From the NCBI GenBank assembly GCA_910587825.1, contig CAJUNJ010000006.1, forward strand, positions 34,732-98,731: a stretch of 64,000 nucleotides of DNA, given 5' to 3'. This DNA comes from an uncultured Christensenellaceae bacterium. GTDB taxonomy: Bacteria > Bacillota > Clostridia > Christensenellales > Borkfalkiaceae. Positions 1 to 64,000 of this stretch are shown piece by piece. Each line of letters opens with the position of its first letter. Within the stretch, counting starts at the first letter, position 1. The notes below the pieces were generated by a model, which saw only the letters and a program-made list of their open reading frames with translations, made no database searches and was not told where the DNA came from. The position numbers were made by a program, and so were the translations under genes.

Positions 1-2910
1 TTTTGGGAAATAGATACATCCGCAAACAAAGTAACCGTAAGAGACAATGAACGCAACGAAGAACAATATTCAACCGACGGCGTAAAATACGTAAGCGAAT
101 ATATTGCCGTTCAGAACGGTTTCGTCACGTCGGCGGAAAAGTACGAATATATTCCGAGGGAAAGCAAAACAGTGACTAAGGCAAAACGTTCTTCGCTGTA
201 TAAAGATTTGTCGGAATTTGTGTTTGCCGACGGAGAAATAAACAAAACCGTTTTAAACAAATTCAGTCAGCCGATAAGCGAAACGACCCGGAATATGCCC
301 GTGTCAGACGGAGTATATGCCGATGTAACCAAGACATACTCATATAACGCGGAACGCAGACTTACGAAAGACGTCACGACGGTAACTTACAAATTCGCAA
401 CTCCCAAAACTTACGTATTAAACAATACTTACGAGTATAACGAATACGGTTTACCGCAAAAGAAAACAAGTTGGGTTACGGGTGAAGAAGCAACCGAAGG
501 CAAGACCGTCGAGGAGTACGTCTACGATAATTACGGCAGACAGACCGAAAGCAAAGTGCATAATACTCTGGACGGCAAAATCTTCTCTTCGGGAGAAAAA
601 GTTTACGATATTTTCGGCAGAGTCATAACGGAGTTTAAACCTGCGGAAACGGTCAGACCCAAATATGAATACGAATATGACGGCACTACTGACAGACTGT
701 CTTCTGTAACTGCGCCCAACGGTTGCGTTATTAATTATACATACGATTTGCAGGACAGGCTTATAAAAATAACCGCAACGGACGGCGAAGAAAACGGCAA
801 TGAAATTTTGTACGATTCGGGTGAAATAACTCAGCTTAAAAGCAAGACCAATACAATAAATTATACCTACGACGGAAGCCGCCGGGTAAGCGGAATAAGC
901 GTGGACGGGGTACTGCACCAAAGCTACGTATACGACACCCACGGCGCGGACGGAAAAGTAAAAAGCCTTGCAAGCATAACGGTTACCAATGCCAAAAACG
1001 AAAGCTTCAAAGCCGAAGAAAATTTTCAGACGGATACCACCACGGCATACTTAAACGGCGGCAAACAGCTTGAAGCCGTATACCGCGCAGACGGCAACGT
1101 CAGCAAAATAAACGACTGCTTAACGGGCGAAGTTTCAACGTTTACATATGACGGAAGCGGGCGGCTTACCAATTACTTGACTGTTAAAGACAACAGTCCC
1201 AAGTATGCGGAAAGCATTACATACGACGGCTACGGTGAAGTGACGAAGATATTCCAAAACGACGATTTCAGCGGACTTATGCGCGCGACACGTGGAATGA
1301 CGTACGATTATACATACGCGGACGGATACGCGCACAGGTTAAAAAGCATAAGCATAAGCGGAGTAGGCACTATATCGCCCGACTATGACAAAACGGACAG
1401 GCATAAGGGCAGGCAGGTAAATTCCGCAAGCGGAAGAAGACTGTTAACCGAAGCAATAAAATACGAAGACGGAGATATATACGCGAAGACGCAGCCTTAT
1501 GAAATAGAATATACGTTTGCGGGCGGAAGTAAGGAGAAGATAAGTTATTCATACGATAAAACGGGCAATATAACAGAAATAATCTATCCGGACGGTAAAG
1601 GCGTAAACTATAAGTACGACAAACTTAACAGGTTAATCCGCGAAGACAACAAGGCGTTGTACAAAACCTATCTGTACAGCTACGACGCAAACGGAAATAT
1701 GCTAAGGAAGGAAGAGGCGATATATACCAAACCCGATTATCCCATAACCGCGCCGAATACGTTAAAGACCGAATACAAGTATGAAAACGGTAAGCTTAAA
1801 CAGGTAGGCGAAGAAGCGTGTATGTATGACGCGGTAGGCAACCCCTTACAGCACAGAATGCGAATGGGCTGGACGGGCAGGAAGTTAACGTCGTGTATGG
1901 GCAGAAGAATAAACGTAATTTTCGAATACGACGGCAGGGGCAGGCGAATAAGAAAGGGAATGACCGAGTATAAGTACGACTCGCAGGACAGGCTGATATC
2001 GTCAAGCGACGGAATGAAATATTTCTATGACGAAGTTGGCGTTGCGGGCTTTATCTACGACGGCGCAACTTATTACTACGTGCGGGACGTACAGAAAAAC
2101 GTAATAGCCATACTTGACAGTAGCGGTGTAAAGGTGGTAGAATACAGTTACGATGCTTGGGGTAACCAGCAGGTAAGCGGAAGCAACACAACGCTTGGCA
2201 ACCTCAACCCATTCAGATACAGAAGTTATTTCTACGATACCGAAACAGAGCTGTACTATTTAAACACAAGATATTACGACCCGATATATTGCAGGTTTAT
2301 AAATATGGACAGCTTCGACTACGCCGACCCCGAACAGCTTAACGGTTTAAACCTTTACGCCTACTGCGCCAACAACCCTGTAATGGGCTACGATCCCGAC
2401 GGAACGTTTGTTATATCGATAGGTATAGTTACGGCATTGGGAATCTTAGCTGCCGGAAGCGCATTATTAGCTTGGATAGAACATACTTTTCATCCGATAC
2501 AAAATGCTTTAAACGATTTGGGTGACGCTATCGGCGATTTGTTTAATGATTTATCGTCTAACATTTCGGGTGGGAATGATTTTTCAACTTTAACATCAAA
2601 TAATGCTATATATTTTGAAACTATTATTTTTGATTATAGTATTCTATATAGATATGGTAAATCGAAATATAAGCCTAAGAGACCGGGGGTTAGAGTTAAA
2701 GGGAAATCTAAGAAAGACGCTGAAGAAAAAGCAAGACGACGTGGCGGTGGTAAGAAGCCGAGATTTCACAAACGTAGATATAATGAAAAATTAGGTAAAT
2801 GGATAGGTCCACATTTTCATCCGGGTGTTCCTAATGGTCATCCATATTATCACGATCATTACTTTTATTTAATTTTTCTATTATTTTATATGAATGATTA
2901 CGAGGAGTAA
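1..2910 (+). CDS. RHS/YD-repeat polymorphic toxin (5' end lies upstream of the window) with variable C-terminal toxin tip
   Basis: Frame 1 is open from base 1, with no stop before the GTG at 172, so the gene enters from upstream. It has many YD repeats (YEYDGTTDRL, YTYDLQDRL, YTYDGSRRV, FTYDGSGRL, YSYDKTGNI, YKYDKLNRL, YSYDANGNM, FEYDGRGRR, YKYDSQDRL, YSYDAWGNQ). These are followed by the RHS core end RYYDPIYCRFINMDSFDY...NPVMGYDPDGT, a hydrophobic segment and a ~110-aa Lys/Arg/His-rich tip. Confidence 0.9.
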   Translation, partial: FWEIDTSANKVTVRDNERNEEQYSTDGVKYVSEYIAVQNGFVTSAEKYEYIPRESKTVTKAKRSSLYKDLSEFVFADGEINKTVLNKFSQPISETTRNMPVSDGVYADVTKTYSYNAERRLTKDVTTVTYKFATPKTYVLNNTYEYNEYGLPQKKTSWVTGEEATEGKTVEEYVYDNYGRQTESKVHNTLDGKIFSSGEKVYDIFGRVITEFKPAETVRPKYEYEYDGTTDRLSSVTAPNGCVINYTYDLQDRLIKITATDGEENGNEILYDSGEITQLKSKTNTINYTYDGSRRVSGISVDGVLHQSYVYDTHGADGKVKSLASITVTNAKNESFKAEENFQTDTTTAYLNGGKQLEAVYRADGNVSKINDCLTGEVSTFTYDGSGRLTNYLTVKDNSPKYAESITYDGYGEVTKIFQNDDFSGLMRATRGMTYDYTYADGYAHRLKSISISGVGTISPDYDKTDRHKGRQVNSASGRRLLTEAIKYEDGDIYAKTQPYEIEYTFAGGSKEKISYSYDKTGNITEIIYPDGKGVNYKYDKLNRLIREDNKALYKTYLYSYDANGNMLRKEEAIYTKPDYPITAPNTLKTEYKYENGKLKQVGEEACMYDAVGNPLQHRMRMGWTGRKLTSCMGRRINVIFEYDGRGRRIRKGMTEYKYDSQDRLISSSDGMKYFYDEVGVAGFIYDGATYYYVRDVQKNVIAILDSSGVKVVEYSYDAWGNQQVSGSNTTLGNLNPFRYRSYFYDTETELYYLNTRYYDPIYCRFINMDSFDYADPEQLNGLNLYAYCANNPVMGYDPDGTFVISIGIVTALGILAAGSALLAWIEHTFHPIQNALNDLGDAIGDLFNDLSSNISGGNDFSTLTSNNAIYFETIIFDYSILYRYGKSKYKPKRPGVRVKGKSKKDAEEKARRRGGGKKPRFHKRRYNEKLGKWIGPHFHPGVPNGHPYYHDHYFYLIFLLFYMNDYEE

Positions 2911-2926
2911 AAAATAAGAAAATTAT

Positions 2927-3325
2927 ATGGACAGAAAAATCGAAGAAATATTTGTCAAAAATTTTATTGTTAAAGACAAGAGGGAACGTACTCTGTTCGA
3001 GTTGTCTTCGGATAAAAAAAGGGATAGCATAATACACCGCATTTTCGGTTTGCTTGATGATAAATACAAAGTTTTTTGCGAATACAAAATCAACTACGAA
3101 GAATTTTTATCGATCATAAAAAAATATGCCGACGTAAAAAAAAATTGTTACGTTATTGCTGACAGCGCCGACGACGGGCAGATATTGCGGTTAGATAAGG
3201 CTTATAATAATATGATGTTTGAATCGGGTGATTATTTTATTTTTTATCAGGATAACATTGTTATAGCTAAAGAGGAAGTGATTTTCGGTTCGCCTTATAA
3301 AAAAATACTTGTAAAGAACGTTTAA
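2927..3325 (+). CDS. putative cognate immunity protein for the RHS toxin tip (no family recognised)
   Basis: A 132-aa ORF starts 17 nt after the rhs stop on the same strand. It is AT-rich like the toxin tip and is followed by a hairpin. This is the canonical rhsI position. Confidence 0.5.
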   Translation: MDRKIEEIFVKNFIVKDKRERTLFELSSDKKRDSIIHRIFGLLDDKYKVFCEYKINYEEFLSIIKKYADVKKNCYVIADSADDGQILRLDKAYNNMMFESGDYFIFYQDNIVIAKEEVIFGSPYKKILVKNV

Positions 3326-3365
3326 TGCTTTTTATATAATGATAGTACAAATCCATATAACCAAA

Positions 3366-3395
3366 GAACGGGTTCGGCATAACGCCGAATCCGTT
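3366..3395 (+). terminator. hairpin after immunity gene 1
   Basis: GAACGGGTTCGGC-ataa-CGCCGAATCCGTT. The same hairpin family recurs at 4747, 6540 and 7350. Confidence 0.5.
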
Positions 3396-3430
3396 ATTAC
3401 TTAGCGTAGAAATCGTATTTTGAAGCCCCA
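3396..3430 (+). repeat. 35-nt orphan-cassette leader, copy 1
   Basis: ATTACTTAGCGTAGAAATCGTATTTTGAAGCCCCA lies directly 5' of the restarted rhs core. It recurs at 4774 and 6567 but is absent from the full-length gene. Confidence 0.8.
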
Positions 3431-4190
3431 CTTGACAGTAGCGGAGCAAAGGTGGTAGAATACAGTTACGACGCTTGGGGGTAACCAGCAGGTAAGCGGA
3501 AGCAACACAACGCTTGGCAACCTCAACCCATTCAGATACAGAAGTTATTTCTACGATACCGAAACAGAGCTGTACTATTTAAACACAAGATATTACGACC
3601 CGATATATTGCAGGTTTATAAATATGGACAGCTTCGACTACGCCGACCCCGAACAGCTTAACGGTTTAAACCTTTACGCCTACTGCGCCAACAACCCTGT
3701 AATGGGCTACGATCCCGACGGAACGTTTGTTATATCGATAGGTATAGTTACGGCATTGGGAATCTTAGCTGCCGGAAGCGCATTATTAGCTTGGATAGAA
3801 CATACTTTTCATCCGATACAAAATGCTTTAAACGATTTGGGTGACGCTATCGGCGATTTGTTTAATGATTTATCGTCTAACATTTCGGGTGGTGATAACT
3901 TTACATACACGGAATTTAACGGCATTGAAGCTATAAATGGTATAAGAGCTGAAGAATTTTTAGCTAACTTAGCTTTAACCTTTGAGGTAAGCAATATTCT
4001 TTTATATGCAGAGCATACAAAAGAAACACCGTGTTTAAAAGATAAGCATCAAAAAGGTCAAAGGCGTAAAGGAAAAGACAAATCAGGCGGAGAAAAAGGA
4101 GATAGAAATAGACCTTACAGAAGGGGAGGGAAACATACAAAACGTCATTTCATTTCTTTTTGTTTAGGTTTGTTTAATATAATATTTTAA
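3431..4190 (+). pseudogene. orphan rhs C-terminal cassette 1 (core fragment + alternative toxin tip), promoterless and frame-broken
   Basis: 3431-3892 matches 2113-2573 of the full-length gene almost base for base. One extra G in a G-run (TGGGGGTAA versus TGGGGTAAC) creates a TAA stop. The DPDGT boundary and hydrophobic segment are retained, and a different ~100-aa basic tip begins after ...NISGG. The ORF track only picks up the internal Met at 3624. Confidence 0.8.
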
Positions 4191-4200
4191 AGAGGTAGTT

Positions 4201-4728
4201 ATGAAAAATTATTTACAGGAGATTAAAGATAAAAATATTCTGTGCGAGATTTATAATGATAAGTCCGATTCGTCAAAGTTTTTTTTAGGCTATATTATAG
4301 CTTACGACGAAAGAGTAATGATAGTAGAGAATATTTCGTCAAACGGAGTTCACGACGGATATTATTGTTTGCCTTTGGAAAGTATTTTCCGTATTTGTTG
4401 GGATACTGTATATATTAGAAATTTTGTAAAATTGTTAGCAGGAAAAGATTTTAAACGCGGAAATTTAAAACTTGACGTTAAAAATTTGTTAAGCGGTTTT
4501 TTGGCTCAAATAAAATCGAGCAAAATTTTATGTAATGTGGAATTGTACAACGATGAATTGAGCGAACTAACGGGATATTTGGAAGATGCAGACGAAGTGA
4601 ATTTGTTAGTAAATTTAATTAATACTGACGGCCTTTCGGACGGCAAGGCATTGATAAGGCTTGAAGATATATCGTGTGTGTCCATAGATACGGAGTATCT
4701 TAAAAAAATCAAAGCATTCTGTTCATAA
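4201..4728 (+). CDS. putative immunity protein of orphan cassette 1 (internally duplicated, ~2 x 80 aa)
   Basis: The 175-aa ORF starts 10 nt after the orphan tip stop, behind the RBS AGAGGT. Its two halves are similar (ILCEIYNDK...ESIFRICWDTVYI and ILCNVELYNDE...EDISCVSIDTEYL). Confidence 0.5.
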   Translation: MKNYLQEIKDKNILCEIYNDKSDSSKFFLGYIIAYDERVMIVENISSNGVHDGYYCLPLESIFRICWDTVYIRNFVKLLAGKDFKRGNLKLDVKNLLSGFLAQIKSSKILCNVELYNDELSELTGYLEDADEVNLLVNLINTDGLSDGKALIRLEDISCVSIDTEYLKKIKAFCS

Positions 4729-4746
4729 TTTGTAACTTTAACGGAG

Positions 4747-4771
4747 CGGGTTCGGCTTTATGCCGAACCCG
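4747..4771 (+). terminator. hairpin after immunity gene 2
   Basis: CGGGTTCGGC-tttat-GCCGAACCCG. Confidence 0.5.
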
Positions 4772-4773
4772 TT

Positions 4774-4808
4774 ATTACTTAGCGTATAAATCGTATTTTG
4801 AAGCCCCA
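4774..4808 (+). repeat. 35-nt orphan-cassette leader, copy 2
   Basis: ATTACTTAGCGTATAAATCGTATTTTGAAGCCCCA differs from copy 1 at one position. Confidence 0.8.
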
Positions 4809-5094
4809 CTTGACAGTAGCGGAGCAAAGGTGGTAGAATACAGATACGACGCATGGGGCAACCGGCAGGTAAGCGGAAGCAACACAACGCTTGGCAACCT
4901 TAACCCGTTCAGATACAGAAGTTATTTCTACGACACCGAAACAGAGCTGTACTATTATTGGTGGTTTTGGAGGCGGAATGTTTTTCGATGATACAATCAA
5001 TGGTAATTTAGGTAATGGTAATTATTTGGGTGAAAGAATAAAAAATAATATATTTGGTGATTTTTTATCAAGGTTAGTTGGACTGTTTAGTTAA
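4809..5094 (+). pseudogene. orphan rhs cassette 2: ~150-nt core fragment joined out of frame to a short Gly-rich tip
   Basis: The core frame reads LDSSGAKVVEYRYDAWGNRQ...NPFRYRSYFYDTETELYY and then stops after 13 more codons. The tip (IIGGFGGGMFFDDTINGNLGNGNYLGERIK..., ORF 4891-5094) is in another frame. There is no DPxG boundary motif. Confidence 0.7.
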
Positions 5095-5109
5095 CTAATA
5101 GGTGAATAA

Positions 5110-5622
5110 ATGTTGGATAAAGCTGATAAATTTTTGGAAGCTGTACTACAAAACGAAGGAACTTTTGTTAAAGGCTTCCCGATAAAAAGCATATATATAG
5201 TTTTATATTTTTCGGTTTGTGCTTTGGGTATTTTGGCGGTGCTGGGCGGATTTTTATATGAAATGCTATGCAACAACGAAATTTTATACGGTTTTCTATT
5301 CGGTATGACTGCAATGTTTTTATGCTTTACCGTTCCTGCTTTCATATTGCTTTATTTTAATTATGGCATATCAAGACAAAAACGCGCAATACTTTCCGAT
5401 GGAAATTCATTTGAAGTTAGTGTAATTCCTTATAAGGTTTATACTGATATAAAAAAGGGTAAAAATTCGGGATTTAAACTTGAAATTAAGTTTGAATGTT
5501 GCGGAAAAGAAGTTGTAATACAAACGGCGGGGCTATTTAAAAAAACAACATTAGTCAAGCCGAACGAGGAAATTCGCATAGTTTATTCGCCAAAGTATAA
5601 TGACGCTTTAATTAAAAGATAA
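5110..5622 (+). CDS. membrane protein, putative immunity for cassette 2
   Basis: The 170-aa protein has about three hydrophobic helices in its N-terminal half (YIVLYFSVCALGILAVLGGFL, LYGFLFGMTAMFLCFTVPAFILLYF). It lies immediately after the orphan tip. Confidence 0.5.
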   Translation: MLDKADKFLEAVLQNEGTFVKGFPIKSIYIVLYFSVCALGILAVLGGFLYEMLCNNEILYGFLFGMTAMFLCFTVPAFILLYFNYGISRQKRAILSDGNSFEVSVIPYKVYTDIKKGKNSGFKLEIKFECCGKEVVIQTAGLFKKTTLVKPNEEIRIVYSPKYNDALIKR

Positions 5623-5630
5623 AACAATTT

Positions 5631-5660
5631 AAGAGTTCGGGCAGGTTGCCCGAACTCTTA
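5631..5660 (+). terminator. hairpin after immunity gene 3
   Basis: AAGAGTTCGGGC-aggt-TGCCCGAACTCTT. Confidence 0.5.
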
Positions 5661-5672
5661 AAATTTACCTCA

Positions 5673-6101
5673 CTTGACAGTAGCGGTGTAAAGGTGGTAG
5701 AATACAGTTACGCCGCCTGGGGTAACCGGCAGTTAAGCGGAAGCAATACAACGCTGGGCAACCTCAACCCGTTCAGATACAGAAGTTATTTCTACGATAC
5801 CTAAAGTAATGGGCTACGACCCCGAGCTTCGTTGTCCAATATCGGTAATATTTATTTAAGCCGTGAAAGAAATCGTGGGCGGGACACTGGTTTAATGGGG
5901 TTAAGCGATAAGCAATTGGAAGATGAGCTAAATGATGCAAAACGAAAACATGATTCTGAAAGAATACAAAAAATTTTAAAGGAAATGAAAATACGCGGTC
6001 TTAGAAATAAACGGAAGCAACGTGGCGGACCGCATATGAGAGGCTTTTTATTAATTTTATTGGGTATAGGCGCAGGATTATATAATGAGAGTAGAAATTA
6101 A
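5673..6101 (+). pseudogene. orphan rhs cassette 3: core fragment with internal deletion, stop and frameshift, followed by a basic tip
   Basis: The core frame reads LDSSGVKVVEYSYAAWGNRQLSG...RYRSYFYDT then TAA. A remnant of the boundary (VMGYDPE) follows. The tip ORF (5832-6101, Lys/Arg-rich, ending in a hydrophobic stretch) is in a third frame. Confidence 0.7.
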
Positions 6102-6531
6102 GGGATTAAACTCAAACGAAGTTTATTGTTGTAAAAAATCCGACATAAAAGCTGTATTCGGGGACACTGATATAAACGTTTATTTTGGCGTATTGAATAT
6201 CAGAAGAGATGAAAGGTCAAACAGCGTCTTTTACCGCCCCGATAAGAAATGCAAGGACAGGATAATTGCCCAATTCATAGTGCATAAGCGTTATATTAAC
6301 AGAATTGGTACTGAATCCGAGCCGCGTTTAAAATTTTTTATTCTTGAAAAGTCATATTATACGGAAGAATTGCATTTAAAATTTGTGACGGAAGTTTTGC
6401 CGGAGTTGAGGAGATTTTACGAAATACATAAAGATGACGACCCGATTATAAATCACGGCGAGTTTTCCTTGACAATAGGGTTAAAAGACGATAATTTCAA
6501 TTTCTATGAAACATTAGAGGGTAAAACTTAA
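6085..6531 (+). CDS. putative immunity protein for cassette 3
   Basis: The 148-aa ORF overlaps the tip ORF stop by 17 nt (translational coupling geometry). No family was recognised. Confidence 0.45.
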   Translation: MRVEIKGLNSNEVYCCKKSDIKAVFGDTDINVYFGVLNIRRDERSNSVFYRPDKKCKDRIIAQFIVHKRYINRIGTESEPRLKFFILEKSYYTEELHLKFVTEVLPELRRFYEIHKDDDPIINHGEFSLTIGLKDDNFNFYETLEGKT

Positions 6532-6539
6532 CCAAAGAG

Positions 6540-6564
6540 CGGGTTCGGCTTTATGCCGAACCCG
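6540..6564 (+). terminator. hairpin after immunity gene 4
   Basis: CGGGTTCGGC-tttat-GCCGAACCCG is identical to the hairpin at 4747. Confidence 0.5.
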
Positions 6565-6566
6565 TT

Positions 6567-6601
6567 ATTACTTAGCGTAGAAATCGTATTTTGAAGCCCC
6601 A
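6567..6601 (+). repeat. 35-nt orphan-cassette leader, copy 3
   Basis: ATTACTTAGCGTAGAAATCGTATTTTGAAGCCCCA is identical to copy 1. Confidence 0.8.
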
Positions 6602-7061
6602 CTTGACAGTAGCGGTATAAAGGTGGTAGAATACAGTTACGACGCATGGGGTAACCAGCAGGTAAGCGGAAGCAACATAAAGCTGGGCAACCTCAACCCG
6701 TTCAGATACAGAAGTTATAGGCGGAACAGTAGGCGGTGCCGGCGGCGCGGGTATGGCAAGCGGAGCTTATACGGCAGGAGCATTTGCCTTAGCCGGCGGA
6801 GGTTCATCATCGGCAGGCACGGCTATTGCAGGCGCAGGAATCTTTGCTTTAAATATTTTGTTTTCAAAAGGATCTGGTCGTAGAATAGGGCATAACAAAC
6901 ATGAAAATCAAATGTGGGACGAAGCAATGCGATTATTGGATATTCATGATAAAGATTTAATACAAAGACTACATCAGAAAAACAGAAAAATGCCATATGC
7001 TGAAACTTTAAAAGAATTAATTAAAAATTTAAAAGAAATTTTGAGTAAATTAGGTCTATAA
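6602..7061 (+). pseudogene. orphan rhs cassette 4: core fragment joined out of frame to a Gly/Ala-rich hydrophobic segment + basic tip
   Basis: The core frame reads LDSSGIKVVEYSYDAWGNQQVSGSNIKLGNLNPFRYRSY and then runs into an Arg-rich nonsense frame (ORF 6623-6883). The plausible tip (GGTVGGAGGAGMASGAYTAGAFALAGG...RRIGHNKHENQMWDEA..., ORF 6753-7061) is shifted by one base. Confidence 0.7.
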
Positions 7062-7289
7062 ATGAGAAAAGTAAATAAAGGCGAAGAGTATTTAAATAAG
7101 TTTCCTAAATTCAAAAAATGGATAAATGAGTGTGTTTGTTGCCACAGAAAAGGATATAACCCCGATATGCCTGAAAAAATCACCGTGGTTGATGGCTCGT
7201 TAGAAGTTTATTTTTTAAAAAAATATTTTAAACCTTTGCGCTTAAATTCTTATGGGCTTTGTGAAATTTGTGAAAAACTTAAAAATTAA
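7062..7289 (+). CDS. small Cys-rich (zinc-ribbon-like) protein, putative immunity for cassette 4
   Basis: The 75-aa ORF starts at the base after the tip stop (TAAATG). It has CVCC near the N-terminal part and CEIC near the C-terminus. Confidence 0.45.
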   Translation: MRKVNKGEEYLNKFPKFKKWINECVCCHRKGYNPDMPEKITVVDGSLEVYFLKKYFKPLRLNSYGLCEICEKLKN

Positions 7290-7349
7290 TTTTTATTAAT
7301 TCAACGGATAGCAAGTAAAAAACAGAAGCAAATACAATAAACGGAAAAG

Positions 7350-7374
7350 CGGGTTCGGCGATATGCCGAACCCG
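7350..7374 (+). terminator. hairpin closing the rhs array
   Basis: CGGGTTCGGC-gatat-GCCGAACCCG followed by TTTTAC. Confidence 0.55.
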
Positions 7375-7428
7375 TTTTACTGTGTCGGTATGAAAATTAA
7401 ACCATACAAATAATTATTAATTAATATA

Positions 7429-7458
7429 TTGACAATAAAACGTGGTTTGTTATATAAT
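7429..7458 (+). promoter_or_regulatory. sigma-70/SigA-type promoter for the surface-protein gene
   Basis: TTGACA (7429-7434), an 18-nt spacer and TATAAT (7453-7458), about 45 nt upstream of the ATG at 7504. Confidence 0.6.
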
Positions 7459-7503
7459 TAAAGAGTAATTTGGGGAATATTCTTATTTTACAGAGGTAGT
7501 TTT

Positions 7504-9618
7504 ATGAAATACAAATTTTTCACGAGGGGTCTTTTAGCGGTTCTGGGCTTGATGTGCGCAGTTTGCTTTGCGTTGGGGCTACATTTTACCGAGACGGCTT
7601 TTGCTGCCGATGGCGACCGGATAGACATAGAAAGTTATACCCTTACGCTTGACGTAAACGAATTTACATATTCGGGTTTGGAAATTAAACCGACAGCGAC
7701 CGTAAATAACGGCACGGCAAACCTTGTTGAGGGAACTGATTATACTATTTCGTACGAAAACAACGTAGAAGCGGGCACGGCAACCGTCAAAGCAGAGGGT
7801 AAGGGTGATTATACCGGCACTTTATCCGCACAGTTCACGATAAATCCCGCTACCGATAACGCCTGGCAGAGAAGTGATATTGACTCGGACGTGATTTTCT
7901 ACGGTTCGTACAATCCCGAAGTTCCTGCTTTTACCGTTTGGGCGAAGTACGGTTCCGAAAATGCAATTTTCAAATTTTACGACGGCGACAATAAAGAAAT
8001 TTCCGCCGCCGATCTTGCCACGGCAGATGCCGGCGAATATAAGGTAACGGCTCAGATAGCCGCAACCGGCAGTTATAATGCAATAGAAGAAATATTGACG
8101 GACACTTTCAGGATTTATCCCGCAAGAAATAACTGGACGCAGGCGCCCAAGGTTGTTGAATGGGAGTACGGTAAGTTCGACGCAACCGTCAACCTGTTTA
8201 TGGGTGTTGCCGAACACGGCGACGTCAGGTTCACGATATCTAACCAGAATGAAACTTTTATCAGAGATTTTACCGTTAACGAAGGTGTCGTTACAAACCA
8301 AAATTACGTAAAAATTCTTTCGGATGAACTTACCGCCGGAAAATACACGCTTAGCGCAACTGTCAACGGAGGAAATAACTATCAGGATATACCTGCTACT
8401 CAGGTAGAATTCGAAGTAAGGCAGACTTCGAACGACTGGATGACCTTTCCCGACGTCGTCGAATGGCAGTACGGAAATTATAACAAGGACACCAACCTGT
8501 TTTTAGCTTCCGTAAATTACGGCACGGTGTGGTTCAAAGTCAAAACTGCGGAAGACGGTGAAGACTTAACAAGTGAATTTACCGCGGTAAACGGAATTAT
8601 ACAGGAAGAAGACGGCGAAATTTCAAACGTGCTTTCCAAGTTTGAAAAGGGCAAATATTATGTCAGCGTGCGCGTGGACGTGGGCGACGCCAACCGCGAA
8701 GAGATACACGCAACGGGTTTTGAGTTCGACGTTATTCAAGCCGCGAACGGCTGGCAGGCGTCACCCAACGTAATTGCGTGGGAGTACGGCGGATATAACC
8801 CCAACGTCAATTTGATAATAGGTACGCCTTTGCACGGTACGGCAAAGTTCGTTATAACCGACGGGGAAAATAATCTGACAAGAGAATTTTCACTTTTTGA
8901 AGGCATTATAGACGAGGCGGACAACGGCGACGTTTTGGCAATTATTAAGAATCTGCACGCGGGCGATTACTATCTTGTCGCCACTGTCGCTTCGGACGAA
9001 AACGGCAATTATTCGGCTATAGAAGGTCAGACGCCCTTGCAGTTTACGGTAAATCAGGCGGTCAACGATTGGAAAGTTACGCCCAGCATAGAAAGCTGGG
9101 TAAAGGGCAAATATAACGCGGAAGTCAATTTCGTCACTGCGGAAGCCGAGCACGGCGTTGTCGATTACGTCATTTATAAGACTACGGACGAAGAAAGCAT
9201 TATTTATCAGGTTAGTAACGGAGAAGTAATTGTCGACAATCTTGCACAGGCGGGAGTGGGTTATTATACGTTGAAAGCGACCGTTGCGGCTACGGACGAT
9301 TTCTCGGGCGTGGAAAGGACGTTTACGTTCAACGTCTTTGCGCAGGGACTGCCCTGGTGGGCGATTGTAATTATCGTCGTCGGTGCTTTGGGCATAACCG
9401 CGCTTGTGTTCTTCATTCTTCACCAGAAAGGCGTATTACAGATGCTTACCGAAAAGGTGATAGTTGCTATGCGCACCAAGATGACCGTTGACGCGACGAT
9501 TGCGGCTGTAAGGGCAAACAAGGTTGCGGAGGCGGCGAAACGTTCTGTTGCGGCGGCCGAAGAGGAAGAAAGGCGCAAAGCCGAACAAGACAAAAACGAC
9601 GGAAATTTAAACCAATAA
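7504..9618 (+). CDS. cell-surface protein with signal peptide, MBG/Ig-like domain, five tandem ~100-aa repeats, C-terminal TM anchor and charged tail
   Basis: The RBS is AGAGGT. The signal-like N-terminus is LLAVLGLMCAVCFALG. An MBG-type module (YSGLEIKPT...GTDYTISYENNVEAGTATVKAEGKGDYTG) follows. The repeats share N(N/D/G)W...P.V..WEYG.(Y/F)N..VNL. The C-terminal TM is WWAIVIIVVGALGITALVFFIL. Confidence 0.8.
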   Translation: MKYKFFTRGLLAVLGLMCAVCFALGLHFTETAFAADGDRIDIESYTLTLDVNEFTYSGLEIKPTATVNNGTANLVEGTDYTISYENNVEAGTATVKAEGKGDYTGTLSAQFTINPATDNAWQRSDIDSDVIFYGSYNPEVPAFTVWAKYGSENAIFKFYDGDNKEISAADLATADAGEYKVTAQIAATGSYNAIEEILTDTFRIYPARNNWTQAPKVVEWEYGKFDATVNLFMGVAEHGDVRFTISNQNETFIRDFTVNEGVVTNQNYVKILSDELTAGKYTLSATVNGGNNYQDIPATQVEFEVRQTSNDWMTFPDVVEWQYGNYNKDTNLFLASVNYGTVWFKVKTAEDGEDLTSEFTAVNGIIQEEDGEISNVLSKFEKGKYYVSVRVDVGDANREEIHATGFEFDVIQAANGWQASPNVIAWEYGGYNPNVNLIIGTPLHGTAKFVITDGENNLTREFSLFEGIIDEADNGDVLAIIKNLHAGDYYLVATVASDENGNYSAIEGQTPLQFTVNQAVNDWKVTPSIESWVKGKYNAEVNFVTAEAEHGVVDYVIYKTTDEESIIYQVSNGEVIVDNLAQAGVGYYTLKATVAATDDFSGVERTFTFNVFAQGLPWWAIVIIVVGALGITALVFFILHQKGVLQMLTEKVIVAMRTKMTVDATIAAVRANKVAEAAKRSVAAAEEEERRKAEQDKNDGNLNQ

Positions 9619-9632
9619 GGAGAAAATAATAT

Positions 9633-9860
9633 ATGTCACAGAGAACAAAAATAGCAAAAGAGATAAACACTCTTGAAAAAGAAATTCTCAGTCTTGAAGC
9701 AAAACGTTCGCGGTCTATGGCGGTTCTTTTGGAAGCGCTTATAAGCAAGACTACGCCGAACGACGAGGACGTCCAGTTTTTCAGAACGTTTTCGGCTACG
9801 ATAGAAATTAAGCGCGAACAGCTTCAAATGCTGACAAGACAGCTTGAAGGTATGCTTTAA
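9633..9860 (+). CDS. small coiled-coil protein, unknown function
   Basis: The 75-aa ORF has the RBS AGGAGA 8 nt upstream and a heptad-like sequence. A strong terminator follows it. Confidence 0.5.
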   Translation: MSQRTKIAKEINTLEKEILSLEAKRSRSMAVLLEALISKTTPNDEDVQFFRTFSATIEIKREQLQMLTRQLEGML

Positions 9861-9869
9861 TTTCAAATA

Positions 9870-9906
9870 AAAAAATCTCAACGGTAAAACCGTTGAGATT
9901 TTTTTA
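9870..9906 (+). terminator. rho-independent terminator
   Basis: ATCTCAACGG-taaaa-CCGTTGAGAT followed by a T-run. Confidence 0.8.
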
Positions 9907-9967
9907 TTAAAACACCTTAAAATTGCTTGTAATTTTTATTCTGATTATATATAATAATTAAGAAATT

Positions 9968-10042
9968 GGGGTGTCGCCAAGCGGTAAGGCAACGGACTCT
10001 GACTCCGTCATTCGTTGGTTCAAATCCAGCTACCCCAGCCAA
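9968..10042 (+). tRNA. tRNA-Gln (anticodon CUG), CCA encoded
   Basis: Hand-folded cloverleaf. The acceptor stem is TGGGGTG/TACCCCA, the D arm GCC-AAGCGGTAA-GGC, and the anticodon arm ACGGA-CTCTGAC-TCCGT (CTG in the centre). The T arm is GTTGG-TTCAAAT-CCAGC, with discriminator G and CCA. Total length is 75 nt. Confidence 0.9.
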
Positions 10043-10102
10043 AAAGCCTTTTTTTCGTGTGTTTTTAACCGAAATTCACGAAGAAAAGGTCTTTTTTTAT
10101 GC
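9998..10102 (+). repeat. attL: left copy of the ~105-bp direct repeat (3' 45 nt of tRNA-Gln plus ~60 nt downstream)
   Basis: CTCTGACTCCGTCATTCGTTGGTTCAAATCCAGCTACCCCAGCCAAAAAGCC...GGTCTTTTTTTATGC recurs at 25052-25158 with 3 differences. Confidence 0.85.
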
Positions 10103-10129
10103 TGTTTTGGGTGTAAATTTGGGTGTAGG

Positions 10130-10939
10130 CTATTCCGTAATGAACTTAACCTTGTTCATCTGCCTAATCATAAAGTCATCTTTGTAATGTACGTAAGTTT
10201 TACCGACAAGCCGTTCGGGGCATACTGATGCAAAGGTGTGCCGCAGATTGTAAAAGGTTACGCTTGCATCATCGAATATCTTTTTAAACAAGTCTAAACT
10301 CTTCGGATAAGACATTGAAAAGGTTATCGGCTCGTCAAAGTTTAAATATTCCCGTGCTTGCTTCGGTATGGGAATTTTTTTATACTCAATTTTACCGCCT
10401 TTGCGCTTACGGTTACGACAAATCAAAAAACCATTTTCAAATCTTGCTTCTTTGTCCAGTTCGCACGGACGCAAACCGAAGAAGTAAAGCACGTAAGCTC
10501 CCTGACGTATTCTATCGTATTTCGGGTCTTTAATCTTGTTGAAGAATGTGTGTATTTTTTCGGGAGATAAATCGCCCCTGCTTTCGCGTTCGGCTCTTTT
10601 AAAAGGAAGTAGAGTAACGGGGTTATGATTAATGATACCGCTTGCAATAGCGTATTTAAAAGTTTGATTTAACACGCTGCGCAACTCTTCGTACATTCTG
10701 GGAGCGTCGGCAAAGTTATGTAGAATCCTGTCAATATCAGATGTCCGAATAGCTGAAATTTCAATATTGCCTAAGTCATTTAAAATAAACCGCTCGCCAA
10801 GACTTTTATAATCTCTGCAAGTTCCTTCCGAAATTTGTCCTTTTTTGTATTCAAGCCATTCGGTGAATACAGCAGTAAAATCAAATTTAAAAACCGAAGG
10901 AAGTTTAGGCGTATCAATTATGGCAAGCGGAATCGCCAT
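10130..10939 (-). CDS. int: tyrosine site-specific integrase (short, 269 aa)
   Basis: It has a core-binding-type N-terminus and catalytic-domain landmarks GLRPCEL (Arg I), NLRHTFAS (Arg II/His) and KTYVHY (candidate Tyr). It lies 88 nt from the tRNA end, reading toward it. Confidence 0.75.
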   Translation of the reverse strand: MAIPLAIIDTPKLPSVFKFDFTAVFTEWLEYKKGQISEGTCRDYKSLGERFILNDLGNIEISAIRTSDIDRILHNFADAPRMYEELRSVLNQTFKYAIASGIINHNPVTLLPFKRAERESRGDLSPEKIHTFFNKIKDPKYDRIRQGAYVLYFFGLRPCELDKEARFENGFLICRNRKRKGGKIEYKKIPIPKQAREYLNFDEPITFSMSYPKSLDLFKKIFDDASVTFYNLRHTFASVCPERLVGKTYVHYKDDFMIRQMNKVKFITE

Positions 10940-11032
10940 AGTTTTAGACTGTTTGGAAATAGACCCGCTGAAAATCGGTCAGCAGTCGCCCGCGCAGACT
11001 TCGCGATTGCTTATAAAATTCTTAAACGAAAC

Positions 11033-11384
11033 AATGGCAAAATTTCGGTTTTTGCAATACGTACGGCGGCGTTGGATATTCGAGTGCGCAGAAGGGGGAC
11101 AAATGCTGAGATTGCAGTTCGCCGATGACAGCGGAGAAGAAACTTATCTTGTAACCAATAAAAGCATTATGGGCGACATCAAGCGGGTGCGCTCAATGCT
11201 TTCTGAAAGGATATTGTTTTTCCACAGCGACGTGAACGTTAATACTATTCAACTAATCGAAGATATTGAAAATTACGTGTTTGACGACAAGACGGGCGAC
11301 ATAAAAAAACAGCAGCGCGACGATACAATCGACAGTTTAGAGTACGCGACGAAATTATATTACGACGCGCCCGTTGCCGCTTAA
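11033..11384 (+). pseudogene. C-terminal remnant of a phage terminase large subunit
   Basis: ...IEDIENYVFDDKTGDIKKQQRDDTIDSLEYATKLY resembles the end of the terminase nuclease domain (Y.wD...kp.k..DD..DalrYa). There is no ATPase half, and the upstream part of ORF 10845-11384 overlaps int. Confidence 0.5.
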
Positions 11385-11415
11385 ACAGTTGTAAAATTTA
11401 AAGGAGTATGATATA

Positions 11416-11760
11416 ATGAAATTCGACGAAAGCGAACACCCGCGCGGACAACCTGATAACAAGGGACAGTTTGTTAAAAAGGGCGGCAGAAAATCAGAAG
11501 AAGCCGAAAAAATTTACGGTTCGGATACTCAACCGAATTTTAGCTTGTCCAAGCGGGAATATGCGGTTCTGCGTAAAGAAGTAATGCGTAAGAACGTCGC
11601 GCAAAAGGGGAAAGTAAAACAAATTAATGGTGCATTTACAAGTAACAATTTTTACGTCTATTCTACGCACGGTGGAGATAGCTTCGTCCCGTTAAAACAA
11701 TTCGATATAGAAAAAGACAGAGATAAAATAAATTATTGGCTTAAAAGATTAGGAGATTAA
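11416..11760 (+). CDS. phage-type hypothetical protein with N-terminal HPRG..G.F motif
   Basis: The RBS is AAGGAG. MKFDESEHPRGQPDNKGQFVKKGG is a motif I associate with phage head-morphogenesis/polyvalent proteins (from memory). Confidence 0.45.
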   Translation: MKFDESEHPRGQPDNKGQFVKKGGRKSEEAEKIYGSDTQPNFSLSKREYAVLRKEVMRKNVAQKGKVKQINGAFTSNNFYVYSTHGGDSFVPLKQFDIEKDRDKINYWLKRLGD

Positions 11761-11967
11761 ATGTTTACGCCTACTGAAAATCAAGAAAAATTAGCGGACT
11801 ATTTAAAACAAAAAGATTTTGAAAAAGAAATGAAATTAGGTATTCTATTATGCTGTGAAACGGACGAACAGGCAAAAAAAATGCTTGAATTTTGTTTGGC
11901 TAATCCAGAACTTGAAGATTATGAATATTTGGAAAAAGCGGTAGATATTTCTAACGGGAAAGAATAA
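11761..11967 (+). CDS. hypothetical small acidic protein
   Basis: The 68-aa ORF starts at the base after the previous stop (TAAATG) and has a terminator downstream. Confidence 0.4.
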   Translation: MFTPTENQEKLADYLKQKDFEKEMKLGILLCCETDEQAKKMLEFCLANPELEDYEYLEKAVDISNGKE

Positions 11968-11976
11968 TAAAATTTT

Positions 11977-12003
11977 AAGCACGACGTAAGCCGTGCTTTT
12001 TTA
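11977..12003. terminator. hairpin between convergent genes
   Basis: AAGCACG-acgtaagc-CGTGCTT followed by TTTTT. Confidence 0.6.
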
Positions 12004-12036
12004 ATGCAAAAAAGGAGGAATAATGTCACAATCATA

Positions 12037-12384
12037 TCAGGCATTGGCTGGCGGCACGGCGCGTAAAGCGATAATCTCTTTTTCAACGTCCTTTTTCTTT
12101 TTGGGAATAGGCTTGTCCGTTGCCTTTTCAACCGCTTGTGTAAGTTCTGTAAGTTCGGCTTGCTTGCGTTCTGTCTGTTCGTCGATTTCCGAACCTCGCT
12201 GTTTGGCGGTTTCAACAATCTTTTTTGCCTTGTATTCTGCCGTATCAAGATGTACCGCCTGACTGTTTGGCTTGCCTCTGTCAAGTTCGTATTTTTCCCC
12301 GACTTTCTTCCATATTTCCGTCTGCAACTGCGAAAGCTTTTTGTTGAGAATCGGTATTAGCTCGGCGCAACTTCGGCGTTGCAA
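12037..12384 (-). pseudogene. coiled-coil C-terminal fragment of a frameshift-decayed gene (possibly mobilisation/recombination-type tail)
   Basis: The TTG-initiated ORF reads ...HLDTAEYKAKKIVETAKQRGSEIDEQTERKQAELTELTQ. The 160 nt upstream reads on in a second frame (TEPVTLDKIRSDFPFITGYLRAENSVLEGVNLNELYAYIKDKQSELQGQN...), which itself abuts ORF 12547-12753 in a third frame. Confidence 0.3.
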
Positions 12385-12546
12385 TGTTCCTTGAATTTTA
12401 AAACTACCGAATACATATTTTGTCCTTGAAGCTCTGACTGTTTGTCTTTAATGTAAGCGTAAAGTTCGTTGAGATTTACGCCTTCCAAAACAGAGTTCTC
12501 CGCCCGTAAATAACCTGTTATAAACGGAAAATCGCTACGGATTTTA

Positions 12547-12753
12547 TCAAGAGTAACAGGTTCGGTTATCGGCTTTCAAATCGTCCGAGAGTAGTAATAA
12601 CATACTCGTTATTTTGTCGGTAGCAAGCTCGTCAAATTCCTTGTCACGGAACATAAATTCAAGTAATTTTTTAAGAGATTGTCCTGCTTCGGTGTGGGTT
12701 AAGTTGCTGATGTTGTCCATATAAGACTTGTAAAAGTTGAATTGTTTAATCAA
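12547..12753 (-). CDS. hypothetical protein (possibly the N-terminal piece of the decayed gene downstream)
   Basis: The 68-aa ORF has the RBS GGAGGAAA 7 nt upstream. Confidence 0.35.
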   Translation of the reverse strand: MIKQFNFYKSYMDNISNLTHTEAGQSLKKLLEFMFRDKEFDELATDKITSMLLLLSDDLKADNRTCYS

Positions 12754-13084
12754 ATAATTTCCTCCGATAATTTTTATTTTTCCGCTTGTTTACCGACTTG
12801 CGGCATAAGTCTTTTTAATTGTTTGTTAGCTTGTATCCATATTAACCTCCGAAATAATTTATATCTTCATCCACGCAAAATAGCGCGGTACGATAGCTGA
12901 AATAAGGGTACAAAAAAGCCGCTGATACGCACAACGTAATCACCGACTTAACCGTATTTAGCAATGCTCAAATGCTCTATGGTGGTTAGCCATTCTATGA
13001 AATTTTTTGTACGCTGAAATTAACCCTCAACTCGTCGCAACACACTCTTTTGTCAGCCATTTAAGCAATGGCTTGACTTTACGG

Positions 13085-13136
13085 TTGGTTGCTCCTCTTC
13101 CCAAAAAGTTCTTCGATACTTTTTGGGAGCCCTAAT
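13085..13136. repeat. hairpin-containing ~52-nt repeat, copy A
   Basis: TTGGTTGCTCCTCTTCCCAAAAAGTTCTTCGATACTTTTTGGGAGCCCTAAT has an internal stem CCCAAAAAGT/ACTTTTTGGG. Confidence 0.7.
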
Positions 13137-13224
13137 CTCATGGGAATCTCGGATAACTCCGGTTGCGCGTCGCAATCAAACATAATGTGCACGCAATAAA
13201 TTTCATTCATTGCTTAGCTAAATG

Positions 13225-13277
13225 TTTGTTGCTCCTTTTTCCAAAAAGTTCTTCGATACTTTTTGGAAGTCCTTAAT
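13225..13277. repeat. hairpin-containing ~52-nt repeat, copy B
   Basis: TTTGTTGCTCCTTTTTCCAAAAAGTTCTTCGATACTTTTTGGAAGTCCTTAAT lies 140 nt after copy A. Both copies are preceded by GTCGCAA(C/T)A(C/A)AC about 50 nt upstream. Confidence 0.7.
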
Positions 13278-13422
13278 AAGGGTATCATACGAACTCTATC
13301 GTATAAGTTTATTATATCATAAATTTTATAGATGTCAAGAGAAAACAAACATTTGTTTATATTATTTTTTTGTATCTTATTGTCTATTTTATAATTAAAG
13401 TGTCGAATTTCAAATAAGTAAA

Positions 13423-13446
13423 CCGCCGACGGAGTCCCGTCGGCGG
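13423..13446 (-). terminator. terminator hairpin downstream of fic
   Basis: CCGCCGACGG-agtc-CCGTCGGCGG, followed by a T-rich stretch on the minus strand. Confidence 0.6.
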
Positions 13447-13468
13447 CTGGCTGGCTATTTTAACCTTT

Positions 13469-14323
13469 TTAATCTTCTGTTTCGTAATAGTAGGAATAGT
13501 CTATACCTTTCATAAACATTTCACGGTTGTCAATTTCGTCTGTAAGCGCACTGCTGATAAGTGCAAGAATATCGGTATAATCCATAGGACTTTTCTGCAT
13601 TGCTGTAAGATACGCCCGCTTGTCTATCTTGCTCCAATCTACGCATTTGCGCAAATTCTTTTTCAAAATCAGGTCAAGCCAGATTCTCGTGCTTCTGCCG
13701 TTGCCTTCCATAAATGGATGAGCGACATTCATTTCTACATACTTCTTCACAATGTTTTCAATTGTATCTTCCGGCATCTTGTCAATGATTGCAAGATTTT
13801 CTTTCAGGTACATTGACGGGGCAAACGCAAATCCGCCTTTTGCAATGTTCAAGCCGCGAATTTTACCCGCAAAATCGTAAAGCCCGCCGAAAATAAATCC
13901 GTGAATTTGCTGTAAACCTTTCGTAGTACCTACTTCGATTTCGTCTATCAAGCCGTTTTCAAAGAGTTCGTAAGCCTTTTGTTTGCTCTTTTCGTCTAAT
14001 GTGCTTCCGATTCCTTTTACCCATCTGGAAAAGTTCTCTTTGTTTTTTGCAGGTATGAGCGCAGTAATAAGGGTAACGCCGTTTTCGTCCACGACGTCTG
14101 TAAGGTAGGACTTTCCGTCGTTTGCCTTTAATTTCAGTTGTTTGCAAATTGCAATCAACTGAGTATTTCGGCGTTTCATCGTAGCCCAATAAACACGTGG
14201 ATTATTACTTTTTGTCAACGCCTGCGAAATGTCCATAGCGCAAAACCACCATTTGGAAGTATCGTCATCCCAAACGGCTCTCACGGGAATATCTTCAAAA
14301 AATCTGATAGACGTCTTTATCAT
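13469..14323 (-). CDS. Fic-domain protein (AMPylase-type motif) with Bro-N-like N-terminal domain
   Basis: It carries the canonical Fic motif [12 protein letters not shown] (HxFx[D/E]GNGRxxR). The N-terminus [31 protein letters not shown] resembles Bro-N/antirepressor domains. Confidence 0.85.
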
Positions 14324-14423
14324 GCTAATTCAATCCGTGTGCTTTTTCTCTATTCTACCACAAAAAATAGATTCTTGCAATCTGTTCAAACGCATTTCCA
14401 CAGAAGATGTTTTTCTGGTTTTA

Positions 14424-14453
14424 TTGACAATAGACAATAAAGTATGCTATAAT
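14424..14453 (+). promoter_or_regulatory. strong extended -10 promoter at the head of the XRE/R-M operon
   Basis: TTGACA (14424-14429), an 18-nt spacer and TGcTATAAT (14445-14453). A tandem GACAATA GACAATA overlaps the -35 box. Confidence 0.65.
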
Positions 14454-14477
14454 ATGTTATAATTTGATAGGTGTATT

Positions 14478-14681
14478 ATGGAATTCTCAAAATTCTGCCT
14501 TGAAACAAGGCTAAAGCTCAATTTAAGTCAGGAAATGTTGGCACGGAAGCTCGACGTTTCTTTTGCAACAATCAACCGCTGGGAGAACGGCAAAGCCCTT
14601 CCCCAGAAACTGACACTATACCGTTTTGAAAAGTTCTGCGAAGAAAACGGTATAGAATTTGTCACAAACTTGACTCTTTGA
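14478..14681 (+). CDS. XRE-family helix-turn-helix regulator (controller-protein-like position)
   Basis: LSQEMLARKLDVSFATINRWENGKALP is a classic HTH_3 signature. It is the first gene of the operon and is divergent from fic. Confidence 0.85.
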   Translation: MEFSKFCLETRLKLNLSQEMLARKLDVSFATINRWENGKALPQKLTLYRFEKFCEENGIEFVTNLTL

Positions 14682-14706
14682 AAATTTTACGTGCGAGGAA
14701 ATTATT

Positions 14707-15540
14707 ATGGCTACGAGTAAGAAACTTGAAATTATATACTACAACGGACAACCTGACGGTGTGCGTTCTGTCCGTCGTCATCTGTCTACAATTACTACTT
14801 ATGTAATACCGCGTCCTTTGCTATCGGAAGCAAAGAAGATTTCGGGTATTACAAGACCCGGCATCTATTATCTAATTAATGAGAACGATGAAAATAAAAT
14901 TGCACAAATCTATATTGGGCAGACGCGCAACGGTGTAACACGCCTTGATGACCATAACCGTTCCAAAGATTTCTGGAATAAGGCGATTGTGTTCCTTGCC
15001 GACAACAAGACCTTTTCTCTTGATATGATAAGCGGGCTTGAAGAATACGCCATTATTAAAGCTCACGAAGCAAAGCGTTATAAGGTCGAAAATTCAGTTA
15101 AACCTAAATATGAGATTGACGAATACGACCTTCCCTCTATCGAAGAAGTATATGACGAAATTCAATTCGTCATGGCAACGCTCGGATATAAGATGAATAA
15201 TGCAAAAAAGAACGAAGATCAACGAGAAGTACTCCACACTACTCGTAACGGAATTACAGCTTATGGGGTATATACCGGAGATAAATTTGAAGTACTTGAA
15301 GATTCCGAAGTCGATATGAAAACCAAATGCCTTGAATGGCAAAAAATTCAACTTCAAAGACAAAACGCTTTAAAAAATGGTGAAATTGTTGAAAAAAATG
15401 GAAAATACATATTAAAGGTTTCAGTGTCATTTTCTTCACCTAGTGCTGCCGCAGCTTTCATTTTGGGGCACAATGCCAATGGTTGGATATCGTGGAAAAA
15501 CAAAGATGGAAAAACATTAGACGAAATTTACAGAAAATAA
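14707..15540 (+). CDS. GIY-YIG nuclease domain protein with C-terminal DUF4357-like domain
   Basis: The GIY-YIG landmarks are GIYYL...QIYIGQT...R(LDDH)...LEEYAI...VEN. The C-terminal SPSAAAAFILGHNANGWISWK matches my memory of DUF4357. Confidence 0.7.
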   Translation: MATSKKLEIIYYNGQPDGVRSVRRHLSTITTYVIPRPLLSEAKKISGITRPGIYYLINENDENKIAQIYIGQTRNGVTRLDDHNRSKDFWNKAIVFLADNKTFSLDMISGLEEYAIIKAHEAKRYKVENSVKPKYEIDEYDLPSIEEVYDEIQFVMATLGYKMNNAKKNEDQREVLHTTRNGITAYGVYTGDKFEVLEDSEVDMKTKCLEWQKIQLQRQNALKNGEIVEKNGKYILKVSVSFSSPSAAAAFILGHNANGWISWKNKDGKTLDEIYRK

Positions 15541-15586
15541 ATTAAACAGAATTATTCCGCTTATACAGAAAAACGAAAAACATAAT

Positions 15587-16882
15587 ATGGAAGAGAATTT
15601 ATTTAACAAAATTTTAACCCGAGTTCACGCAGATGAAATTACCACTTCAAATTTCTATAAAGACGAAGAGTTTGAGAATTTTATTGAAATTCTTAACGAA
15701 GACATAGGAAAATTTAAAAATTATACTTATGACGGCAAAGCTCAAGACTTGATATTTAAGGGATTAAAAAAGTTTAGTCCCCTAGCTACTAAATATGGTC
15801 AATTTCTAAAGTATTTGGAAGTTGAATTCGATAAGTTAGTTGTACCTTGCATCATTTTAATACCTCTGAATTTTTTAAATGATAATGTTTTGAAATCTGA
15901 TTTATCTCTCACCGACAACATAAAACTATTTAAAACTGAGAAAGCAAATACAGTTCAAAAGCTAAAAATATCAAAGAAAAAGTCTGCTTTAGAAAAATAT
16001 GTTGAAACAACTATATATGCAAAATTACTGAAAGAACATATTTTACTTGCAAAAGATAAAAACTTTTTTAACTTTCCTATATTAGCGATTAATATTAACT
16101 GTATCAATTATCAGGCTGACAATGAATCTTCCATCATAACAGAAGCTACATATAGTTTTATCAGAATGTTAGATTATTCTTCGCCCCGAGATGGATATGG
16201 GTGGGGAATATTGGATCAAGATAAACTTCCGACTAGGTTGTATGGTGTTTATTATAACGAAGTTGGAACATCTCCAAAAGCTCCGTACAATAACGGATAT
16301 GGTTATTCAGGGCGTTTTAAGTTTTCGCCCTATTTGGATATTAACTCAACTGAATTTATTAAACAAATTGACCTTTTCCGTGATTTGCTTGTTAAATTTT
16401 GTAATAATTGTTTTTTAGATAAACGAAAGATAGACAAAAAGACAGTCTTAAAAATTGAAAAATGGCAAAAAGCAGTTCTTTTATATAATACCGCTTATGA
16501 GTTTGCATCAATAGAAAAATATGATGAATGCCTTTTACAGCAAATTATAATTTTAGAATTATTGTTTCTTGGAAATTCGGAACATAACAAGCGGGTTGCA
16601 TTATGCGATAAAATAACTCCTTTCATGGAGAATAATTACGGCGCAGATTCCGACGCCATAAAAGAAGTTATAGAAAATGCTTATAAAAAGAGAAACAAGT
16701 TTGTACACGAAGGGCAAAGCATTTGTTACAACTTTTCTACATTTAAGTCGTTAAACAGCCATCAAGGTCTTATACGAGGCATGAAGCCTTTTGCTTATGG
16801 TGGCGGAGATATCCCGATAGATAACATTAAACTTCTGAAAAATTTATTTGTTCTTATAGGCAAAATTATTACGAAGTATTGA
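15587..16882 (+). CDS. 431-aa protein with C-terminal HEPN-like domain (Rx4H), N-terminal region unassignable
   Basis: The C-terminal ~120 aa is predicted helical and contains IILELLFLG and AYKKRNKFVHEG (R-N-K-F-V-H = Rx4H, as in Apea-/DUF4145-type HEPN). No other motif was recognised. Confidence 0.5.
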   Translation: MEENLFNKILTRVHADEITTSNFYKDEEFENFIEILNEDIGKFKNYTYDGKAQDLIFKGLKKFSPLATKYGQFLKYLEVEFDKLVVPCIILIPLNFLNDNVLKSDLSLTDNIKLFKTEKANTVQKLKISKKKSALEKYVETTIYAKLLKEHILLAKDKNFFNFPILAININCINYQADNESSIITEATYSFIRMLDYSSPRDGYGWGILDQDKLPTRLYGVYYNEVGTSPKAPYNNGYGYSGRFKFSPYLDINSTEFIKQIDLFRDLLVKFCNNCFLDKRKIDKKTVLKIEKWQKAVLLYNTAYEFASIEKYDECLLQQIIILELLFLGNSEHNKRVALCDKITPFMENNYGADSDAIKEVIENAYKKRNKFVHEGQSICYNFSTFKSLNSHQGLIRGMKPFAYGGGDIPIDNIKLLKNLFVLIGKIITKY

Positions 16883-16914
16883 CATTACAGAAATAAAAAT
16901 TAGGAGAAATTATT

Positions 16915-18546
16915 ATGGCAAAGGATAAAGAAAAAACAGTATCTTTGGAAGATGTTCTGTGGGATTGCAGAGTCTCTTTGCGTGGCGTTGGCAGTCTTGA
17001 TAAAAACAGAGACGCTGTTATCAGTTTAGTATTCTTGAAATTTGCAGGAGATAAATTCAAAAAATGCCGTGAACAGATTATTAAAGAATATGGCGAGATT
17101 CCCGCTTTCGTGGAAAAGCCTTCGTTTTATAATGCTGAAAATGTATTCTATCTGAAAGAAACCGCTCGTTGGACGTATATAGTAGACCACGCAAGCCAAA
17201 ACGATATCGCCGTAATAATCGACCAAGCAATGGCTGATATCGAGAATGACAATCCCTCTCTTGCCGGTGCTTTATCAAAAAATTTATTCTCCACGCTCGG
17301 GGCAGATAAAAACAAAATTAAAAGTTTGATAGACAGTGTAAACCGTATTGACGAAAAGCGGTTTCACGAAGAAGATTTGATAGGCAGAGTTTACGAATAC
17401 TTTCTGCAAATTTATGCTGCGTCCGGAACGAAAGAAGACGGTGAATTTTATACTCCCGCTAGTATTGTAAAACTTATAGCCGAAATGATAGAACCTTATG
17501 ACGGCGTTGTTTATGACCCCTGTTGCGGAAGCGGCGGTATGTTTGTTCAGTCAATGAAGTTTGTAGACAAGCATAATGGAAACCGCGATAAAATATCGGT
17601 TATCGGACAGGAAAGCGTACAAGAAACTTGGCGTCTCTGCAAAATGAATCTCGCTATCCGCGGCATTGCGCATAACCTTGGTAAAACCAACGCTTCAACG
17701 TTTACTGACGACCAGCACAAAGATAAAAAAGTTGACTATATAATGGCAAACCCTCCGTTCAACCTTAAAAATTGGAGAACGGAAAACGAACTTATAAATG
17801 ACGCCCGTTGGAGCGGTTATTGTGAAACGGCACCTCGCGTCTCTAATGCTAACTATGCTTGGATTCTGCACATGATTTCCAAGCTTGATGTAAATCACGG
17901 AATTGCCGGCTTCTTACTTGCCAACGGTGCATTAGGCGATTCAGACGATGCTGAAATCCGCAAGAACATATTACTTAAAGATAAAGTTGAAGCGATAATT
18001 GTTTTACCCCGAGATATGTTCTATACAACTGATATATCCGTTACACTTTGGATTATCAACATGAATAAACGCGCAGGAACAGTAAACGGCAGGAAAGTTC
18101 GTGACAGAAGCCACGAAGTATTGTTTATGGATTTGCGCACTTGGGATAACAATATAGAAGAAATCACTATTGATAAAGGCAAGAAAAAGAAAAAAACCGT
18201 ACTTACTGACGGCCAGATTGCAAAAATAAAAGAAATATATACAAATTGGCAAAGCAAAGATAGAACGCTTTATCGGGATATACCAGAACTCTGTAAATCG
18301 GTAAAAGTAAACAACAGCGATTTAACAGACGAAGAGATTAAAAACAACGTTGTTACTATTGAAAAGCAGAACTATGCTCTTATGCCAAGCAAATATATCG
18401 AGTTTATCGACCACGACTTGGATATCGATTATCACACTGAAATGCAACGTATTCAAAAAGAAATGTCAGAAGTCATAAAGCAAGAACGAGAATCACAAAA
18501 ATTATTGTCTGCCGCTTTCAAGGGGATTGGCTATGGCATTGACTAA
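16915..18546 (+). CDS. hsdM: type I restriction-modification system, N6-adenine DNA methyltransferase subunit
   Basis: It has an HsdM N-terminal region, the AdoMet motif VYDPCCGSGGMF and the catalytic NPPFN. Confidence 0.95.
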   Translation: MAKDKEKTVSLEDVLWDCRVSLRGVGSLDKNRDAVISLVFLKFAGDKFKKCREQIIKEYGEIPAFVEKPSFYNAENVFYLKETARWTYIVDHASQNDIAVIIDQAMADIENDNPSLAGALSKNLFSTLGADKNKIKSLIDSVNRIDEKRFHEEDLIGRVYEYFLQIYAASGTKEDGEFYTPASIVKLIAEMIEPYDGVVYDPCCGSGGMFVQSMKFVDKHNGNRDKISVIGQESVQETWRLCKMNLAIRGIAHNLGKTNASTFTDDQHKDKKVDYIMANPPFNLKNWRTENELINDARWSGYCETAPRVSNANYAWILHMISKLDVNHGIAGFLLANGALGDSDDAEIRKNILLKDKVEAIIVLPRDMFYTTDISVTLWIINMNKRAGTVNGRKVRDRSHEVLFMDLRTWDNNIEEITIDKGKKKKKTVLTDGQIAKIKEIYTNWQSKDRTLYRDIPELCKSVKVNNSDLTDEEIKNNVVTIEKQNYALMPSKYIEFIDHDLDIDYHTEMQRIQKEMSEVIKQERESQKLLSAAFKGIGYGID

Positions 18547-19648
18547 ATATAAATTAGGGGAACTTATTGAACTTTCTGAAGAAAGAAATTTTCATAGGCA
18601 ATTTACATTGCATTCTGTAAGAGGTATAGCTACAAAAAAAGAATTTATTGAAACAAAAGCAGATATGGACGGTGTAAGTTTAAATAGTTATAAAATCGTT
18701 TATCCAAACTTTTTTGCTTATGTTCCTGACACATCTCGAAGAGGTGATAAGATTTCATTGTCTATAAATAAATCCAATAATGTTTATTTAGTATCGTCTA
18801 TATCGACTGTATTTAAAATAAGTAACCACCATATTTTACTCCCAGATTATTTATTTATGTACTTCAATCGTCCTGAATTTGATAGATACTCTCGCTTTAA
18901 TTCTTGGGGGTCGGCAAGAGAAACTTTTTCATGGGAAGAAATGTGCGATATTGATATTGTCCTACCTCCTATTGAAATTCAGAAAAAGTATGTTGATGTT
19001 TACAATTCAATGGTTGAAAATCAAACAGCATACGAAAAAGGTCTTGAAGATTTAAAACTTGTTTGCGACGGCTTTATAGAAGACTTACGCCGAAAAATGC
19101 TTTGTGAGAAGATTGGGCAATATTTGGAATACCACGATATAAGAAATTCAGACAATAAATGCACTAATGTAAAGGGTGTAACAGTATATAAGAATTTTAG
19201 AGAACCCACGTCAAAAGTAAATAGAGATGAGTTGCGCGGATATAAAATTGTAAAGCCTTCTTGGATTACTTTTGTGCAAACAACTCACAACGAAAAAGTA
19301 TTTGCGTATGCCTTTAATAACACAAATGAAGATATAGTTGTATCTTCGGTAAACGAGGTGTTTTCCACAAACACAAAAAAACTTTTACCGCAATATTTGT
19401 GTATGTTTTTCAATAGAAAAGAATTTGACCGATATGCGCGATTTCATTCTTGGGGATCGGCGCGAGAGACTTTTACTTGGAATGATTTGATTGAAGTTGC
19501 TATTCCTATACCCGATATAGATATTCAGCAATCCATTGTTGATATTTATAATCAATACATAACACGAAAAGAAATCAACGAAAAACTAAAAACACAAATC
19601 AAAGACCTTTGTCCTATTCTAATCAAGGGTTCTTTGCAAGAAGCATAA
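18527..19648 (+). CDS. hsdS: type I R-M specificity subunit
   Basis: It overlaps hsdM by 20 nt. It has two target-recognition halves, each ending in a conserved repeat (RPEFDRYSRFNSWGSARETFSWEEM...IEIQKKYVDVYN and RKEFDRYARFHSWGSARETFTWNDL...IDIQQSIVDIYN). Confidence 0.9.
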   Translation: MAMALTKYKLGELIELSEERNFHRQFTLHSVRGIATKKEFIETKADMDGVSLNSYKIVYPNFFAYVPDTSRRGDKISLSINKSNNVYLVSSISTVFKISNHHILLPDYLFMYFNRPEFDRYSRFNSWGSARETFSWEEMCDIDIVLPPIEIQKKYVDVYNSMVENQTAYEKGLEDLKLVCDGFIEDLRRKMLCEKIGQYLEYHDIRNSDNKCTNVKGVTVYKNFREPTSKVNRDELRGYKIVKPSWITFVQTTHNEKVFAYAFNNTNEDIVVSSVNEVFSTNTKKLLPQYLCMFFNRKEFDRYARFHSWGSARETFTWNDLIEVAIPIPDIDIQQSIVDIYNQYITRKEINEKLKTQIKDLCPILIKGSLQEA

Positions 19649-19662
19649 GGAGATAAAATATT

Positions 19663-20430
19663 ATGGATTTTGAAAAATTAAATTTATTGATTGCCGAAGC
19701 CGATTGGTTAATAGACGAAGGTGTAACATCAGGTGATAGCAGATTTCAAGCATGGAAAATGAAAGTTTCACGATTTTTAATTAAGACCTTTGGTGAAAAA
19801 AGCCATGAATATGAGTATTTTCAACACACATCCTTTTCTTTAGGGGTATACACATTATCAACGCCAGATAGTGCTTTTGTAGAGGCTTGTACTAATGGAT
19901 TACGTATTACAAGAGATGTGTTGTCTACTTATCTCGACGAAATGGAAGAAGAACTGCCAAAAAGAAATATCAAAGCTAAGGTAAGCACTAATTTCTCAAA
20001 AGTTTTTATTGTGCATGGACACGATGGAGAATTAAAAGAAGCAGTTGCACGCTTAATTGAGCAACAAAGTATCGAAACGATTATATTATCTAATAAAACA
20101 AATGAAGGCAAAACAATTATAGAAAAAATCGAACATTACAGTGATGTGAGTGCGGCTATATGTTTATTTACCGCAGATGATAAAGGGAAAGCCAAATCGG
20201 AAAAATCATTGAGTGACCGAGCAAGACAAAATGTGGTATTCGAAGCGGGATATTTTATGGGGAAACTTGGTCGAAATCGTATGGTTATTGTGGCTGAAAG
20301 TAATGTCGAACTTCCTTCCGATATGAGCGGAATGGTTTACACTAATAAATCCGATTGGAAAGTCGAAGTATTAAAGGAATTGAAATCGATGGGTTTTGCT
20401 ATCGATTTCAATAAACTTTTTGAGGAATAA
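19663..20430 (+). CDS. TIR-like domain protein (Cap12 / Pycsar-effector type), with ~110-aa unassigned N-terminal domain
   Basis: KVFIVHGHDGELKEAVARLIE...TIIEKIEHYSDVSAAICLFTADD...RARQNVVFEAGYFMGKLGRNRMVIV...ELPSDMSGMVY matches the prokaryotic TIR-like family pattern (VFIVHGhD ... ARqNVifElGyF ... PSDl.G). It includes the conserved Glu. Confidence 0.7.
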   Translation: MDFEKLNLLIAEADWLIDEGVTSGDSRFQAWKMKVSRFLIKTFGEKSHEYEYFQHTSFSLGVYTLSTPDSAFVEACTNGLRITRDVLSTYLDEMEEELPKRNIKAKVSTNFSKVFIVHGHDGELKEAVARLIEQQSIETIILSNKTNEGKTIIEKIEHYSDVSAAICLFTADDKGKAKSEKSLSDRARQNVVFEAGYFMGKLGRNRMVIVAESNVELPSDMSGMVYTNKSDWKVEVLKELKSMGFAIDFNKLFEE

Positions 20431-20433
20431 CAT

Positions 20434-23400
20434 ATGACCTACCATTTTACCAAAGGACAATTTAATGAATCTGAGCTTGAAAGTGCAATAATAGAATTGT
20501 TCAAAAATCAAGAATATGATTATATTCACGGAGATAGTATTCACCGTAAATATGAGGACGTATTACTTGAAGATGATTTGCGTGCTTATTTGTCTGAACG
20601 CTATGCGAAAGAAAGCCTTACCGAAAGTGAAGTGCAAATGATTATCAATCGCATAAAGCTTATTCCTTCAACTCCTCTTTATGCGGGAAACCGCGAAACG
20701 TTTTGGCTTATCAACGAAGGTTTTGACCTTGTAAGGGATGACCCTGATAAAATTGCTTTACATGTCGACTTTATTAATTTTGATTCTCCTAAGCAAAACA
20801 AATTCAAGGTTGTAAACCAATACTACGTTAAGGGCGAGCATTTACGTTGTCCCGATATGCTAGTGTTTATCAACGGTATACCTATGGCAATTTGGGAATT
20901 CAAATCTGCTATAAAAGAAGATACTACTATTTACGACGCATGGAAACAAATTAATATAAGGTACAACCGCGATATTTCTAAACTGACTAAATACTGCTTT
21001 CTTTCCGTTATTTCTGACGGTGCGAATACAAGGCTTGGAACTATCTTTACTCCTTATAAATTTTATTTTTCTTGGAATAAAGCAAACGAACAAGATACAG
21101 TTTCAAACGGTATAAGCTCACTTTTTACTATGGTAGAAGGCGTATTCGCAAAAGAACGCATTATTTCTATCCTGCGTGATTTTGTTTTCTACCCCGATAA
21201 TAGCGACAAGGAAGAAGCTATCATTTGCCGTTATCCGCAATATTTTGCTGCAAATAAAATGCTACAAAGTTTAAAGAATCACAAAAAGCCGTCCGGAGAC
21301 GGCAAGGGTGGAATTTATTTCGGGGCTACCGGATGCGGGAAAACATATACTATGTTGTTCTTGTGCAGAATGTTAGCACACAGAGACAGCGCAGCTTTTG
21401 GCAATCCCACTTCACTTATCTTGGTTGACCGCGAAGACTTAGATAATCAAACATCGGAGTTGTTTGAAAGAGCAAAAAGATTTTTAAGCGATAAAAATGT
21501 TCGCAGCATTGAAACCAGAAAGGATCTGCATGATACGTTAATTGTTAATCAAAGCGGCGGCGTCTATATAACTACTATTCAGAAATTCTGTGAAGATACA
21601 GGTCTTTTATCGGAGAGAAATAATATTTTCTGCATTTCCGATGAGGCGCACCGTACACAATTGAGTGTTGGCAATAAACTTAAAAAGACTGAAAAAGGTC
21701 TAGTAAATACATACGGATTTGCACAATATCTGCGTTGGAGTTTTCCTAACGCTACCTATTGCGGATTTACAGGTACGCCTATTGACGAGGCTATTGCGGT
21801 ATTTGGAGATATTGTTGATAGCTACACTATGAAAGAAGCCAGTGATGACGGTATAACTGTCCGCATTTCCTATGAACCCCGTCTCGCGCGGGTTATTCTA
21901 TCAGAGGAACAGGCGAAAGAGATTCAAATGTATTACGATAAATGTGCTGAAGAAGGTTCAACGCCCGAACAGATTGAAGAAAGTCAAAAGGCTATGTCCA
22001 AAATTTCTGCTATCCTAGGACATCCCGATGTATTAAAACGGTTGGCAAAAGATATTGTAGAGCATTACGAGAATCTTTGTAATGAAAAACCTAATATAGT
22101 TCAAAAAGCAATGATTGTTTGTGCCGATAGAATTCTGGCATATAAATTATTGCAAGAGATTTTGAAAATCAGAAATGATTGGGGTAAAGCAAGGAAAGCT
22201 GAAGACGAAAGCAAGCTTACAAAAGAGCAATTGGACAAGCTTAAGGCATTGCCTAAAATTAACCTTGTTGCAACGCAAGGCAAAGATGATGAGAAAAAGC
22301 TTTACGACCTTTGCGGTTCTAAGGCTTATCGGCAAATGCTTGATAAACAATTCAAAGATGACAATTCCAATTTCAAAATCGCTGTTGTTGTCGATATGTG
22401 GATTACAGGCTTTGATGTCCCTTCGCTTTCTGTTATGTACATAAATAAACCTTTACAGAAACACACGCTTATCCAAACTATTTCAAGAGTCAATAGGGTT
22501 TTTGAAGGCAAAGAAAGAGGACTTGTAGTTGATTATATTGGCATTAAAAACGATATGTTGAAAGCCGTTAAAAAATACGGAAGCCCGCAGGAAAGTCCTA
22601 TTGACGAAATTAATATTTCATTAGGAATATTCCGAAATCATCTGTCAATGTTGGATGATTTGATGATAGGTTTCAATGCAACCCGCTATTATACTGGTAA
22701 TTCTCTTGAGCGCTTATATTGCTTAAATGATGCAGCCGAATATGTACAGCTAAATAAGGAAATGCAAACGAGATTTATGGGGCTTTCAAAACGTTTGAAA
22801 GGGGCTTATCAGATTGTATTCCCTACAGGAGAACTAACTCAAATCGAAATATCCAAGGCACAATTTTATCTTGCTATTCGTTCAATTATTTACAAGCAAA
22901 CTATCGGCGATGCGCCTGACGCAGAAGTAATGAATAGCATTGTAGAGGAAATGGTAAAACAAGCAATAACATGTACTGGCGTTGAAAATATAATTGACGA
23001 GAATAAATCTGTCGACTTATTCAGTGAAGAATTTTTAAAAGAGCTGGATGCAGTTAAAATGCCTATTACAAAGTTCAACGCATTAATTAAGTTATTGCGA
23101 AAAGCTATTGTTAGTTATGGCAAAGTCAACAAAGTTAAATCGTTAGAATTTGACGAACGCTTAAAGCGCGTTGTTGATGCTTACAACAACAGAGATAAAC
23201 TTACATTCGCAAGTGAAGTTGTTGCCGATTTTATGGACGATTTGTGTAATCAGCTAATTGATATCTTCAATGACTTGAAAGAAGACAAAACATCTTTTGA
23301 AAAGTTAGGAATTACATTCGAAGAAAAAGTGTTCTACGATATTCTGGTAAAAGTACGCGATACTCACGGTTTTGAATACGAGGATAAAAAATGCGTGTCG

Positions 23401-23601
23401 CTTGCAAAAGAAATCAAAAAGATTGTTGAAGACAAAACACAATATGTCGATTGGTCTACTCGCTCTGATATAAGAAACAAATTAAATAAGGAGTTGACTA
23501 TACTTTTGTATAAAAACGGTTATCCTCCCGAATGGGACGAAGAAGTTTTTGAAAAAGTAATGGAACAAGCTGAGAATTTCAAACGGTACAATGGAGATTA
23601 A
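20434..23601 (+). CDS. hsdR: type I R-M restriction (helicase-nuclease) subunit
   Basis: The 1055-aa protein has an HsdR N-terminal nuclease region, Walker A GATGCGKT, the DEAH box SDEAHRTQ, helicase C-terminal motifs and a type I-specific C-terminal helical domain. Confidence 0.95.
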   Translation: MTYHFTKGQFNESELESAIIELFKNQEYDYIHGDSIHRKYEDVLLEDDLRAYLSERYAKESLTESEVQMIINRIKLIPSTPLYAGNRETFWLINEGFDLVRDDPDKIALHVDFINFDSPKQNKFKVVNQYYVKGEHLRCPDMLVFINGIPMAIWEFKSAIKEDTTIYDAWKQINIRYNRDISKLTKYCFLSVISDGANTRLGTIFTPYKFYFSWNKANEQDTVSNGISSLFTMVEGVFAKERIISILRDFVFYPDNSDKEEAIICRYPQYFAANKMLQSLKNHKKPSGDGKGGIYFGATGCGKTYTMLFLCRMLAHRDSAAFGNPTSLILVDREDLDNQTSELFERAKRFLSDKNVRSIETRKDLHDTLIVNQSGGVYITTIQKFCEDTGLLSERNNIFCISDEAHRTQLSVGNKLKKTEKGLVNTYGFAQYLRWSFPNATYCGFTGTPIDEAIAVFGDIVDSYTMKEASDDGITVRISYEPRLARVILSEEQAKEIQMYYDKCAEEGSTPEQIEESQKAMSKISAILGHPDVLKRLAKDIVEHYENLCNEKPNIVQKAMIVCADRILAYKLLQEILKIRNDWGKARKAEDESKLTKEQLDKLKALPKINLVATQGKDDEKKLYDLCGSKAYRQMLDKQFKDDNSNFKIAVVVDMWITGFDVPSLSVMYINKPLQKHTLIQTISRVNRVFEGKERGLVVDYIGIKNDMLKAVKKYGSPQESPIDEINISLGIFRNHLSMLDDLMIGFNATRYYTGNSLERLYCLNDAAEYVQLNKEMQTRFMGLSKRLKGAYQIVFPTGELTQIEISKAQFYLAIRSIIYKQTIGDAPDAEVMNSIVEEMVKQAITCTGVENIIDENKSVDLFSEEFLKELDAVKMPITKFNALIKLLRKAIVSYGKVNKVKSLEFDERLKRVVDAYNNRDKLTFASEVVADFMDDLCNQLIDIFNDLKEDKTSFEKLGITFEEKVFYDILVKVRDTHGFEYEDKKCVSLAKEIKKIVEDKTQYVDWSTRSDIRNKLNKELTILLYKNGYPPEWDEEVFEKVMEQAENFKRYNGD

Positions 23602-23629
23602 AGATTAATTAATCTTATTTCGATAATTT

Positions 23630-24685
23630 ATGAAACAAAAGAAACTACGGACGGATATACTTTTTCTAATAATTTTTATTATTTGGACAATTATTGCTGC
23701 AACTCTATTTTTTGCCGTTGCAAAAAATGAAAATGCAGATACAGCAATTATCCTTAAAATATTGAAAATCTTAATCGGTATTTTTTATATGCCAGTACCG
23801 TTCTTGCCTTTTGTGTTAATTTATTTACATAAACGCAGTAAAGCAACTGGTGATGGGAAGCCTTTGAGTGTTGAGGCAATGCGTGAAAGTAAAAAACATA
23901 TACCAGAAAAAATTTATAAGTTCTGTTCTTTGACTTCCAAAGGTGAAAATGAAAAGTTAAATAAGAGTAAATTAAAAACTCTTGCAAGCAATGAAATTTG
24001 GCTATCAAGGTGTTCTGATTTGAACGACCCATTTGAAGGAATTAAATTCATTTTACCTGAAAGTAATTTCTCGCAAAACGGGCTACCAGAAGAAATCAAA
24101 AATAGATATAATGTTAAAAATACGGGTGAATTAATCGATTTTTTAAGCAGTTTTAGAGATAAATACTGTCAAACATCCTTTTCTTCTTCGTATAATGATG
24201 TCCAAATGTGGGGTTACTATGCTAATGGGTGTAGAGGTTACTGTGTAGAATATAAAGTATTGGAAAAAGAAATGCTATTTCCAGTATTTTATGTTAATAA
24301 ACGCATAATCCTATCTGGATTATTTAAAAGTGCACGGTATAAGCGGCAATGCTTGAAAAATTTAAAGCAATTGCATAAAAGTCTACGTAGTGTTCCAACA
24401 AAGGAATATGTTCAATATAACTTATATTTGCAATCATTTAAGTACGCCAAATGGCAGTTCGAAAAGGAGATTAGAGCAATTGACATAACAGCACCATATT
24501 ATAAAGGCGGTAATCAGTCTGCAACTAATTTTGGATTACAGCCAACAAAAATTATTGCTGGATACTTGTCGGAGTATATTGAGGAACTAAAACAAATAGC
24601 AATTCAAACAAATATATCATTTTCTATTATGAAACCTAATTTTGAAACAAATAAGTTTGAACTTAAAGAACAAAAGATTTTATAA
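23630..24685 (+). CDS. DUF2971-family protein with two N-terminal transmembrane helices
   Basis: IYKFCSL...IWLSRCSDLNDPFEG and MWGYYANGCRGYCVEY match the DUF2971 signature (YkY.s...fs....fNDPfE ... mWshYa....G.c). The N-terminal TMs are LFLIIFIIWTIIAATLFFAVA and ILIGIFYMPVPFLPFVLIYL. Confidence 0.7.
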   Translation: MKQKKLRTDILFLIIFIIWTIIAATLFFAVAKNENADTAIILKILKILIGIFYMPVPFLPFVLIYLHKRSKATGDGKPLSVEAMRESKKHIPEKIYKFCSLTSKGENEKLNKSKLKTLASNEIWLSRCSDLNDPFEGIKFILPESNFSQNGLPEEIKNRYNVKNTGELIDFLSSFRDKYCQTSFSSSYNDVQMWGYYANGCRGYCVEYKVLEKEMLFPVFYVNKRIILSGLFKSARYKRQCLKNLKQLHKSLRSVPTKEYVQYNLYLQSFKYAKWQFEKEIRAIDITAPYYKGGNQSATNFGLQPTKIIAGYLSEYIEELKQIAIQTNISFSIMKPNFETNKFELKEQKIL

Positions 24686-24699
24686 GCAAATACAATGTG

Positions 24700-24733
24700 A
24701 AACAAAATCGGGGCGAAAGCCACGATTTTGTTT
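24700..24733 (+). terminator. hairpin terminating the R-M operon
   Basis: AAACAAAATCG-gggcgaaagcca-CGATTTTGTTT. Confidence 0.6.
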
Positions 24734-24751
24734 CCTGAAAATTATACATTT

Positions 24752-24959
24752 TTGGGAGCTACCCTAAATTTGGGAGTTATACTCCCAAAAATCGGCTATA
24801 GGGCGTTGTGGAAATTGGGAGTTGCTCCCAAATTGGCATTGAATGACGGACAAAAGTGGTTTTTTGTCCGTCATTCAAAAATTGTGCGATAAAATTTGCA
24901 AAGACAAGGTAAAAAAATACCCCCAAACGATGTAAAATCATTTGGGAGAAATATGGGAG
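24752..24959. promoter_or_regulatory. cluster of seven TTGGGAG / CTCCCAA heptamers (two forming palindromes) next to attR
   Basis: TTGGGAG occurs at 24752, 24769, 24815 and 24942, with ATGGGAG at 24953. CTCCCAA occurs at 24782 and 24825. There is also a separate hairpin, GAATGACGGACAAAA-gtggt-TTTTGTCCGTCATTC, at 24841-24875. Confidence 0.5.
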
Positions 24960-25051
24960 TTAAAAATTGAAAATCATCGAAAGTTGCTTATATTGTGGTT
25001 ATTGTTGTTGAAAAACACTACATATTGTGGTTGTAAAGTTCGTCTTTAAGC

Positions 25052-25158
25052 CTCTGACTCCGTCATTCGTTGGTTCAAATCCAGCTACCCCAGTCAAAAA
25101 GCCTTTTTTTCGTGTGTTTTTAACCGAAATTCACGAAGGAAAGGTCTTTTTTTTATGC
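25052..25158 (+). repeat. attR: right copy of the direct repeat (tRNA-Gln 3' half, no CCA, no 5' half)
   Basis: It matches 9998-10102 except for C>T in the CCA, A>G in GAAGAAAAGG and one extra T. Confidence 0.85.
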
Positions 25159-25217
25159 GGAAATCAGCCGAATTTGCGTGCAACTTGCGTGTATGCCGCT
25201 TCGATTATATAATATAG

Positions 25218-25834
25218 TCAACTTTCTGCGCTTCTTTTAAGATAAACTCCGGCGAAAAATGCGTATATACTTTGCTCGTCTGGGTGTTGTCGGCTGCGTG
25301 ACCCGCCCAGACGGATACGACTTCGCGCGGAACTCCGCATTCCTGCGCCCGCGTGACTCCGCAACAGTATTACGAGAGCTACCGCAAGAAGAACGATGAA
25401 CACGGCAAGAAAGACTGAAAGCACAATCATAGGCGTGTTCTGCGGGATAGACACAATCCATACCGTCGCGCCCGAGTCGTATGCGGCGTCCTTTCGGCAT
25501 AAATTATCGTCACGATTAACCCTGCGAAGGCGGCTAACAGCAGAACGCCCACGGTCAACGGCAGCGCTATATTTCTTTTTGCGCCTTCTACGTTTACGCC
25601 GTCGGGTTGCCGTACGGCGCTGTCGGCTGTAAGTTCGGCATCGGGGTCGAAAAGGTTGTTCGCGTCGATGTTGAAAGCCTTACACAGATTGGAAAGCTGT
25701 ACTGACGACGGTACACTTTTGCCCGATTCCCAACGGGATACGGTCTGGCGCGACACGTCAAGCATTTCCGCAAGTTCCTGTTGCGAAAGCTTGTTTTAGT
25801 CTCTCGGTTTTATCGGTATTTCGCGGATATTCAT
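25218..25834 (-). pseudogene. decayed membrane-anchored XRE-family regulator
   Basis: MNIREIPIKPRD-TAA-NKLSQQELAEMLDVSRQTVSRWESGKSVPS has an in-frame TAA at 25796-25798 inside the HTH lead-in. The TM/C-terminal part is split over overlapping frames (ORFs 25427-25765, 25218-25454, 25237-25500). Confidence 0.65.
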
Positions 25835-25918
25835 TTTGTCACCCCAAAATATTATGCCAAAACGGTTTTGCCGTGTCAATGCTGTTTTTAACCGTCATTA
25901 TTTGTTTATATATAAATT

Positions 25919-26782
25919 ATGAAGCTTTACACAGGACAAAATTTCCCCGACGAGAGGGATTTATACGGTGCGGACGGCGTTAAATTAATAGGTTGTACGT
26001 TCGACGGGGCGGCGGACGGCGAGTCGGCTTTGAAAGAGGCGCGCAACGTAATTCTTGAAAACTGTTATATGAACCTTCGCTATCCGCTGTGGCACAACAA
26101 TGCGGTTGAAATTAAAGGGGTGGAGATGACCGAAAACTGCCGTGCGGCGCTTTGGTATTCGTCGGAAGTTAAAATATCCGAAAGCAAGCTTAACGGCATA
26201 AAAGCCCTGCGCGAGTGCGAGGACGTTACAATAGATAAAAGCCGTATATGTTCGCCCGAATTCGGTTGGAAGAGTTCGGTTATACGTATAACGGACACGG
26301 AGATTTTAAGTCAGTACGCCTTTTTGCTTGCGCGCGACATAAAGCTTGATAAGGTTAAATTTACGGGTAAGTACGCATTTCAGTACGTGCGCAGCGCTGT
26401 AATAGAAAACAGCGTTCTCGACACAAAGGATGCGTTTTGGCACGCGCAGAACGTCACGGTCAAAAACTGTACGGTCAAAGGCGAATATCTGGGCTGGTAT
26501 TCGGAAAATATGACTTTTATAAACTGTGAAATAATTGGCACGCAACCGCTGTGCTATTGCAAAAATTTGAAACTTGTGAACTGCACGATGCGCGACACCG
26601 ATTTGTCTTTCGAATATTCGGACGTAGACGCGCATATTTACGGAAGTATTCTTTCCGTAAAAAATCCCCGTTCCGGCAAAATAAACGCCGACGGCATAGG
26701 AGAGGTTATTCTCACCGAAGACAGCAAATACCCTTGTAACTGCAAAATTACGATAGGCGCGCAACACAGCAAGGGTGCGTAA
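25919..26782 (+). CDS. DUF3737-like right-handed beta-helix protein
   Basis: KYAFQYV, GEYLGWYSENM, GTQPLCYCKNL and VKNPRSGKINADGIG match my recollection of DUF3737 family proteins from Firmicutes. Confidence 0.65.
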   Translation: MKLYTGQNFPDERDLYGADGVKLIGCTFDGAADGESALKEARNVILENCYMNLRYPLWHNNAVEIKGVEMTENCRAALWYSSEVKISESKLNGIKALRECEDVTIDKSRICSPEFGWKSSVIRITDTEILSQYAFLLARDIKLDKVKFTGKYAFQYVRSAVIENSVLDTKDAFWHAQNVTVKNCTVKGEYLGWYSENMTFINCEIIGTQPLCYCKNLKLVNCTMRDTDLSFEYSDVDAHIYGSILSVKNPRSGKINADGIGEVILTEDSKYPCNCKITIGAQHSKGA

Positions 26783-26966
26783 ACATTACTTACGGCACAT
26801 TATGCGCCCGCGAACACAGTTCGCGGGCGCAGATTTTTTTAAGTTATTTTGTTGCGTAAGTTGTACGCATATATACAAAATTATTAATGTGCATATTACA
26901 GCCCTATTTTATTTAACTTTTATACGCGCGGGTGATATAATTGTATTGTTTTTTTCGGTATAGGGT

Positions 26967-28334
26967 ATGGAAGGAGTAAAGGCGAAAAATAAAACGGATA
27001 TGCTTCACGGTCCGTTGTTCAAAAAAATATTATTGTTTTCGTTGCCGATAGCGTTCAGCGGTATTTTACAGCAGTTATTCAATTCCGCGGACGTGGCGGT
27101 TATAGGCTGGTTCGAAGACAGCAACGCACAGGCGGCGGTAAACAGCAACGGCCCGCTTGTCAACCTGCTTATAAATTTGTTTACCGGGCTTTCGGTAGGG
27201 GTTACGGTCGTCATTGCGGAGTACATAGGCAAGGATGAGACCGACGATATACACAGCGTAGTGCTTACGGCAATGCTTATTGCGCTTGTAAGCGGGGTTT
27301 TCCTGCTGGGCGTCGGTATGCTTGTCGCCGAACCGGTACTTGCGCTTATGCAGACTCCGCAATCCGTAATGGGTCTGGCGGCGCAATATCTGCGTATATA
27401 TTTTGCTGGAATGCCCTTCGTTATGCTTTATAACTTCGGTTCTGCGGTGTTGAGAAGCATAGGCGACACGCGCACGCCGTTGATTGCGCTTTTACTTGCG
27501 GGCGTGCTTAACGTCGGGCTTAATCTTTTGTTCGTCGCCGTATTTAAAATGAGCGTTGCGGGCGTTGCGACGGCAACCGTAATAGCGGATGCGTTAAGTA
27601 CGGTTATAGTAATTATATTCATAATGAGAAACCCGTTGCTGCGCATTAAGTTCGGCAAATCGAAGGTGCGTGCGGTATATCTTAAAAACGTCTTCAAAAT
27701 AGGAATACCCGCAGGGTTGCAGGGCGTAGTGTTCTCTCTTTCCAACGTGTGCATTCAGACGGCGATTAACGGCTTCGGCGATAAGGCGATGGCAGGCAAC
27801 GGCGACGCGCTTTATTTCGAAGTTTATATCTATTATTTCGTAAGCGCGTTTGCTTCTGCCGCGGTAACGTTTGCGGGGCAGAATTACGCCGCAGGCGAGT
27901 ACGAAAGATGTAAAAAGGTTTTCAGGATAACTATGCTTTCGGCGCTTGCCGTGTCTACGGTGTTGTCGGTTTGTTTTGCGCTCGGAGGGCGGCTGTTCAT
28001 AAGAATTTATACTTCCGACCCCGAAGCCATAGAATTTGCAATGCTTAGGTTAAGGTACGTCCTGCTGTTTGAAATGCTGACCTGCTTCTACGAAATTGCA
28101 GGCGGGGTGTTGCGGGGAATAGGCAATTCGCTTCTCCCCGCGGTGATGACCCTTATAGGTTCCTGCGGACTGAGATTGGTGTGGGTATATACTGTGTTCA
28201 GACTGTTTTCAACCGACTTCCGTATGCTTATTATCATATATCCTATCACCTGGTTGGTAACGGGCGTTGCCGTCCTTATTTCGTATTTTGTTATCACTAA
28301 AAAGAAATATAAAAGACATATTACGGCGGAGTAA
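26967..28334 (+). CDS. MATE-family efflux transporter
   Basis: The 455-aa protein has about 12 TMs. The N-terminal LLFSLPIAFSGILQQLFNSADVAVIG is typical of MATE/NorM-like proteins. Confidence 0.85.
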   Translation: MEGVKAKNKTDMLHGPLFKKILLFSLPIAFSGILQQLFNSADVAVIGWFEDSNAQAAVNSNGPLVNLLINLFTGLSVGVTVVIAEYIGKDETDDIHSVVLTAMLIALVSGVFLLGVGMLVAEPVLALMQTPQSVMGLAAQYLRIYFAGMPFVMLYNFGSAVLRSIGDTRTPLIALLLAGVLNVGLNLLFVAVFKMSVAGVATATVIADALSTVIVIIFIMRNPLLRIKFGKSKVRAVYLKNVFKIGIPAGLQGVVFSLSNVCIQTAINGFGDKAMAGNGDALYFEVYIYYFVSAFASAAVTFAGQNYAAGEYERCKKVFRITMLSALAVSTVLSVCFALGGRLFIRIYTSDPEAIEFAMLRLRYVLLFEMLTCFYEIAGGVLRGIGNSLLPAVMTLIGSCGLRLVWVYTVFRLFSTDFRMLIIIYPITWLVTGVAVLISYFVITKKKYKRHITAE

Positions 28335-28350
28335 ATTTACGGAGAATTAA

Positions 28351-29211
28351 ATGGAATATCTTGCAATTATAGTTATAACCTTTATTTCGGGCGTATGCGG
28401 CACGGGCATAGGCGGGGGAGTAGGCGCGGTTCTCAGACGCGATTCCGGTAAAGCCGTAAGCCTTTTGCTGTCATTTGCGGCGGGCATAATGCTTGCCGTC
28501 GTCTGCTTCGATTTGATGAGCGAACCTATCGGAATGATGAATGCGGGCACACTGCCGTCTTATACCCCCGTAATAGTGGTTGCGGCTGTTGCCGTGGGGT
28601 ACGCCGTGGTCTATCTTCTGAACTTTGTAATAGACAGACATACTAACCGTGAAGTAAAACATATCGACCGCGACCACCCCGCAACCGCGGACGATCTGGA
28701 CGAGCTTATTCACGCAGACCATTACGCCACCCATAAAAATTCAAAAACCAATTTGTTTATTGCCGGACTTGTTATGATGTCCGCGATAGCGTTGCACAAT
28801 TTGCCCGAAGGTATGGTAATAGGCGCTTCTTATGCTTCCGTAGAAAATATTACTTCTAATTTGTTTTCGGGCAGCGGGTTCATTATGGCAATAGTAATAG
28901 GTCTGCACAACATACCGGAAGGTATGGCTGTCGCCGTTCCGCTTATTTCGGGCGGTATGGGCAAAGCAAAGGCTGTGGGGCTTACAGCGTTAAGCGGACT
29001 GCCGACGGTATTGGGCGCTTTGATAGGCTATGCTCTCGGCGGAATAAACAGCATAATGCTTGTTCTGTCGCTCGGTTTTGCAAGCGGAGCAATGCTGTAC
29101 GTCGTATTCGGCGAACTTCTGCCCGAATCTATCCTGATGTGGAAGAGCAAACTGCCCGCGCTTGCCGTATTTATCGGCGTTCTCGTCGGCTTTCTGCTTG
29201 TAATGTTTTAA
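28351..29211 (+). CDS. ZIP-family divalent metal (zinc) transporter
   Basis: It has paired HNLPEGMVIG and LHNIPEGMAVAVPL motifs, a His-rich loop and about 8 TMs. Confidence 0.85.
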   Translation: MEYLAIIVITFISGVCGTGIGGGVGAVLRRDSGKAVSLLLSFAAGIMLAVVCFDLMSEPIGMMNAGTLPSYTPVIVVAAVAVGYAVVYLLNFVIDRHTNREVKHIDRDHPATADDLDELIHADHYATHKNSKTNLFIAGLVMMSAIALHNLPEGMVIGASYASVENITSNLFSGSGFIMAIVIGLHNIPEGMAVAVPLISGGMGKAKAVGLTALSGLPTVLGALIGYALGGINSIMLVLSLGFASGAMLYVVFGELLPESILMWKSKLPALAVFIGVLVGFLLVMF

Positions 29212-29343
29212 GGCAATTAATAACCGCCTGTAAGGGTGTATTTAATAGTGATAAAAAGCAAGGAGAATTATTGCCTTGCTTTTTTGCTGTGAATTTGCTA
29301 TAATGATACTGCAATAGGCAGTAATTAAGTATAGTATTGTGTT

Positions 29344-30474
29344 ATGGATAAATATTCCGGAAAAATTTTATACGAATACAGCGACTCGAAGCACGCTCTC
29401 GATATGACGAAAAGCGAAAGACGCAGGTATATCAAATCGTTTACGGCTGTATGGATTATGATTTGCGTTTTGCTGTTGACCGCTTGGTGTATTGTAAATT
29501 GTGTGCTCGACGTGCGGCTTTACGGCAGTTCTGCGGTAAAAAGTTATGTCTTTATGTTTATAGTGCTCGGCGTTATCATATTGATAACGGTGCTGACCGT
29601 TTTCGGACTGTGGGGCATATTTATGCGCAAAGTAAGTAAAAGTTACCGTCCGCGCGAAATAGAGTCGCGCCGAAGAATGGAAGAATTGCAAAGCGAGTTC
29701 CGGGCAATCGATGCGCATAAAAGCTGCGAAAACTCTTTGACGATTTACGGCGACCGCATTGTAATTAAAACAAAATGTGTAGACCGCGTTATAGACAGAA
29801 GCGAGCTTTCCGGTTGTTCTATGATAAATTCAAATGCGGGTCTTTATCTTGTGTTTTGCATAAGAAATAATAACGAAAAGATACCCGTTGGATGTTTGCT
29901 TCCGCGCGCGGACGCTTATTTGCTGAAAAAATATTTGGGCGATGAATTGGAGGAGATTAAAGTACCGAAAATCAGACGCCGCACGAAAACCGGAGAGGCG
30001 GATGAAGTTGCGGGACGTAATAAAAGAAGCGATGCAAAGATTGGGAAAAGGAAGTCCGATGATACGGAAAAACCGCCAATCGAAAAGGGCGCGCTTTTTG
30101 CGGGCGCGGCTTGTATCGTCGTCGGCATAGCGATAACGCTTTTGGGATATTTTGACGTTATGGGCGGTATGCCCGCCATAGTGGGAGGCTTCCCGATAGG
30201 CTTGGGTATGCTTTTCATAGTTCTCGCTTTTTACAGATTTGAAATTGTTAACGTCTTTGTAATTAAGGTTGCGGTAGCGGCGATGTTCATTTTTATGGGC
30301 ATAATGTTTCTTATAGTCATAGAGGAAGGTGTAACAAAAGCGCCCGTAACGTTTGCATCGCTTTTACGTCATCCGACTGATTATGCTTTGGCGTGTCTGT
30401 TCTTCGTTTCCGTCGGCATATCCTTTATTCCTAACGCAATAAAATCGCTTGTTGAATATATCAAATACAGATAA
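29344..30474 (+). CDS. polytopic membrane protein, unknown function
   Basis: The 376-aa protein has two N-terminal TMs, a soluble middle domain, a charged linker and about 5 C-terminal TMs. Confidence 0.5.
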   Translation: MDKYSGKILYEYSDSKHALDMTKSERRRYIKSFTAVWIMICVLLLTAWCIVNCVLDVRLYGSSAVKSYVFMFIVLGVIILITVLTVFGLWGIFMRKVSKSYRPREIESRRRMEELQSEFRAIDAHKSCENSLTIYGDRIVIKTKCVDRVIDRSELSGCSMINSNAGLYLVFCIRNNNEKIPVGCLLPRADAYLLKKYLGDELEEIKVPKIRRRTKTGEADEVAGRNKRSDAKIGKRKSDDTEKPPIEKGALFAGAACIVVGIAITLLGYFDVMGGMPAIVGGFPIGLGMLFIVLAFYRFEIVNVFVIKVAVAAMFIFMGIMFLIVIEEGVTKAPVTFASLLRHPTDYALACLFFVSVGISFIPNAIKSLVEYIKYR

Positions 30475-30620
30475 GTGTTAGTGTTTATATCTATGGATAA
30501 ATTTCGGTTTATCGTTTTAACACGAAAAGTATAGCCCGCTAACTTCGAAAGCGAAGTGTAGCGGGCTGTTTAATTGTCCACGGAATAAATCTTTCAGAAA
30601 AACACTTTTGGTGCGGTTTT

Positions 30621-31526
30621 CTATTTTTCAACGGAAATCAGATTTTGCATCCATATATTAATTGCTTTTTCGTAAACGGAGTCGGTTATAATCTTTAATG
30701 CCGTAAATATCGCAACGGCGACGCCTGAGGCTATCAGCCAAGAATATTGCAGTTTGAATTGTGTTGCGTTTACGGTATTTGCAAGATAAAGTTTTATATT
30801 TACCGATGCAAAGACGATAAACAGGACGACGGCTGTAAAGACGGTTGCGCACTCTGTTATTTTCAGCGCATAATAACTTGTTTTGCGGTTTGGATATTTC
30901 GCACAGAAAACCGCAAGCGCATATTCCTGTAAACGTATAAAAAGCGTTTGGTCCGACGCGCCTTTTTCAGCCAATGCGGCGACTACGCATTCTCCGTCGA
31001 GATTATCAAGTAAAATTCTTTTGTAAAACCTGTTTGCAAAAATGGCAGTTTTGAAGTTGTTAACGGAAACAACCGCAAAAACTAAAATTGAAGCGGATGC
31101 CGTCAAAGCAAGCGAAGTTTTATAAACGCTGTCCGACTTCAAAATAAGGTCGGCTTTTTTTGCCAAGTCGGCAATGCTTGTTCCGTTATTTACACTGTCC
31201 CAATCGTTTTTCCAGAATACGAAGCAGTTGAGTACTGCAAACAAGATAAGAGCAAAGGCTATAATTTGCGCTGCAACGGTTAATATTTTAAAAACTTTTT
31301 CCGCGCCTTCGTCTACTGTAAGATAAGCTTTATATTTTGTTTGCAGTGTTTCTTCGTTACGGCTATGTAAACTAAATATTTTACCGCAGCTCGGACAGCA
31401 ATCGGTTTGACCTATATATGTATAACCGCATTCCGGACAGTTTGAAATTTTAACGCCGCAGTGTGGGCATACTGATGCTTTTGACGAAATTTCATTGCCG
31501 CATTCGGGACAGTTTACCAAAGCCAT
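30621..31526 (-). CDS. double zinc-ribbon membrane protein
   Basis: It starts with CPECGNEISSKASVCPHCG followed by CPECGY...CCPSCG, then several TMs. Confidence 0.6.
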   Translation of the reverse strand: MALVNCPECGNEISSKASVCPHCGVKISNCPECGYTYIGQTDCCPSCGKIFSLHSRNEETLQTKYKAYLTVDEGAEKVFKILTVAAQIIAFALILFAVLNCFVFWKNDWDSVNNGTSIADLAKKADLILKSDSVYKTSLALTASASILVFAVVSVNNFKTAIFANRFYKRILLDNLDGECVVAALAEKGASDQTLFIRLQEYALAVFCAKYPNRKTSYYALKITECATVFTAVVLFIVFASVNIKLYLANTVNATQFKLQYSWLIASGVAVAIFTALKIITDSVYEKAINIWMQNLISVEK

Positions 31527-31527
31527 A

Positions 31528-32076
31528 TTATTTTCCTTTTTCCTTTCTGCTGTTTTCCTCAGCTATCAGACGGTTGTATATGATTTGCTGTTTTATTGTA
31601 AGCTCAATAGGAAATTGCAGTTGCTTACTCTCATTCAGCCAGTTTGCAAGTCTTATATCGTGAAGAAGGGTACGCTTGTTAAGTATAGGCGTTCTTATTT
31701 TTACAACTATCACTAAAATCAGAGAAATAAGTAAAAATACGGCAAAAACGATAAGCGACAAAATGTTGAATGCTTTTGTAAAATACAGTATTATGAACAA
31801 AACCGTTAAAATGCAAATAAAAACGGTAACGGCGTAGTATAAAATATTGTGTCTTTTAACTTTGTCCATATGCTTTTTTTCGGCAGGGAAAGCCGAATAA
31901 AACTCTTTGCGCAGGGTTTGTTGTTCGTTTTCGGGCAGCTTGAAAAAATTTGTTTGCCTGTTTGTTATCTCTTTGTTTGCGGTAAAATCATATCCGCATT
32001 TAGGACAGCGGTTTGCGCTGTCGCTAACCTTGTTTCCGCAGCACGGGCAATCTGTCAAAGCCATAATTTCTCCCAT
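31528..32076 (-). CDS. zinc-ribbon membrane protein
   Basis: It has CPCCGNKVSDSANRCPKCG followed by two TMs. Its stop abuts the start of the next gene. Confidence 0.6.
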   Translation of the reverse strand: MGEIMALTDCPCCGNKVSDSANRCPKCGYDFTANKEITNRQTNFFKLPENEQQTLRKEFYSAFPAEKKHMDKVKRHNILYYAVTVFICILTVLFIILYFTKAFNILSLIVFAVFLLISLILVIVVKIRTPILNKRTLLHDIRLANWLNESKQLQFPIELTIKQQIIYNRLIAEENSRKEKGK

Positions 32077-32079
32077 ATA

Positions 32080-32150
32080 TAGAATATTCTATTTTGACTC
32101 ATAATAACATAGAAAATTCTATATGTCAAGAAAATTTATAGAATTTTCTA
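32080..32150. promoter_or_regulatory. three spaced 12-bp palindromic operator candidates TAGAA-N2-TTCTA
   Basis: TAGAATATTCTA (32080-32091), TAGAAAATTCTA (32110-32121) and TAGAATTTTCTA (32139-32150) have centres 30 and 29 bp apart. They lie in the divergent intergenic region between the zinc-ribbon genes and the XRE gene. Confidence 0.6.
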
Positions 32151-32163
32151 TAAACTGTTGAAT

Positions 32164-32373
32164 ATGGAAATAGCGTTTAAAGATATATTGGAAGAATTTT
32201 TAATAAACAACGGTTTGACGCAGAAAGCGTTTGCAGACAAAATAGACGTAAAGCAAAGCCAGGTAAGCGAATGGCTTAAAGGCAAGGCAAAACCGGGATA
32301 TGATATATTAAGGCGTATGGCGCTGGCGTTTAATATTTCCGCAGATTATTTTCTCGGCATAAAAGACGATTGA
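32164..32373 (+). CDS. XRE-family helix-turn-helix regulator
   Basis: LTQKAFADKIDVKQSQVSEWLKGKAKP is an HTH_3 signature. The ATG at 32164 is preferred over the TTG at 32158. Confidence 0.8.
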   Translation: MEIAFKDILEEFLINNGLTQKAFADKIDVKQSQVSEWLKGKAKPGYDILRRMALAFNISADYFLGIKDD

Positions 32374-32376
32374 CAC

Positions 32377-32419
32377 TTAAATAACGGGTGAGGATAGTTT
32401 GTCCTAACCCGTTATTTAA
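32377..32419 (+). terminator. long hairpin after the XRE gene
   Basis: TTAAATAACGGGT...ACCCGTTATTTAA with inner AGGA/TCCT pairs. There is no clear T-run. Confidence 0.45.
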
Positions 32420-32830
32420 ATGTCAATAATAAACCGCTACCTGGAACGTAAATCTTATTTACGAACTGGGACAAAGCGTTGGCGAAGAAGGACTTTGGGG
32501 CAATGCGAGTGGCGACGGAACGCCTTACAGCGGTTGGTACGCGTCCGTGGGACTGTTTATCTGGGGCGGCTTTACCGTCCGCGGTACGCTTAAAAGGACA
32601 AGGGCGCAGGAGGATATAACTTCCTCAGTACCCGACGCAAAAACAGAATAATAAAGGGCGGAGCGCCGTGGGACGCTCCGCAGTTTATTTTTAATAACCT
32701 ATGGATTATATTTCTGGAACGACATAATACATAATCAGCGGTTGCTGTCAAGTCGGCGGTAGAGTCCGCCGACCTGCGCAAACAAAGTTTGCTTGCCTCC
32801 CCTCAAATTCCTCATCCGCTTGCAAATAAT

Positions 32831-32861
32831 AAATAGCGTAACAACAGTCGTTACGCTATTT
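32831..32861 (-). terminator. hairpin downstream of tRNA-Ser
   Basis: AAATAGCGTAAC-aacagtc-GTTACGCTATTT lies immediately 3' of the tRNA on the minus strand. Confidence 0.6.
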
Positions 32862-32862
32862 A

Positions 32863-32953
32863 TGGCGGAGTGGGAGGGATTTGAACCCTCGCCACCTTTA
32901 ACAGTGCTAAGCCCTTAGCAGGGGCTCCCCTTGAGCCACTTGGGTACCACTCC
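32863..32953 (-). tRNA. tRNA-Ser (anticodon GCU), long variable arm, CCA encoded
   Basis: The reverse complement is GGAGTGG TA CCCAAGTGGCTCAAGGGG AGCCC-CTGCTAA-GGGCT, then variable arm TAGCACTGTTAAAGGTGGC, GAGGG-TTCAAAT-CCCTC, CCACTCC G CCA. Total length is 91 nt. Confidence 0.9.
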
Positions 32954-33338
32954 GTGTCAAGTTAAAATAAATATAAAATCGACTGTCTTAATATATCATA
33001 AATTTATTGCTTTGTCAAAGCATTATTTCAAACATTTTCAAAAATTATTAATTTAAATTATCCGACGGCAAACTTAACGTTTAAACGATTTAAGCTGAAA
33101 ATACATTTATGCGCATAAAATGTATAATTAATTATTTACGGCAGAAAAAACAGTTTAATTTTAAAGCGTATTTAAATCGTTTTAAAAACACAAAATAGGT
33201 AAAATAATGTAATTTTCAGATTAAGCGGTAAGCGTATTTATAACGCCCATTATATATATGGTATAGTAATATATAAATGCAGCTTATTTTTGTGCTTTAA
33301 ACTATTATATATTTTCACTTAAAAGCCGTATAAATTAC

Positions 33339-33367
33339 TTGAATTTTTATTCGGTGTATTGTATAAT
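33339..33367 (+). promoter_or_regulatory. SigA-type promoter ahead of the surface-protein/ABC block
   Basis: TTGAAT, a 17-nt spacer and TATAAT (33362-33367) lie at the end of a ~500-nt AT-rich intergenic region. Confidence 0.55.
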
Positions 33368-33485
33368 GGACAAGGATATGATTATGCCGTTTTGCCGTCC
33401 GACGGCGGTTTAAGTATGTTTTTTGACACCGTCAAGCGTCAGGGCGAGCAGTTAAGCTTAATAAATTTTATTTTCGGAGAACCAA

Positions 33486-36400
33486 ATGAGCAACACAGTG
33501 AAGAAGTATCTGGTAATAATACTTGCACTTTTATGCATGGCGTGCCTTACGGCTGTCGCTTGTAAAAGCGCGATGTATACTATAAATTTCGAGACAGTGG
33601 CAGGGGTTACGATAGACAGTGAAGTCCAATCCGGCTATGAAGTAAAAAAGGGTTACCGCGTGACCTTTAAACTTGTGCTTGCGGACGGCGCCACGGGTGA
33701 AGCCGTAGTTACGGCGAACGACGAAACGCTTACCGCAAATTCAAACGGACAGTATTCTTTCGTTATGAAAGCGGATACAACCGTCAGGGTAACGGGCATT
33801 ATCGCTCCCGACGAATACGACGTTACTTTCGGGGTCGGCGTAGAAGTGGAAGATGATGACGGCAATACTTCCATAGCGTTAGTCCGTTCCGAATTCGTAC
33901 TGTTTTTCGACCCCGACGGCAACGCGCTTTCCGAAATTAAAATGAGAGCGGGCGAAGTAATAAAATTCAGGGTAAAGTTAAGCGTTTACTATGACGGACT
34001 TGCTTACCGCGTAGCGGCAGGTAACTCTATACTTTCCGCGGACGCCGACGGTTATTACACATACACGATTACCGGCGCTGTTGCTATTTCGGTAAGAGAT
34101 TTGCCCGAAACTTTCGATAATACCTTCCTTTCGAGAGAAGACGGCGGAAAAGGGACGGCGGACGACCCGTTCAAAATCAAAACGCCGCTCGACCTTTACG
34201 CTATGGCGGACGTAATTTCTAATACGATGAATACTTCGGACACTTACCGTACGGCGTATTACAGCCTTGAAAACGATATCGACTTGCGCGGTGAAAAACT
34301 TTACATTATCGGCGATGCAACGTGGGAAGGTTCGATTTTTGCAGGTGTGTTCGACGGAAACAACCATACAATTAAAAACTTCTATATGACTGATACGCTT
34401 ATCGAACAGTCTGATTTCCAGCAGGTACACCTTCCGTACATCGGACTTTTCGGACTTGCGCAGGCTTCTTCGGCGCGTAATGCGGGAATATACAATCTCA
34501 ATTTAAAAGATTATACCATAAACGTAAACGCCGCGCAGGGCGGAGCGACTGCGTTTGTCGGTTCGATAGTCGGTTACGGCATAGGCGTGGATATTTCAAA
34601 CTGTTCTGCGGAAGGAAAGATAGTAATCGACGGGCACTATAACGCATTTACGTATGCGGGCGGATTAATAGGTTTCCAGCAGTCTGCTTATACAAGCGAT
34701 AATGTCAGGTATTATTCCGTTGTGCAGTCCTGTTCTTCGGGTGTGGATATTACCGTTATGCAGGGTAACGTAATAGCCGCAGGCGGAATTACGGGAAATC
34801 TGAATACTTATGAAGAAAATACGACGGCGGCAATTTTTAACTGCTATTCGACCGGCGACATCGAAGGCGCGATACGCGCAGGCGGAATAGTCGGTTGGGT
34901 TACTGCAAACGGCTCGGTGGAAAATTGCTATGCGACGGGTTACGTAGGCGCGTCAAGCAACATATTGCTTATGGACAATGCTGAAGGTTATGCGTATGCG
35001 TATGCGGGCGGTATTGCCGGATATGTCGAATACGGCGCTATAATTTCCGACTGCTTCTTCAAAGGCGACTGTCGCGCTTCGGCGGTCGAAGGCGCGAACT
35101 ATCAGTTCAGCGACGGTATTGCGGCGCATACCGAGCCTGCCGGAACGGCTTTTATACACACCAACGGCACGCTTATAAGAAATTGTTATTCTCCCGAAGA
35201 CCATAAGGTTATAGACGACGCATTTATTAAGACTGCGCTCGGCTGGGAAGATGCCGACTGGAAGTTCAACGGCGACGGAACGCCCGACATTAACCGTGAA
35301 GAAGCGCAAAAAACGTATGATATAACGGTTATGATAGGAAATACCGAAGTCACTAAGCTTACGGTTGAAAATATGTACGTGCCTATGACTTACTGGTATG
35401 CCTTGGCTTTGACAAGCGAAGACGGAGAAGGTTTAAACGAATTTATCGGAAGCGGTAAAAACCGCACTTACGGATATTATTTCGATGCGGAACTTACCCA
35501 AAGGGTGCCCAACGGCTTTATTCCTACGAGGGCTGTAACGCTTTACGCGGCTTACGCCGACTATACGGAAGTTACCGGCGATTACTATATAGAAGGAACG
35601 GACGGTTCGTACTTTACGCTTGATGAAAACGGTTATTTAAGCTACCGCGACGGTGCGCGTAACAGTATATCCACTTATATTTACGACGGCGACAAACTGA
35701 CGCTTTTCAATACTTTCTTTGCGATATTGGCAGACCCCGAAAACGGCTTCCGCACTTTCTTTGCGGAATTGGAAAACGGAACGATTAAGATTTACGACAA
35801 CGATGTTTATACGGAGAGTTCTCCGCTTACGGCAAACGCGCCGGTCGTAAACTTTAAATACGGTTCGTATTTCGATGCCGACGGCAACGAATATCTCTTT
35901 AACAGAAACGGGACGGGTACGGTTACCCGCGGAACAAACACGGTAGCGTTTACTTTCAAAGTAAACGAAAGTACGCTTGAAATAACCGAAAACAACGCCA
36001 ATGTTACAGGCAGTGTGGACGCCGACGGCGTTGTTACCGTATACGGTACGGCAACGCTTACCCGCAACGACGTGTTCTACGGCGTATGGGAAAGCTCGTC
36101 TTTGCCTACAAAGAGCTTTAAGTTCAATAACGACGGCACCTGGAATTACGAATATTACGGATACAATTCAAACGGGTTGAAAGAGGTGATAGGCGCAACC
36201 CAAAGCGGAACCTACACCGTTGACGGCAACACGGCAAATTTAAGTAGTGGTGTGACGGCAACGTTCCTGGACGGACATATAGTCATAGACGGCGAACATT
36301 ACTATGCGGAAAACAGCTTTGTTGGAAGTTGGATATACGTTGCTTCCGCGCCCGTTATTATAACTTTTAACGGTATAACGGCAGACGGCTACGGCACGGC

Positions 36401-36878
36401 TACGGTAGATTACGGTTCGCACGGCGGTAAGATAACAGACATAACTTATCAGGCAGTCGTCAGAAACGGAAGGATAGATATAGAAATGTACCGCTTCTAT
36501 GAAGATTTCGGTTTGTTTTCGTTTAACGCTTCCGATAAAACTCTTTCCGGCGAACTGCTTATACTTGACAGCAATTCGGTCAATGAAAACGTAAGGCTCT
36601 GCAAATACGACAAGCTTAACGGAAGCTGGAATTTCGAAGGCAGCACGTTAAACTTCAACGGGCTCGGATATTACGATATAAGCAAAGTAGTTCGCGGAAC
36701 CATTTACGACGGGGCGAGATTGGTAGGAACTTATTATCTTACCGACGCGACGTTCGTCGGAACTATGACCTATAACAGTGTGGAATACACCATAACTTAT
36801 AACGAAGAAAACGATACGGTGACTGCGGTTCCCGTAAACGGCGGAGATACGGTTACTCTTACAAGACCTGCCGAATAA
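33486..36878 (+). CDS. large secreted lipoprotein with GLUG-motif repeats
   Basis: The signal + lipobox is LALLCMACLTAVAC. The central region has repeated GG(L/I)(I/V/T/A)G-type GLUG units (YAGGLIGF, AAGGITGN, RAGGIVGW, YAGGIAGY) flanked by N(C)Y/S patterns. Confidence 0.7.
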   Translation: MSNTVKKYLVIILALLCMACLTAVACKSAMYTINFETVAGVTIDSEVQSGYEVKKGYRVTFKLVLADGATGEAVVTANDETLTANSNGQYSFVMKADTTVRVTGIIAPDEYDVTFGVGVEVEDDDGNTSIALVRSEFVLFFDPDGNALSEIKMRAGEVIKFRVKLSVYYDGLAYRVAAGNSILSADADGYYTYTITGAVAISVRDLPETFDNTFLSREDGGKGTADDPFKIKTPLDLYAMADVISNTMNTSDTYRTAYYSLENDIDLRGEKLYIIGDATWEGSIFAGVFDGNNHTIKNFYMTDTLIEQSDFQQVHLPYIGLFGLAQASSARNAGIYNLNLKDYTINVNAAQGGATAFVGSIVGYGIGVDISNCSAEGKIVIDGHYNAFTYAGGLIGFQQSAYTSDNVRYYSVVQSCSSGVDITVMQGNVIAAGGITGNLNTYEENTTAAIFNCYSTGDIEGAIRAGGIVGWVTANGSVENCYATGYVGASSNILLMDNAEGYAYAYAGGIAGYVEYGAIISDCFFKGDCRASAVEGANYQFSDGIAAHTEPAGTAFIHTNGTLIRNCYSPEDHKVIDDAFIKTALGWEDADWKFNGDGTPDINREEAQKTYDITVMIGNTEVTKLTVENMYVPMTYWYALALTSEDGEGLNEFIGSGKNRTYGYYFDAELTQRVPNGFIPTRAVTLYAAYADYTEVTGDYYIEGTDGSYFTLDENGYLSYRDGARNSISTYIYDGDKLTLFNTFFAILADPENGFRTFFAELENGTIKIYDNDVYTESSPLTANAPVVNFKYGSYFDADGNEYLFNRNGTGTVTRGTNTVAFTFKVNESTLEITENNANVTGSVDADGVVTVYGTATLTRNDVFYGVWESSSLPTKSFKFNNDGTWNYEYYGYNSNGLKEVIGATQSGTYTVDGNTANLSSGVTATFLDGHIVIDGEHYYAENSFVGSWIYVASAPVIITFNGITADGYGTATVDYGSHGGKITDITYQAVVRNGRIDIEMYRFYEDFGLFSFNASDKTLSGELLILDSNSVNENVRLCKYDKLNGSWNFEGSTLNFNGLGYYDISKVVRGTIYDGARLVGTYYLTDATFVGTMTYNSVEYTITYNEENDTVTAVPVNGGDTVTLTRPAE

Positions 36879-36965
36879 CGACTTTAAATGCGAAAGGGCA
36901 ATACCGTTGCCCTTTCAAGGCGTTTTAATAATCGGGTCGGTATTCATCAAATTACGGAGGCATTT

Positions 36966-39900
36966 ATGACTAAAAAAATTAAAAGGGCGTCGTGCCTGTG
37001 CCTTACTGCCGTTATGGGCATATCGCTTGCGGCAAGCGGCGCGTTTGCGTTCGCGGACGGTAAAAACGGAAAAACGGCTGGGACGCGTTACGAATCTGTT
37101 GCGTTTGAAGACGTAACGGGCAAAGTTGATTTAAGCGGCGTAGCAATGCAGAATTTTTCGTCGCAGGTAATAGAAAACGCAGGGTTAAAAGTTAAAAACG
37201 AGACTAAGACCGTAATAGTGCGGCTTGAAGGCGACAGCATTATCGAATCGGTTCCCGAAGATACGGAAGTCGGCGATTATCTTAATACCTACACGGGCGG
37301 AAGGGCTTTAAAAAAGATTGAACGCGAACAGACGAACTTTCTCAATTCGCTTTCTTCGCTTGGAGTGAAGTACGAAGTCGTTTATCATTACACGAACGTT
37401 ATAAATGCCGTTGCCATTAAGGTCAACACGCAGTATCTTACAAAAATAAAGAAACTTGACAACGTAAAGTATACTTCGGTGTCACAGACGTTCGCTTATC
37501 CCGAGGCCGTCGAAAGTTCGTCTTCCGACACTTCCGGCATAACTACCAACCCCAGCAACGTATACGAGACGGGTATTTACGATTCGTCCAAATGGGTCGG
37601 CGAAGGATACGACGGAAGCGGTATGACGGTCGCCGTTCTGGATACGGGACTCGATTACACTCACACGGCATTCCAGAATATGCCTGAAACGGTAGCATTT
37701 ACCAAAGATTATATAAAGAATATAGACGCAAGCAAGCTTGCGGCGACGCAGCTTTCCGCAGTTAACGGCGTAAGCCTTTCGGGCGAAGACGTTTATGTCA
37801 ACGCAAAAGTGCCGTTTGCATACGACTATGCCGACGGCGACAACGACGTATATCCCTCTTATTCGCAGCACGGCGTCCACGTCGCGGGTATAGTGGCGGG
37901 CGAAGCCGACAGATACACCAACAGCGAAGGCGAATGGGTTATGAACGGTAACGAATATATTCCGTTCAGAGGCGTTGCTCCCAAAGCCCAGCTTGTAATA
38001 TGTAAGGTGTTTACAGACGATTTTGAAAGCAAAGACCTCGGCGGCGCTACTTCGGAATCGATTATCGCTGCGCTCGAAGATTGCGTTACGCTCGGCGTAG
38101 ACGTAATAAATATGAGCCTCGGCACTTCCGCGGGATTCGGTACGGTTGCGATTGAGGGCGACGACGAAGGCGCGGCTTTGAACGAAGTTTACGGCAGCGT
38201 ACGGAATAAGGGCATCAACCTTATATGCGCGGCAAGTAACGATTTCAGCTCCGGTTCGGGCAGTGCGTTCGGTACCAACCTTGCATCTAACCCCGACTCC
38301 GGTACGGTAGGCTCTCCGTCAACGTTTACGGGCGCGGTATCGGTTGCAAGTATAAACGGACAGCAAGCGCCTTATATGCTTGCAAACGGTAAATCGATAA
38401 TTTATTATCAGGATTCAAGCGACGCAAACGGCGTCAGAAACAATTTTATAGAACAGATGCTTGGAAGCGCGAACAGTAAAACTTTCAGATATATTGCGCT
38501 TAACGGCACGGGGCAGGCGGGAAATTACACTCCCGAAATCAAAGAAAAATTAAAAAACAAACAGCCCGACGAAAAGATAATAGTAGTAGTAAGGCGCGGC
38601 GGCAATACATTCCAGAACAAGATAACCATTGCCGAGGAAATGGGCGCGGACGCAATTATAGTACGCAACAACGTTGCCGGACAGATAGGAATGTCTTTGG
38701 GCGACCTTGAAGACCCCATCCCCGCAGTGTCGGTCACGATGGACGCGGGCGAACTTCTCTGTTACGACGAGAACGGCAAATGGATTTCCGAAGGAGAAAT
38801 CGAACTTAACAAGTCCTATCTTGCGGGACCTTTTATGAACGATTACTCGTCCTGGGGAACCACGCCCGATTTACAGATTAAGCCCGAAATAACCTCGCAC
38901 GGCGGTGAAATAACTTCTGCGGTGTCGGGTGTGGACGCATATACCGAAATGAGCGGAACTTCAATGGCTTCGCCCAACCTTGCGGGCTTTGTCGCACTGT
39001 TAAGGGGAAAAATTCACAGGGAGCATCCCGAATGGACTGCGCAGGCGTTGACAGCGCGCGTCAACCAGATTTTGCTTAGTACGGCGGTCACGGTGTTCGA
39101 CCAGGACGGTAAACCTTACTCGCCCAGAAAACAGGGCGCAGGGCTTGCGACTCTCGACCACGTGTTTACAACTTCAGCGTTCCTTTACACGGGCGAAGGC
39201 GCAAACAAGGAAGTCGACGGCAGACCCAAATACGAACTCGGCGACGACGCGGCAAAGAAGGGTGTTTACAACATTACTTTCTACGTCGCAAACAGCGGGG
39301 ATACGCCTTTAAGGTTTAAACCCGACACGCTGTTTATGACCGAAAGTCTTTCTTCGGACGGGCTTGCGGTTGCCGAAAAGGCGCATATGCTTACGGACGT
39401 CAAACCCGTATGGAAGGTCAACGGAACGACGCTTGCCGACGACGGCGAAATAGAAGTGCCTTCGGGTGCGGGCGTGGACGCCAACGGCGCAAACACAAGC
39501 GATTTTAAAATAGAAGTTACGCTTACCCTTTCCGATGCGGAAAAGAATTATATAGATAAAAGCTTTGTAAACGGAATGTTCGTAGAAGGGTTTTTAAGAC
39601 TTCTTAGTACCGACGAAAAGCAGTGCGGACTGACGTTGCCCTTTATGGGCTTCTACGGCGACTGGACAGCCGCGCCTATGCTCGATTACAGCGTATTCGA
39701 GGTTGCCGAATTCGAGAAAGACCCCAACTATACGGACGAAACCCGCCCCAGCGAACAGATATGGGCGACACAGGCTTACGCAACTTACAATAACGACCGT
39801 TACAGCGTGCCTATGGGAAGCTATGCGTACGTGCAGAACGAAAATGCGGACCAGATATATGCGGAAGAAGAACATTCTGCGATTTCCTGCTTCGACATAT

Positions 39901-42900
39901 TTAACGCGGCATACGGTCAGGAATCTTACACCAACTACGTCACGGCAAACGGCATAAGGGCTTTGTATGCGGGTCTTCTGAGAAACGCAGAATTAGTCAC
40001 TTACGACCTTTACGACGATATAACCGGCGAACTCATATTGCAGGACAGAGATTACAGGCTCGGAAAAGCGCACGCTTCGGGCGGCAACACCGTTCCTGCC
40101 AATGTAGAACTCGATCTTTATCCGTCGGATTTAGGGCTTGTCAACAACGGCAAATACAGACTTAATTTCCATTTCTACTTTAAAGCCGAAGATGAAAAAA
40201 ATCCCGCAAAGCAGACCGACGACAATACTTTCTCGATGACTTTCTACGTCGACTATGAAGCTCCCATTCTCGCGGACAGCCGTATAAGGTATTACGATTA
40301 TAAGGATAACAACCGCGACAAGCAGAGGGTTTACCTCGACCTTGACATTTACGACAACCACTATCCGCAGGCGGTAATTCTGTGTTATACGGACAGGGAA
40401 GGCAACACCGATAACTTAAAGCTTGCCACCGATTATATTACGCCTGTATACAACCCCAACAAAAACGACATCAACACCGTATCTATAGAAATTACCGAAT
40501 TTTATAACGAATACCGCGGTAAACTTTACGTCCAGATTGACGACTATGCGCTCAACCACAGCGTATACAGCATAAACTTCGTCGAATCGCAGAGAAATCC
40601 CCTGCCCGACGACTTTACGGTAGACGGCGACACCGAAATAACGATTGGCGTTAATGAAACTTACAAAGTCGCGCTAAACTACGAAGGGGAGGCAAACCTT
40701 TCCAACTTCACCTGGCGTTCTTCAAGCGAACGTTACGTGCGCGTCAATAACGGCGAAATATTCGGCGTAAGTCCGGGAACGGCATATGTCACCGTTACTT
40801 CGAAGCGCGGTTCGCAAAGAATTACCGTACACGTAGTCGAAAGCTCTTCTACGATAACGTCGTTGCCGAGTCTTTCGTTCGGGTCGATAGTAAACTCTAC
40901 CGACGGACTTCAACAGGCGACCGGCACCGTAAACGTCAATGCGGGGCAGAATTTCAGACTTACGGTCCAAGCCGACCCGTGGTATTTCCCCATTGAAACT
41001 TTGAAGTTTAATTGGAGTTCTTCCGACGAAAATATAGCGACTGTCGACCAGAACGGCAACGTTCGTACCCTTGACAAAAAGGGAATGGTAAATATAAGGG
41101 CGGTCATAGACGGCAAAAATTACGGACCTGTCGTGACGCTTAACGTTCAGGATCCGTTCACTGTCAAAGGAGGCACGCTGACCGATTACCACGGCACGGG
41201 CGGAACGGTCTATCTGCCCGACGACGAAAATATAACGTCTATCGGTACGCAGGCTTTCAGGGACAACGACAATATAAGGGTGTTGGTAATTTCCAAGACG
41301 GTTACGCAGATTTCCGAACGCGCTTTCGAAAACTGTACCGCGCTTGAAGAAATTTATTTCATACAGCAGACGCCTTTGGCAATTCCCAACGCAAATCTTT
41401 CGCTTATTCTGCGCGACGCATTTATAGGCTGTACCAAACTGAGAAAGGTTGACCTTTCCAATACCAAGACGATAACGCTTGACGCGCGCGTGTTCAGAGG
41501 CTGTACTTCGCTTGAAGAAGTTGTGGCAATGAACCATATAGGCACGATGAACGCAATGGCGTTTGCGGGTTGCACTTCGCTTAAAGAAGCCGATATAACG
41601 GGTCTGCACAACTCCGGCAGGGAAATTTTTGCGGGCTGTACGGCTCTCGAAACAGTCAAAACCGCATATTACACGTCGCTCGGTCAGGGAATATTCAGGG
41701 GTTGCACCGCACTTGAAAGCGTAATTATAAACACTCCGACCGTAATGGCGGAAGCGTTCAGCGGATGCGGCAATCTCAAAACCGTAGAATTCGGCGGGGC
41801 AGGCGCGGAAGCAAGACTTACTTCTTTCAATATAGGTACAAGGGCGTTTGCTGAATGTATCAACTTAATATCGGTTGACTTCAACGGCAAAAACGTAGGC
41901 AACATAGGCGATTATGCGTTTACAGGCTGTTCCCGCCTTGCGCAGATAAGTCTGCCCGAGGGTGTGAATTTAGGCATCGGCGTATTCGAAGGCACGCAGG
42001 TTAACGATTACGCGGACGACGTCTTCGGCGGAGCTATTTATAAGGGAACGACGCTTATGTCGGCGCCCGCAAGCATACCGGCTGACTTTAAAATAAGAGA
42101 GGGTACTACCGAAATTGCCGACTACGCGTTTATGAACAGCAGGTTTGCAAGCGGATACACTCTTGAAATACCCGCAACGGTGACCCGCATAGGCACAGGC
42201 GCATTTATGCGCAGTAACTTGCAGGCGGTTACTCTGCCCGAAGGTTTGGCTTCAATACCGGCTTACGCTTTCTCAGGGACTTCTCTCGGTAGTATAACCG
42301 TTCCCGCAAGCGTAACTTCAATCGGCGCATACGCGTTCTCTTACGGCTCAAGACTTAACGGCGTAAGCTTTGCGCAGAGGCAGACCGCGCTCGAACTCGG
42401 CGAAGGCGCGTTTACGGGCTGTACTTCGCTTGAAGAAATTGCGCTTCCCGCACTGGTTGCTTCCGACGGAAAAGTCGTGCTTGCTTACAGCGCGTTTGCG
42501 GGCTGCTACGCACTTACTTCCGTAGACCTTTCCAACGTAACCGAAATAGGCGCAGGCGCGTTTGCGGGTTGCCGTTCCATTGCCGAAATCGACCTTAAAA
42601 ACGTAACGGTTATAGGCTACGGCGCGTTCGGCGGAATTGTCTCGGGCGAATCCACGGTCAACTGTTCGTCGCTCAGCTCCGTAACAGGACTTGAAAAAGT
42701 CACGCATATAGGCGAGGCGGCGTTCAACGGCGCACCGCTTGAAAATATAAACATTTCTTCCGCAACCGAAATAGGCGCGACGGCGTTCTACGGTTCGGCG
42801 GTAAGTTCGGTGACAATCGGCGCAAACCTTAAAACACTCGGCGGCGGGGCGTTTGCAAACAGCGCAAACCTTACCGCGTTTACGGTTAATGCAAACAACG

Positions 42901-44066
42901 CAAACTTCTTCGCGGAAGACGGCGTGCTGTACCGTATAATAAGCGGAACAAAGGAAAACGGAACTTACGAACTTTGCGCTTATCCTACGGCAAAGCGCGC
43001 GGCAGGTTCGGGAAAGGTTTACAACGTGAAGGACGGCGCCGTCACGGTATCGGCGTACGCTATGGCGTTCCTTGCAAAAGATACGGTAAGCGAAGTTGTT
43101 CTTCCTTACAGCGTAAAGACTTTGGGTAACGCCGCATTCTATTCAAGCGGAATAACTTCCTACGTGTTCAACAGCATACAGGCTCCCGTACTTCTTACAG
43201 AGACGTACGACGTGTCCGAATATATTTCAAGCTACCGCTTCGGCTATGCATTGAACTTCGAAGACGGTTTCGTAACGCACATTCCCATTACCGGCAATGC
43301 GGTAGAAAGTCAGCTTAAAATAAGCTATCCCGAAAACGGAAGCGGTTACGACAACTACGTTTACGAAAATTACTTCGGTCAGAAAGTTACGCTCGGCGAA
43401 CTTATGGACGACAGAACGCGTTCGTTAAAAGCCCAAATCGAAGGCTTTGAATCCGCGCAGACGGTTGCTGGCTGGAATTCGCTTGAAGTCAACGAACAAA
43501 ACACTGCAATGGTCGCGGCGTTCTCCGACAGGGTAAAAGCCGCGCACGCGGAGTACAACAATATTACAAGCCAGACACAGCTTGACTATCTCGGTTCGCA
43601 AAACATTCAGAAGCTTTTCGATATCGAAAGCGCATTGAAGTCGGTTAAGGCAAGATTCGGAATTGCGCTTACGGTAAGCTCTTTAAGGGTAAGCCCCGAC
43701 AGTACGCACAAGACCGAATACAAGGTTGGCGACAAGTTTGACCCCACCGGTCTTAAAATTATAGTAACTTACGACGACTATTCCACAGAAGAAGCCGATA
43801 TAAGCAAAGTAACCTTTGACAACATCGATGAAGAACTTACCGTTCTCAACCGTTACGTAAGGGCGAGATACGCCGGCAGAATGGTTCAGATTGCAATTAC
43901 GGTAACAGAAGACGGCGGAGAGGAAAAGCCGGAACCTCCCAAGAAGGGTTGCGGTTCTTATGCGGAAAACGCGGTTATATGCGCGGTTGCATTAGGCGTT
44001 ACGCTTTGCGCGTATGCGACTGTTGCGGTCGTAAAAAAATTATCCCGTAAAGAGGAAGATAAATGA
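36966..44066 (+). CDS. cell-envelope S8 (subtilisin/lactocepin-like) serine proteinase with PA insert, Big_2 domains, ~700-aa BspA-type leucine-rich-repeat region, Big_3-like domain and C-terminal TM anchor
   Basis: The ATG at 36966 sits behind GGAGG and gives a signal peptide (MTKKIKRASCLCLTAVMGISLAASGAFAFA). The catalytic triad contexts are AVLDTGLD, HGVHVAGIVAG and SGTSMASPNLAGF. The PA domain is VVVRRGGNTFQNKITIAEEMGADAIIVRNN. There are dozens of F.GCTSLE.(I/V) LRR units. YKVGDKFDPTGLKIIVTYDDYSTEE is Big_3-like. The terminal TM is AVICAVALGVTLCAYATVAVV. Confidence 0.85.
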   Translation: MTKKIKRASCLCLTAVMGISLAASGAFAFADGKNGKTAGTRYESVAFEDVTGKVDLSGVAMQNFSSQVIENAGLKVKNETKTVIVRLEGDSIIESVPEDTEVGDYLNTYTGGRALKKIEREQTNFLNSLSSLGVKYEVVYHYTNVINAVAIKVNTQYLTKIKKLDNVKYTSVSQTFAYPEAVESSSSDTSGITTNPSNVYETGIYDSSKWVGEGYDGSGMTVAVLDTGLDYTHTAFQNMPETVAFTKDYIKNIDASKLAATQLSAVNGVSLSGEDVYVNAKVPFAYDYADGDNDVYPSYSQHGVHVAGIVAGEADRYTNSEGEWVMNGNEYIPFRGVAPKAQLVICKVFTDDFESKDLGGATSESIIAALEDCVTLGVDVINMSLGTSAGFGTVAIEGDDEGAALNEVYGSVRNKGINLICAASNDFSSGSGSAFGTNLASNPDSGTVGSPSTFTGAVSVASINGQQAPYMLANGKSIIYYQDSSDANGVRNNFIEQMLGSANSKTFRYIALNGTGQAGNYTPEIKEKLKNKQPDEKIIVVVRRGGNTFQNKITIAEEMGADAIIVRNNVAGQIGMSLGDLEDPIPAVSVTMDAGELLCYDENGKWISEGEIELNKSYLAGPFMNDYSSWGTTPDLQIKPEITSHGGEITSAVSGVDAYTEMSGTSMASPNLAGFVALLRGKIHREHPEWTAQALTARVNQILLSTAVTVFDQDGKPYSPRKQGAGLATLDHVFTTSAFLYTGEGANKEVDGRPKYELGDDAAKKGVYNITFYVANSGDTPLRFKPDTLFMTESLSSDGLAVAEKAHMLTDVKPVWKVNGTTLADDGEIEVPSGAGVDANGANTSDFKIEVTLTLSDAEKNYIDKSFVNGMFVEGFLRLLSTDEKQCGLTLPFMGFYGDWTAAPMLDYSVFEVAEFEKDPNYTDETRPSEQIWATQAYATYNNDRYSVPMGSYAYVQNENADQIYAEEEHSAISCFDIFNAAYGQESYTNYVTANGIRALYAGLLRNAELVTYDLYDDITGELILQDRDYRLGKAHASGGNTVPANVELDLYPSDLGLVNNGKYRLNFHFYFKAEDEKNPAKQTDDNTFSMTFYVDYEAPILADSRIRYYDYKDNNRDKQRVYLDLDIYDNHYPQAVILCYTDREGNTDNLKLATDYITPVYNPNKNDINTVSIEITEFYNEYRGKLYVQIDDYALNHSVYSINFVESQRNPLPDDFTVDGDTEITIGVNETYKVALNYEGEANLSNFTWRSSSERYVRVNNGEIFGVSPGTAYVTVTSKRGSQRITVHVVESSSTITSLPSLSFGSIVNSTDGLQQATGTVNVNAGQNFRLTVQADPWYFPIETLKFNWSSSDENIATVDQNGNVRTLDKKGMVNIRAVIDGKNYGPVVTLNVQDPFTVKGGTLTDYHGTGGTVYLPDDENITSIGTQAFRDNDNIRVLVISKTVTQISERAFENCTALEEIYFIQQTPLAIPNANLSLILRDAFIGCTKLRKVDLSNTKTITLDARVFRGCTSLEEVVAMNHIGTMNAMAFAGCTSLKEADITGLHNSGREIFAGCTALETVKTAYYTSLGQGIFRGCTALESVIINTPTVMAEAFSGCGNLKTVEFGGAGAEARLTSFNIGTRAFAECINLISVDFNGKNVGNIGDYAFTGCSRLAQISLPEGVNLGIGVFEGTQVNDYADDVFGGAIYKGTTLMSAPASIPADFKIREGTTEIADYAFMNSRFASGYTLEIPATVTRIGTGAFMRSNLQAVTLPEGLASIPAYAFSGTSLGSITVPASVTSIGAYAFSYGSRLNGVSFAQRQTALELGEGAFTGCTSLEEIALPALVASDGKVVLAYSAFAGCYALTSVDLSNVTEIGAGAFAGCRSIAEIDLKNVTVIGYGAFGGIVSGESTVNCSSLSSVTGLEKVTHIGEAAFNGAPLENINISSATEIGATAFYGSAVSSVTIGANLKTLGGGAFANSANLTAFTVNANNANFFAEDGVLYRIISGTKENGTYELCAYPTAKRAAGSGKVYNVKDGAVTVSAYAMAFLAKDTVSEVVLPYSVKTLGNAAFYSSGITSYVFNSIQAPVLLTETYDVSEYISSYRFGYALNFEDGFVTHIPITGNAVESQLKISYPENGSGYDNYVYENYFGQKVTLGELMDDRTRSLKAQIEGFESAQTVAGWNSLEVNEQNTAMVAAFSDRVKAAHAEYNNITSQTQLDYLGSQNIQKLFDIESALKSVKARFGIALTVSSLRVSPDSTHKTEYKVGDKFDPTGLKIIVTYDDYSTEEADISKVTFDNIDEELTVLNRYVRARYAGRMVQIAITVTEDGGEEKPEPPKKGCGSYAENAVICAVALGVTLCAYATVAVVKKLSRKEEDK

Positions 44067-45322
44067 GAACAGGCAGACTGAAAGTTATTACGGTCCTTGC
44101 GGCTACAGCCGCCGCGGCTTGTCTTTTCGCCGGCTGTAAAATCGGCGAAATGAAGCCCGACGAGTATCTGTCACAAAACGACGCCGCCGACCAGTGCGTA
44201 ACTTATCTTGCTAACGGCGGAACGTTTAACGACATTGCCGACTTCACCAAAATGGACGTGTATTACAAAGCCGACTCCTATATAATGACGGAAGCGGAAG
44301 GATTTAAAATATCGCGTACCAATTATATTTTCGAAGGCTGGTACTACGTCGAAACGGACGAAACCGGCGGCTTACAGACGCTGGGTAAAAGAGTGGAGGT
44401 CGGCGACAGAATAGCTTCGGGCGAACATAAGTACGTTATTGCAAACTGGAATGCGGAAATCGCCATAGACGTCTATCTCGTAGCAGACGGCTTTGACGTA
44501 AAGCAGACTGTCGACGGCGAAGAAGTAACTTACAAAAACGGCGATTTAATAGCAACGCACAACTTCGGTACGTCTGACGAATACGGTTTAAGCGGTACGC
44601 AGGCGATTAAAGCCGACAATGCGACTTATCTGCATTTCTTTGCGGACGAAGCCTGCACAAAGCCCATTACCAGCGTAACCAAACCCGCGGAGGGCGTAGA
44701 CACAAACGTAAAAGTTTACGCAAAATATATAGAAGGCGACTGGACTGTCGTAAGCACGGCAAGAAACGTTTACGATATGTTTACAAACGCGGGATTCGGC
44801 GGTAACTACTATCTGTTCACCCCCGACGCAAGCAACGTAATAAATTACGGCAGGCAGACTGCGGTATCTCTTAAAACGGGTGCGTTTAACGCCAATATAG
44901 AGGGCAACGGAGTGACTATTGACGGTATATCGTTTACCGGCAGGGTAACGACGGGTACCTATTCGGCGCTCGGCAACCTTTCCAAAACGTCTTCGATAAA
45001 GAATTTAACCCTTAAAAACGTATCCGTGGATGTAACGGTGTCGGGCAGAATTATAAATCTGTATCTCTTCAACCACGGCGTTGAGAACGGGGCGAAGATT
45101 GAAAACTTAAAACTCGACACAGTCAATATGAATATTGTCTGTCCGCAAACCACAATAATCGAAAATATCCAGCTTATCGGCGACGTTTACAGTACGGGCA
45201 ACTGGATGTTCGGCGGAAAAAACAGCGACGACGAATTTATACAGGCAATGGGCGGTATAAGCGTAAAAGATGCTTCGCTTACGATAAACAACAAAAAAGC
45301 AGTTGAAAATATCAGTAAATAA
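44063..45322 (+). CDS. lipoprotein with Listeria-Bacteroides-type repeat, unknown function
   Basis: Its start overlaps the previous stop (ATGA). The lipobox is LFAGC, and YIFEGWYY is typical of the repeat. Confidence 0.55.
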   Translation: MRTGRLKVITVLAATAAAACLFAGCKIGEMKPDEYLSQNDAADQCVTYLANGGTFNDIADFTKMDVYYKADSYIMTEAEGFKISRTNYIFEGWYYVETDETGGLQTLGKRVEVGDRIASGEHKYVIANWNAEIAIDVYLVADGFDVKQTVDGEEVTYKNGDLIATHNFGTSDEYGLSGTQAIKADNATYLHFFADEACTKPITSVTKPAEGVDTNVKVYAKYIEGDWTVVSTARNVYDMFTNAGFGGNYYLFTPDASNVINYGRQTAVSLKTGAFNANIEGNGVTIDGISFTGRVTTGTYSALGNLSKTSSIKNLTLKNVSVDVTVSGRIINLYLFNHGVENGAKIENLKLDTVNMNIVCPQTTIIENIQLIGDVYSTGNWMFGGKNSDDEFIQAMGGISVKDASLTINNKKAVENISK

Positions 45323-45336
45323 CAGGAGGACTTCCT

Positions 45337-48012
45337 ATGAACAGGATTTTAAAATCTATTCTTTGTTTAGGCGTGTGCGGTACTATGCTGCTCGGCGCCG
45401 CGGGCTGTAACAAAAAGCCGGACGGACCCAAACAGCATGATACGGAAAAGCGCATTCTAAACCTTTCGACGGGCAAGCTTGACGGCAACTTCAATCCATT
45501 TTTCTACACGGCCGGCAACGACGGAAACATGATTTCAAACACGCAGATAGGTATGCTTACTCTGAATGAAAGCGGCAGACTTGTCGCAGGTCAGAATTAT
45601 CCCACCGCTGTACTTGACTTCAAAAAGACGATGTATGATTCGCACGGCAACGTATCGGCAAGCGGGGCGACGGACGGTAAAACAGAGTACGAATTCGTAA
45701 TCAAAAACGGAATAAAGTTCAGCAACGGCGAAGAGCTTACCATTGCGGACGTTCTGTTTAATCTTTACGTCTATCTGGACCCCGTCTACACAGGCTCAAA
45801 TACAATTTATTCAACCGAAATTGTCGGTCTTAAAGCTTACCGTGCACAGGATCTCAGCGCGGAAGAGTCTGACGCGGACTTTGACGAACAGTTTGTATCC
45901 GCGGCGCGCCTCAGAATAAAAGCGCTTGTCGACTGGTCCAACGGCGACACTTCCACGGTGGACGAAAGCGACCTTGAAAAAGTGCGTACAGCGCTGAAAA
46001 AAGAGCTTACCACAGACTGGAATATGTTGTATTCTTCCTGGAGCGATACTTATAAAGATACTTACCGCTTTACCGAAGCGTGGCAGGCGTATCTCTATGA
46101 AAACGGCATAATAGAAGACCAGACGAGAAGGCTTTCCAACGGTAACGTAATCAGATATTACGAAGATAAAAACAGTAACGGCGTAAGGGACGACGGGGAA
46201 CTTTACTATACGACAATCGACGAATGGCAGTCCGGCGCGATAGGCGCTCCCAGCAACGGCAATACCCCCCGCGATCAGGAGCTTATCGACAAAATTGCAG
46301 AAGTCAAGGCTTCGGCAACGGGAGACGTATCGGCCGATGACGCAGTGCGCGATTACTGCATACAGCGCGTTTACGACAGTCTTTCAAGTAAAAGCGAAAT
46401 AGCAAACGTTTTAACGTTCCGCTCTACCGCCGGCACTATACTCGAACAGTTCACAAACGAAGCCCGTTCCAAATATATACAGGATCAGAAAGACCAGGGC
46501 AAGGGAGTAGACAGCATTTCGGGTATCACTACGCAGACTGTATCAGGCAGTACGCTCAACTCGCAGTTCAAGGGCGATATGGGCGAAAAATTCGATAACG
46601 ACCAGACCTATTCGGTACTGAAAATTCAGATTTACGGCGTAGACCCCAAGGCTATATACAACTTCTCGTACACGGTTGCTCCGCTCAGTTATTATTCCAC
46701 CGACAACTACAAAGGTAAACATTATATAAGCGAAGCGCTTGCCGGCGAAGGCTTCGGACTTGAAATGGGAAATACCGATTTCTTCGAAGAAGTTTTGCAG
46801 GCATCGGAAAAGGTAGGCTTGCCTGTCGGCGCGGGCCCCTATATGGCCGCCGACAATGACGGCAACCCGACAGACAACAGAAACAAATTCTATTCGGGTT
46901 CTATGGTAAATTTCGTCCGTAACGAAAATTTCAAAACGCTCGGTACGGGAATAAGTAATGCAAAAATCAAACGCGTCCGCTTCAACGAAATTCAGGACGA
47001 TATGATTATGACTTCTATTGTCAGAAAGGCTATCGATTTCGGTATGCCCAACGCAACTACGACAAACAATACTACTTTAAACAATAACAAGGCTTTTCTC
47101 GGTTCGGCAAACTATTATACCAACGGTTACGGCTACGTCGGCGTCAACCCCAAATTCGTACCCGAAGTGACCGTAAGACAGGCTTTGATGAAGGCTATGG
47201 ACGCGTCGGACGCAGTCAGCTTCTACGGCACACAGTTTGCAACGGCTATTAACAGACCTATGACTCTCAATTCATGGGCTTATCCGCGTGGTATCGGTCC
47301 TTATGAAGGCAAAAGCAATAACCCGCTTGATAACGGCGTCGAATATACCTCCATTGACGAAGAAATTACAAGACTTGTCGAAATGGCTGGATATGAAAGA
47401 CCCGGCGGTACGGGCGTATACACAAAGGTGAGAAACGTCGACGGAATGCACAATGCGCCTATGGGTTCGACTCTTAAACTTTCGTTTACAATCGCCGGCG
47501 AAACTACGGAGCATCCCGCATACCGTATGTTCTGCAACACACGCGACAGGCTTAACCAGCTTGGCTTCGATATAAACGTAAAAACTTCGGTTACTGCATT
47601 GCAACAGCTTGCAACCGGCAACCTTGCGGTATGGGCGGCGGCTTGGTCGTCTGCAATCGACCCCGACCCCTATCAGGTTTATCACAAGGACAGCCGCGCA
47701 ACCAGCGTGCTTAACTGGAATTACAGAAATATTCTGAATAACGAAAGCGAATGGACGTATGAAGCACCCATAATCAACGATTTAAGCGAGCTTATAGAAA
47801 GTGGCAGACAGACCAACCTTGAAAACGAGCGCACCGCAATCTATCACGACTGTCTTGATATGATTATGAGTCTTTACGTCGAATTCCCGCTTTACCAGAG
47901 AAGGGACCTTTGCGTATACAACACAGAAGTAATAGATGCAAATTCTCTTGTTAAAGAGCCTTCTTTCACGATAGGGCTTTTCGATAAGCTTTGGGAAATA
48001 GATTACGTTTAA
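45337..48012 (+). CDS. oversized (891 aa) family-5 (peptide/nickel, OppA/DppA-like) ABC substrate-binding lipoprotein
   Basis: The lipobox is LLGAAGC. The family assignment comes mainly from context with Opp/Dpp-type permeases and ATPases, plus the general SBP_bac_5 layout. Confidence 0.7.
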   Translation: MNRILKSILCLGVCGTMLLGAAGCNKKPDGPKQHDTEKRILNLSTGKLDGNFNPFFYTAGNDGNMISNTQIGMLTLNESGRLVAGQNYPTAVLDFKKTMYDSHGNVSASGATDGKTEYEFVIKNGIKFSNGEELTIADVLFNLYVYLDPVYTGSNTIYSTEIVGLKAYRAQDLSAEESDADFDEQFVSAARLRIKALVDWSNGDTSTVDESDLEKVRTALKKELTTDWNMLYSSWSDTYKDTYRFTEAWQAYLYENGIIEDQTRRLSNGNVIRYYEDKNSNGVRDDGELYYTTIDEWQSGAIGAPSNGNTPRDQELIDKIAEVKASATGDVSADDAVRDYCIQRVYDSLSSKSEIANVLTFRSTAGTILEQFTNEARSKYIQDQKDQGKGVDSISGITTQTVSGSTLNSQFKGDMGEKFDNDQTYSVLKIQIYGVDPKAIYNFSYTVAPLSYYSTDNYKGKHYISEALAGEGFGLEMGNTDFFEEVLQASEKVGLPVGAGPYMAADNDGNPTDNRNKFYSGSMVNFVRNENFKTLGTGISNAKIKRVRFNEIQDDMIMTSIVRKAIDFGMPNATTTNNTTLNNNKAFLGSANYYTNGYGYVGVNPKFVPEVTVRQALMKAMDASDAVSFYGTQFATAINRPMTLNSWAYPRGIGPYEGKSNNPLDNGVEYTSIDEEITRLVEMAGYERPGGTGVYTKVRNVDGMHNAPMGSTLKLSFTIAGETTEHPAYRMFCNTRDRLNQLGFDINVKTSVTALQQLATGNLAVWAAAWSSAIDPDPYQVYHKDSRATSVLNWNYRNILNNESEWTYEAPIINDLSELIESGRQTNLENERTAIYHDCLDMIMSLYVEFPLYQRRDLCVYNTEVIDANSLVKEPSFTIGLFDKLWEIDYV

Positions 48013-48021
48013 ACTACGGAT

Positions 48022-48050
48022 ATTGTCCGCGGTTTTGTACCGCGGACAAT
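48022..48050 (+). terminator. intra-operon hairpin (attenuator/processing site) after the binding-protein gene
   Basis: ATTGTCCGCGG-ttttgta-CCGCGGACAAT. Confidence 0.5.
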
Positions 48051-48073
48051 AATAAATTAATTCAGGGTAAAAT

Positions 48074-49042
48074 ATGGCAAAGTATATAATCAAAAGAATA
48101 CTGCTGGCAATTCTAATTCTGTTCGGCGTATCGCTTATACTTTATATTCTCGTAAGGTGTATGCCTATGAACTATATAGAGTCCAAGTTTCTTACGCTTA
48201 AACAGACAAACGGTTTGTCGGACGAAGATTATGCAAACCTGCTTGCGCTGTACGGGCTTGACGACGACAGTTTTCTCGGCATATTAAAGGGATACTGGAA
48301 CTGGCTGTCAAATTTCCTTCAAGGCGATTTGGGTAAATCGTGGAAATTTATAATTCCCGTTACCGAAGTTATCGGCAGTAAAATGGGCGTATCTTTTGCG
48401 GTCGCTTTCGTATCTCTTATTATCGAAATGCTTATCGCAATACCTCTCGGCATAAAGTGCGCCTGCAACCAGTACGGTAAGCTTGACTACATAGTGACTT
48501 TCCTGTGTATGATAGGCATATCGTTCCCGTCGTTCTTCTTAGGCAATATGTTTATCAAGTGGTTTGCGGTAGATCTCGGCTGGTTCGACGTTCTGGGCGG
48601 ACTTGGCGAAGGCGGACTCGATACGATATGGCACCTCGTTCTGCCCATTACTGTAATGGTAATTATCGATATGGGCGCGCTTATGCGTTATACGCGTACA
48701 AATACGCTTGAAGTGCTTAATGCTGACTATATAAGGACGGCGCGCGCAAAGGGTCTTTCCAACGGAAAGGTTATATACAAGCACGTTTTCAGAAATACGC
48801 TTATCCCGCTTATCACAACGCTTTCTTTTACGCTTCCTACACTCTTCGGCGGTGCGATGATTTCGGAACAGATATTCAATCTGCCCGGAATCGGACAGGC
48901 GGCGTACCAGGCGCTGAGCGAAGGCGATATAAATCTTATTATGGGTTACAATATGTTCCTTGCCCTTTTAACGGTTTTGGGTACTTTACTTGCCGACATA
49001 ATGTATGCGGTGGTAGACCCGAGAGTCAAGTTGGGTAAATAG
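48074..49042 (+). CDS. ABC transporter permease (OppB/DppB type)
   Basis: MAKYIIKRILLAILILFGVSLILYIL is the typical N-terminus. It has the EAA-type loop ADYIRTARAKGLS. Confidence 0.9.
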   Translation: MAKYIIKRILLAILILFGVSLILYILVRCMPMNYIESKFLTLKQTNGLSDEDYANLLALYGLDDDSFLGILKGYWNWLSNFLQGDLGKSWKFIIPVTEVIGSKMGVSFAVAFVSLIIEMLIAIPLGIKCACNQYGKLDYIVTFLCMIGISFPSFFLGNMFIKWFAVDLGWFDVLGGLGEGGLDTIWHLVLPITVMVIIDMGALMRYTRTNTLEVLNADYIRTARAKGLSNGKVIYKHVFRNTLIPLITTLSFTLPTLFGGAMISEQIFNLPGIGQAAYQALSEGDINLIMGYNMFLALLTVLGTLLADIMYAVVDPRVKLGK

Positions 49043-49050
49043 GGGGAATT

Positions 49051-50121
49051 ATGGAAGAAAAGAATCAGGAAATCAACGAAGAAGCTGTCGAAAACGGAAA
49101 CTTCAACGACAATCTCCACGGAGAAAATTTAACCGACAGGGTAAAAGTTTTATCCCCCGGTATGACGGTAGTAAAGCGGTTTTTCCGTTCTAAACTGTCT
49201 ATTTTCGGACTTGCGGTACTTATTTTTCTGTTTGCGTTTTCGTTTATCGGACCTCTGTTTTCCCCTTGGAGCGCAAACGGCGGTACGGTAAAGGACACAA
49301 GCAGTCCTTCGTACAATTATACTTACAATACCATTGCATATACGGGTCCCGACGGCGAAACCTATTACGCTTACAACGTAGTCATAGACGAATACGGCAA
49401 TTACAGCTCGCTTGACGGTATATCGGGCAAGCACTGGCTGGGAACGGACGTTGACGGCAACGACGTTTTAACCCGTCTTATGTTCGGCGGGCGCGTGTCG
49501 CTTACAATCGGTTTTATAGTCATTATTCTCGAAACTATTCTGGGCTGTATTTTAGGCGGACTTGCGGGGTATTTCGGCGGTTGGGTGGACCAGCTTATAA
49601 TGCGTATAGTCGATGTGTTAAGCTGTATACCTACGCTTCCCATACTTTTAATACTTTCTGCTATTTTCGACAATATAGTGGATATTTCAAAGCTATACTT
49701 TATAATGATGTTTATAACGCTTATAGGGTGGGTAGGAATAGCAAGGCTTGTCAGGGGACAGATTCTGTCTTTACGCGAACAGGAATTTATGCTTGCGGCA
49801 AAGTGTTCGGGTCTGTCCACGGGTAAAAAGATATTCAAACACCTTATCCCCAACATTATACCCCAGCTTGTCGTGTCAATGACAATGGGTTTGGGCAGCG
49901 TAATTTTAATGGAGGCGACGCTCGGCTATCTCGGACTCGGCGCGCCCTTGGGTACGGCAACCTGGGGCAACATAATACAGCTTGCACAGCAGGAAAGGTT
50001 CAGAAATTTCTATCCCAACATCTGGCTTGGCGCGGGCGTGTGCATAACGCTTGCAATTCTTGCGTTCAACTTCGTCGGCGACGGTCTGCGCGACGCGTTC
50101 GACCCCAAAATGAAGAGGTGA
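49051..50121 (+). CDS. ABC transporter permease (OppC/DppC type) with extended extracytoplasmic loop
   Basis: HWLGTDVDGNDVLTRLMFGGRVSL and EQEFMLAAKCSGLS are OppC landmarks. Confidence 0.9.
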   Translation: MEEKNQEINEEAVENGNFNDNLHGENLTDRVKVLSPGMTVVKRFFRSKLSIFGLAVLIFLFAFSFIGPLFSPWSANGGTVKDTSSPSYNYTYNTIAYTGPDGETYYAYNVVIDEYGNYSSLDGISGKHWLGTDVDGNDVLTRLMFGGRVSLTIGFIVIILETILGCILGGLAGYFGGWVDQLIMRIVDVLSCIPTLPILLILSAIFDNIVDISKLYFIMMFITLIGWVGIARLVRGQILSLREQEFMLAAKCSGLSTGKKIFKHLIPNIIPQLVVSMTMGLGSVILMEATLGYLGLGAPLGTATWGNIIQLAQQERFRNFYPNIWLGAGVCITLAILAFNFVGDGLRDAFDPKMKR

Positions 50122-50125
50122 CGGT

Positions 50126-51430
50126 ATGGCGGATAAAAAGAAAGAAATCAAAAAACACTATATATCCCGTTCGGAATCCCGCCGTATAGCAAAAGAAAAT
50201 TCAAAAGCCATTGCAAAATTTCAGAAGATGAAAAAGCGCAAGGCGCGTCCCGAAGAATACGTCACACAGATGAAAGACGACAACAATATCGTCGAATTCG
50301 AAGATTTGCACACCTATTTCTTTTCGGATTCGGGTACGGTTAAAGCGGTCAACGGCGTTACTTTCTCAATACCCGCGGGGTCTACCGTCGGGGTAGTGGG
50401 TGAAAGCGGCTGCGGCAAAAGCGTAACTTCGCTTTCCTTAATGCAGCTTGTGCAGGCTCCCAGCGGACAGATAGTAAGCGGTTCCATAAGGTTCCGCGCC
50501 GATATGTTCAAACGCGACAATCTCGGCAGAAAAATTCCCGTTTACGAAACTGAGACAAATCCTAACGGCGAAACTTTCCGCAAAGTTGACGCGAAAGGCA
50601 AGCCTATTATCCGCAAAAACGAGCTTGGCGGAAATATGTACGAGATGGAAAGGCAGGTCGTAGACATTGCCAAAATGCCCGCAGAAGCAATGCGTTCTAT
50701 CCGCGGAAGAGAAGTTGCAATGATTTTTCAGGAACCGATGACTTCTCTTAACCCCGTGTTTACGATAGGCAACCAGCTTGACGAAGTAGGCAAACTTCAC
50801 ATAGAAGGCATTTCGAAAGCCGACGTCAAGGCAAGAAGCATAGAAATGTTGAAGCTTGTCGGCATTGCCGACCCCGAAGGAGTCTACAAAAAATACCCCC
50901 ACGAACTGTCGGGCGGTATGCGCCAGAGGGTTATGATAGCTATTGCGCTTCTGTGCAATCCCAAACTTATCGTCGCAGACGAGCCGACGACCGCGCTTGA
51001 CGTTACCATACAGGCGCAGATACTCGACCTTTTAAGAGAGATAAAAACAAAAATAAACGGTTCTATTATGCTTATAACGCACGACCTCGGCGTCGTTGCC
51101 GAAATGGCTGACTACGTCGTCGTTATGTATGCGGGCAAGGTAATAGAGATGGGTACCGCGGAAGACATTTTCGACCGTCCCCTTCACCCGTATACGATAG
51201 GTCTGCAAAAGAGCAAGCCCACCGTAGACCAGAAAGTGGACGAGCTGTACTGCATACCGGGCTTCGTCCCCAACCCAATAGATATGCCCGATTACTGCTA
51301 TTTCCGCGACAGATGCGATAAGTGTATGGAAAAATGTTCGGGCGAGTATCCAAACCTTATCAAGGTATCAGATACTCACAGTGTATCTTGCTACTTATAC
51401 GAAGGAAAAGCGGAGGTAAAAAATGGCTGA
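50126..51430 (+). CDS. ABC ATP-binding protein (OppD/DppD type) with N-terminal basic extension and ~55-aa insertion
   Basis: It has Walker A GESGCGKS, signature LSGGMRQR, Walker B LIVADEPTTALD and the oligopeptide C-terminal HPYT motif. The insertion lies between the Walker A region and the Q-loop (roughly 50495-50672). Confidence 0.9.
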   Translation: MADKKKEIKKHYISRSESRRIAKENSKAIAKFQKMKKRKARPEEYVTQMKDDNNIVEFEDLHTYFFSDSGTVKAVNGVTFSIPAGSTVGVVGESGCGKSVTSLSLMQLVQAPSGQIVSGSIRFRADMFKRDNLGRKIPVYETETNPNGETFRKVDAKGKPIIRKNELGGNMYEMERQVVDIAKMPAEAMRSIRGREVAMIFQEPMTSLNPVFTIGNQLDEVGKLHIEGISKADVKARSIEMLKLVGIADPEGVYKKYPHELSGGMRQRVMIAIALLCNPKLIVADEPTTALDVTIQAQILDLLREIKTKINGSIMLITHDLGVVAEMADYVVVMYAGKVIEMGTAEDIFDRPLHPYTIGLQKSKPTVDQKVDELYCIPGFVPNPIDMPDYCYFRDRCDKCMEKCSGEYPNLIKVSDTHSVSCYLYEGKAEVKNG

Positions 51431-53642
51431 CAATTTACAGACGGCTGAAAACAACAAATCCGCAAATAGTAAGCTTACCGTATTTTTACCCGAGCTTCTG
51501 CCTATTCTCGCGCTTGCAACCGCAGCGCTTGCGTTTGTGTTCACGTTCTTTGTCGGCGTAAGCAATTCCGCCGGACAGAGCAAATTCTTTTATTCTTATT
51601 TCAAAGATTTCAACGCGTTCGAAGGGTTGGAAGAGGTCTTGCGCGACGCCGTTCACACTGTATCGGTAGCGGGACTGCTTATAGGAATTTTCGGTTTGCT
51701 TGCCGTAACCGTCTGCGCGGGACTGACCTGCTTCAATGCCGTCCGCAAATACGCGTTTAAGCACGAAGCCGACGTCGAAAAATTTTCGCTTTGCACATAT
51801 TTCGCTTATATTGCGTTTTCGGCCGTAAACTATGCGCTTAACAACGCTGTTGCAAGTATCGACGGCGTTAAAGTAAGCGCAATCTACAACGGCGCGACTA
51901 TTGCGGGACTTGTCATAACCACGCTTGTCGCGGGCGCGTACGTCGGGCTTAAAACCTATATTAACAGAGGGTACTGCGCCGATAAGTTCAGGCTTGCCGA
52001 CGTCGTTTTCAAGGCTGTGCGCATAGTCGTGCTTGCAGTACTTGCGGGGCTTGTAACCGCGCCTATTCTCAATATTAAGCTTGAAAGCGGCGCACGCTTA
52101 GACACAAACTTTATTCCGCTTATCTCACAGAGTTTGTTTACTTCCAAGACAAACAAGATTGACGCCATTGCTTCCAGCTCTGCGGGCGGACTGCTTGTCG
52201 TTTCGGTAATAGTAATTTACTCGGTAGCGCTTATCGCGCTTAACCTGTTTTCGCTTTTCTCAAAGCGCAAGGACGATAAAGTCTTTTATATCATAGGCGC
52301 GGTAATAACGCTTGTGCTTATGTTCTTTGCCGCCGTTGCGTCAAGTAACTTTACCGATATTGCCGAAAATTCGAAATTTTCGATAGGCGTTCCTATCGCA
52401 GTAACCGTAATTTCTGCGGTACTCGCGGTTTCGGTAATCGTCTATCCCGCAGTTACGGCTTTCGTCGCAAAGAAAGCCGACGAAAAGAATTCGGCGACAA
52501 ACAGTGACGGGGCTTTCCTCGAAGTAAAGGACTTGTCGCGTTACTTTGTCGTCGGCAAAGACTTCTTCGGCAGACCGACAAAATATTTAAAAGCGGTTGA
52601 CGGAGTTACGTTTAAGTTGCAAAAGGGGCAGACGTTGGGCATCGTCGGCGAAAGCGGTTGCGGAAAGACGACGATGGGCAGAACGATTTTAAGGCTGTAC
52701 GACGTCACCAAGGGCGAAGTGTGGTTTAAGGGCAAGAAGATTTCTTCGCTCGGTAACCGCGATTTCGATAAGCTCCGCCCCGATATGCAGATGATATTTC
52801 AGGACCCCTACGCAAGCCTTTCTCCCAGACTTACCGTCGGCGAAATAATAGGCGAAGCCGTCAAACAGCATAAGTTGGTGTCAAAAAAAGAATATCACGA
52901 TTACGTTTTAAGCGTAATGAAGATGTGCGGGCTTCAACCACATTACTTCGAAAGGTATCCCCACGAATTTTCGGGCGGTCAGCGTCAGAGAATTTGCATA
53001 GCCCGTGCGCTTGCTTTAAAGCCGGAGCTCGTCGTTTGCGACGAACCCGTGTCCGCGCTTGACGTATCCATACAGGCGCAGATAATCAATATGCTTATAG
53101 ACCTGAGAAAAACTCTCGGTCTTACCTATATCTTCATCTCGCACGACCTTTCGGTTGTAAAGCATATTTCGGATATGGTCGGCGTAATGTATCTCGGCAG
53201 TATGGTGGAATACGGCTCCCGCGACAACATTTTCGAAAACACCCTTCACCCCTATACAAAGGCGCTGTTTTCGGCTGTTCCCGTACCCGACCCGCACGTA
53301 AAGATGAACAGAATAATTTTAAAGGGAGATATTCCTTCGCCCGTAAATCCGCCCAGCGGATGTAAGTTCCATACCCGTTGCGAAAGCTGTATGGAAATTT
53401 GCGGACGCATATCGCCCAGGTTTAAGGAAGTGGAAAAGGGGCATTTCTGCGCCTGCCATCTTTACAATACGATAGAAGACACTATTAAGCTTGAAAACGA
53501 GTACGCCGAACAGTTGAGACTTGCCGAACTTGAAGAAGCCGAACGCAAGCACGGCTTTGCAGAGAAGGTTAAAGACAAGTTAAAGTCTATAATCAAGAAA
53601 GATAAAACGCAGGACGGAAAGGACGATGTCCCGAAAGAATAA
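51423..53642 (+). CDS. fusion protein: ~370-aa polytopic membrane domain + ABC ATP-binding protein (OppF/DppF type)
   Basis: This is a single 739-aa ORF. Residues 1 to ~370 contain about 8 hydrophobic helices. They are followed by LEVKDLSRYF, Walker A GESGCGKT, signature FSGGQRQR, Walker B LVVCDEPVSALD, HPYTKALFSAVP and a C-terminal Cys cluster. Confidence 0.85.
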   Translation: MADNLQTAENNKSANSKLTVFLPELLPILALATAALAFVFTFFVGVSNSAGQSKFFYSYFKDFNAFEGLEEVLRDAVHTVSVAGLLIGIFGLLAVTVCAGLTCFNAVRKYAFKHEADVEKFSLCTYFAYIAFSAVNYALNNAVASIDGVKVSAIYNGATIAGLVITTLVAGAYVGLKTYINRGYCADKFRLADVVFKAVRIVVLAVLAGLVTAPILNIKLESGARLDTNFIPLISQSLFTSKTNKIDAIASSSAGGLLVVSVIVIYSVALIALNLFSLFSKRKDDKVFYIIGAVITLVLMFFAAVASSNFTDIAENSKFSIGVPIAVTVISAVLAVSVIVYPAVTAFVAKKADEKNSATNSDGAFLEVKDLSRYFVVGKDFFGRPTKYLKAVDGVTFKLQKGQTLGIVGESGCGKTTMGRTILRLYDVTKGEVWFKGKKISSLGNRDFDKLRPDMQMIFQDPYASLSPRLTVGEIIGEAVKQHKLVSKKEYHDYVLSVMKMCGLQPHYFERYPHEFSGGQRQRICIARALALKPELVVCDEPVSALDVSIQAQIINMLIDLRKTLGLTYIFISHDLSVVKHISDMVGVMYLGSMVEYGSRDNIFENTLHPYTKALFSAVPVPDPHVKMNRIILKGDIPSPVNPPSGCKFHTRCESCMEICGRISPRFKEVEKGHFCACHLYNTIEDTIKLENEYAEQLRLAELEEAERKHGFAEKVKDKLKSIIKKDKTQDGKDDVPKE

Positions 53643-53877
53643 GGACGACGAACTCGACACCCAAACGACTTTTGCCGATATGAATATAGAAGGGTTTAAA
53701 TGGTACGACCCGTCCAAAAAACAGAAAGGCAAATTAAAAAAAGTCAGAAAAAAGGTTGAAAAGGACGAATACCGCGATATGGTGCGCGGGGCGTTTGCGG
53801 CAATATTACCGTATGTTTTCATCTTTTTGCTGTCGGTCGGCATAGTCGGCGCGCTTCTGTATCTGTGGCTTACTTAA
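53626..53877 (+). CDS. small tail-anchored membrane protein
   Basis: The 83-aa ORF overlaps the oppF-like stop by 17 nt. It has a charged N-terminal part and one C-terminal TM. Confidence 0.45.
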   Translation: MSRKNKDDELDTQTTFADMNIEGFKWYDPSKKQKGKLKKVRKKVEKDEYRDMVRGAFAAILPYVFIFLLSVGIVGALLYLWLT

Positions 53878-53961
53878 AGCATATTCAATTAAAACGTTGC
53901 CGTCGAATAAAGACTGCAACGTTTTAAAATTTAAGGGTAATAAAAGAAAAATTATAATAAA

Positions 53962-53997
53962 GCGGGGGCGGTGATTTATGTAAATCACCGCCCCCGC
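53962..53997. terminator. bidirectional GC-rich terminator between convergent genes
   Basis: GCGGGGGCGGTGATTTA/TAAATCACCGCCCCCGC is a near-perfect 17-bp stem. Confidence 0.8.
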
Positions 53998-54006
53998 AAA
54001 GTTTTA

Positions 54007-55281
54007 TTATATATTTTTAATCATAAGTCTTATTATTTCTTCGTCGGTTTCCCGCATACCTATACGCGCAAGGTCGCCCACGTTTTCAATGGTGTTTTCA
54101 ACACCGCTTTCAAGTATACCGTCCCCGCCGTAGAACTGGTTTCCACGCCTGTACATTTCCATACCCGTAAGCCCCGCGTCTACTGCGGAAGCAATCTTTG
54201 CCGCACAGCTTGATTTTGCCCCGTCGCAGATAAGACCGGAATCTATCGCAAGGGCGTTGACAATCGTATGCGCAATATCTTCGTATCCGCCGCCGTAGAG
54301 GTAACTTACCGCCGCGCCCGCGCCTGCGCCCGCGCTTACAGCCCCGCAGTATGCCGAAAGTCTGCCTATTCCTGTTTTCAAATGCACGGTGATAAGGTCG
54401 GAAAGCGCAACCGCCCGTATAGTCTTTTCGCGCGAAGCGTTGAGATGCTTTGCGTATACCACAACGGGCAGGGAAGCCGTCATACCCTGATTTCCGCTTC
54501 CCGACACTATTACGACGGGCAATGAACAGCCGTTCATTCTCGCGTCGGAACCGGCCGCGGCAGTCGCCTTGGCACGGTTGTGCACTCCGTCGCCGAACGC
54601 CGAAAGCAACACTTTGCCGAGATTTGCGCCGTAATCGTTTTTAAGACCCTCCTCGGCAATGGCAGTGTTGTATTCAATCTGTCTTGAAATTATTTCTTCT
54701 ATATCGTTTATGTTTACCGTATCTGCAAATTCGACGATGTCCCTGACGTTTAAAATGCTTCTGTCGGTAAGCTTTCCGTCGCCTATGTAAGTCCGGCTGT
54801 TATGTAAGATGCTTTCGCCGTTTTTAGTAATTTCAACTACGTTTGTGTGATAGCCTTCTATACGTACGAACGCATTGTCGTCTCCGTTTGAAACTTTAAC
54901 GCCTATATCGAACACGCACCCGTTTTGCGCGTGGGTAACCTTGAAAGAAGCCGAATCTAAATACTGCTTTATTTTTACAAAGTCGTCTTCTGTAACTTCG
55001 GAAAGTACTTGCAATTTTTTGTCGGCTTTGCCTGCGGCAATTCCCGCAGCGGCGGCGGCGCACACGCCTTTAAGCCCGCCCGTGTTGGGAACGATTACGC
55101 TTTTTACGTTTTTAAGTATGTTGCCGCTTACGCTTATCTCCACGCTTTCGGGCAGACGACCCAAAACCTGCCGTGCAAGCGCGGCGGCGTAGGCAAGCGA
55201 AATAGGTTCGGTACAGCCCATTGCCGGCAGAAGCTCTTCGTTCAAAATATCGATGTATCCTTTGTAAATGCGCGCGTCCAT
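54007..55281 (-). CDS. UPF0597/YhaM-CdsB family protein (L-cysteine desulfidase-like; serine dehydratase alpha-related)
   Basis: The N-terminal LLPAMGCTEPISLAYAAALA is characteristic of the family, and the protein is 424 aa long. Confidence 0.75.
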   Translation of the reverse strand: MDARIYKGYIDILNEELLPAMGCTEPISLAYAAALARQVLGRLPESVEISVSGNILKNVKSVIVPNTGGLKGVCAAAAAGIAAGKADKKLQVLSEVTEDDFVKIKQYLDSASFKVTHAQNGCVFDIGVKVSNGDDNAFVRIEGYHTNVVEITKNGESILHNSRTYIGDGKLTDRSILNVRDIVEFADTVNINDIEEIISRQIEYNTAIAEEGLKNDYGANLGKVLLSAFGDGVHNRAKATAAAGSDARMNGCSLPVVIVSGSGNQGMTASLPVVVYAKHLNASREKTIRAVALSDLITVHLKTGIGRLSAYCGAVSAGAGAGAAVSYLYGGGYEDIAHTIVNALAIDSGLICDGAKSSCAAKIASAVDAGLTGMEMYRRGNQFYGGDGILESGVENTIENVGDLARIGMRETDEEIIRLMIKNI

Positions 55282-55395
55282 ATATCAAGAATAGCCTTTT
55301 ATTACCTGCTTGTCAAGCAAATAAAACACTTGACTGCAAACGCCTGTTTTTGTTATAATATCCTTATAATTATAAACATATTGGAGGAGCGGTAT

Positions 55396-56199
55396 ATGAA
55401 CGAAAAGACCGGAAAAATCGTGCGTCTTTCATACGGTTCTGCGCTCTCATTGATGACGGTAATAACGGGCGTGCTGTTTATATGGCAGGTGCTTGCCGAT
55501 TACTTTACCGTAAACGCCGACGGTTTCCGTTTCGACCAGGCAGGGCTTTTGGCGCGTTTTACGCGTATTTCGCCCGCTTTCTGGATATGGGTCGTAATGA
55601 TAATTGCGGGGTTCGTCGTCTGGGAAGTATTCCCCGTCACGCTTAAAAGAAGCGCGTACAACGACCCGCGTTATACCCTTAAACGGCTGAAAAAGAAATT
55701 TCCCGCGTCGGTAAGCCAAGATATGCAGGAGGGCTTTACCTACGTAAAAAAACAGGAAAAGCTTATCAACATACTTTGGCTGTGCTGTATGGCGGTGGGG
55801 CTTGCGGGAATAATCTATACGGTGGTATACCTTGCAATCCCTTCGCACTTCACCGTTCCGGACAACGCCACGCACGAGGTTATAAACGCCGCAAAGAACA
55901 TACTGCCCTGGGCGTTCGTCACGTTTGCGTTTGCGTGCGGTATAACCTTTTACGAGGGAGTATCGGCTAAAAGCTGTCTTGAATACGCAAGAAAGATTGC
56001 CGCAGGCAACAAGGCGGTTGAACCCGCCCGCGGAAAATTTTACGCAATTATTCATCATAAATACTTTATTCCCGCCGTCAGAATAGGCGTGGGGTGCATT
56101 GCCGTTGCGTTTATAATAACGGGCGCGTTTAACGGAAATATGACGAATATTTTGGATAAAGCCGTAAAAATCTGTTCGGAGTGTATAGGTCTTGGTTAA
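55396..56199 (+). CDS. membrane protein ending in a CxxC motif (CSEC)
   Basis: The ATG at 55396 sits behind GGAGGAGC. The annotated upstream extension from 55009 runs antisense through the cysteine desulfidase gene. The protein has about 5 TMs. The last 8 residues (KICSECIGLG) overlap the start of the next gene. Confidence 0.6.
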   Translation: MNEKTGKIVRLSYGSALSLMTVITGVLFIWQVLADYFTVNADGFRFDQAGLLARFTRISPAFWIWVVMIIAGFVVWEVFPVTLKRSAYNDPRYTLKRLKKKFPASVSQDMQEGFTYVKKQEKLINILWLCCMAVGLAGIIYTVVYLAIPSHFTVPDNATHEVINAAKNILPWAFVTFAFACGITFYEGVSAKSCLEYARKIAAGNKAVEPARGKFYAIIHHKYFIPAVRIGVGCIAVAFIITGAFNGNMTNILDKAVKICSECIGLG

Positions 56200-57862
56200 G
56201 GTTAAACATTTTTTTATAAGGGTCGGTCTGTGGTTTAAAAATCATGCGCCGACAAAACGGCGGCTTATTCAGATATACGCCGCATTGCTGTACAACGCAA
56301 ACATAAGGGGTTTTGTAACAGGTTCTATTTATCAGGGCGCGACCAAAAACGCCTGCGTCCCCGGGCTTAACTGTTATTCCTGCCCAGGTGCGGTAGGTGC
56401 GTGCCCGTTGGGTGCATTGCAGGACTCGCTTGCGCATTCGGACACTACCGCGCCCTTCTACATACTGGGTATACTCGGACTGTTCGGGCTTATCTGCGCA
56501 AGGACGATATGCGGTTTTCTCTGCCCCGTAGGGCTCGGGCAGGAGCTTTTATATAAGATAAAGACTCCCAAGCTTAAAAAAAGCAGGTACACGCGTCTGT
56601 TGTCATATCTCAAATATATTTTGCTTGTCGTAATGGTAATAGCCATACCGCTTTTATATCACGGCATACCCGCTTTCTGCAAATACATATGCCCCGCGGG
56701 CACGTTCGGCGGAGCGGGCGGGCTTCTTTCAAACCCCAACAACGGAAATTTGGGCAACAGCGGAGAAGACCTGTTCGACCAGTTGGGTTATCTGTTTACC
56801 TGGAAATTTGCTCTTTTAATCGGCTTTATAGTCGCAAGCATATTCATTTACCGCTTTTTCTGCCGTTTCTTCTGTCCGCTTGGTGCAATTTACGGCTTTT
56901 TCAACAAAATTGCGCTTATAGGCGTCAAGCTTGACGATAAGAAATGCGTGGACTGCGGAATGTGCATACAGACCTGTAAAATGGATATAAGGCACGTGGG
57001 CGACCACGAATGTATCAACTGCGGAGAATGTATCCCCGTTTGTCCGACAAAGGCGATAAGCTGGAAGGGCAGCAGGCTTGTGCTTGCAGGTATAGACACT
57101 TCGGTTATAGACGAAAAGCCTTTAAAGCCTATGGCTGTGACGGCGGTAAATTCTTCGGTCGGTGCTTCGATAAATTCTTCGGAAGCGCAACCGTCAGAGG
57201 GGGGCGCAGACGTTACGCCGTCGCCCGACGGGCGCGAAGAGAGGGTAAAGGCGGTTGAAAGCAAGATAAAAAAACGCAGCTTCTGGCTTCAATTTGCGGC
57301 TTGGGCGGTTGCACTTACGGTTCTTCTTACAGCGCTTATCTGTTACAACTTCGTCGGTGTAAAAGCAGACGGAAAGAACGACGTCTATAAGGTCGGAGAT
57401 ACCGCACCAGATTTCACGTTCGGAACGGTTTACGACACGGCGGGAGCAAGGCTTGAAGACGGAAGTTTGACTGAAAATATCAAGCTTTCGGACTTCGGGG
57501 GTAAGGCGGTAGTGCTTAACTTCTGGTACACGACCTGCGACCCCTGCAAGGCTGAGCTTCCCGATTTCTACGAAGCGCAGAAGACTTACGGCGACGACGT
57601 GGCAATAATAGTGGTACACGTAATTAACAGCGTCGACGACGCGGGCGTACAGGCCGAAATAGACAGACAGGGCTGGAACGATTGGGAATTAATCTTCACC
57701 CACGACACCGAAGAGGCGAAGATATTCAATTCTTTGGGCGGAAAGTCAACCTGTCCGAGAACGGTTATAATGGATTCCGACAGAAAAATAACATTTACCT
57801 ACACGGGCAAAATAGCAAACGACAGGCTTAACGAAGAGATAGTAAAGGCAATAGGTAAATAA
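56192..57862 (+). CDS. fusion of a NapH/polyferredoxin-type membrane 4Fe-4S protein with a C-terminal TlpA/ResA-like thioredoxin domain
   Basis: It has NCYSCPGAVGACPLGALQ, CGFLCP, CKYICPAG and CRFFCPLG membrane Cys motifs. Two ferredoxin clusters follow (CVDCGMCIQTC and CINCGECIPVCP). After a linker and one TM comes VVLNFWYTTCDPCKAELPDF (CxxC). Confidence 0.75.
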   Translation: MVKVKHFFIRVGLWFKNHAPTKRRLIQIYAALLYNANIRGFVTGSIYQGATKNACVPGLNCYSCPGAVGACPLGALQDSLAHSDTTAPFYILGILGLFGLICARTICGFLCPVGLGQELLYKIKTPKLKKSRYTRLLSYLKYILLVVMVIAIPLLYHGIPAFCKYICPAGTFGGAGGLLSNPNNGNLGNSGEDLFDQLGYLFTWKFALLIGFIVASIFIYRFFCRFFCPLGAIYGFFNKIALIGVKLDDKKCVDCGMCIQTCKMDIRHVGDHECINCGECIPVCPTKAISWKGSRLVLAGIDTSVIDEKPLKPMAVTAVNSSVGASINSSEAQPSEGGADVTPSPDGREERVKAVESKIKKRSFWLQFAAWAVALTVLLTALICYNFVGVKADGKNDVYKVGDTAPDFTFGTVYDTAGARLEDGSLTENIKLSDFGGKAVVLNFWYTTCDPCKAELPDFYEAQKTYGDDVAIIVVHVINSVDDAGVQAEIDRQGWNDWELIFTHDTEEAKIFNSLGGKSTCPRTVIMDSDRKITFTYTGKIANDRLNEEIVKAIGK

Positions 57863-57874
57863 CATAACATACAA

Positions 57875-57905
57875 AACGGACTTTCCGAAATTCGGAAAGT
57901 CCGTT
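57875..57905. terminator. bidirectional terminator
   Basis: AACGGACTTTCCGAA-a-TTCGGAAAGTCCGTT followed by TTT. Confidence 0.75.
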
Positions 57906-57920
57906 TTAAAGTTTTTAAAA

Positions 57921-58358
57921 TCAGTTTTGGGGAGCGGCTACGTCTTTAAGCACAAGCTTAACGTTGGGCTTTGACTTTGATACCGTAACTTCCTGCGTGG
58001 TCTCCATTACGGTTCCGTTCAACTGCATAACGTGCAGAACGTAACTTTCGGGAGTGGTAGTTATGCTGTCTATTTCTGCGACCCATTCTTCGATGGTGGC
58101 AATAGCAATAGTGAATTTACCGTTTGCGTCTATTTTGAGTGCGGTTTCGAAATCCATAGGCATATAGCACGCGCCGCCGTCAACGCAGACCTGAATTAAG
58201 TAGGGGTTTTTCGTTCCGTCGACAACTGTCGTTCCGTCCGAATAGTACACGGTTGCCGTAAATTCCTTTGCGTTATTGCAGGCGGATGCAAACACCGTCA
58301 TACATATTGCGGAAAGCGCGATAAGCGTTAATACCGCAAGGCGTTTAAAAGCTTTCAT
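57921..58358 (-). CDS. small lipoprotein, unknown function
   Basis: The start is placed at MKAFKRLAVLTLIALSAICMTVFASAC, behind GGAGG. The longer ORF start at 58403 lacks an RBS. Confidence 0.55.
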   Translation of the reverse strand: MKAFKRLAVLTLIALSAICMTVFASACNNAKEFTATVYYSDGTTVVDGTKNPYLIQVCVDGGACYMPMDFETALKIDANGKFTIAIATIEEWVAEIDSITTTPESYVLHVMQLNGTVMETTQEVTVSKSKPNVKLVLKDVAAPQN

Positions 58359-58433
58359 TAATATAAATCCTCCGTTAATTAAGTTATATCCATTATAGTA
58401 CAATAAAGATAATTATGCAAGAAATTTGCCGTT

Positions 58434-58463
58434 AAAAAAGTCTTCCCGTGGGAAGACTTTTTT
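58434..58463 (-). terminator. hairpin downstream of the 960-aa lipoprotein gene
   Basis: AAAAAAGTCTTCCC-gtg-GGAAGACTTTTTT. Confidence 0.7.
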
Positions 58464-58474
58464 AACTTTTTGTT

Positions 58475-61357
58475 TTAAATTCTTGCCGTGCCGTAATATT
58501 CGTAATATCCCGCAAACATCATCCAGGGACGGGCATTCAGTGTTTCGTTTCTGAACAGATACTTCTGAATAAGGTTTATAAGCTCTTCGCTTGCTTCCGT
58601 AAAGCCGTACAGCTCTTCTTCTTTGTCCTTGCCCGCAATAGATTTTTGATAATATTCAAGCATCTTGGCTTTGTCCTCGCCGTCGCCGAAACTTCCGCCG
58701 TTAATCATTTCGAGAAGCGTGCGACCGTTGTGGTTATAGAAGTTCTCACGGATAAAATCGATATATATTACAGAACCGTATTCGGGGCTTGACGCAGTTC
58801 CGACGTTATGGTAGTAAATACCGTTTACGGGGTTAAGCGCCGCGTTAATCGAAATATAGTACTGGTTATCGGGGTTATCGATATCCCACGTCCACATACC
58901 GTCGCCGCGGGTTGCAACGCGCAATATGCTTGCTCCCTCGCCGTAGTAAGAAATGTTCATTTCGTACTTGCTTACTCTGCCGGGAAGCCTTGTAGAGGCG
59001 TGGATATAATAGGTCTGACCTGCCGTCATTTCAACGAGCATATATACGTTGTCGACATTGGTGAAAATATGCGAATAGCGGTGGTCGTTTGTTCCTTCGG
59101 CTATCTGGCGCATATTGGAATTTCTTATTACGATATCGGGTTCTACGTTTTCATCTTCGTGGGTAGTGGTGAAGAGGTAAACGCCCGTTTTGGAAGGTGT
59201 GAACTTATATTTAAGTCCGCCGCCCGCTTCTTCGTCGGTTGCGATATTGTTCATCGTACTCGTAATATTTACGGTGGTATTGCCTTCCGTCGCCGTTAAG
59301 GGGTGGTCGTAGCTCATACCGATTACGGGGTTGTAGGAATCCGCGCAGATATGTCCGTCGGGTTTTGCGCCGTGGTGTCTGAAATAGTAACAGAATTCAA
59401 GCCACTGGTCTTCGTACCATTCGTCTTTCAAATCGAACTTGTCGTAAGCCTGTTTGGTAAATTCTATCATAACGTTTTTCAGTTCCTCGGTAACGGGTAC
59501 GTATCCGTTATAACTTCCGTCGGGGTTGACAGAGAAGTTTTGCAGATAGTAATTTTTGATTATATACGACTGCGGGTCGAACGGAATATACGTATATTCG
59601 CTCGTCTTATCGCGCATAAACCAGTATGAAAGCTGGTAAAGCGAAGCTTCGTATCTTCTCGTGCTGTTCTCTTCGGGACTGTTGAAGCTTATGTCGCCGT
59701 AATGCATTGTCGTCCAGGAGGTTACTTCCAGTATATCTGCATAGAGTATCGAACTCCGTTCTGCGCCCGTGTTGTCGGTATAGTGGTAGACGTAATAGTT
59801 GTTCGCGCTGTCGTATGTCAGGTCGGGATTGTATCTGTTGTTCGCGTCCAGTTCTTCGTTTTCGTTTACGGCATAAGGCAGGTCAATGGTATCCATACTC
59901 TGCGTTGCGTCGTAAACAGAAATATTATCTATATAGACAGGCGCGTTGACCGCTACGCCCGACGACTTGACGTAGGTAAACGCAAGCGTTAACGATACTC
60001 TGCGGTTTGCGATATAGAAGCCGCTGTAAGTCTGCCATCCGTTGCTGTTTTCGGAGAAGCGCTGTATAATTTCGCCGTCAATCATCAGGTACATAATGTT
60101 TCTGCTTGCTTTGGTGTCGGTAAAGTAATCGAACGAAAGTCCGTCGCCCGCTTGCAGATTTACGGTTGCGTAGAAAATTGAATAGGTGTAGTCGACCGAA
60201 TTGTGCGAAGGCATAATAACCGTTCTGCCGTCTACCGTCCCCGTTACCCAGGGCCAAGCGTTTTCGTCTACGGTGTCGCCGTAGTAGTCTATAATTTTAT
60301 TTTCCGCGCCTTCGCCCGTTATAGCCTGTGCTACGGTTTCGAAATCCGGCATTTCAAGACCGTCCGTAGGCTTTGCCCATTCGAAGTCGGTTACGTCGCC
60401 GGAAGTTATATCGTCCTGCGAATAGTCGTCGCTTGTATATTTTTCAAACAGAGCTTTCCAGTAAGCGACACTGTCGTCCGTACCGGAACTGATATAAGCG
60501 ACTACGCCGTATCTGTCTACAATGACGGTGGTGGGATAAGACTGAACGTTGAACAGCCTGTAAATTGCCGGCGTCTTTATGTCGGGATAAGCGGCGTCGG
60601 GTACGTCCAGCCCAATAGGGAAGGAAAAACTCGTGCTCGGGCTGTCGTTGTAGTCAAGCACCGACTTCATAGAAGGGTTAAGGTAACTTGCCAACGCGAA
60701 TATTTCTATGTCGTTTGCGTAAGAATTGTAAGCTTCTTCTATTGCGGGAAATTCTGCTCTGCAAGGTCCGCAATCGGGACCCCAGAAGTTAATCATTACG
60801 GCTTTCTTATTTGCAAGAGTTTCCGCAAGATTGTGTTCTATATACGTTTCCTTTATTTTGCCGTCTTCTATAATGTTGTCGCCGTTATCGTCCTTTTCCC
60901 TTATAACTTCGGTAAAAGTAAAGTCATACATAGCGCTGCCCAGCCTGTACCGTGTGCCTGCGGGTGCGCTTTCGTCGACGATAAGCTGCGAAGTAAGCGT
61001 TATTTTTGCGTTTGGCTCGGTCGCGCTTGTCGCAAATATTGCGCCATCGGGTACCGAAAAGCCTGCGGGCAGGCTGCTTTCGACGACTTTAAGTTCGTAA
61101 ACGTCGGGTTTAAGTTTAAATTGGATTCTGCCGTTTACGGAAATGAGGTTGTTGGTCTGGGGCTGTCCGTCTTTTATAACCTGTATTTCGACGTCGTTGA
61201 CGTTAAGTCCGCCCTGCGATACGACCGATACAACGTAATCTCCGCTGAATGGACCGCCGGGTTTGAAATTCGGACCGCAAGCCGCAATTCCGAAGCTTAA
61301 ACATATAAGAAAGCAGACGGAAAATACGGTTAACAGAATTTTTCTTGTTTTAGTCAC
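58475..61357 (-). CDS. 960-aa lipoprotein with thioredoxin-like (TlpA-type, CGPC) domain and large unassigned C-terminal region
   Basis: The lipobox is SFGIAAC. It has a carboxypeptidase-regulatory-like beta-sandwich N-terminus and MINFWGPDCGPCRAEFPAIEEAY around 60765-60790. Confidence 0.7.
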   Translation of the reverse strand: MTKTRKILLTVFSVCFLICLSFGIAACGPNFKPGGPFSGDYVVSVVSQGGLNVNDVEIQVIKDGQPQTNNLISVNGRIQFKLKPDVYELKVVESSLPAGFSVPDGAIFATSATEPNAKITLTSQLIVDESAPAGTRYRLGSAMYDFTFTEVIREKDDNGDNIIEDGKIKETYIEHNLAETLANKKAVMINFWGPDCGPCRAEFPAIEEAYNSYANDIEIFALASYLNPSMKSVLDYNDSPSTSFSFPIGLDVPDAAYPDIKTPAIYRLFNVQSYPTTVIVDRYGVVAYISSGTDDSVAYWKALFEKYTSDDYSQDDITSGDVTDFEWAKPTDGLEMPDFETVAQAITGEGAENKIIDYYGDTVDENAWPWVTGTVDGRTVIMPSHNSVDYTYSIFYATVNLQAGDGLSFDYFTDTKASRNIMYLMIDGEIIQRFSENSNGWQTYSGFYIANRRVSLTLAFTYVKSSGVAVNAPVYIDNISVYDATQSMDTIDLPYAVNENEELDANNRYNPDLTYDSANNYYVYHYTDNTGAERSSILYADILEVTSWTTMHYGDISFNSPEENSTRRYEASLYQLSYWFMRDKTSEYTYIPFDPQSYIIKNYYLQNFSVNPDGSYNGYVPVTEELKNVMIEFTKQAYDKFDLKDEWYEDQWLEFCYYFRHHGAKPDGHICADSYNPVIGMSYDHPLTATEGNTTVNITSTMNNIATDEEAGGGLKYKFTPSKTGVYLFTTTHEDENVEPDIVIRNSNMRQIAEGTNDHRYSHIFTNVDNVYMLVEMTAGQTYYIHASTRLPGRVSKYEMNISYYGEGASILRVATRGDGMWTWDIDNPDNQYYISINAALNPVNGIYYHNVGTASSPEYGSVIYIDFIRENFYNHNGRTLLEMINGGSFGDGEDKAKMLEYYQKSIAGKDKEEELYGFTEASEELINLIQKYLFRNETLNARPWMMFAGYYEYYGTARI

Positions 61358-61671
61358 TGTTTTTTATCTCCTATGCGTTATTTTTATCGTATGATACTTT
61401 TCCATATTATCATAATAAGGACTTTAAGGCAAGTAAATTAGCCTAAATTTACTTCCGTTATTTATAAATTATAGTTATAGTGCCTATATATGCGGCTTTT
61501 ATGCGTGTTTTTTAAAAGTTTATGCAAAAAATTGCATAATTTCAGTTGACCGAACATAAGCCGTCAGCGGCTTTTTTATAATTTTGCAAAAAATATGTGA
61601 TTTTTTTGTTTAAGGCGGTAACGAAAGTTTTATATTAATAATGTAGAAAAAAAGATAACAAAGAGAATGTA

Positions 61672-64000
<2,329 letters not shown>

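What the first reader, a model, noticed from the sequence alone, without database searches (positions are those of the whole stretch)
2113..7374. Four orphan rhs cassettes that all restart at the same core nucleotide, three behind an identical 35-nt non-core leader
Orphan rhs-CT/immunity arrays are well known, and are usually explained by displacement through homologous recombination, which leaves core stubs of variable length. Here every stub begins at exactly CTTGACAGTAGCGG (3431, 4809, 5673, 6602), which corresponds to 2113 in the intact gene. Three of the four are preceded by the same 35-nt sequence ATTACTTAGCGTA(G/T)AAATCGTATTTTGAAGCCCCA and the same GGGTTCGGC...GCCGAACCC hairpin, neither of which occurs in the intact gene. 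This points to modular cassettes with a fixed 5' boundary (hairpin, leader, core stub, tip, immunity) that were duplicated or imported as units. That is more reminiscent of a cassette system than of random displacement.
Basis: seen in the sequence. Interest (0 to 1): 0.6.

Follow-up and report, generated by a model that had tools for sequence, protein, structure and literature searches.

The report
Promoter-headed orphan Rhs toxin cassettes
Four spare toxin/antidote cassettes behind an Rhs toxin gene of an uncultured gut Clostridia bacterium all begin at the same base because that base opens a near-perfect promoter written into the toxin gene's own codons; each cassette is therefore probably a separately transcribed antidote unit, a principle known from Salmonella but here trimmed to a sharp, recurrent boundary.

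Summary
CTTGACAGTAGCGG occurs at 2113 in the intact rhs gene and at 3431, 4809, 5673 and 6602. The 35-nt leader and the GGGTTCGGC hairpin precede three stubs and occur nowhere else in this genome.

The shared start is the -35 box of a near-consensus sigma-A promoter (TTGACA-18 nt-TGgTAGAAT) embedded in the core codons L-D-S...V-V-E-Y.

In 151 genomes of the same genus I found 59 short stubs forming 48 different junctions. Of these, 45 keep TTGAC and 46 keep TAnnnT, and 36 retain at most 17 nt of core upstream of the -35. In 43 a strong terminator-type hairpin lies a median of 13 nt upstream.

Synonymous codon choice in full-length genes favours the promoter consensus. Some stubs are reduced to the promoter alone, placed in front of an immunity gene.

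Orphans 3 and 4 are internally deleted versions of cassettes that are intact in other species. Each unit is therefore terminator, promoter, decaying toxin remnant, immunity gene.

Three junctions in the window are copies of one unit spread by homologous recombination. I found no recombinase and no conserved recombination site.

Internal rhs promoters are known (Salmonella P2, EHEC). This scan noted the same idea on other DNA (e1-4816743). No RNA data could be obtained.

The parts
1..2910 (+). 3' two thirds of the intact rhs gene. The frame opens about 1.5 kb upstream of the window and is 1,470 residues in all. The core ends at NNPVMGYDPDG (2371-2403); the C-terminal tip is 2404-2907.
   Evidence: open frame; Pfam RHS_repeat, E 3e-26; alignment to core ends of relatives.
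2114..2143 (+). Core-embedded promoter in the intact gene: TTGACA, 18 nt, TAGAAT with TG two bases before the -10. It is coded by L-D-S...V-V-E-Y. The predicted transcript start is about 2150, some 220 nt before the DPxG codons.
   Evidence: 11 of 12 plus TG; synonymous codons biased toward the consensus; the exact pattern occurs 10 times in the genome, 5 of them here.
2927..3325 (+). Immunity candidate of the expressed tip (132 aa).
   Evidence: homologues at 44-48% identity in arrays of two other species. No Pfam family.
3370..3392 (+). Junction hairpin 1 (GGGTTCGGC ATAAC GCCGAATCC), probably the terminator of the preceding unit.
   Evidence: folding energy about -19 kcal/mol.
3396..3430 (+). 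35-nt leader, copy 1.
3431..3892 (+). Orphan 1 stub: promoter at 3432-3461, then core 3' end and the first part of the tip. It is 100% identical to 2159-2458 and beyond. One extra G (G4 to G5, at about 3477) shifts the frame.
   Evidence: (repeat D2).
3893..4190 (+). Orphan 1 specific tip end (an ORF from the ATG at 3624 runs to 4190).
4201..4728 (+). Immunity candidate of orphan 1 (175 aa).
   Evidence: 99% identical in contigs L074 and L075; 40-43% homologues in two other species, one of them headed only by a terminator plus a core-derived promoter.
4747..4808 (+). Junction unit 2: hairpin 4747-4771 and leader 4774-4808.
4809..5094 (+). Orphan 2: promoter 4810-4839; core stub to about 4952 (ends at ..ELYY, no DPxG); then a short Gly-rich ORF in another frame (4891-5094).
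5110..5622 (+). Immunity candidate of orphan 2 (170 aa, membrane-protein-like).
   Evidence: only a sub-threshold Tetraspanin hit.
5628..5662 (+). Junction hairpin 3 (perfect 16-nt arms, GTTCGGGC...GCCCGAAC core), followed by only 10 nt before the stub and with no leader.
   Evidence: repeat I18.
5673..6101 (+). Orphan 3: promoter 5674-5703; core stub to 5801; stop codon; a 20-nt relic of the DPxG region at 5806-5825; tip remnant ORF 5832-6101. About 340 nt are missing compared with the homologous intact cassette of another species.
   Evidence: (repeat D7).
6085..6531 (+). Immunity candidate of orphan 3 (148 aa).
   Evidence: 39-41% homologues in three other species.
6540..6601 (+). Junction unit 4: hairpin 6540-6564 and leader 6567-6601.
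6602..7061 (+). Orphan 4: promoter 6603-6632; core stub to 6718; then a Gly/Ala-rich segment and the tip end in a shifted frame. About 400 nt are missing compared with intact homologues.
7062..7289 (+). Immunity candidate of orphan 4 (75 aa).
   Evidence: 61-68% homologues in three other species.
7350..7374 (+). Terminal copy of the same hairpin, closing the array. It is followed by GTTTTACTG..., not by the leader.

Best explanation
Each orphan is an autonomous transcription unit: terminator hairpin of the preceding unit, then a sigma-A-type promoter, then a toxin remnant, then the immunity gene.

The promoter (TTGACA, 18 nt, TGgTAGAAT) is written into the Rhs core codons (I)-L-D-S...V-V-E-Y, so every displaced tip carries it along. 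The common stub start at CTTGACAG is the upstream edge of that promoter.

Two processes give the fixed boundary. First, within this array one junction unit (hairpin, leader, promoter-stub) has been copied by homologous recombination between stubs, and cassettes are exchanged between such units. Second, across the genus, core DNA upstream of the -35 is dispensable and is deleted or decays, whereas loss of the promoter would silence the downstream immunity gene. Independent junctions therefore pile up just upstream of the -35.

The toxin parts of orphans 1-4 are dead (a frameshift, or internal deletions that remove the DPxG cleavage region). In this genome the array therefore works mainly as a set of separately expressed immunity genes, while keeping 110-460 nt of homology to the expressed gene.

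Shown: the anatomy, the recurrence, the codon bias and the decay of the toxin parts. Inferred: promoter activity, terminator activity and the selective reason for the boundary.
For: - **Promoter motif.** Matches of 11/12 plus TG lie at 2114, 3432, 4810, 5674 and 6603. The exact pattern occurs only 10 times in the 1.8-Mb genome. At least two of the other five sit about 25 nt before an ORF in non-coding DNA.
- **Invariant hexamers.** In seven stub copies (window plus the conspecific contig L074) all differences fall in the spacer or downstream; both hexamers never vary.
- **Genus survey.** 63 of 151 genomes carry the core. There are 59 short stubs in 48 junction types. Of these, 45 have TTGAC and 46 have TAnnnT; 27 retain at most 10 nt and 36 at most 17 nt of core upstream of the -35.
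- **Hairpins.** 43 of 48 junctions have a hairpin of -8 kcal/mol or stronger, mostly -17 to -37, a median of 13 nt upstream.
- **Codon test on 43 clusters of long or full-length cores.** Hexamer matches are 9.47/12 against 7.85 for synonymous recodings (sd of the mean 0.15). TG is present in 60% against 13%. Of three adjacent Val codons, the spacer one is mixed, the next is GTG in 29 of 40 and the next is GTA in 35 of 36. The following codon always ends in A (CAA 9 of 9, background 28%).
- **Stubs with an unrelated spacer.** L027 and L044 keep only 4-12 of 18 spacer bases, yet have TTGAC re-registered at 17 nt and an intact -10.
- **Promoter-only stubs.** In L035 the homologue of this window's orphan-1 immunity gene is headed by terminator plus core-derived promoter alone. 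L036 and L045 are similar.
- **Other stub classes.** Stubs starting at EYDGKGRR, FYRKD or YDPETGRF also begin right after a hairpin plus TTGACA-17/18-TAnAAT module. A distant Clostridia MAG puts non-core promoters in front of each of its three stubs.
- **Decay of the toxin parts.** Orphans 3 and 4 lack about 340 and 400 nt found in homologous intact cassettes, while the promoter and the immunity gene remain.
- **Precedent.** Internal rhs promoters have been shown experimentally in Salmonella (PMC7043789) and EHEC (PMC7618764).
Against:
- The window's own hairpins have a poor T tract on the + strand, and the scan scored them as terminator-like only on the - strand.
- Three, perhaps all four, junctions in this window are copies of one ancestor, so the window alone does not demonstrate convergence.
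- The genomes surveyed are related and cassettes move between them, so the 48 junction types are not 48 independent events and the codon test overstates significance.
- 24 long stubs (75-446 codons of upstream frame) show that trimming is not obligatory.
- Why trimming should so often stop within about 10 nt of the -35, rather than merely anywhere upstream of it, is explained only by an assumed deletion bias.
- The 35-nt leader has no assigned role. Its resemblance to the core upstream of 2113 is not significant (p = 0.12).
Confidence: 0.6

Rival explanations
1. Pure history: one ancestral orphan junction was tandemly duplicated and the tips and immunity genes were later replaced. The shared boundary is inherited, and the promoter-like sequence is a by-product of conserved amino acids.
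For: The three hairpin-leader-stub units are 93-97% identical. Orphan 3's hairpin is a diverged member of the same GTTCGG...CCGAAC type. Related junctions are shared between species together with related immunity genes, for example L024 and L041.
Against: Dozens of unrelated hairpins and flanks in other species abut the same position. Synonymous sites are biased toward the promoter consensus beyond what the protein sequence requires. Stubs with non-homologous spacers and promoter-only stubs keep exactly the two hexamers.
Confidence: 0.15
2. A dedicated site-specific cassette system (integron-like or rAID-like): the hairpin, or the hairpin plus CTTGAC, is a recombination site at which cassettes are inserted or excised by a recombinase.
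For: Junction units begin at the hairpin, directly after unrelated immunity genes, both here and in G109 and G111. One hairpin sequence, loop included (GGCGGGTAGAAATACCCGCC), recurs in rhs arrays of five or six species behind unrelated genes and is rare elsewhere: 14 hits in 151 genomes.
Against: I found no recombinase gene among the five ORFs (about 10 kb) upstream of the rhs gene or in the single ORF next downstream that I scanned. Most hairpins are unrelated in sequence and have A/T-tract flanks typical of intrinsic terminators. The only sequence common to all junctions is a -35 and a -10 at promoter spacing. Stub copies are mosaics, as expected from homologous recombination.
Confidence: 0.07
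3. The promoter chiefly serves to make the C-terminal toxin inside the cell together with its immunity protein, as a toxin-antitoxin-like addiction pair (the Salmonella model). Alternatively, cassettes 2-4 are independent small toxin genes. On this reading the boundary reflects selfish maintenance of the cassettes rather than immunity to neighbours.
For: The Salmonella and EHEC precedents (PMC7043789, PMC7618764). Orphan 1 has an ORF from the ATG at 3624 that spans the DPxG region and the tip. Small hydrophobic or Gly-rich ORFs follow the truncated stubs here and in L074.
Against: Orphan 1 is frameshifted before that ATG, which also has no clear ribosome-binding site. Orphans 3 and 4 are internally deleted versions of longer tips. 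In other species the promoter heads immunity genes with no toxin part at all.
Confidence: 0.12
4. The boundary marks the 5' limit of nucleotide conservation between diverged rhs genes, so recombination products can only start there.
For: None beyond the coincidence that identity between stubs and the intact gene starts at 2112-2113.
Against: In 43 clusters of long or full-length cores, the 30 nt upstream of the -35 are at least as conserved (majority-base frequency 0.78-0.81) as the 60 nt downstream (0.67-0.77).
Confidence: 0.02

Closest known systems
Internal promoter P2 of Salmonella Typhimurium rhs (Starsta et al. 2020, PMC7043789) and the internal promoters of EHEC rhsF/rhsG (PMC7618764)
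   Same: A sigma-70-type promoter lies inside the conserved core coding sequence, upstream of the PxxxxDPxGL cleavage motif. It is present in both the main and the orphan copies and drives the tip plus the immunity gene independently of the full-length gene.
   Different: The position is different: P2 lies in YFDDETGLHYN with its transcript start 89 nt before the motif, whereas here the promoter lies in ILDSSG..VVEY about 220 nt before it. The host is a Gram-positive-type gut Clostridia lineage with no T6SS. Activity here is only predicted. The orphan stubs here are trimmed to the promoter and abut a terminator; by my estimate from the clone coordinates and start site given in PMC3967940 and PMC7043789, the Salmonella LT2 orphan keeps about 268 nt of stub, extending roughly 150 nt beyond P2.
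Orphan rhs-CT/rhsI and cdiA-CT/cdiI modules formed by C-terminal displacement (Poole et al. 2011, PMC3150448; Koskiniemi et al. 2014, PMC3967940; Jackson et al. 2009, cited from memory)
   Same: A main gene is followed by tip/immunity pairs that keep a piece of the conserved core. Stubs are mosaics, and cassette content differs between strains through homologous recombination.
   Different: The stub is usually explained as a recombination handle of arbitrary length. Here the 5' end is sharply defined and coincides with a promoter, and the toxin halves are decaying while the promoter and the immunity gene persist.
Poly-immunity loci and orphan immunity arrays of polymorphic toxin systems (Zhang et al. 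2012, PMC3482391; Martinkus et al. 2026, seen only as a citation in bioRxiv 10.64898/2026.07.13.738213)
   Same: Rows of immunity genes with or without toxin remnants lie downstream of an Rhs toxin and are thought to protect against neighbours' toxins.
   Different: In the papers I could read, those descriptions do not tie each immunity gene to a promoter derived from the toxin's core.
Integron gene cassettes and the recombinase-associated rAID-1 immunity islands of Bacteroidales (Ross et al. 2019, cited from memory)
   Same: One-directional arrays of short cassettes are separated by hairpin-forming sequences.
   Different: There is no integrase next to the array, no conserved attC-like site, each cassette has its own promoter instead of a single Pc, and the hairpins are terminator-like.

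Membership tests
Rhs/YD-repeat polymorphic toxin locus with orphan tips | Long protein with RHS/YD repeats | tested here: met
   Pfam RHS_repeat, E 3e-26, four stretches; 1,470-residue frame.
Rhs/YD-repeat polymorphic toxin locus with orphan tips | Conserved core end with a PxxxxDPxG-type cleavage motif, followed by a variable tip | tested here: met
   NNPVMGYDPDG at 2371-2403 aligns with the core ends of relatives. The tips diverge after it. Cleavage itself is not testable here.
Rhs/YD-repeat polymorphic toxin locus with orphan tips | Small immunity gene directly after each tip | tested here: inconclusive
   Five intact ORFs of 75-175 aa lie in the expected places. Four have 39-68% homologues in arrays of other species. 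None has a Pfam family, and the function is untested.
Rhs/YD-repeat polymorphic toxin locus with orphan tips | Downstream tips retain a piece of core homologous to the main gene | tested here: met
   Five copies at 90-97% identity over 110 nt; orphan 1 is identical over more than 400 nt.
Core-embedded internal rhs promoter (Salmonella P2 type) | -35 and -10 hexamers at promoter spacing inside the core, in both main and orphan copies | tested here: met
   conserved in 45-46 of 48 junction types; supported by codon bias.
Core-embedded internal rhs promoter (Salmonella P2 type) | Mapped transcription start and reporter activity | not testable with these tools
Core-embedded internal rhs promoter (Salmonella P2 type) | Same position in the core as P2 (YFDDETGLHYN) | tested here: not met
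   The P2 sequence quoted in PMC7043789 corresponds to YFYDTETELYY here (about 2230-2262). The promoter found here is about 100 nt further upstream. A P2-like position is, however, used by four junctions in G141 (L062).
Integron-like or rAID-like site-specific cassette array | Tyrosine recombinase gene adjoining the array | tested here: not met
The upstream ORFs are a LytTR regulator, a GHKL kinase, two GH3 enzymes and a He_PIG protein. The next downstream ORF has no Pfam match.
Integron-like or rAID-like site-specific cassette array | Conserved recombination site at every cassette boundary | tested here: not met
   There are 48 junction types with mostly unrelated hairpins. Only the promoter hexamers are common to all.

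The most novel reading that the evidence does not exclude
In this lineage the Rhs core has evolved a built-in promoter, so that any tip displaced from the expressed gene automatically becomes a self-expressing immunity cassette. The terminator-plus-promoter junction derived from it has become a portable module. It is conserved across species behind unrelated immunity genes, sometimes reduced to the 31-nt promoter alone, and it both insulates cassettes transcriptionally and supplies the homology by which they are shuffled without a recombinase. The stub of an orphan would then be primarily an expression signal and not merely a recombination handle.
Probability: 0.45. Interest if true: 0.6.

Novelty: new variant of a known kind. 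Interest (0 to 1): 0.45.

Why it matters
Orphan toxin tips are usually read as silent spares whose core stub exists to allow recombination into the expressed gene. If the stub's conserved 5' edge is a promoter, that explains how orphan immunity genes stay expressed, and therefore protective and selectable, after displacement. It also explains why stubs persist while toxins decay, and why arrays are punctuated by terminators.

The finding gives a simple sequence rule (terminator, TTGACA-17/18-TAnAAT, stub) for finding and delimiting immunity cassettes in uncultured gut Firmicutes. It extends the internal-promoter principle, so far shown only in Enterobacteria, to a distant lineage and a different position in the core, which suggests that it evolved repeatedly.

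Tried and rejected
- **Leader in other genomes.** An exact 30-nt pattern of the leader found nothing in 185,579 species genomes. The only hits in metagenome contigs were two contigs of the same species. blastn-short against all fetched loci found nothing beyond those. By eye, one G007 junction (L024, after a different hairpin) begins TTATTATTTAGCTTAG, against TTATTACTTAGCGTAG here. I did not establish that this is homology.
- **Leader as decayed core.** Local alignment to the 52 nt upstream of 2113 scores no better than shuffles (p = 0.12), so I dropped this as a claim.
- **Known RNA families.** There is no credible Rfam match in the array; the only hits are a tRNA at 9967 and noise.
- **Hairpin as a genome-wide repeat (REP- or MITE-like).** Rejected, because it is confined to this locus.
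- **Boundary as the limit of homology.** Rejected.
- **Pfam on tips and immunity genes.** Nothing above threshold.
- **First boundary estimate.** My first estimate, made against the nearest main gene, gave spurious negative values where no close reference existed. I replaced it with an upper bound taken over all references, which overestimates the retained core.

Full report
**Observation.** CTTGACAGTAGCGG occurs five times in the window, at 2113, 3431, 4809, 5673 and 6602, all on the + strand. Only 0.22 matches are expected by chance even with two mismatches allowed. Position 2113 lies in an intact rhs frame of 1,470 residues that begins about 1.5 kb upstream of the window and ends at 2910. 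The frame carries RHS repeats and a core end NNPVMGYDPDG at 2371-2403.

The 35-nt leader is present at 3396, 4774 and 6567 and nowhere else in the 1.8-Mb, 30-contig assembly. The GGGTTCGGC...GCCGAACCC hairpin precedes those three leaders and also closes the array at 7350-7374. Orphan 3 has another hairpin (5628-5662) and no leader.

An alignment of the five copies shows that identity to the intact gene starts at 2112-2113 in all four orphans. It ends at four different places:
- Orphan 1 runs on for about 460 nt (100% identical over 2159-2458) but has one extra G.
- Orphans 2, 3 and 4 lose the core after about 145, 130 and 117 nt, before the DPxG region.

**What the shared start is.** The promoter scan found TTGACA, 18 nt, TAGAAT, with TG two bases before the -10, at 2114, 3432, 4810, 5674 and 6603 (11 of 12 hexamer positions). 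The stub therefore begins one base before a -35 box. The motif is coded by L-D-S...V-V-E-Y of the core.

The exact pattern TTGACA-N15-TGnTAnAAT occurs only ten times on both strands of the whole genome, five of them here. At least two of the other five lie in non-coding DNA about 25 nt before an ORF. Among seven stub copies (five in the window, two in a conspecific contig) every difference lies in the spacer or downstream, and the hexamers are invariant.

**Relatives.** Record titles of the closest public loci identify uncultured Clostridia, Christensenella-like gut MAGs. A core query matched 63 of 151 genomes of the same genus. I fetched about 50 loci and anchored every copy on the YDAWG motif. 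This gave 30 full-length genes, 24 long stubs (75-446 open codons upstream) and 59 short stubs.

The short stubs fall into 48 junction types by their upstream flank:
- 45 have TTGAC at the -35 position (two of them shifted by one base), and 46 have TAnnnT at the -10.
- The amount of core retained upstream of the -35, taken as an upper bound over all references, is at most 10 nt in 27 types and at most 17 nt in 36 types.
- No short stub retains more than about 52 nt.
- 43 of the 48 have a stable hairpin (mostly -17 to -37 kcal/mol, often with A and T tracts on either side) ending a median of 13 nt before the -35.

The arrangement terminator-like hairpin, short T-rich spacer, -35 is thus the rule in this genus, behind many unrelated hairpins and immunity genes.

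**Is the promoter-like sequence more than a consequence of the protein sequence?**
- In 43 clusters (below 85% identity) of long or full-length cores, the two hexamers match the consensus at 9.47 of 12 positions. Synonymous recodings drawn from the genes' own codon usage give 7.85 (sd of the mean 0.15).
- TG is present in 60% of the clusters against 13% for recodings.
- 27 of 43 clusters reach 10 of 12, against 12% expected.
- The three adjacent valine codons act as an internal control. The one in the spacer is mixed (GTT 10, GTA 6, GTG 4, GTC 3). The next is GTG in 29 of 40, which supplies TG. The next is GTA in 35 of 36, which supplies TA of the -10.
- The following codon varies in amino acid (E, K, Q, R) but always ends in A: CAA 9 of 9 against a background of 28%, AGA 8 of 8 against 42%.
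- Third-position conservation peaks at exactly these codons.

The genomes are related, so these figures overstate independence, but their direction is specific to the promoter consensus.

**Natural experiments.**
- Three stubs have a spacer that no longer resembles the core (4-12 of 18 positions). In two of them TTGAC sits one base out of register, which gives a 17-nt spacer. All three keep a perfect or near-perfect -10.
- Several units keep only the promoter. In L035 (G047) a hairpin is followed by TTGACAGTAACGGTAT..TAAAAT, then non-core sequence and, about 100 nt later, a homologue (40% identity, E 1e-32) of this window's orphan-1 immunity gene, with no toxin part. L036 and L045 are similar.
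- Stub classes with other boundaries also start directly after a hairpin plus TTGACA-17/18-TAnAAT module. These are long stubs beginning at EYDGKGRR in G087, stubs beginning at FYRKD in G015, G144 and G090, and very short stubs beginning at YDPETGRF in G141, a position comparable with Salmonella P2.
- A distant Clostridia MAG (L103), whose core lacks the embedded motif, has a separate TTGACA-17/18-TATACT/TATGAT promoter in front of each of its three stubs.

Whatever the break point, a promoter sits at the 5' edge of the unit.

**State of the cassettes in the window.**
- Orphan 1 is frameshifted.
- Orphans 3 and 4 align with homologous cassettes that are intact in other species, but lack about 340 and about 400 nt respectively. 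The missing part spans the end of the core, the DPxG region and the start of the tip. In orphan 4 the two remaining parts are out of frame.
- All five immunity-position ORFs are intact, and four have 39-68% homologues in arrays of other species.

The parts that persist are the promoter, the immunity gene and the hairpin.

**How the identical junctions arose.** The repeated unit starts about 10 nt before the hairpin and follows three unrelated immunity genes. The hairpin alone follows the last ORF. Two metagenome contigs of the same species are 99% identical to 3714-4956. They carry the same hairpin-leader-stub unit but continue with a different short tip (with or without a small membrane ORF), then a new hairpin, then a stub with a complete core end. 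Stub copies are mosaics of one another.

This fits exchange and insertion of cassettes by homologous recombination between junction units. A fragment or circle with a stub at each end inserts into the core of the expressed gene and reproduces the junction exactly.

A second hairpin family (GGCGGGTAGAAATACCCGCC) illustrates the same thing across species. It has only 14 hits in 151 genomes, at least 10 of them inside rhs arrays of five or six species. Each is behind an unrelated gene and followed by a T tract and the -35.

I found no recombinase next to the array, and no sequence common to all junctions other than the promoter hexamers.

**Rivals.**
- Inheritance of one junction accounts for most of this window, but not for the genus-wide pattern, the codon bias or the promoter-only stubs.
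- A limit-of-homology explanation fails, because full-length cores are as conserved in the 30 nt upstream of the -35 as downstream.
- A site-specific cassette mechanism cannot be excluded, but it has no positive evidence beyond hairpin-delimited units.
- A toxin-antitoxin-like role for internally made toxin, as in Salmonella, is possible for intact orphans elsewhere, but it does not fit the dead toxin parts here.

**Comparison with what is known.**
- Internal promoters in the rhs core that transcribe tip plus immunity gene independently of the full-length gene were shown in Salmonella (P2, transcript start 89 nt before PxxxxDPxGL, present in main and orphan; PMC7043789) and in EHEC rhsF/rhsG (PMC7618764).
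- Orphan arrays and their recombination into the main gene are well described (PMC3150448; PMC3967940).
- The differences here are the lineage (gut Clostridia, no T6SS), the position of the promoter in the core, the tight terminator-promoter junction, and the recurrent trimming of stubs to the promoter.
- I found no paper stating that the 5' boundary of orphan stubs coincides with a promoter. My searches cover open-access texts only.
- This scan has noted the same idea on other DNA (e1-4816743, a 'portable terminator-promoter junction module derived from the RHS coding sequence'; e1-5028893). I take these as leads and not as evidence.

**Limits.** The window's hairpins lack a good T tract on the + strand. 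The leader remains unexplained. Junction types are not independent events.

**Verdict.** The fixed boundary is best explained by a core-embedded promoter that each displaced cassette needs in order to express its immunity gene.

Noticed in passing
window 7429-7458: A perfect 12/12 promoter (TTGACA, 18 nt, TATAAT) lies 46 nt before the 704-aa repeat-rich surface-protein ORF (7504-9618) that follows the array. That ORF has no Pfam match.
   Followed up: partly
L074 (about 1430-1450) versus L075 (about 870-1270): Two conspecific metagenome contigs differ by about 400 nt that encode a small membrane ORF after the short tip. It is present in L075 and precisely absent in L074, so immunity-position genes are gained or lost within the species.
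   Followed up: partly
genus loci: G015:C8 (L025), G076:C28 (L046), G138:C11 (L045), G144:C5 (L061), G054:C12 (L048): The hairpin GGCGGGTAGAAATACCCGCC, loop included, is conserved in rhs arrays of five or six species behind unrelated genes, and is otherwise rare (14 hits in 151 genomes). Either a terminator-promoter module spreads between species, or there is unexplained constraint on the loop.
   Followed up: partly
L062 (G141:C7), four junctions at locus positions 4029, 7155, 8331 and 9543: Very short stubs start at YDPETGRF. Each is headed by a hairpin plus TTGACGCAC..TTAAAATATGGTAAAAT. This promoter position is roughly equivalent to Salmonella P2, so two different core positions serve as cassette heads within one genus.
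   Followed up: no
core codons -17 to -15 relative to YDAWG (window about 2098-2106, and consensus GGCAATATAATAGCC in relatives): Many relatives have an exact TATAAT in the codons N-I-I just upstream of the -35. Five or six 'medium' stubs begin at CAGGGCAAT, about 20-23 nt upstream of the -35. This may be an AT-rich upstream element or may be chance.
   Followed up: no
G000 contig C6, about 9-11 kb upstream of the rhs start (L155 780-2748): A LytTR response regulator and a GHKL histidine kinase (an Agr/bacteriocin-type pair), then two GH3 glycosidases and a He_PIG Ig-domain protein, lie upstream of rhs. No secretion-system genes were seen, and the Rhs protein has no obvious signal peptide.
   Followed up: partly
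window 4891-5094; L074 about 1255-1405: Truncated stubs are followed by short Gly-rich or hydrophobic ORFs (about 45-67 aa) in a frame different from the core. They look more like small membrane peptides than like remnants of enzymatic toxins.
   Followed up: no

Follow-up and report, generated by a model that had tools for sequence, protein, structure and literature searches.

The site and its repeats

Two copies of a tRNA-Gln 3′ end, alike over more than 100 nucleotides, bracket about 15 kb of AT-rich DNA in the genome of an uncultured Christensenellaceae bacterium. The question raised by this locus is what kind of element left such a pair of repeats. The whole stretch analysed, 64,000 nt of contig CAJUNJ010000006.1, is called the window here, and the three putative occupants of the site are called E2, E1, and E0, in the proposed order of their arrival. 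The site is defined by the following features.

9967..10041, + strand: intact tRNA-Gln(CUG) gene with encoded CCA (ARAGORN), 100% identical in several sister species
9997..10102, + strand: left repeat copy (attL), comprising 45 nt of the tRNA from anticodon loop to CCA, a 57-nt hairpin and T-run, and ATGC
10042..10102, + strand: "T60" terminator hairpin and U-run (RNA fold -22.2 kcal/mol, z = -6.4)
10105..10126, + strand: two direct TTTGGGTGTA repeats, candidate P′ arm-type integrase binding sites (motif count)
25052..25158, + strand: right repeat copy (attR), comprising the displaced tRNA 3′ half, with CCA changed to TCA, and a second T60 hairpin

The first-pass annotation described an intact tRNA-Gln(CUG) gene and a repeat at both ends of the tract with three differences, one of them removing the CCA of the distal copy. 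This description stands, except that the gene ends at 10041 rather than 10042 and the repeat starts at 9997 rather than 9998. The direct repeat (9997-10102, 106 nt, and 25052-25158, 107 nt) differs by two substitutions and one T indel: C10039 is T in the distal copy, which reads TCA for CCA; A10084 is G, with hairpin pairing kept; and the T-run has 7 versus 8 T. The copies are 97% identical and are the only two in the genome, their flanks part abruptly after ATGC, and no internal tRNA fragment is left between them.

Repeat identity begins with the first base of CTCTGAC, the 7-nt loop of the anticodon, which is the standard A-type tRNA att site, a class that reportedly includes tRNA-gene islands with an anticodon-centred (A) attP. 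The displaced fragment (25052-25096) lies downstream in direct orientation and matches the tRNA 3′ half at 44 of 45 nt. The identity of every tRNA-Gln element in the genus (six different elements, this island included) starts at CTCTGAC, and exact 45-nt repeats bound the tRNA-Gln islands of two sister species, G015 and G002. By comparison with these islands, whose repeats have the same length, the true att block appears to be the 45-nt tRNA 3′ half, an anticodon-loop site, and the crossover would be located in that loop. Under the standard model, the 5′ part of the tRNA gene is chromosomal and everything from 9997 on comes from the last integrated element. The "unusually long att repeats" of the first-pass annotation would then be an att block of 45 nt with an extra 61 nt of element-borne terminator hairpin.

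A terminator hairpin linked to integrases

T60 at attL would terminate the regenerated tRNA gene as part of the element's P′ arm. Variants of T60, in which two base pairs are altered on both sides with pairing kept, adjoin integrases in L022/L023, G435, and G168. In the closest homologue of the tRNA-adjacent integrase (int1), found on the independent contigs L022 and L023, T60 separates the tRNA tail from the arm repeats, and in L022 the same TTTGGGTGTA pair follows the integrase. In G435, T60 is 100% identical to the attL copy and adjoins an E2-type integrase fragment; its T60-ATGC-E2 arm junction is the same as here, in another genome and beside another left neighbour. In G168, T60 adjoins two integrases and forms a second extended repeat of ~107 nt. 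A different hairpin occupies the same slot in other members of the genus. In four other places, then, T60 stands beside integrases with a tRNA tail on one side and paired arm-type repeats on the other, and these placements show T60 to be carried by the elements themselves and common to successive occupants. The motif TTGGGWGT occurs 8 times in the window, versus 2.4 expected, and five of the eight occurrences lie at the two island ends.

Composition and contents of the tract

Computed along the window, G+C is 0.361 in the island (10103-25051), 0.454 in the left flank (7504-9966), 0.453 in the right flank (25919-31000), and 0.476 from 34 to 64 kb. The DNA between the repeats had been called visibly AT-richer, and at 36% G+C versus 45-48% outside, it is. 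The RHS cassettes to the left (2-7.4 kb) are also low in G+C (0.368).

The left end of the tract contains phage-related genes.

10130..10939, - strand: int1, tyrosine integrase remnant, 269 aa (alignment, PHROG)
10845..11384, + strand: C-terminal fragment of a phage terminase large subunit (Pfam Terminase_6C positions 45-151 of 155, E = 2e-6)
11416..11967, + strand: two small ORFs of 114 and 68 aa (weak portal match)

As first described, int1 is a short tyrosine integrase gene that reads toward the tRNA, with its stop codon 88 nt from the tRNA end. Its parent family, for which 750 homologues were found, has a length of ~406 aa. Alignment reveals that int1 is without the N-terminal ~130 aa, the arm-binding domain, and has an in-frame deletion of 17 aa in the stretch from the LRHTF arginine to the tyrosine nucleophile; the catalytic Arg-to-Tyr spacing is halved, to 16 residues versus 32 in the family. 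The PHROG integrase match spans residues 20-240 only, and a search for a Pfam catalytic-domain match in int1 returned none. With its arm-binding region absent and its Arg-II-Tyr spacing abnormal, int1 departs from functional heterobivalent (lambda-type) integrases and is probably dead, a loss of function read from the sequence. No helper integrase was found in the genome, where the only other family member has an internal TAA.

The terminase fragment has a weak PHROG match as well. In place of the two small ORFs, the conspecific strains L033 and L035 have a 241-aa minor-head-protein fragment, which in L033 matches phrog_16619 (minor head protein, E = 1e-17), and the ORFs are probably scraps of phage head genes. 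The left 1.9 kb can accordingly be read as a prophage stump, composed of int1 and the terminase and head-protein fragments.

Most of the remaining tract is assigned to a defence island, E1.

11964..14689: conserved E1 core, with small ORFs and a gene-free stretch with twin hairpin repeats (G017 homology)
12547-12753, - strand: DUF6291 fragment, E1 core (Pfam/PADLOC)
13469-14323, - strand: Fic/Bro-N gene, E1 core (Pfam/PADLOC)
14478-14681, + strand: XRE HTH gene, E1 core (Pfam/PADLOC)
14707..24685, + strand: defence cargo block (Pfam, PADLOC)
24738..25051, + strand: right (P) arm of E1 with TTGGGAGT arm-type repeats (G017 homology, motif cluster)

The cargo consists of a GIY-YIG/DUF4357 gene (PDC-S14), a gene for a 431-aa protein without assignment, hsdM, hsdS, a gene for a TIR protein (PDC-S35), hsdR, and a DUF2971 gene (PDC-S31). 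A complete type I restriction-modification system and PADLOC candidates PDC-S04, PDC-S14, PDC-S35, and PDC-S31 place the block among defence islands. The E. coli prr locus, a type I restriction-modification locus with the order hsdM-hsdS-prrC-hsdR, likewise has an extra effector-type gene between hsdS and hsdR; the gene inserted here is predicted to encode a TIR protein, not an anticodon nuclease.

At the nucleotide level, the E1 core matches the tRNA-Gln island found in the sister species G017 at 93-97%, and the right arm matches that island's right end at 87%, an alignment that continues into its attR. Since identity between core genes of the two genomes reaches only 67-70%, the island is of horizontal origin. 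The G017 island has its own hairpin and arm sites and an intact integrase of 401 aa, which is 25% identical to int1.

Two of the first-pass proposals are upheld by these results: that foreign DNA was integrated at the tRNA-Gln att site, since the sister-species comparisons show parts of the tract to be horizontally acquired, and that the element is defective and mainly carries defence cargo, in view of the truncated integrase, the type I system, and the PADLOC candidates. The choice offered between a prophage remnant and a defence island is different, in that each label suits a different part of the tract and neither describes it as one element.

Further remnants are found to the right of attR.

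25174..25193, + strand: two TTGCGTGYA direct repeats, P′ arm sites of the older element E2 (motif)
25214..25351, - strand: int2 fragment, a second tyrosine integrase reduced to its last ~45 codons (...VWAGHAADNTQTSKVYTHF...) (translation)
25427..25834, - strand: HTH_3 gene with an in-frame TAA, truncated beyond a hydrophobic stretch (Pfam, translations)

In G435 and G168, each arm of the E2-type elements carries the TTGCGTGYA motif. The int2 fragment reads toward attR and has 56-65% identity (tblastn) to the C-termini of tRNA-Gln-adjacent integrases from six sister species. It lies outside the earlier right boundary and counts as the third integrase fragment of the mosaic, with arm sites of its own. 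The HTH_3 gene probably belongs to the E2 remnant rather than to the core chromosome; positions 25677-25841 are 98% identical in G435, whereas core genes are 65-76% identical to those of G435. The annotated foreign tract should extend to at least 25841.

Variation among strains

A search for an empty tRNA-Gln site had been proposed as one check of the insertion. None was found among 47-71 conspecific contigs (three overlapping sets of 24, 23, and 24). These represent no more than the 23-24 longest out of 320-515 index blocks, with many from one study, so that a rare empty-site strain could be missed. This result falls on the refuting side for recent mobility. All conspecific contigs examined carry the island or a deletion derivative, with int1 at 99.3-99.96% identity, and in sister species other elements occupy the same tRNA-Gln gene. 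Scans of JGI metagenomes gave 0 matches to the empty-site pattern and likewise 0 to a control junction and are uninformative either way. The attR copy is found in two independent decay states. The T of TCA is fixed in all haplotype-A contigs, and only 13 nt of attR are left in haplotype-B strains.

Proposed serial integration and its alternatives

The anatomy of the locus, its mosaic homologies, the truncated integrase, the linkage of T60 to elements, and the strain variants are all observed, and together they make it probable that the tract from 9997 to at least 25841 arose by serial integration into the tRNA-Gln(CUG) anticodon loop, followed by deletions that fused and immobilised the occupants. 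Elements of this family, with heterobivalent tyrosine integrases, would have in common a P′ arm in which the tRNA 3′ half is followed by a terminator hairpin, then by two arm-type direct repeats and the int end. Because the arm carries both tRNA 3′ half and terminator, each integration would restore a complete, terminated tRNA gene and shift the earlier tRNA tail to the far end. An E2-type element with TTGCGTG arm sites and a T60 hairpin may have arrived first; only its arm sites, 45 integrase codons, and the HTH gene would survive. The defence island E1, of the G017 type, would have followed, its own integrase end having since been lost, and an int1-type prophage, E0, would have come last; the tRNA 3′ half now in place would be its contribution, along with a T60 hairpin and the TTTGGGTGTA sites. 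Deletions could then have removed the E1 integrase together with the E0/E1 junction and the bulk of E0. The 106-bp repeat would be 45 nt of att identity plus a 61-nt terminator module carried by both E0 and E2, and the long end repeats probably result from each element bringing its own copy of the tRNA tail and a terminator hairpin. Two integrase remnants and one fragment are left, with the E0/E1 junction and the far end of E2 deleted, a state short of a tandem array proper that suggests a decayed one.

Serial integration has points against it. No intermediate, such as an intact E0-attR/L-E1 junction, was observed among the genomes compared. In addition, E1 alleles differ by 8-14% between strains whereas the int1 module is >99% identical, and the serial model therefore needs an extra assumption, later allelic replacement. 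A hybrid int1/E1 element could also have formed elsewhere and integrated as one unit. A simpler history, in which one 15-kb int1 element with an attP of ~106 bp identical to attB integrated once and its integrase decayed later, is unlikely, although one near-identical repeat pair brackets the tract with no tRNA fragment inside, similar arm-type motifs (TTGGGTGT and TTGGGAGT) lie at both ends, and a T60-bearing attP entering a site that already had T60 would give exactly such a repeat. The right arm and core, however, belong to an island type that in G017 has another natural integrase, hairpin, and set of arm sites, the left end is made of phage fragments (terminase, head protein, truncated integrase), and strains retain differing prophage scraps, which points to in-place decay of a fuller tandem array. 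That the 61-nt extension was instead formed after integration, by gene conversion or homologous recombination between attL and attR, would be in keeping with the 97% identity of the copies and their abrupt divergence after ATGC; it is nevertheless very unlikely, given that the far side of the tract is without homology to resolve such an event, that the T60-ATGC-E2 arm junction recurs in G435, another genome, where the left neighbour is not the same, and that the extended repeat of G168 is independent.

The first-pass annotation also considered a phage satellite, and a PICI-like or P4-like satellite, defective or not, might be suspected from the size of about 15 kb, the integrase adjoining a tRNA, and the presence of a Bro-N/antirepressor-like domain and an HTH regulator. 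Pfam and PHROGs searches of the island ORFs gave no match to a replication module (a primase, or an initiator with origin), to helper-packaging hijack genes (small terminase, capsid-size remodelling, or packaging redirection), or to an AlpA-type regulator. The statement that the element has no replication or packaging module is borne out by these searches; besides the terminase fragment, there are probable head-gene scraps. The terminase is a large-subunit C-terminal fragment beside those scraps, that is, prophage debris, and two thirds of the tract consists of restriction-modification and candidate defence genes. The satellite reading is thus without support and highly improbable. A local duplication unrelated to site-specific integration is barely conceivable, as the existence of the repeat is all that speaks for it: the anticodon loop marks the exact start of the repeat, the arm before the distal copy has its homologue at the right end of a tRNA-Gln island in another species, and both copies are followed by integrase genes or fragments with arm repeats. 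No relaxase, oriT, or conjugation module, the marks of a mobilisable or conjugative element, was identified in the island; a 115-aa ORF matches the last 43 Mob_Pre positions at 24.9 bits, below the cut-off of 25.5.

Relation to known islands

A precedent for element-chromosome identity well past the crossover region and the end of the tRNA gene exists in Haemophilus phage HP1, whose attP has about 180 bp in common with a tRNA operon. The extension at our locus differs from that of HP1 in being sequence carried by successive elements, a portable terminator, and not demonstrably host sequence.

The Islander survey found an anticodon-centred attP in 2083 of 3919 islands and 125 tandem arrays (Hudson et al. 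2015, PMC4383910). Like those islands, ours has an intact tDNA and a displaced 3′ fragment in direct orientation, an identity block from the anticodon loop to the 3′ end, a gene of a tyrosine integrase family adjoining the regenerated tRNA gene, foreign composition, and several occupants stacked at one tDNA, and its putative crossover is of the anticodon-loop class. It differs in that the integrase-family gene inside the interval is truncated (by ~130 N-terminal and 17 catalytic-domain residues), that the occupants have been fused by deletion and no longer each have a fragment and an integrase, and that a terminator module common to two occupants carries the identity 61 nt beyond the tRNA; no unoccupied site was found in the related genomes compared. 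Streptococcal ICE/IME/CIME composites, as outlined in PMC5704250, also form by accretion at one att site followed by decay, and phage-ICE tandems at one att site are outlined in PMC13651849. In such composites, according to these outlines, unrelated same-site elements lie side by side, att repeats bound the whole, and decay can remove recombinase genes and internal att sites, as here; our locus, unlike the composites so outlined, has no identified conjugation or mobilisation module and no sign that the composite moves. The kind of island is already known: the locus is an ordinary tRNA hot spot, a tRNA-gene island with probable tandem accretion of at least three successive insertions and then decay, and its main value is as a worked example.

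As such, it cautions against taking a long tRNA "att repeat" as proof of a long recombination core or of one recent insertion. The tRNA-adjacent integrase is a stump, and the DNA it seems to mobilise belongs to another element. It is also possible, if unlikely, that the P′ arm in these gut Clostridia is a shuffled cassette (tRNA tail, portable terminator hairpin, and arm sites) swapped among integrase lineages and even tRNA targets, and that occupants with the same hairpin allele then have >100 bp of identity, enough for recombination of the RecA type. If so, integrase-less islands could be lost, swapped, or captured without a site-specific recombinase, and the tRNA-Gln locus would be a platform for defence-gene exchange.

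The present locus is probably a fixed chromosomal defence locus with no working integrase that changes by deletion and allelic replacement, and annotators should regard the island as fixed chromosomal DNA. This prevalent gut species would have kept the defence cargo (type I restriction-modification, embedded TIR, and PADLOC candidates) and remodelled it by deletion after the death of its vehicle. Two deletion variants are found among strains, one lacking 18778-20732 and the other about 15593-24689. Where strains differ only by such a clean deletion, whether it covers hsdS-TIR or the entire cargo, they offer natural controls for tests of these genes.

The extended att repeat

The island at 10103-25051 is enclosed by two copies of a direct repeat, detected by a repeat finder and by local alignment, of which the left copy overlaps an intact tRNA-Gln gene.

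9967-10041: tRNA-Gln(CUG) gene, intact (ARAGORN)
9997-10102: left copy of the repeat (attL), 106 nt
10130-10939, minus strand: integrase-family ORF of 269 aa (int1), ending 88 nt from the tRNA gene
25052-25158: right copy of the repeat (attR), 107 nt

These are the only copies of the repeat in the genome. They differ by one T-run indel and two substitutions, the first of which leaves the distal copy with TCA in place of the encoded CCA. The G+C content of the island is 36.1%, compared with 45.4% in the adjoining left gene, 45.3% in the right flank and 47.6% in the remaining window. The first-pass annotation had described the intact tRNA gene, the repeats with their three differences, the loss of the CCA, the integrase and the AT-rich interior, and all of these are confirmed, with its coordinates off by at most one base. 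The composition profile that it proposed as a check does set the island apart, but the RHS cassette region at 2-7.4 kb is likewise AT-rich (36.8% G+C for 2106-7215). This region lies downstream of an RHS-repeat gene (172-2910) and contains four or five segments of ~120-480 nt that are 90-96% identical repeats of one another; its appearance is that of an array of orphan rhs C-terminal/immunity cassettes. At 9866-9908, directly past a 75-aa ORF and 58 nt ahead of the tRNA gene, is a perfect inverted repeat of 20 nt (loop of 3 nt, A- and T-runs on either side), probably a bidirectional terminator insulating the tRNA-Gln transcription unit.

The att repeat starts at the first base of the anticodon loop (CTCTGAC), and its first 45 nt reach the CCA end. 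In two sister species, the islands at this tRNA gene (13.6 kb in G015, 23.6 kb in G002) lie between exact 45-nt repeats that begin at the same base, and within the genus CTCTGAC is abutted by six different right arms. The site belongs to the anticodon-centred attP class, which accounts for 2083 of the 3919 islands in the Islander survey, where 125 tandem arrays were also recorded (PMC4383910). The locus belongs to a well-known type, the anticodon-loop tDNA island, here in what was probably a tandem array that has since decayed.

The remaining 61 nt of the repeat, here termed T60, comprise a hairpin of 17-18 bp with a U-run behind it (-22 kcal/mol, z = -6.4). Where the distal copy has G for A, a G-U pair remains in the hairpin, and pairing is kept through two double changes in the five sequences compared, a hint that it may have been maintained.

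T60 in the P′ arms of other elements

The closest homologue of int1, P0003 (72% identity), is present on two independent metagenome contigs. In each, the gene is succeeded by the TACACCCAAATTTACACCCAAAA arm repeats also seen at int1, then by a T60 of ~90% identity and the 3′ half of tRNA-Gln. A search for T60 plus arm sites in 401 genomes of the family identified two further cases. In the sister species G435, a right arm with TTGCGTG motifs precedes the tRNA half, the T60 next to it matches the attL copy at 100%, and beyond T60 lie the ATGC-GGAAATCAG...TTGCGTGCAAC arm and the integrase fragment that are also found on the downstream side of attR in the window. Another sister species, G168, harbors its own ~107-nt extended repeat, which combines the tRNA-Gln 3′ half with a ~62-nt T60-variant hairpin and encloses an element with TTGCGTG arm sites (C10:56725-56990, L052; C32:6443-6600, L042). 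Here the intact tRNA gene is followed by the T60 variant, TTGCGTG arm repeats and an integrase. On a separate contig, a displaced tRNA half precedes a T60 variant nearly identical to the first, then TTGGGTGTA repeats and another integrase. G168 is a second, independent instance of the long-repeat configuration.

Elsewhere in the genus the T60 slot is filled by a different hairpin (ACACTATATATTGT...), with TTTGGGAGT repeats and an integrase after it, and the same layout is found behind tRNA-Cys in one IMG/VR contig and at a second locus in the source genome. From these shared layouts, the general P′ arm therefore runs from the tRNA tail through a terminator hairpin and two arm repeats to the end of int. 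A comparable defence island in another genome has TTTGGGAG arm repeats and a worn tRNA half. The possibility that T60 is a native host terminator was rejected because every T60 located lies in an integrase P′ arm.

Composition of the island and its right flank

The int1 family has a typical length of ~406 aa (750 hits). The window copy is without the first ~130 residues, which form the arm-binding region (alignment A1), and has a 17-residue in-frame deletion between LRHTFAS-C and PERLVG that removes the WMGDS segment and halves the distance from the catalytic Arg to the Tyr nucleophile. Directly upstream of int1 are a large-terminase C-terminal fragment, which had no match in a tblastn search of 50,697 phage records, and small ORFs; in the strain loci L033 and L035 a 241-aa minor head protein fragment takes the place of the small ORFs. 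We read the segment from 10103 to ~11960 as the remains of an int1-type prophage, E0.

The defence island that follows, E1, has its counterpart in the sister species G017. There, this tRNA gene holds an island whose 401-aa integrase is intact and shares only 25% identity with int1; that island also has a hairpin and TTTGGGAGT arm sites of its own. Identity to the G017 island is 93-97% for window segments 12059-12123, 12346-13031 and 13278-14689 (DUF6291, Fic/Bro-N, HTH) and 87% for the right arm (24738-25079), where the match reaches the degenerate attR of that island and continues into it. Since core genes of the two genomes share no more than 67-70% identity, this island type has moved between species recently. 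The two islands have a common plan with differing nuclease and type I R-M genes, and the domain content of the window cargo was confirmed. Clusters of TTGGGAGT motifs are found in the right arm of the window, and of TTGGGTGT motifs at the left. The hairpin, arm sites and integrase that would form the natural left end of E1 are missing from the window. In the ~700-nt gene-free stretch from the DUF6291 fragment to Fic/Bro-N, twin 50-nt repeats (13084-13133 and 13224-13273) lie 140 nt apart, 90% identical and each with a palindrome; the segment that holds them, 13031-13278, is missing from the G017 island.

To the right of attR, T60 is followed by two TTGCGTGYA repeats and then by the last ~45 codons of another tyrosine integrase (...VWAGHAADNTQTSKVYTHF...) reading toward attR, which are 56-65% identical to the C-termini of tRNA-Gln-adjacent integrases in six sister species. 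This remnant is termed E2. After the integrase codons comes an HTH gene, probably part of E2:

25427-25834: HTH gene with an in-frame TAA

Assignment of this gene to the core chromosome was ruled out by G435, in which 25677-25841 is 98% identical, compared with 65-76% for core genes; by this disparity, the foreign tract extends to at least 25841. The TAA (25796-25798, minus strand; MNIREIPIKPRD*NKLSQQEL...) interrupts helix 1-2 of the HTH_3 domain and is shared by the window, both strain haplotypes (L030, L033) and G435. The gene could be a pseudogene carried with the element, or the codon could be a conserved recoding or start-site feature.

Variation among strains

The first-pass annotation had proposed looking in related genomes for an empty tRNA-Gln site. 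Flank proteins occur in 320-515 index blocks of public assemblies, and no empty site was found in the contigs read, the longest 23-24 for each of three anchor proteins. Every left-anchored contig read contains the 269-aa int1, with 99.3-99.96% identity across 3424-11446. A DNA-level synteny search of 40 relatives found only non-syntenic flanks of 64-76% identity, and the left-flank 704-aa protein, used as an anchor in relatives, returned repeat-domain paralogues only. A JGI metagenome scan for the empty-site pattern (5′ tRNA, gap, right flank) gave 0 hits, as did the right-junction control; the species is evidently absent from those data, so the zeros have no bearing on the empty site.

Three variants of the island were found. 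The commonest among the contigs read (L029/L037 type, mostly from one ENA study) lacks 18778-20732 through a clean 1955-bp deletion, and with it most of hsdS, all of the TIR gene and the first ~100 hsdR codons; restriction and the TIR gene are thus naturally knocked out, with hsdM intact. The second (L033, L035) has a ~9.1-kb deletion (~15593-24689), from codon 3 of a 431-aa ORF to just past DUF2971, accompanied by an E1 core 92% identical and a right arm 86% identical to those of the window. It looks like a deletion rather than a pre-insertion state because the first two codons of the 431-aa ORF (ATGGA) survive at the junction. The third is a second right-junction haplotype: only 13 nt of attR are left, and these are joined to another part of the HTH gene. 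Not every island-carrying strain, then, has the 106-bp repeat. The two junction haplotypes retain different pieces of the HTH gene and are independent decays of a fuller ancestor.

Probable serial insertion and loss of mobility

The reading that we consider likely is serial insertion. Each new arrival would have inserted at the intact tRNA gene and displaced older ones rightward, beginning with E2 (T60, TTGCGTG sites), followed by E1 and finally E0 (T60, TTGGGTGTA sites). Later deletions would have taken away the internal junction, the integrase of E1 and the greater part of both E0 and E2. What the 106-bp repeat brackets would then be a composite, and the repeat would exist because E0 and E2 carried the same hairpin allele. 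We infer this order, and the loss of integrase function, from sequence comparison. Mildly new here are the explanation of an extended repeat as a portable terminator common to successive occupants, and the way in which hairpin and arm-site modules appear to have been shuffled among lineages of integrases.

As the main rival, a pre-formed hybrid could instead have integrated as one unit into a site already holding T60, a scenario that we regard as rather improbable. The near-identity of the two copies might suggest gene conversion as the origin of the extension; this is unlikely, given the matching T60 junction in G435 beside another left neighbour and the independent extended repeat in G168. 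Plain duplication of the repeat is also unlikely, given its start at the anticodon loop and the integrase genes or fragments with arm repeats beyond both copies. A phage satellite is likewise unlikely: Pfam and PHROGs detected no replication or packaging-redirection gene, and the terminase fragment beside head-gene scraps is prophage debris.

The genome, 96% complete, yielded no intact integrase of either family, and the locus is probably immobile. A helper integrase acting in trans was considered and rejected: the sole other family member in the genome (tRNA-Cys, contig C8) has an internal stop. This second int1-family gene (G000:C8:64867-65931; L036 4859-6079, minus strand) lies behind a tRNA-Val/Gly/Cys cluster; it has a hairpin and TTGGGGAGT arm repeats of its own, and its internal stop is a TAA.

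Follow-up and report, generated by a model that had tools for sequence, protein, structure and literature searches.

A candidate single-gene HEPN-type effector at the edge of a type I restriction-modification operon in gut Bacillota

In the published anatomy of HEPN domains, core helix 3 ends with the Rx4-6H motif, which runs on into the loop between helices 3 and 4 (PMC3710099), and a conserved acidic residue is present in helix 2 in many families (PMC3710099). Linkage of HEPN genes to restriction-modification (R-M) systems has been known since 2013, and a further case opens no long-standing question. One example is PrrC from the EcoprrI type I R-M locus, an HEPN-type RNase with an N-terminal ABC-ATPase, whose gene is linked to hsdM, hsdS, and hsdR, lies between hsdS and hsdR, and is almost always found in type I R-M systems. 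PrrC has been proposed to be a second line of defense once restriction is defeated (PMC3710099). ApeA (Pfam HEPN_Apea, PF18739; structures 9hxb, 9hxd, and 9hxi) is a single polypeptide in which N-terminal and Mid domains form a ligand pocket with the HEPN domain, and its mechanism leads from this pocket through tRNA anticodon cleavage to abortive infection. In some bacteria, genes of the ApeA family lie inside R-M operons (PMC3710099). In DARNA/PD-T7-3, DS-11 (CBS-HEPN), and HEC-08 (DUF3644 HEPN with zinc fingers), an HEPN RNase is joined to an accessory domain and the protein acts alone; the accessory domain is the sensor in DARNA and DS-11, and the experimentally studied cases depend on Rx4-6H. 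Finally, the PADLOC "PDC" candidates come from a guilt-by-embedding screen of type I R-M, BREX, and DISARM systems (bioRxiv 10.1101/2024.01.29.577857). Here we describe a gene, X, in a 64,000-nt stretch of DNA (the window) from an uncultured Christensenellaceae bacterium, whose product is a credible candidate anti-phage protein of this familiar kind.

Gene X, its cluster, and its island

X occupies positions 15587–16882 of the window on the + strand, starts with ATG, and encodes a 431-aa protein. It begins 46 nt after the end of a GIY-YIG/DUF4357 gene at 15540 and ends 32 nt before hsdM, which starts at 16915; on the ORF, both gaps, the motif discussed below, and the neighboring genes, a preliminary description made from the DNA alone was exact when compared with the ORF list, Pfam, and PADLOC. 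X is a genuine gene, because it has 71 homologous clusters of similar length and because it differs from the copy in locus L010, which is about 96% identical to the window over shared blocks, by four synonymous and no nonsynonymous substitutions.

X is the third of eight co-directional genes, all on the + strand. A promoter-like site (14424–14453, + strand; TTGACA-18-TATAAT with a TG, 12/12), found by consensus scan only, precedes the cluster, and the first gene encodes a 67-aa Xre-type HTH protein (14478–14681; Pfam HTH_3, 3e-13); similar small HTH genes also head the cluster in loci L026, L012, and L001. The second gene encodes the GIY-YIG and DUF4357 protein (14707–15540; Pfam; PADLOC candidate PDC-S14). 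X is followed by hsdM, the type I R-M methyltransferase (16915–18546; N6_Mtase, 2.6e-83, and HsdM_N), hsdS, the specificity subunit (18527–19648; Methylase_S), a CAP12/Pycsar-type TIR protein (19663–20430; Pfam; PADLOC PDC-S35), hsdR, the restriction subunit (20434–23601; HSDR_N, SWI2_SNF2, and T1RH-like_C), and a DUF2971-like protein (23630–24685; Pfam; PADLOC PDC-S31), close homologs of which are encoded near X in L019 and L026. A divergent gene on the − strand (13469–14323) encodes a Bro-N and Fic protein (Pfam; PADLOC PDC-S04). In L010, the slot between hsdS and hsdR contains an AbiJ_NTD3-kinase and a KAP NTPase instead of the TIR protein, and the 3′ half of hsdS differs between the two copies, with the block boundary at 19092. 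This slot is exchangeable, and type I R-M operons, as seen at the X locus, are docking sites for exchangeable defense cassettes.

The cluster is part of a low-GC island of 15 kb that is inserted at tRNA-Gln, as indicated by direct repeats that include part of the tRNA gene, an adjoining integrase, and deviant GC content (0.33–0.39 within the island vs. 0.45–0.51 outside). The integration site is a tRNA-Gln(CTG) gene (9967–10041, + strand; ARAGORN and Rfam), inside which the left copy of a 102-nt att-like direct repeat begins (9997–10098); repeat comparison placed the right copy, 98% identical and 15,055 nt from the left one, at the low-GC island end (25052–25153). The integrase gene is a remnant (10130–10939, − strand) that retains only the SAM-like and central domains, with no catalytic-domain match.

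Conservation and predicted structure of the X family

The family to which X belongs is small and unnamed and comes from gut Firmicutes (Bacillota); it is encoded in 15 of 185,579 GTDB species and distributed patchily over Clostridia, Bacilli, and Acholeplasmataceae. An exhaustive 1.84-billion search returned 49 representatives, every one from the X family, and the C-terminal profile used against a 5.8-billion-protein collection recovered family fragments and nothing else. One family member bears the NCBI label "HEPN domain-containing protein." R369, H374, and E324 are each present in 64 of 64 homologs, at identities down to 23%, and the residues that adjoin the pair are also well conserved (residue 370 is N in 56/64 and S in 8/64; E375, 61/64; G376, 62/64). 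The predicted catalytic Arg and His delimit the Rx4H motif R369-N-K-F-V-H374 (16691–16708, + strand; R369 codon, 16691–16693; H374 codon, 16706–16708) within AYKKRNKFVHEG, residues 365–376, and the E324 codon (16556–16558, + strand) falls in the stretch IILELLFLG, residues 321–329. R369-x4-H374 is the sole Rx4-6H string in X. At least one such string occurs in 30% of shuffles of X (mean 0.34), and the match by itself is not above chance; what lies beyond chance is that the single Rx4-6H of X is kept in 64/64 homologs. The preliminary description had read the C terminus as HEPN-like from this motif and had chosen conservation of the R/H pair beforehand as the check on which that reading would stand or fall; both residues proved invariant.

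The AlphaFold2 model of full-length X was confident (mean pLDDT 90.9, pTM 0.92), and the protein is therefore predicted to form one compact two-domain unit. Model secondary structure and conservation delimit an N-terminal α/β domain (residues 1–277; 15587–16417, + strand) in which H151, K156, D157, F160, F161, Y189, R193, Y219, Y222, G239, L250, and D251 are invariant or near-invariant. As the preliminary description had noted, this part of the protein matches nothing that can be named: no relative was detected in Pfam, NCBIfam, PADLOC, PHROGs, PDB, or BFVD, and profile comparison showed no resemblance to either the N-terminal or the Mid domain of ApeA. The C-terminal helical domain (residues 278–431; 16418–16879, + strand), which we interpret as HEPN from the models, the HEPN anatomy in PMC3710099, and weak matches to HEPN families only, is predicted to comprise helix 1 (284–308), helix 2 (312–327), an inserted helix (335–351), helix 3 (355–375), and helix 4 (411–430). 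In the model, R369…H374 ends core helix 3 and is followed by loop 376–410, with conserved Q393, G394, G398, M399, P401, and F402, and E324 lies within helix 2. N301, Y304, and E305 are also invariant in the family. The predicted helix layout agrees with published HEPN anatomy, and a second check proposed at the outset, that of the fold, likewise gave a modeled helical bundle with the motif and the Glu in the HEPN positions.

Sequence and structure matches to HEPN were all below the usual thresholds. X itself had no match in Pfam, NCBIfam, PADLOC, PHROGs, or PDB (phmmer), with none in Pfam or PADLOC at E ≤ 1. Weak Pfam matches common to more than two family members were to HEPN families only. 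HEPN_Apea was matched by 4 of 45 members (best 4.6e-4), DUF4145 at 0.013–0.016, and RiboL-PSP-HEPN at 0.0043, each below threshold. Distant members match HEPN_Apea, DUF4145, and HEPN_RiboL-PSP over one and the same region, and CARF-HEPN PADLOC models are among the weak matches of the family. The top match of the family consensus was HEPN_Apea, at 18 bits vs. the Pfam cutoff of 24.4 bits; neither X nor the consensus matched any P-loop or ABC family. The consensus also weakly matches the PADLOC model PD-T4-6 (4.7e-4), an unexplained hint. The C-terminal profile, searched against 177,635 PDB sequences, had Ec2ApeA as its sole match (E 0.68), with YkkRnkfvHeG of X aligned to YRTRNLIVHTG of Ec2ApeA, R369 and H374 opposite R502 (catalytic) and H507, and, colinear with the motif, ILESLF aligned to IAIESLI. 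The label "Apea-like/DUF4145-like" in the preliminary description was thus apt, as HEPN_Apea and DUF4145 are the two Pfam families matched by the largest numbers of members and the PDB sequences yielded a match to ApeA alone. Alignment of X with ApeA by hhalign gave P = 5.1e-4 over 25 columns (probability 31%) with an ApeA profile that is thin, its genes coming from IMG/VR and being >86% identical to one another; tblastn searches of plasmids and phages for ApeA homologs found none. With full-length proteins, hhalign aligned 24 columns, at the catalytic motif only. We rejected membership of X in the ApeA family on the bit score, the lack of a match to a PADLOC ApeA model for X, the consensus, or distant members, and this motif-only profile alignment.

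Foldseek comparison of the domain model with PDB returned nothing at E ≤ 1e-3. HEPN proteins accounted for 9 of the top 50 chains, the best being 2hsb (E 0.22, prob 0.93, TM 0.44/0.51), and generic helical bundles (FliT, MIT domains, and designed proteins) scored like HEPN. The full-length model had no significant Foldseek match in PDB or BFVD. Nucleoside-diphosphate-kinase matches to the N-terminal part (TM about 0.3) and an ephrin match of the full-length profile against PDB (E 1.4) were taken as noise.

Genomic contexts of X

Neighborhoods were compared across about 30 distinct loci. In 8 of them, X is no more than two genes away from type I R-M genes. In every type I locus seen, it sits at one or the other outer end of the operon, and at none does it separate hsdS from hsdR. 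Intergenic distances can be very short, at 5 nt to the type I R-M genes of L012 and L013 and 22 nt to the hsdR of L001; copies that share only 39–41% identity still have the X-hsdM junction, and a truncated remnant is found 3′ of an hsdR. Other methyltransferases or type II/III R-M genes occur within three genes of X in four more loci, and about 18 of the 30 loci have no R-M gene beside X, some copies being solitary among housekeeping genes. The co-occurrence with hsdM anticipated in the preliminary description is therefore frequent but not obligatory. Co-occurrence with the GIY-YIG/DUF4357 gene, also anticipated, did not hold up, as no locus other than the window and its near-identical relative L010 has that neighbor, and the idea of a partnership between the two genes was rejected.

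A Pycsar cyclase and PycTM pair lies within 30–40 nt of X at three independent loci: it precedes X in L017 and follows it in L040/L062 and in L051, and the last two are diverged versions of a single arrangement. A CD-NTase follows X in L022. In total, the neighbors of X include type I/II/III R-M, Pycsar, CD-NTase, a Gabija-like pair, reverse transcriptase and Cas9, GmrSD, AbiH, AbiJ-NTD proteins, KAP and STAND NTPases, and Ymh/Abi_2 HEPN proteins; some loci adjoin recombinases or integrases, and L011, L014, L028, and L053 have no recognizable defense neighbors. No neighbor is common to more than a minority of the loci. Clustering of the neighbors revealed no conserved small antitoxin-like (MNT) partner, and no tandem repeats or Rfam elements were found near X, where the upstream gap is just 46 nt; toxin-antitoxin readings of the HepT/MntA type, or of the AbiF type with an RNA antitoxin, were rejected on these grounds. 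X behaves as an independent cassette, not as a partner of its neighbors. With that qualification, the earlier idea that the operon encodes in X a second potential suicide effector is reasonable.

Function of X and comparison with described systems

X is, in our judgment, probably a self-contained single-polypeptide sensor-plus-HEPN abortive-infection effector that forms a mobile, independent cassette. We infer that the C-terminal ∼150 residues constitute an HEPN-type metal-independent endoribonuclease domain, with an active site that would be formed by E324 in helix 2 together with R369 and H374 where core helix 3 ends, and completed by dimerization, as for other HEPN enzymes. The N-terminal ∼277-residue domain is predicted to pack tightly on the HEPN domain, probably holding it inactive until it senses a cue of infection, for instance a nucleic acid, a phage protein, or a small molecule. 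Once active, the RNase would halt the cell by cutting RNA, most likely tRNA or other RNAs involved in translation, and the gene would move among defense islands as an independent cassette. The N-terminal domain is modeled with high confidence and has a dozen invariant residues but no detected relative. It is conceivable, and we advance this only tentatively, that it represents a new kind of infection sensor controlling an HEPN RNase, and X an unrecognized single-gene immune system of gut Bacillota with a new trigger. Because X recurs at the edges of R-M operons and beside Pycsar pairs, this trigger could be the failure of a neighboring system or a nucleotide-derived signal.

Two other readings give weight to the company X keeps. 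X could be a guard of R-M systems in the manner of PrrC, inactive while on the R-M complex and freed as an RNase by a phage anti-restriction protein. PrrC is a precedent, at least 16 HEPN clades are linked to R-M (PMC3710099), and the very short gaps to type I R-M genes (32, 5, and 22 nt), the retained X-hsdM junction, the remnant beside hsdR, and the four loci with other methyltransferases or R-M types all fit such a role. However, most loci have no adjoining R-M genes, the R-M systems near X vary in type and gene order, X lies at the outer edge and has no ABC-ATPase domain, and some adjacency is expected in any case since R-M genes are the commonest defense genes, so that we regard a guard function as unlikely. 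A link to cyclic-nucleotide signaling, with X perhaps serving Pycsar-type systems as an additional effector or a modulator, would account for the Pycsar pairs close to X in three independent loci, for the TIR protein in the window operon, and for the CD-NTase in L022. It is highly improbable, as these loci make up only about 10% of the total, Pycsar pairs have their own effector, the window encodes no cyclase, and X has no recognizable nucleotide-binding domain.

The remaining two concern the C-terminal domain. It might be HEPN-like without being an RNase effector, with a binding or regulatory C terminus, an activity residing in the N-terminal domain, or a role in the service of the mobile element, such as that of an addiction toxin or an RNA-processing protein. 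Invariant polar residues are as numerous in the N-terminal domain (H151/K156/D157/R193/D251) as in the C-terminal one and could equally form a second catalytic site; noncatalytic HEPN domains exist (PMC3710099); and X is carried by an integrated island whose mobility genes have decayed, with recombinases or integrases beside some other loci. Yet noncatalytic HEPN domains usually lack Rx4-6H, whereas X keeps the Arg, the His, and the helix 2 Glu invariant, and its neighbors are mostly defense genes with no conserved antitoxin-like gene, RNA repeat, or Rfam element among them; we give this reading slightly less weight than the guard function. More doubtful than either is an unrelated helical bundle in which the R…H pair is conserved for other reasons. 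The subthreshold matches, the frequency of Rx4-6H in shuffled sequences, and the commonness of four-helix bundles, unrelated examples of which score alike in Foldseek, would all permit it, but the weak signals converge (four HEPN Pfam families, CARF-HEPN PADLOC models, and HEPN-enriched Foldseek results), the only PDB sequence match, ApeA, has its catalytic residues in register, and the positions of the motif and the acidic residue in the predicted helices fit the HEPN description.

ApeA offers the best working model for X. Both are single polypeptides in which one or more noncatalytic N-terminal regions precede a C-terminal HEPN domain, predicted in the case of X; the catalytic helix Y-x-x-R-N-x-x-V-H-x-G and the helix 2 "IxxES L" stretch of the two proteins align, and both have extra sequence between core helices. 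They differ in that the ApeA used for comparison, at 583 aa, is mostly α-helical and consists of N-terminal, Mid, and split HEPN domains, whereas the 431-aa X has an α/β N-terminal domain and no counterpart was found of the domains that build the ApeA pocket. With PrrC, X shares an HEPN-type RNase gene, putative for X, linked to hsdM, hsdS, and hsdR, but it has no ATPase domain, is located at the operon's outer edge, and is without R-M neighbors at most loci; in the window, the PrrC position is taken by the TIR protein. PDC-S04, PDC-S14, PDC-S35, and PDC-S31 are all encoded in or next to the window cluster, and X shares their habitat and cassette-like exchange. Unlike them, X has no PADLOC model and flanks the hsd genes in every type I locus seen, which may explain why an embedding-based screen would miss it; X is thus an example of a putative defense gene that borders R-M operons instead of lying within them.

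DARNA, DS-11, and HEC-08 share with the proposed X the combination of an HEPN RNase and an accessory domain in a protein acting alone. The HEPN domain is N-terminal in DARNA and HEC-08, these proteins have no detectable sequence similarity to X and their sensor domains are unrelated, and none is known from the lineages of Clostridia, Bacilli, or Acholeplasmataceae in which X occurs. X is found in gut anaerobes that have been little studied (Christensenella, uncultured Clostridia, Bacilli, and Acholeplasmataceae), and, if our reading is right, its sensor domain is one that current libraries cannot place. It is a small, defined candidate with clear sites for point mutants, R369, H374, and E324 in one domain vs. 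K156, R193, and D251 in the other, and, if the proposal is true, the growing set of single-protein immune effectors that pair a sensor with an HEPN RNase would gain a further family.

The X gene and its C-terminal domain

The ORF at 15587-16882 (+) starts with ATG and encodes the 431-aa protein X. A gene for a GIY-YIG and DUF4357 protein (14707-15540; Pfam DUF4357 1.2e-21, PADLOC PDC-S14 6e-73) stops 46 nt before it, and hsdM (16915-18546; N6_Mtase 2.6e-83) begins 32 nt past its end. The preliminary description of the gene was correct in its coordinates, both gaps, the Rx4H motif (AYKKRNKFVHEG, residues 365-376), the IILELLFLG segment (residues 321-329), and the unmatched N-terminal part. The X protein alone had no sequence match in Pfam, NCBIfam, PADLOC, PHROGs, or PDB. 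Because 30% of shuffled X sequences contain an Rx4-6H string, such a string is unremarkable in itself. The preliminary description had proposed conservation of the R/H pair as a check, and both residues are invariant in 64 aligned X homologs, with identity down to 23%. The ten invariant columns are K156, R193, G239, L250, N301, E324, R369, H374, G398, and P401, and the near-invariant columns include H151, D157, F160, F161, Y189, Y219, Y222, D251, Y304, E305, Y366, E375, and G376; position 370, next after R369, is N in 56 homologs and S in 8. Across this alignment, constraint on the N-terminal part is as strong as on the C-terminal part.

AlphaFold2 with the family alignment gave a mean pLDDT of 90.9 and pTM of 0.92 for the full X chain, and a pLDDT of 88 for residues 278-431 alone. 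Residues 1-277 form a predicted α/β domain (strands 86-93, 112-115, 165-172, 218-223, and 238-243), and residues 278-431 are predicted to be helical, comprising helix 1 (284-308), helix 2 (312-327, with E324), an inserted helix (335-351), helix 3 (355-375, with R369 and H374 at its end), a loop (376-410, with conserved QG...GMKPF), and helix 4 (411-430). The HEPN superfamily has the same layout in the 2013 survey (PMC3710099), and the model agrees with published HEPN anatomy.

Homology searches were concordant. A Pfam scan of 45 X family members matched HEPN_Apea most often (four members, best 4.6e-4), then DUF4145 (two members), with one match to DUF3644, also a HEPN family. Distant members match HEPN_Apea (0.0055), DUF4145 (0.016, spanning helices 1-3), and HEPN_RiboL-PSP (0.0043, over a span of 100 residues), and the family consensus gave weak PADLOC matches to PD-T4-6 and two CARF-HEPN models. 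The sole return for the C-terminal profile against the PDB (177,635 distinct sequences) was Ec2ApeA (E 0.68-0.97), from the single-gene HEPN anti-phage system ApeA, with YkkRnkfvHeG opposite YRTRNLIVHTG and a weaker colinear stretch of ILESLF opposite IAIESLI. Counted along the printed alignment, the ApeA Arg opposite the motif Arg is R502, which was mutated as a catalytic residue in the ApeA preprint. Using full-length ApeA genes from IMG/VR for the profile, hhalign aligned X with the ApeA HEPN domain at P = 5.1e-4; with full-length X, nothing aligned to ApeA besides the motif stretch. Foldseek found no match for the whole X model; the C-terminal model had 0 matches at E 1e-3, and HEPN proteins made up 9 of the top 50 chains, including 2hsb (prob 0.93, TM 0.44/0.51), sacsin HEPN, AbiV, ST0689, 4nqf, and Csm6, the non-HEPN remainder being generic helical bundles. 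Every homology test points to HEPN, as first proposed, and no single one is significant; we consider the C-terminal domain very likely to be HEPN.

Membership of X in the ApeA family itself was rejected: HEPN_Apea, the best Pfam match of the family consensus, scored 18 bits, under the 24.4-bit cutoff, and the hhalign match is confined to 25 columns. The full-length ApeA genes (583 aa) are on eight IMG/VR viral contigs (L029-L036), where the HEPN domain is 86-100% identical to the Ec2ApeA-type copy in L029, which fits carriage by prophage-like elements.

Family distribution and gene neighborhoods

A word-indexed search of 5.8 billion proteins retrieved 71 clusters of X homologs, and HMMER, run exhaustively over 1.84 billion representatives, only 49. 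All members are unnamed except one, which NCBI names "HEPN domain-containing protein." The family is present in 15 of 185,579 GTDB species, every one a Bacillota MAG (Christensenella, uncultured Clostridia, Ca. Scatosoma, Ca. Caccovivens, Bacilli, and Acholeplasmataceae); it has no PHROG and is nearly absent from IMG/VR (one contig). Locus L010, from an uncultured Christensenella sp., encodes a protein identical to X, so this species or one close to it is very probably the source of the window. In a Clostridiales MAG (L021, 10096-11167), the homolog is split into 105-aa and 198-aa pieces, is followed by a 2,213-aa ORF, and is probably a pseudogene. Two distant members, P0102 (685 aa) and P0105 (484 aa), carry a further C-terminal, Abi_2-type HEPN domain (RELRNIIMHH and KDLRNLVMHH, respectively) and therefore have two HEPN domains per chain.

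No universal neighbor was found in about 30 distinct loci. Of the two partnerships raised in the preliminary description, the tie to the DUF4357 GIY-YIG gene is not supported, that neighbor being seen in the window and L010 only, and co-occurrence with hsdM or type I R-M holds in part: type I R-M genes lie within two genes of X in eight loci, with X 5′ of hsdM (window/L010, L012, L013), 5′ of hsdR (L001 group), or 3′ of hsdR (L019, L046, L057, L058), always at an outer operon edge rather than in a position between hsd genes. The L007 group, L015, L025, and L026 have other methyltransferases, or R-M of type II/III, within three genes. Further neighbors include CD-NTase, reverse transcriptase and Cas9, a Gabija-like OLD/UvrD pair, GmrSD, YobI ATPase, SMEK/STAND NTPase, a Ymh HEPN protein, AbiH, HipA, and a DpnI_C-T5orf172 protein; L011, L014, L028, and L053 place X amid housekeeping genes. 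The pattern is that of an autonomous cassette of defense islands, favoring R-M operon edges.

X-bearing R-M clusters repeatedly have a 351-aa DUF2971-like protein (PDC-S31) encoded at their 3′ end (window 23630-24685; L019 12238-13293, 2e-166 to the window copy; L026 11525-12580), and L001 encodes a larger DUF2971 protein ~3 kb upstream of X. The 150-aa P0114 (L037-L039, 6001-6453) consists of the X C-terminal domain only (81% identical), retaining the R and H with E375 replaced by K; its ORF lies ~440 nt past hsdR and is followed by a 300-aa gene and one for an Abi_2 protein. The contig collection lists it in 176 blocks, which makes it common in some gut organism. P0114 is probably an N-terminally truncated X remnant, the alternative being a stand-alone minimal HEPN protein.

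The genomic island and cassette exchange

The whole type I R-M/defense cluster of the window is on a ~15-kb low-GC island (0.33-0.39 vs. 0.45-0.51 downstream). It is enclosed by 102-nt direct repeats of 98% identity at 9997-10098, where the copy begins within tRNA-Gln(CTG) (9967-10041), and at 25052-25153. Mobility genes are remnants only: an integrase (10130-10939, −) without a catalytic-domain match, a terminase C-terminal fragment (10845-11384), and a Mob_Pre fragment (12037-12384, −). Directly upstream of the tRNA, outside the island, a 704-aa protein (7504-9618) has a signal-peptide-like start, internal repeats, a membrane-spanning segment near its C terminus, and a charged tail. Within the island, eight co-directional, closely spaced genes follow a predicted, perfect sigma-70-like promoter (14424-14453) and encode HTH_3, GIY-YIG/DUF4357, X, HsdM, HsdS, a CAP12/Pycsar-type TIR protein (PDC-S35), HsdR, and the DUF2971-like protein; a divergent Bro-N/Fic gene (PDC-S04) lies on the opposite side of the promoter. 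The 67-aa Xre-type HTH protein (14478-14681; HTH_3 3e-13), encoded between this strong promoter-like site and the gene for GIY-YIG/DUF4357, may control or repress the cluster; similar small HTH genes also lead X-containing clusters in L026, L012, and L001.

The window and L010 share blocks of ~96% identity (13412-19092 and 20439-23602) and differ in the second half of hsdS, the hsdS-hsdR cassette, and both flanks. The replaced region (window 19092-20439, L010 13506-17170) encodes the TIR protein in the window and an AbiJ_NTD3-kinase (415 aa) and KAP NTPase (620 aa) in L010; the same slot holds AbiJ_NTD4 and KAP, or a DUF4062/TIR-like protein and a TRADD-associated TM protein, in L012 and L013. 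X is 99.7% identical between window and L010, its four differences all synonymous, whereas its neighbors are 92.6-97.2% identical. The low-divergence tract (~15200-16950; 4 mismatches in ~1,750 nt, all within X) takes in the GIY-YIG gene end, X in full, and a few dozen bases at the start of hsdM; divergence is 7-8% on its left and 3-7% on its right, a pattern that suggests recent recombination.

Proposed mode of action and relation to known systems

The N-terminal domain matched nothing in any library, searched as consensus and as profile, and has no similarity to the ApeA N-terminal and Mid domains. In retrieved sequences it is accompanied by an X-type HEPN domain, apart from short fragment matches and the odd ORF P0071 (on a contig of 2.7 kb), in which an acetyltransferase domain is joined to approximately X residues 140-277 and which ends before the HEPN domain. 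By analogy with ApeA, whose activating ligand is bound in a pocket between its N-terminal domain and its HEPN domain, we infer that this domain may be sensing or autoinhibitory. The reading we favor, with some reserve, is that X is an autoinhibited sensor-HEPN RNase in which the N-terminal domain would sense a cue or hold the predicted RNase inactive, and the RNase, working singly, would bring about abortive infection.

The tight junctions with R-M genes favor a PrrC-like guard of the adjoining R-M system; many X loci are without R-M, however, and X has no ATPase domain, and we consider this role unlikely. Slightly less probable is that the HEPN-like domain is noncatalytic or that X serves the mobile element itself. 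That the C-terminal domain is not HEPN at all is improbable when all of the homology tests, individually nonsignificant, lean the same way. A Pycsar cyclase and PycTM pair lies within 30-40 nt of X in three independent loci and two different gene orders (L017 8719-11371; L040/L062 7974-10531; L051 2714-5276), which may be no more than clustering in defense islands, and a link of X to cyclic-nucleotide signaling seems the most doubtful of these alternatives.

The autoinhibited sensor-HEPN way of working proposed for X is like that of ApeA, DARNA, and DS-11, although X is a member of none of these families. HEPN genes beside R-M systems were catalogued in 2013 in at least 16 clades (PMC3710099) and single-protein HEPN defense systems are now numerous, so the kind of system is already known; new here are the N-terminal domain, without a match in any library, and the X family itself.
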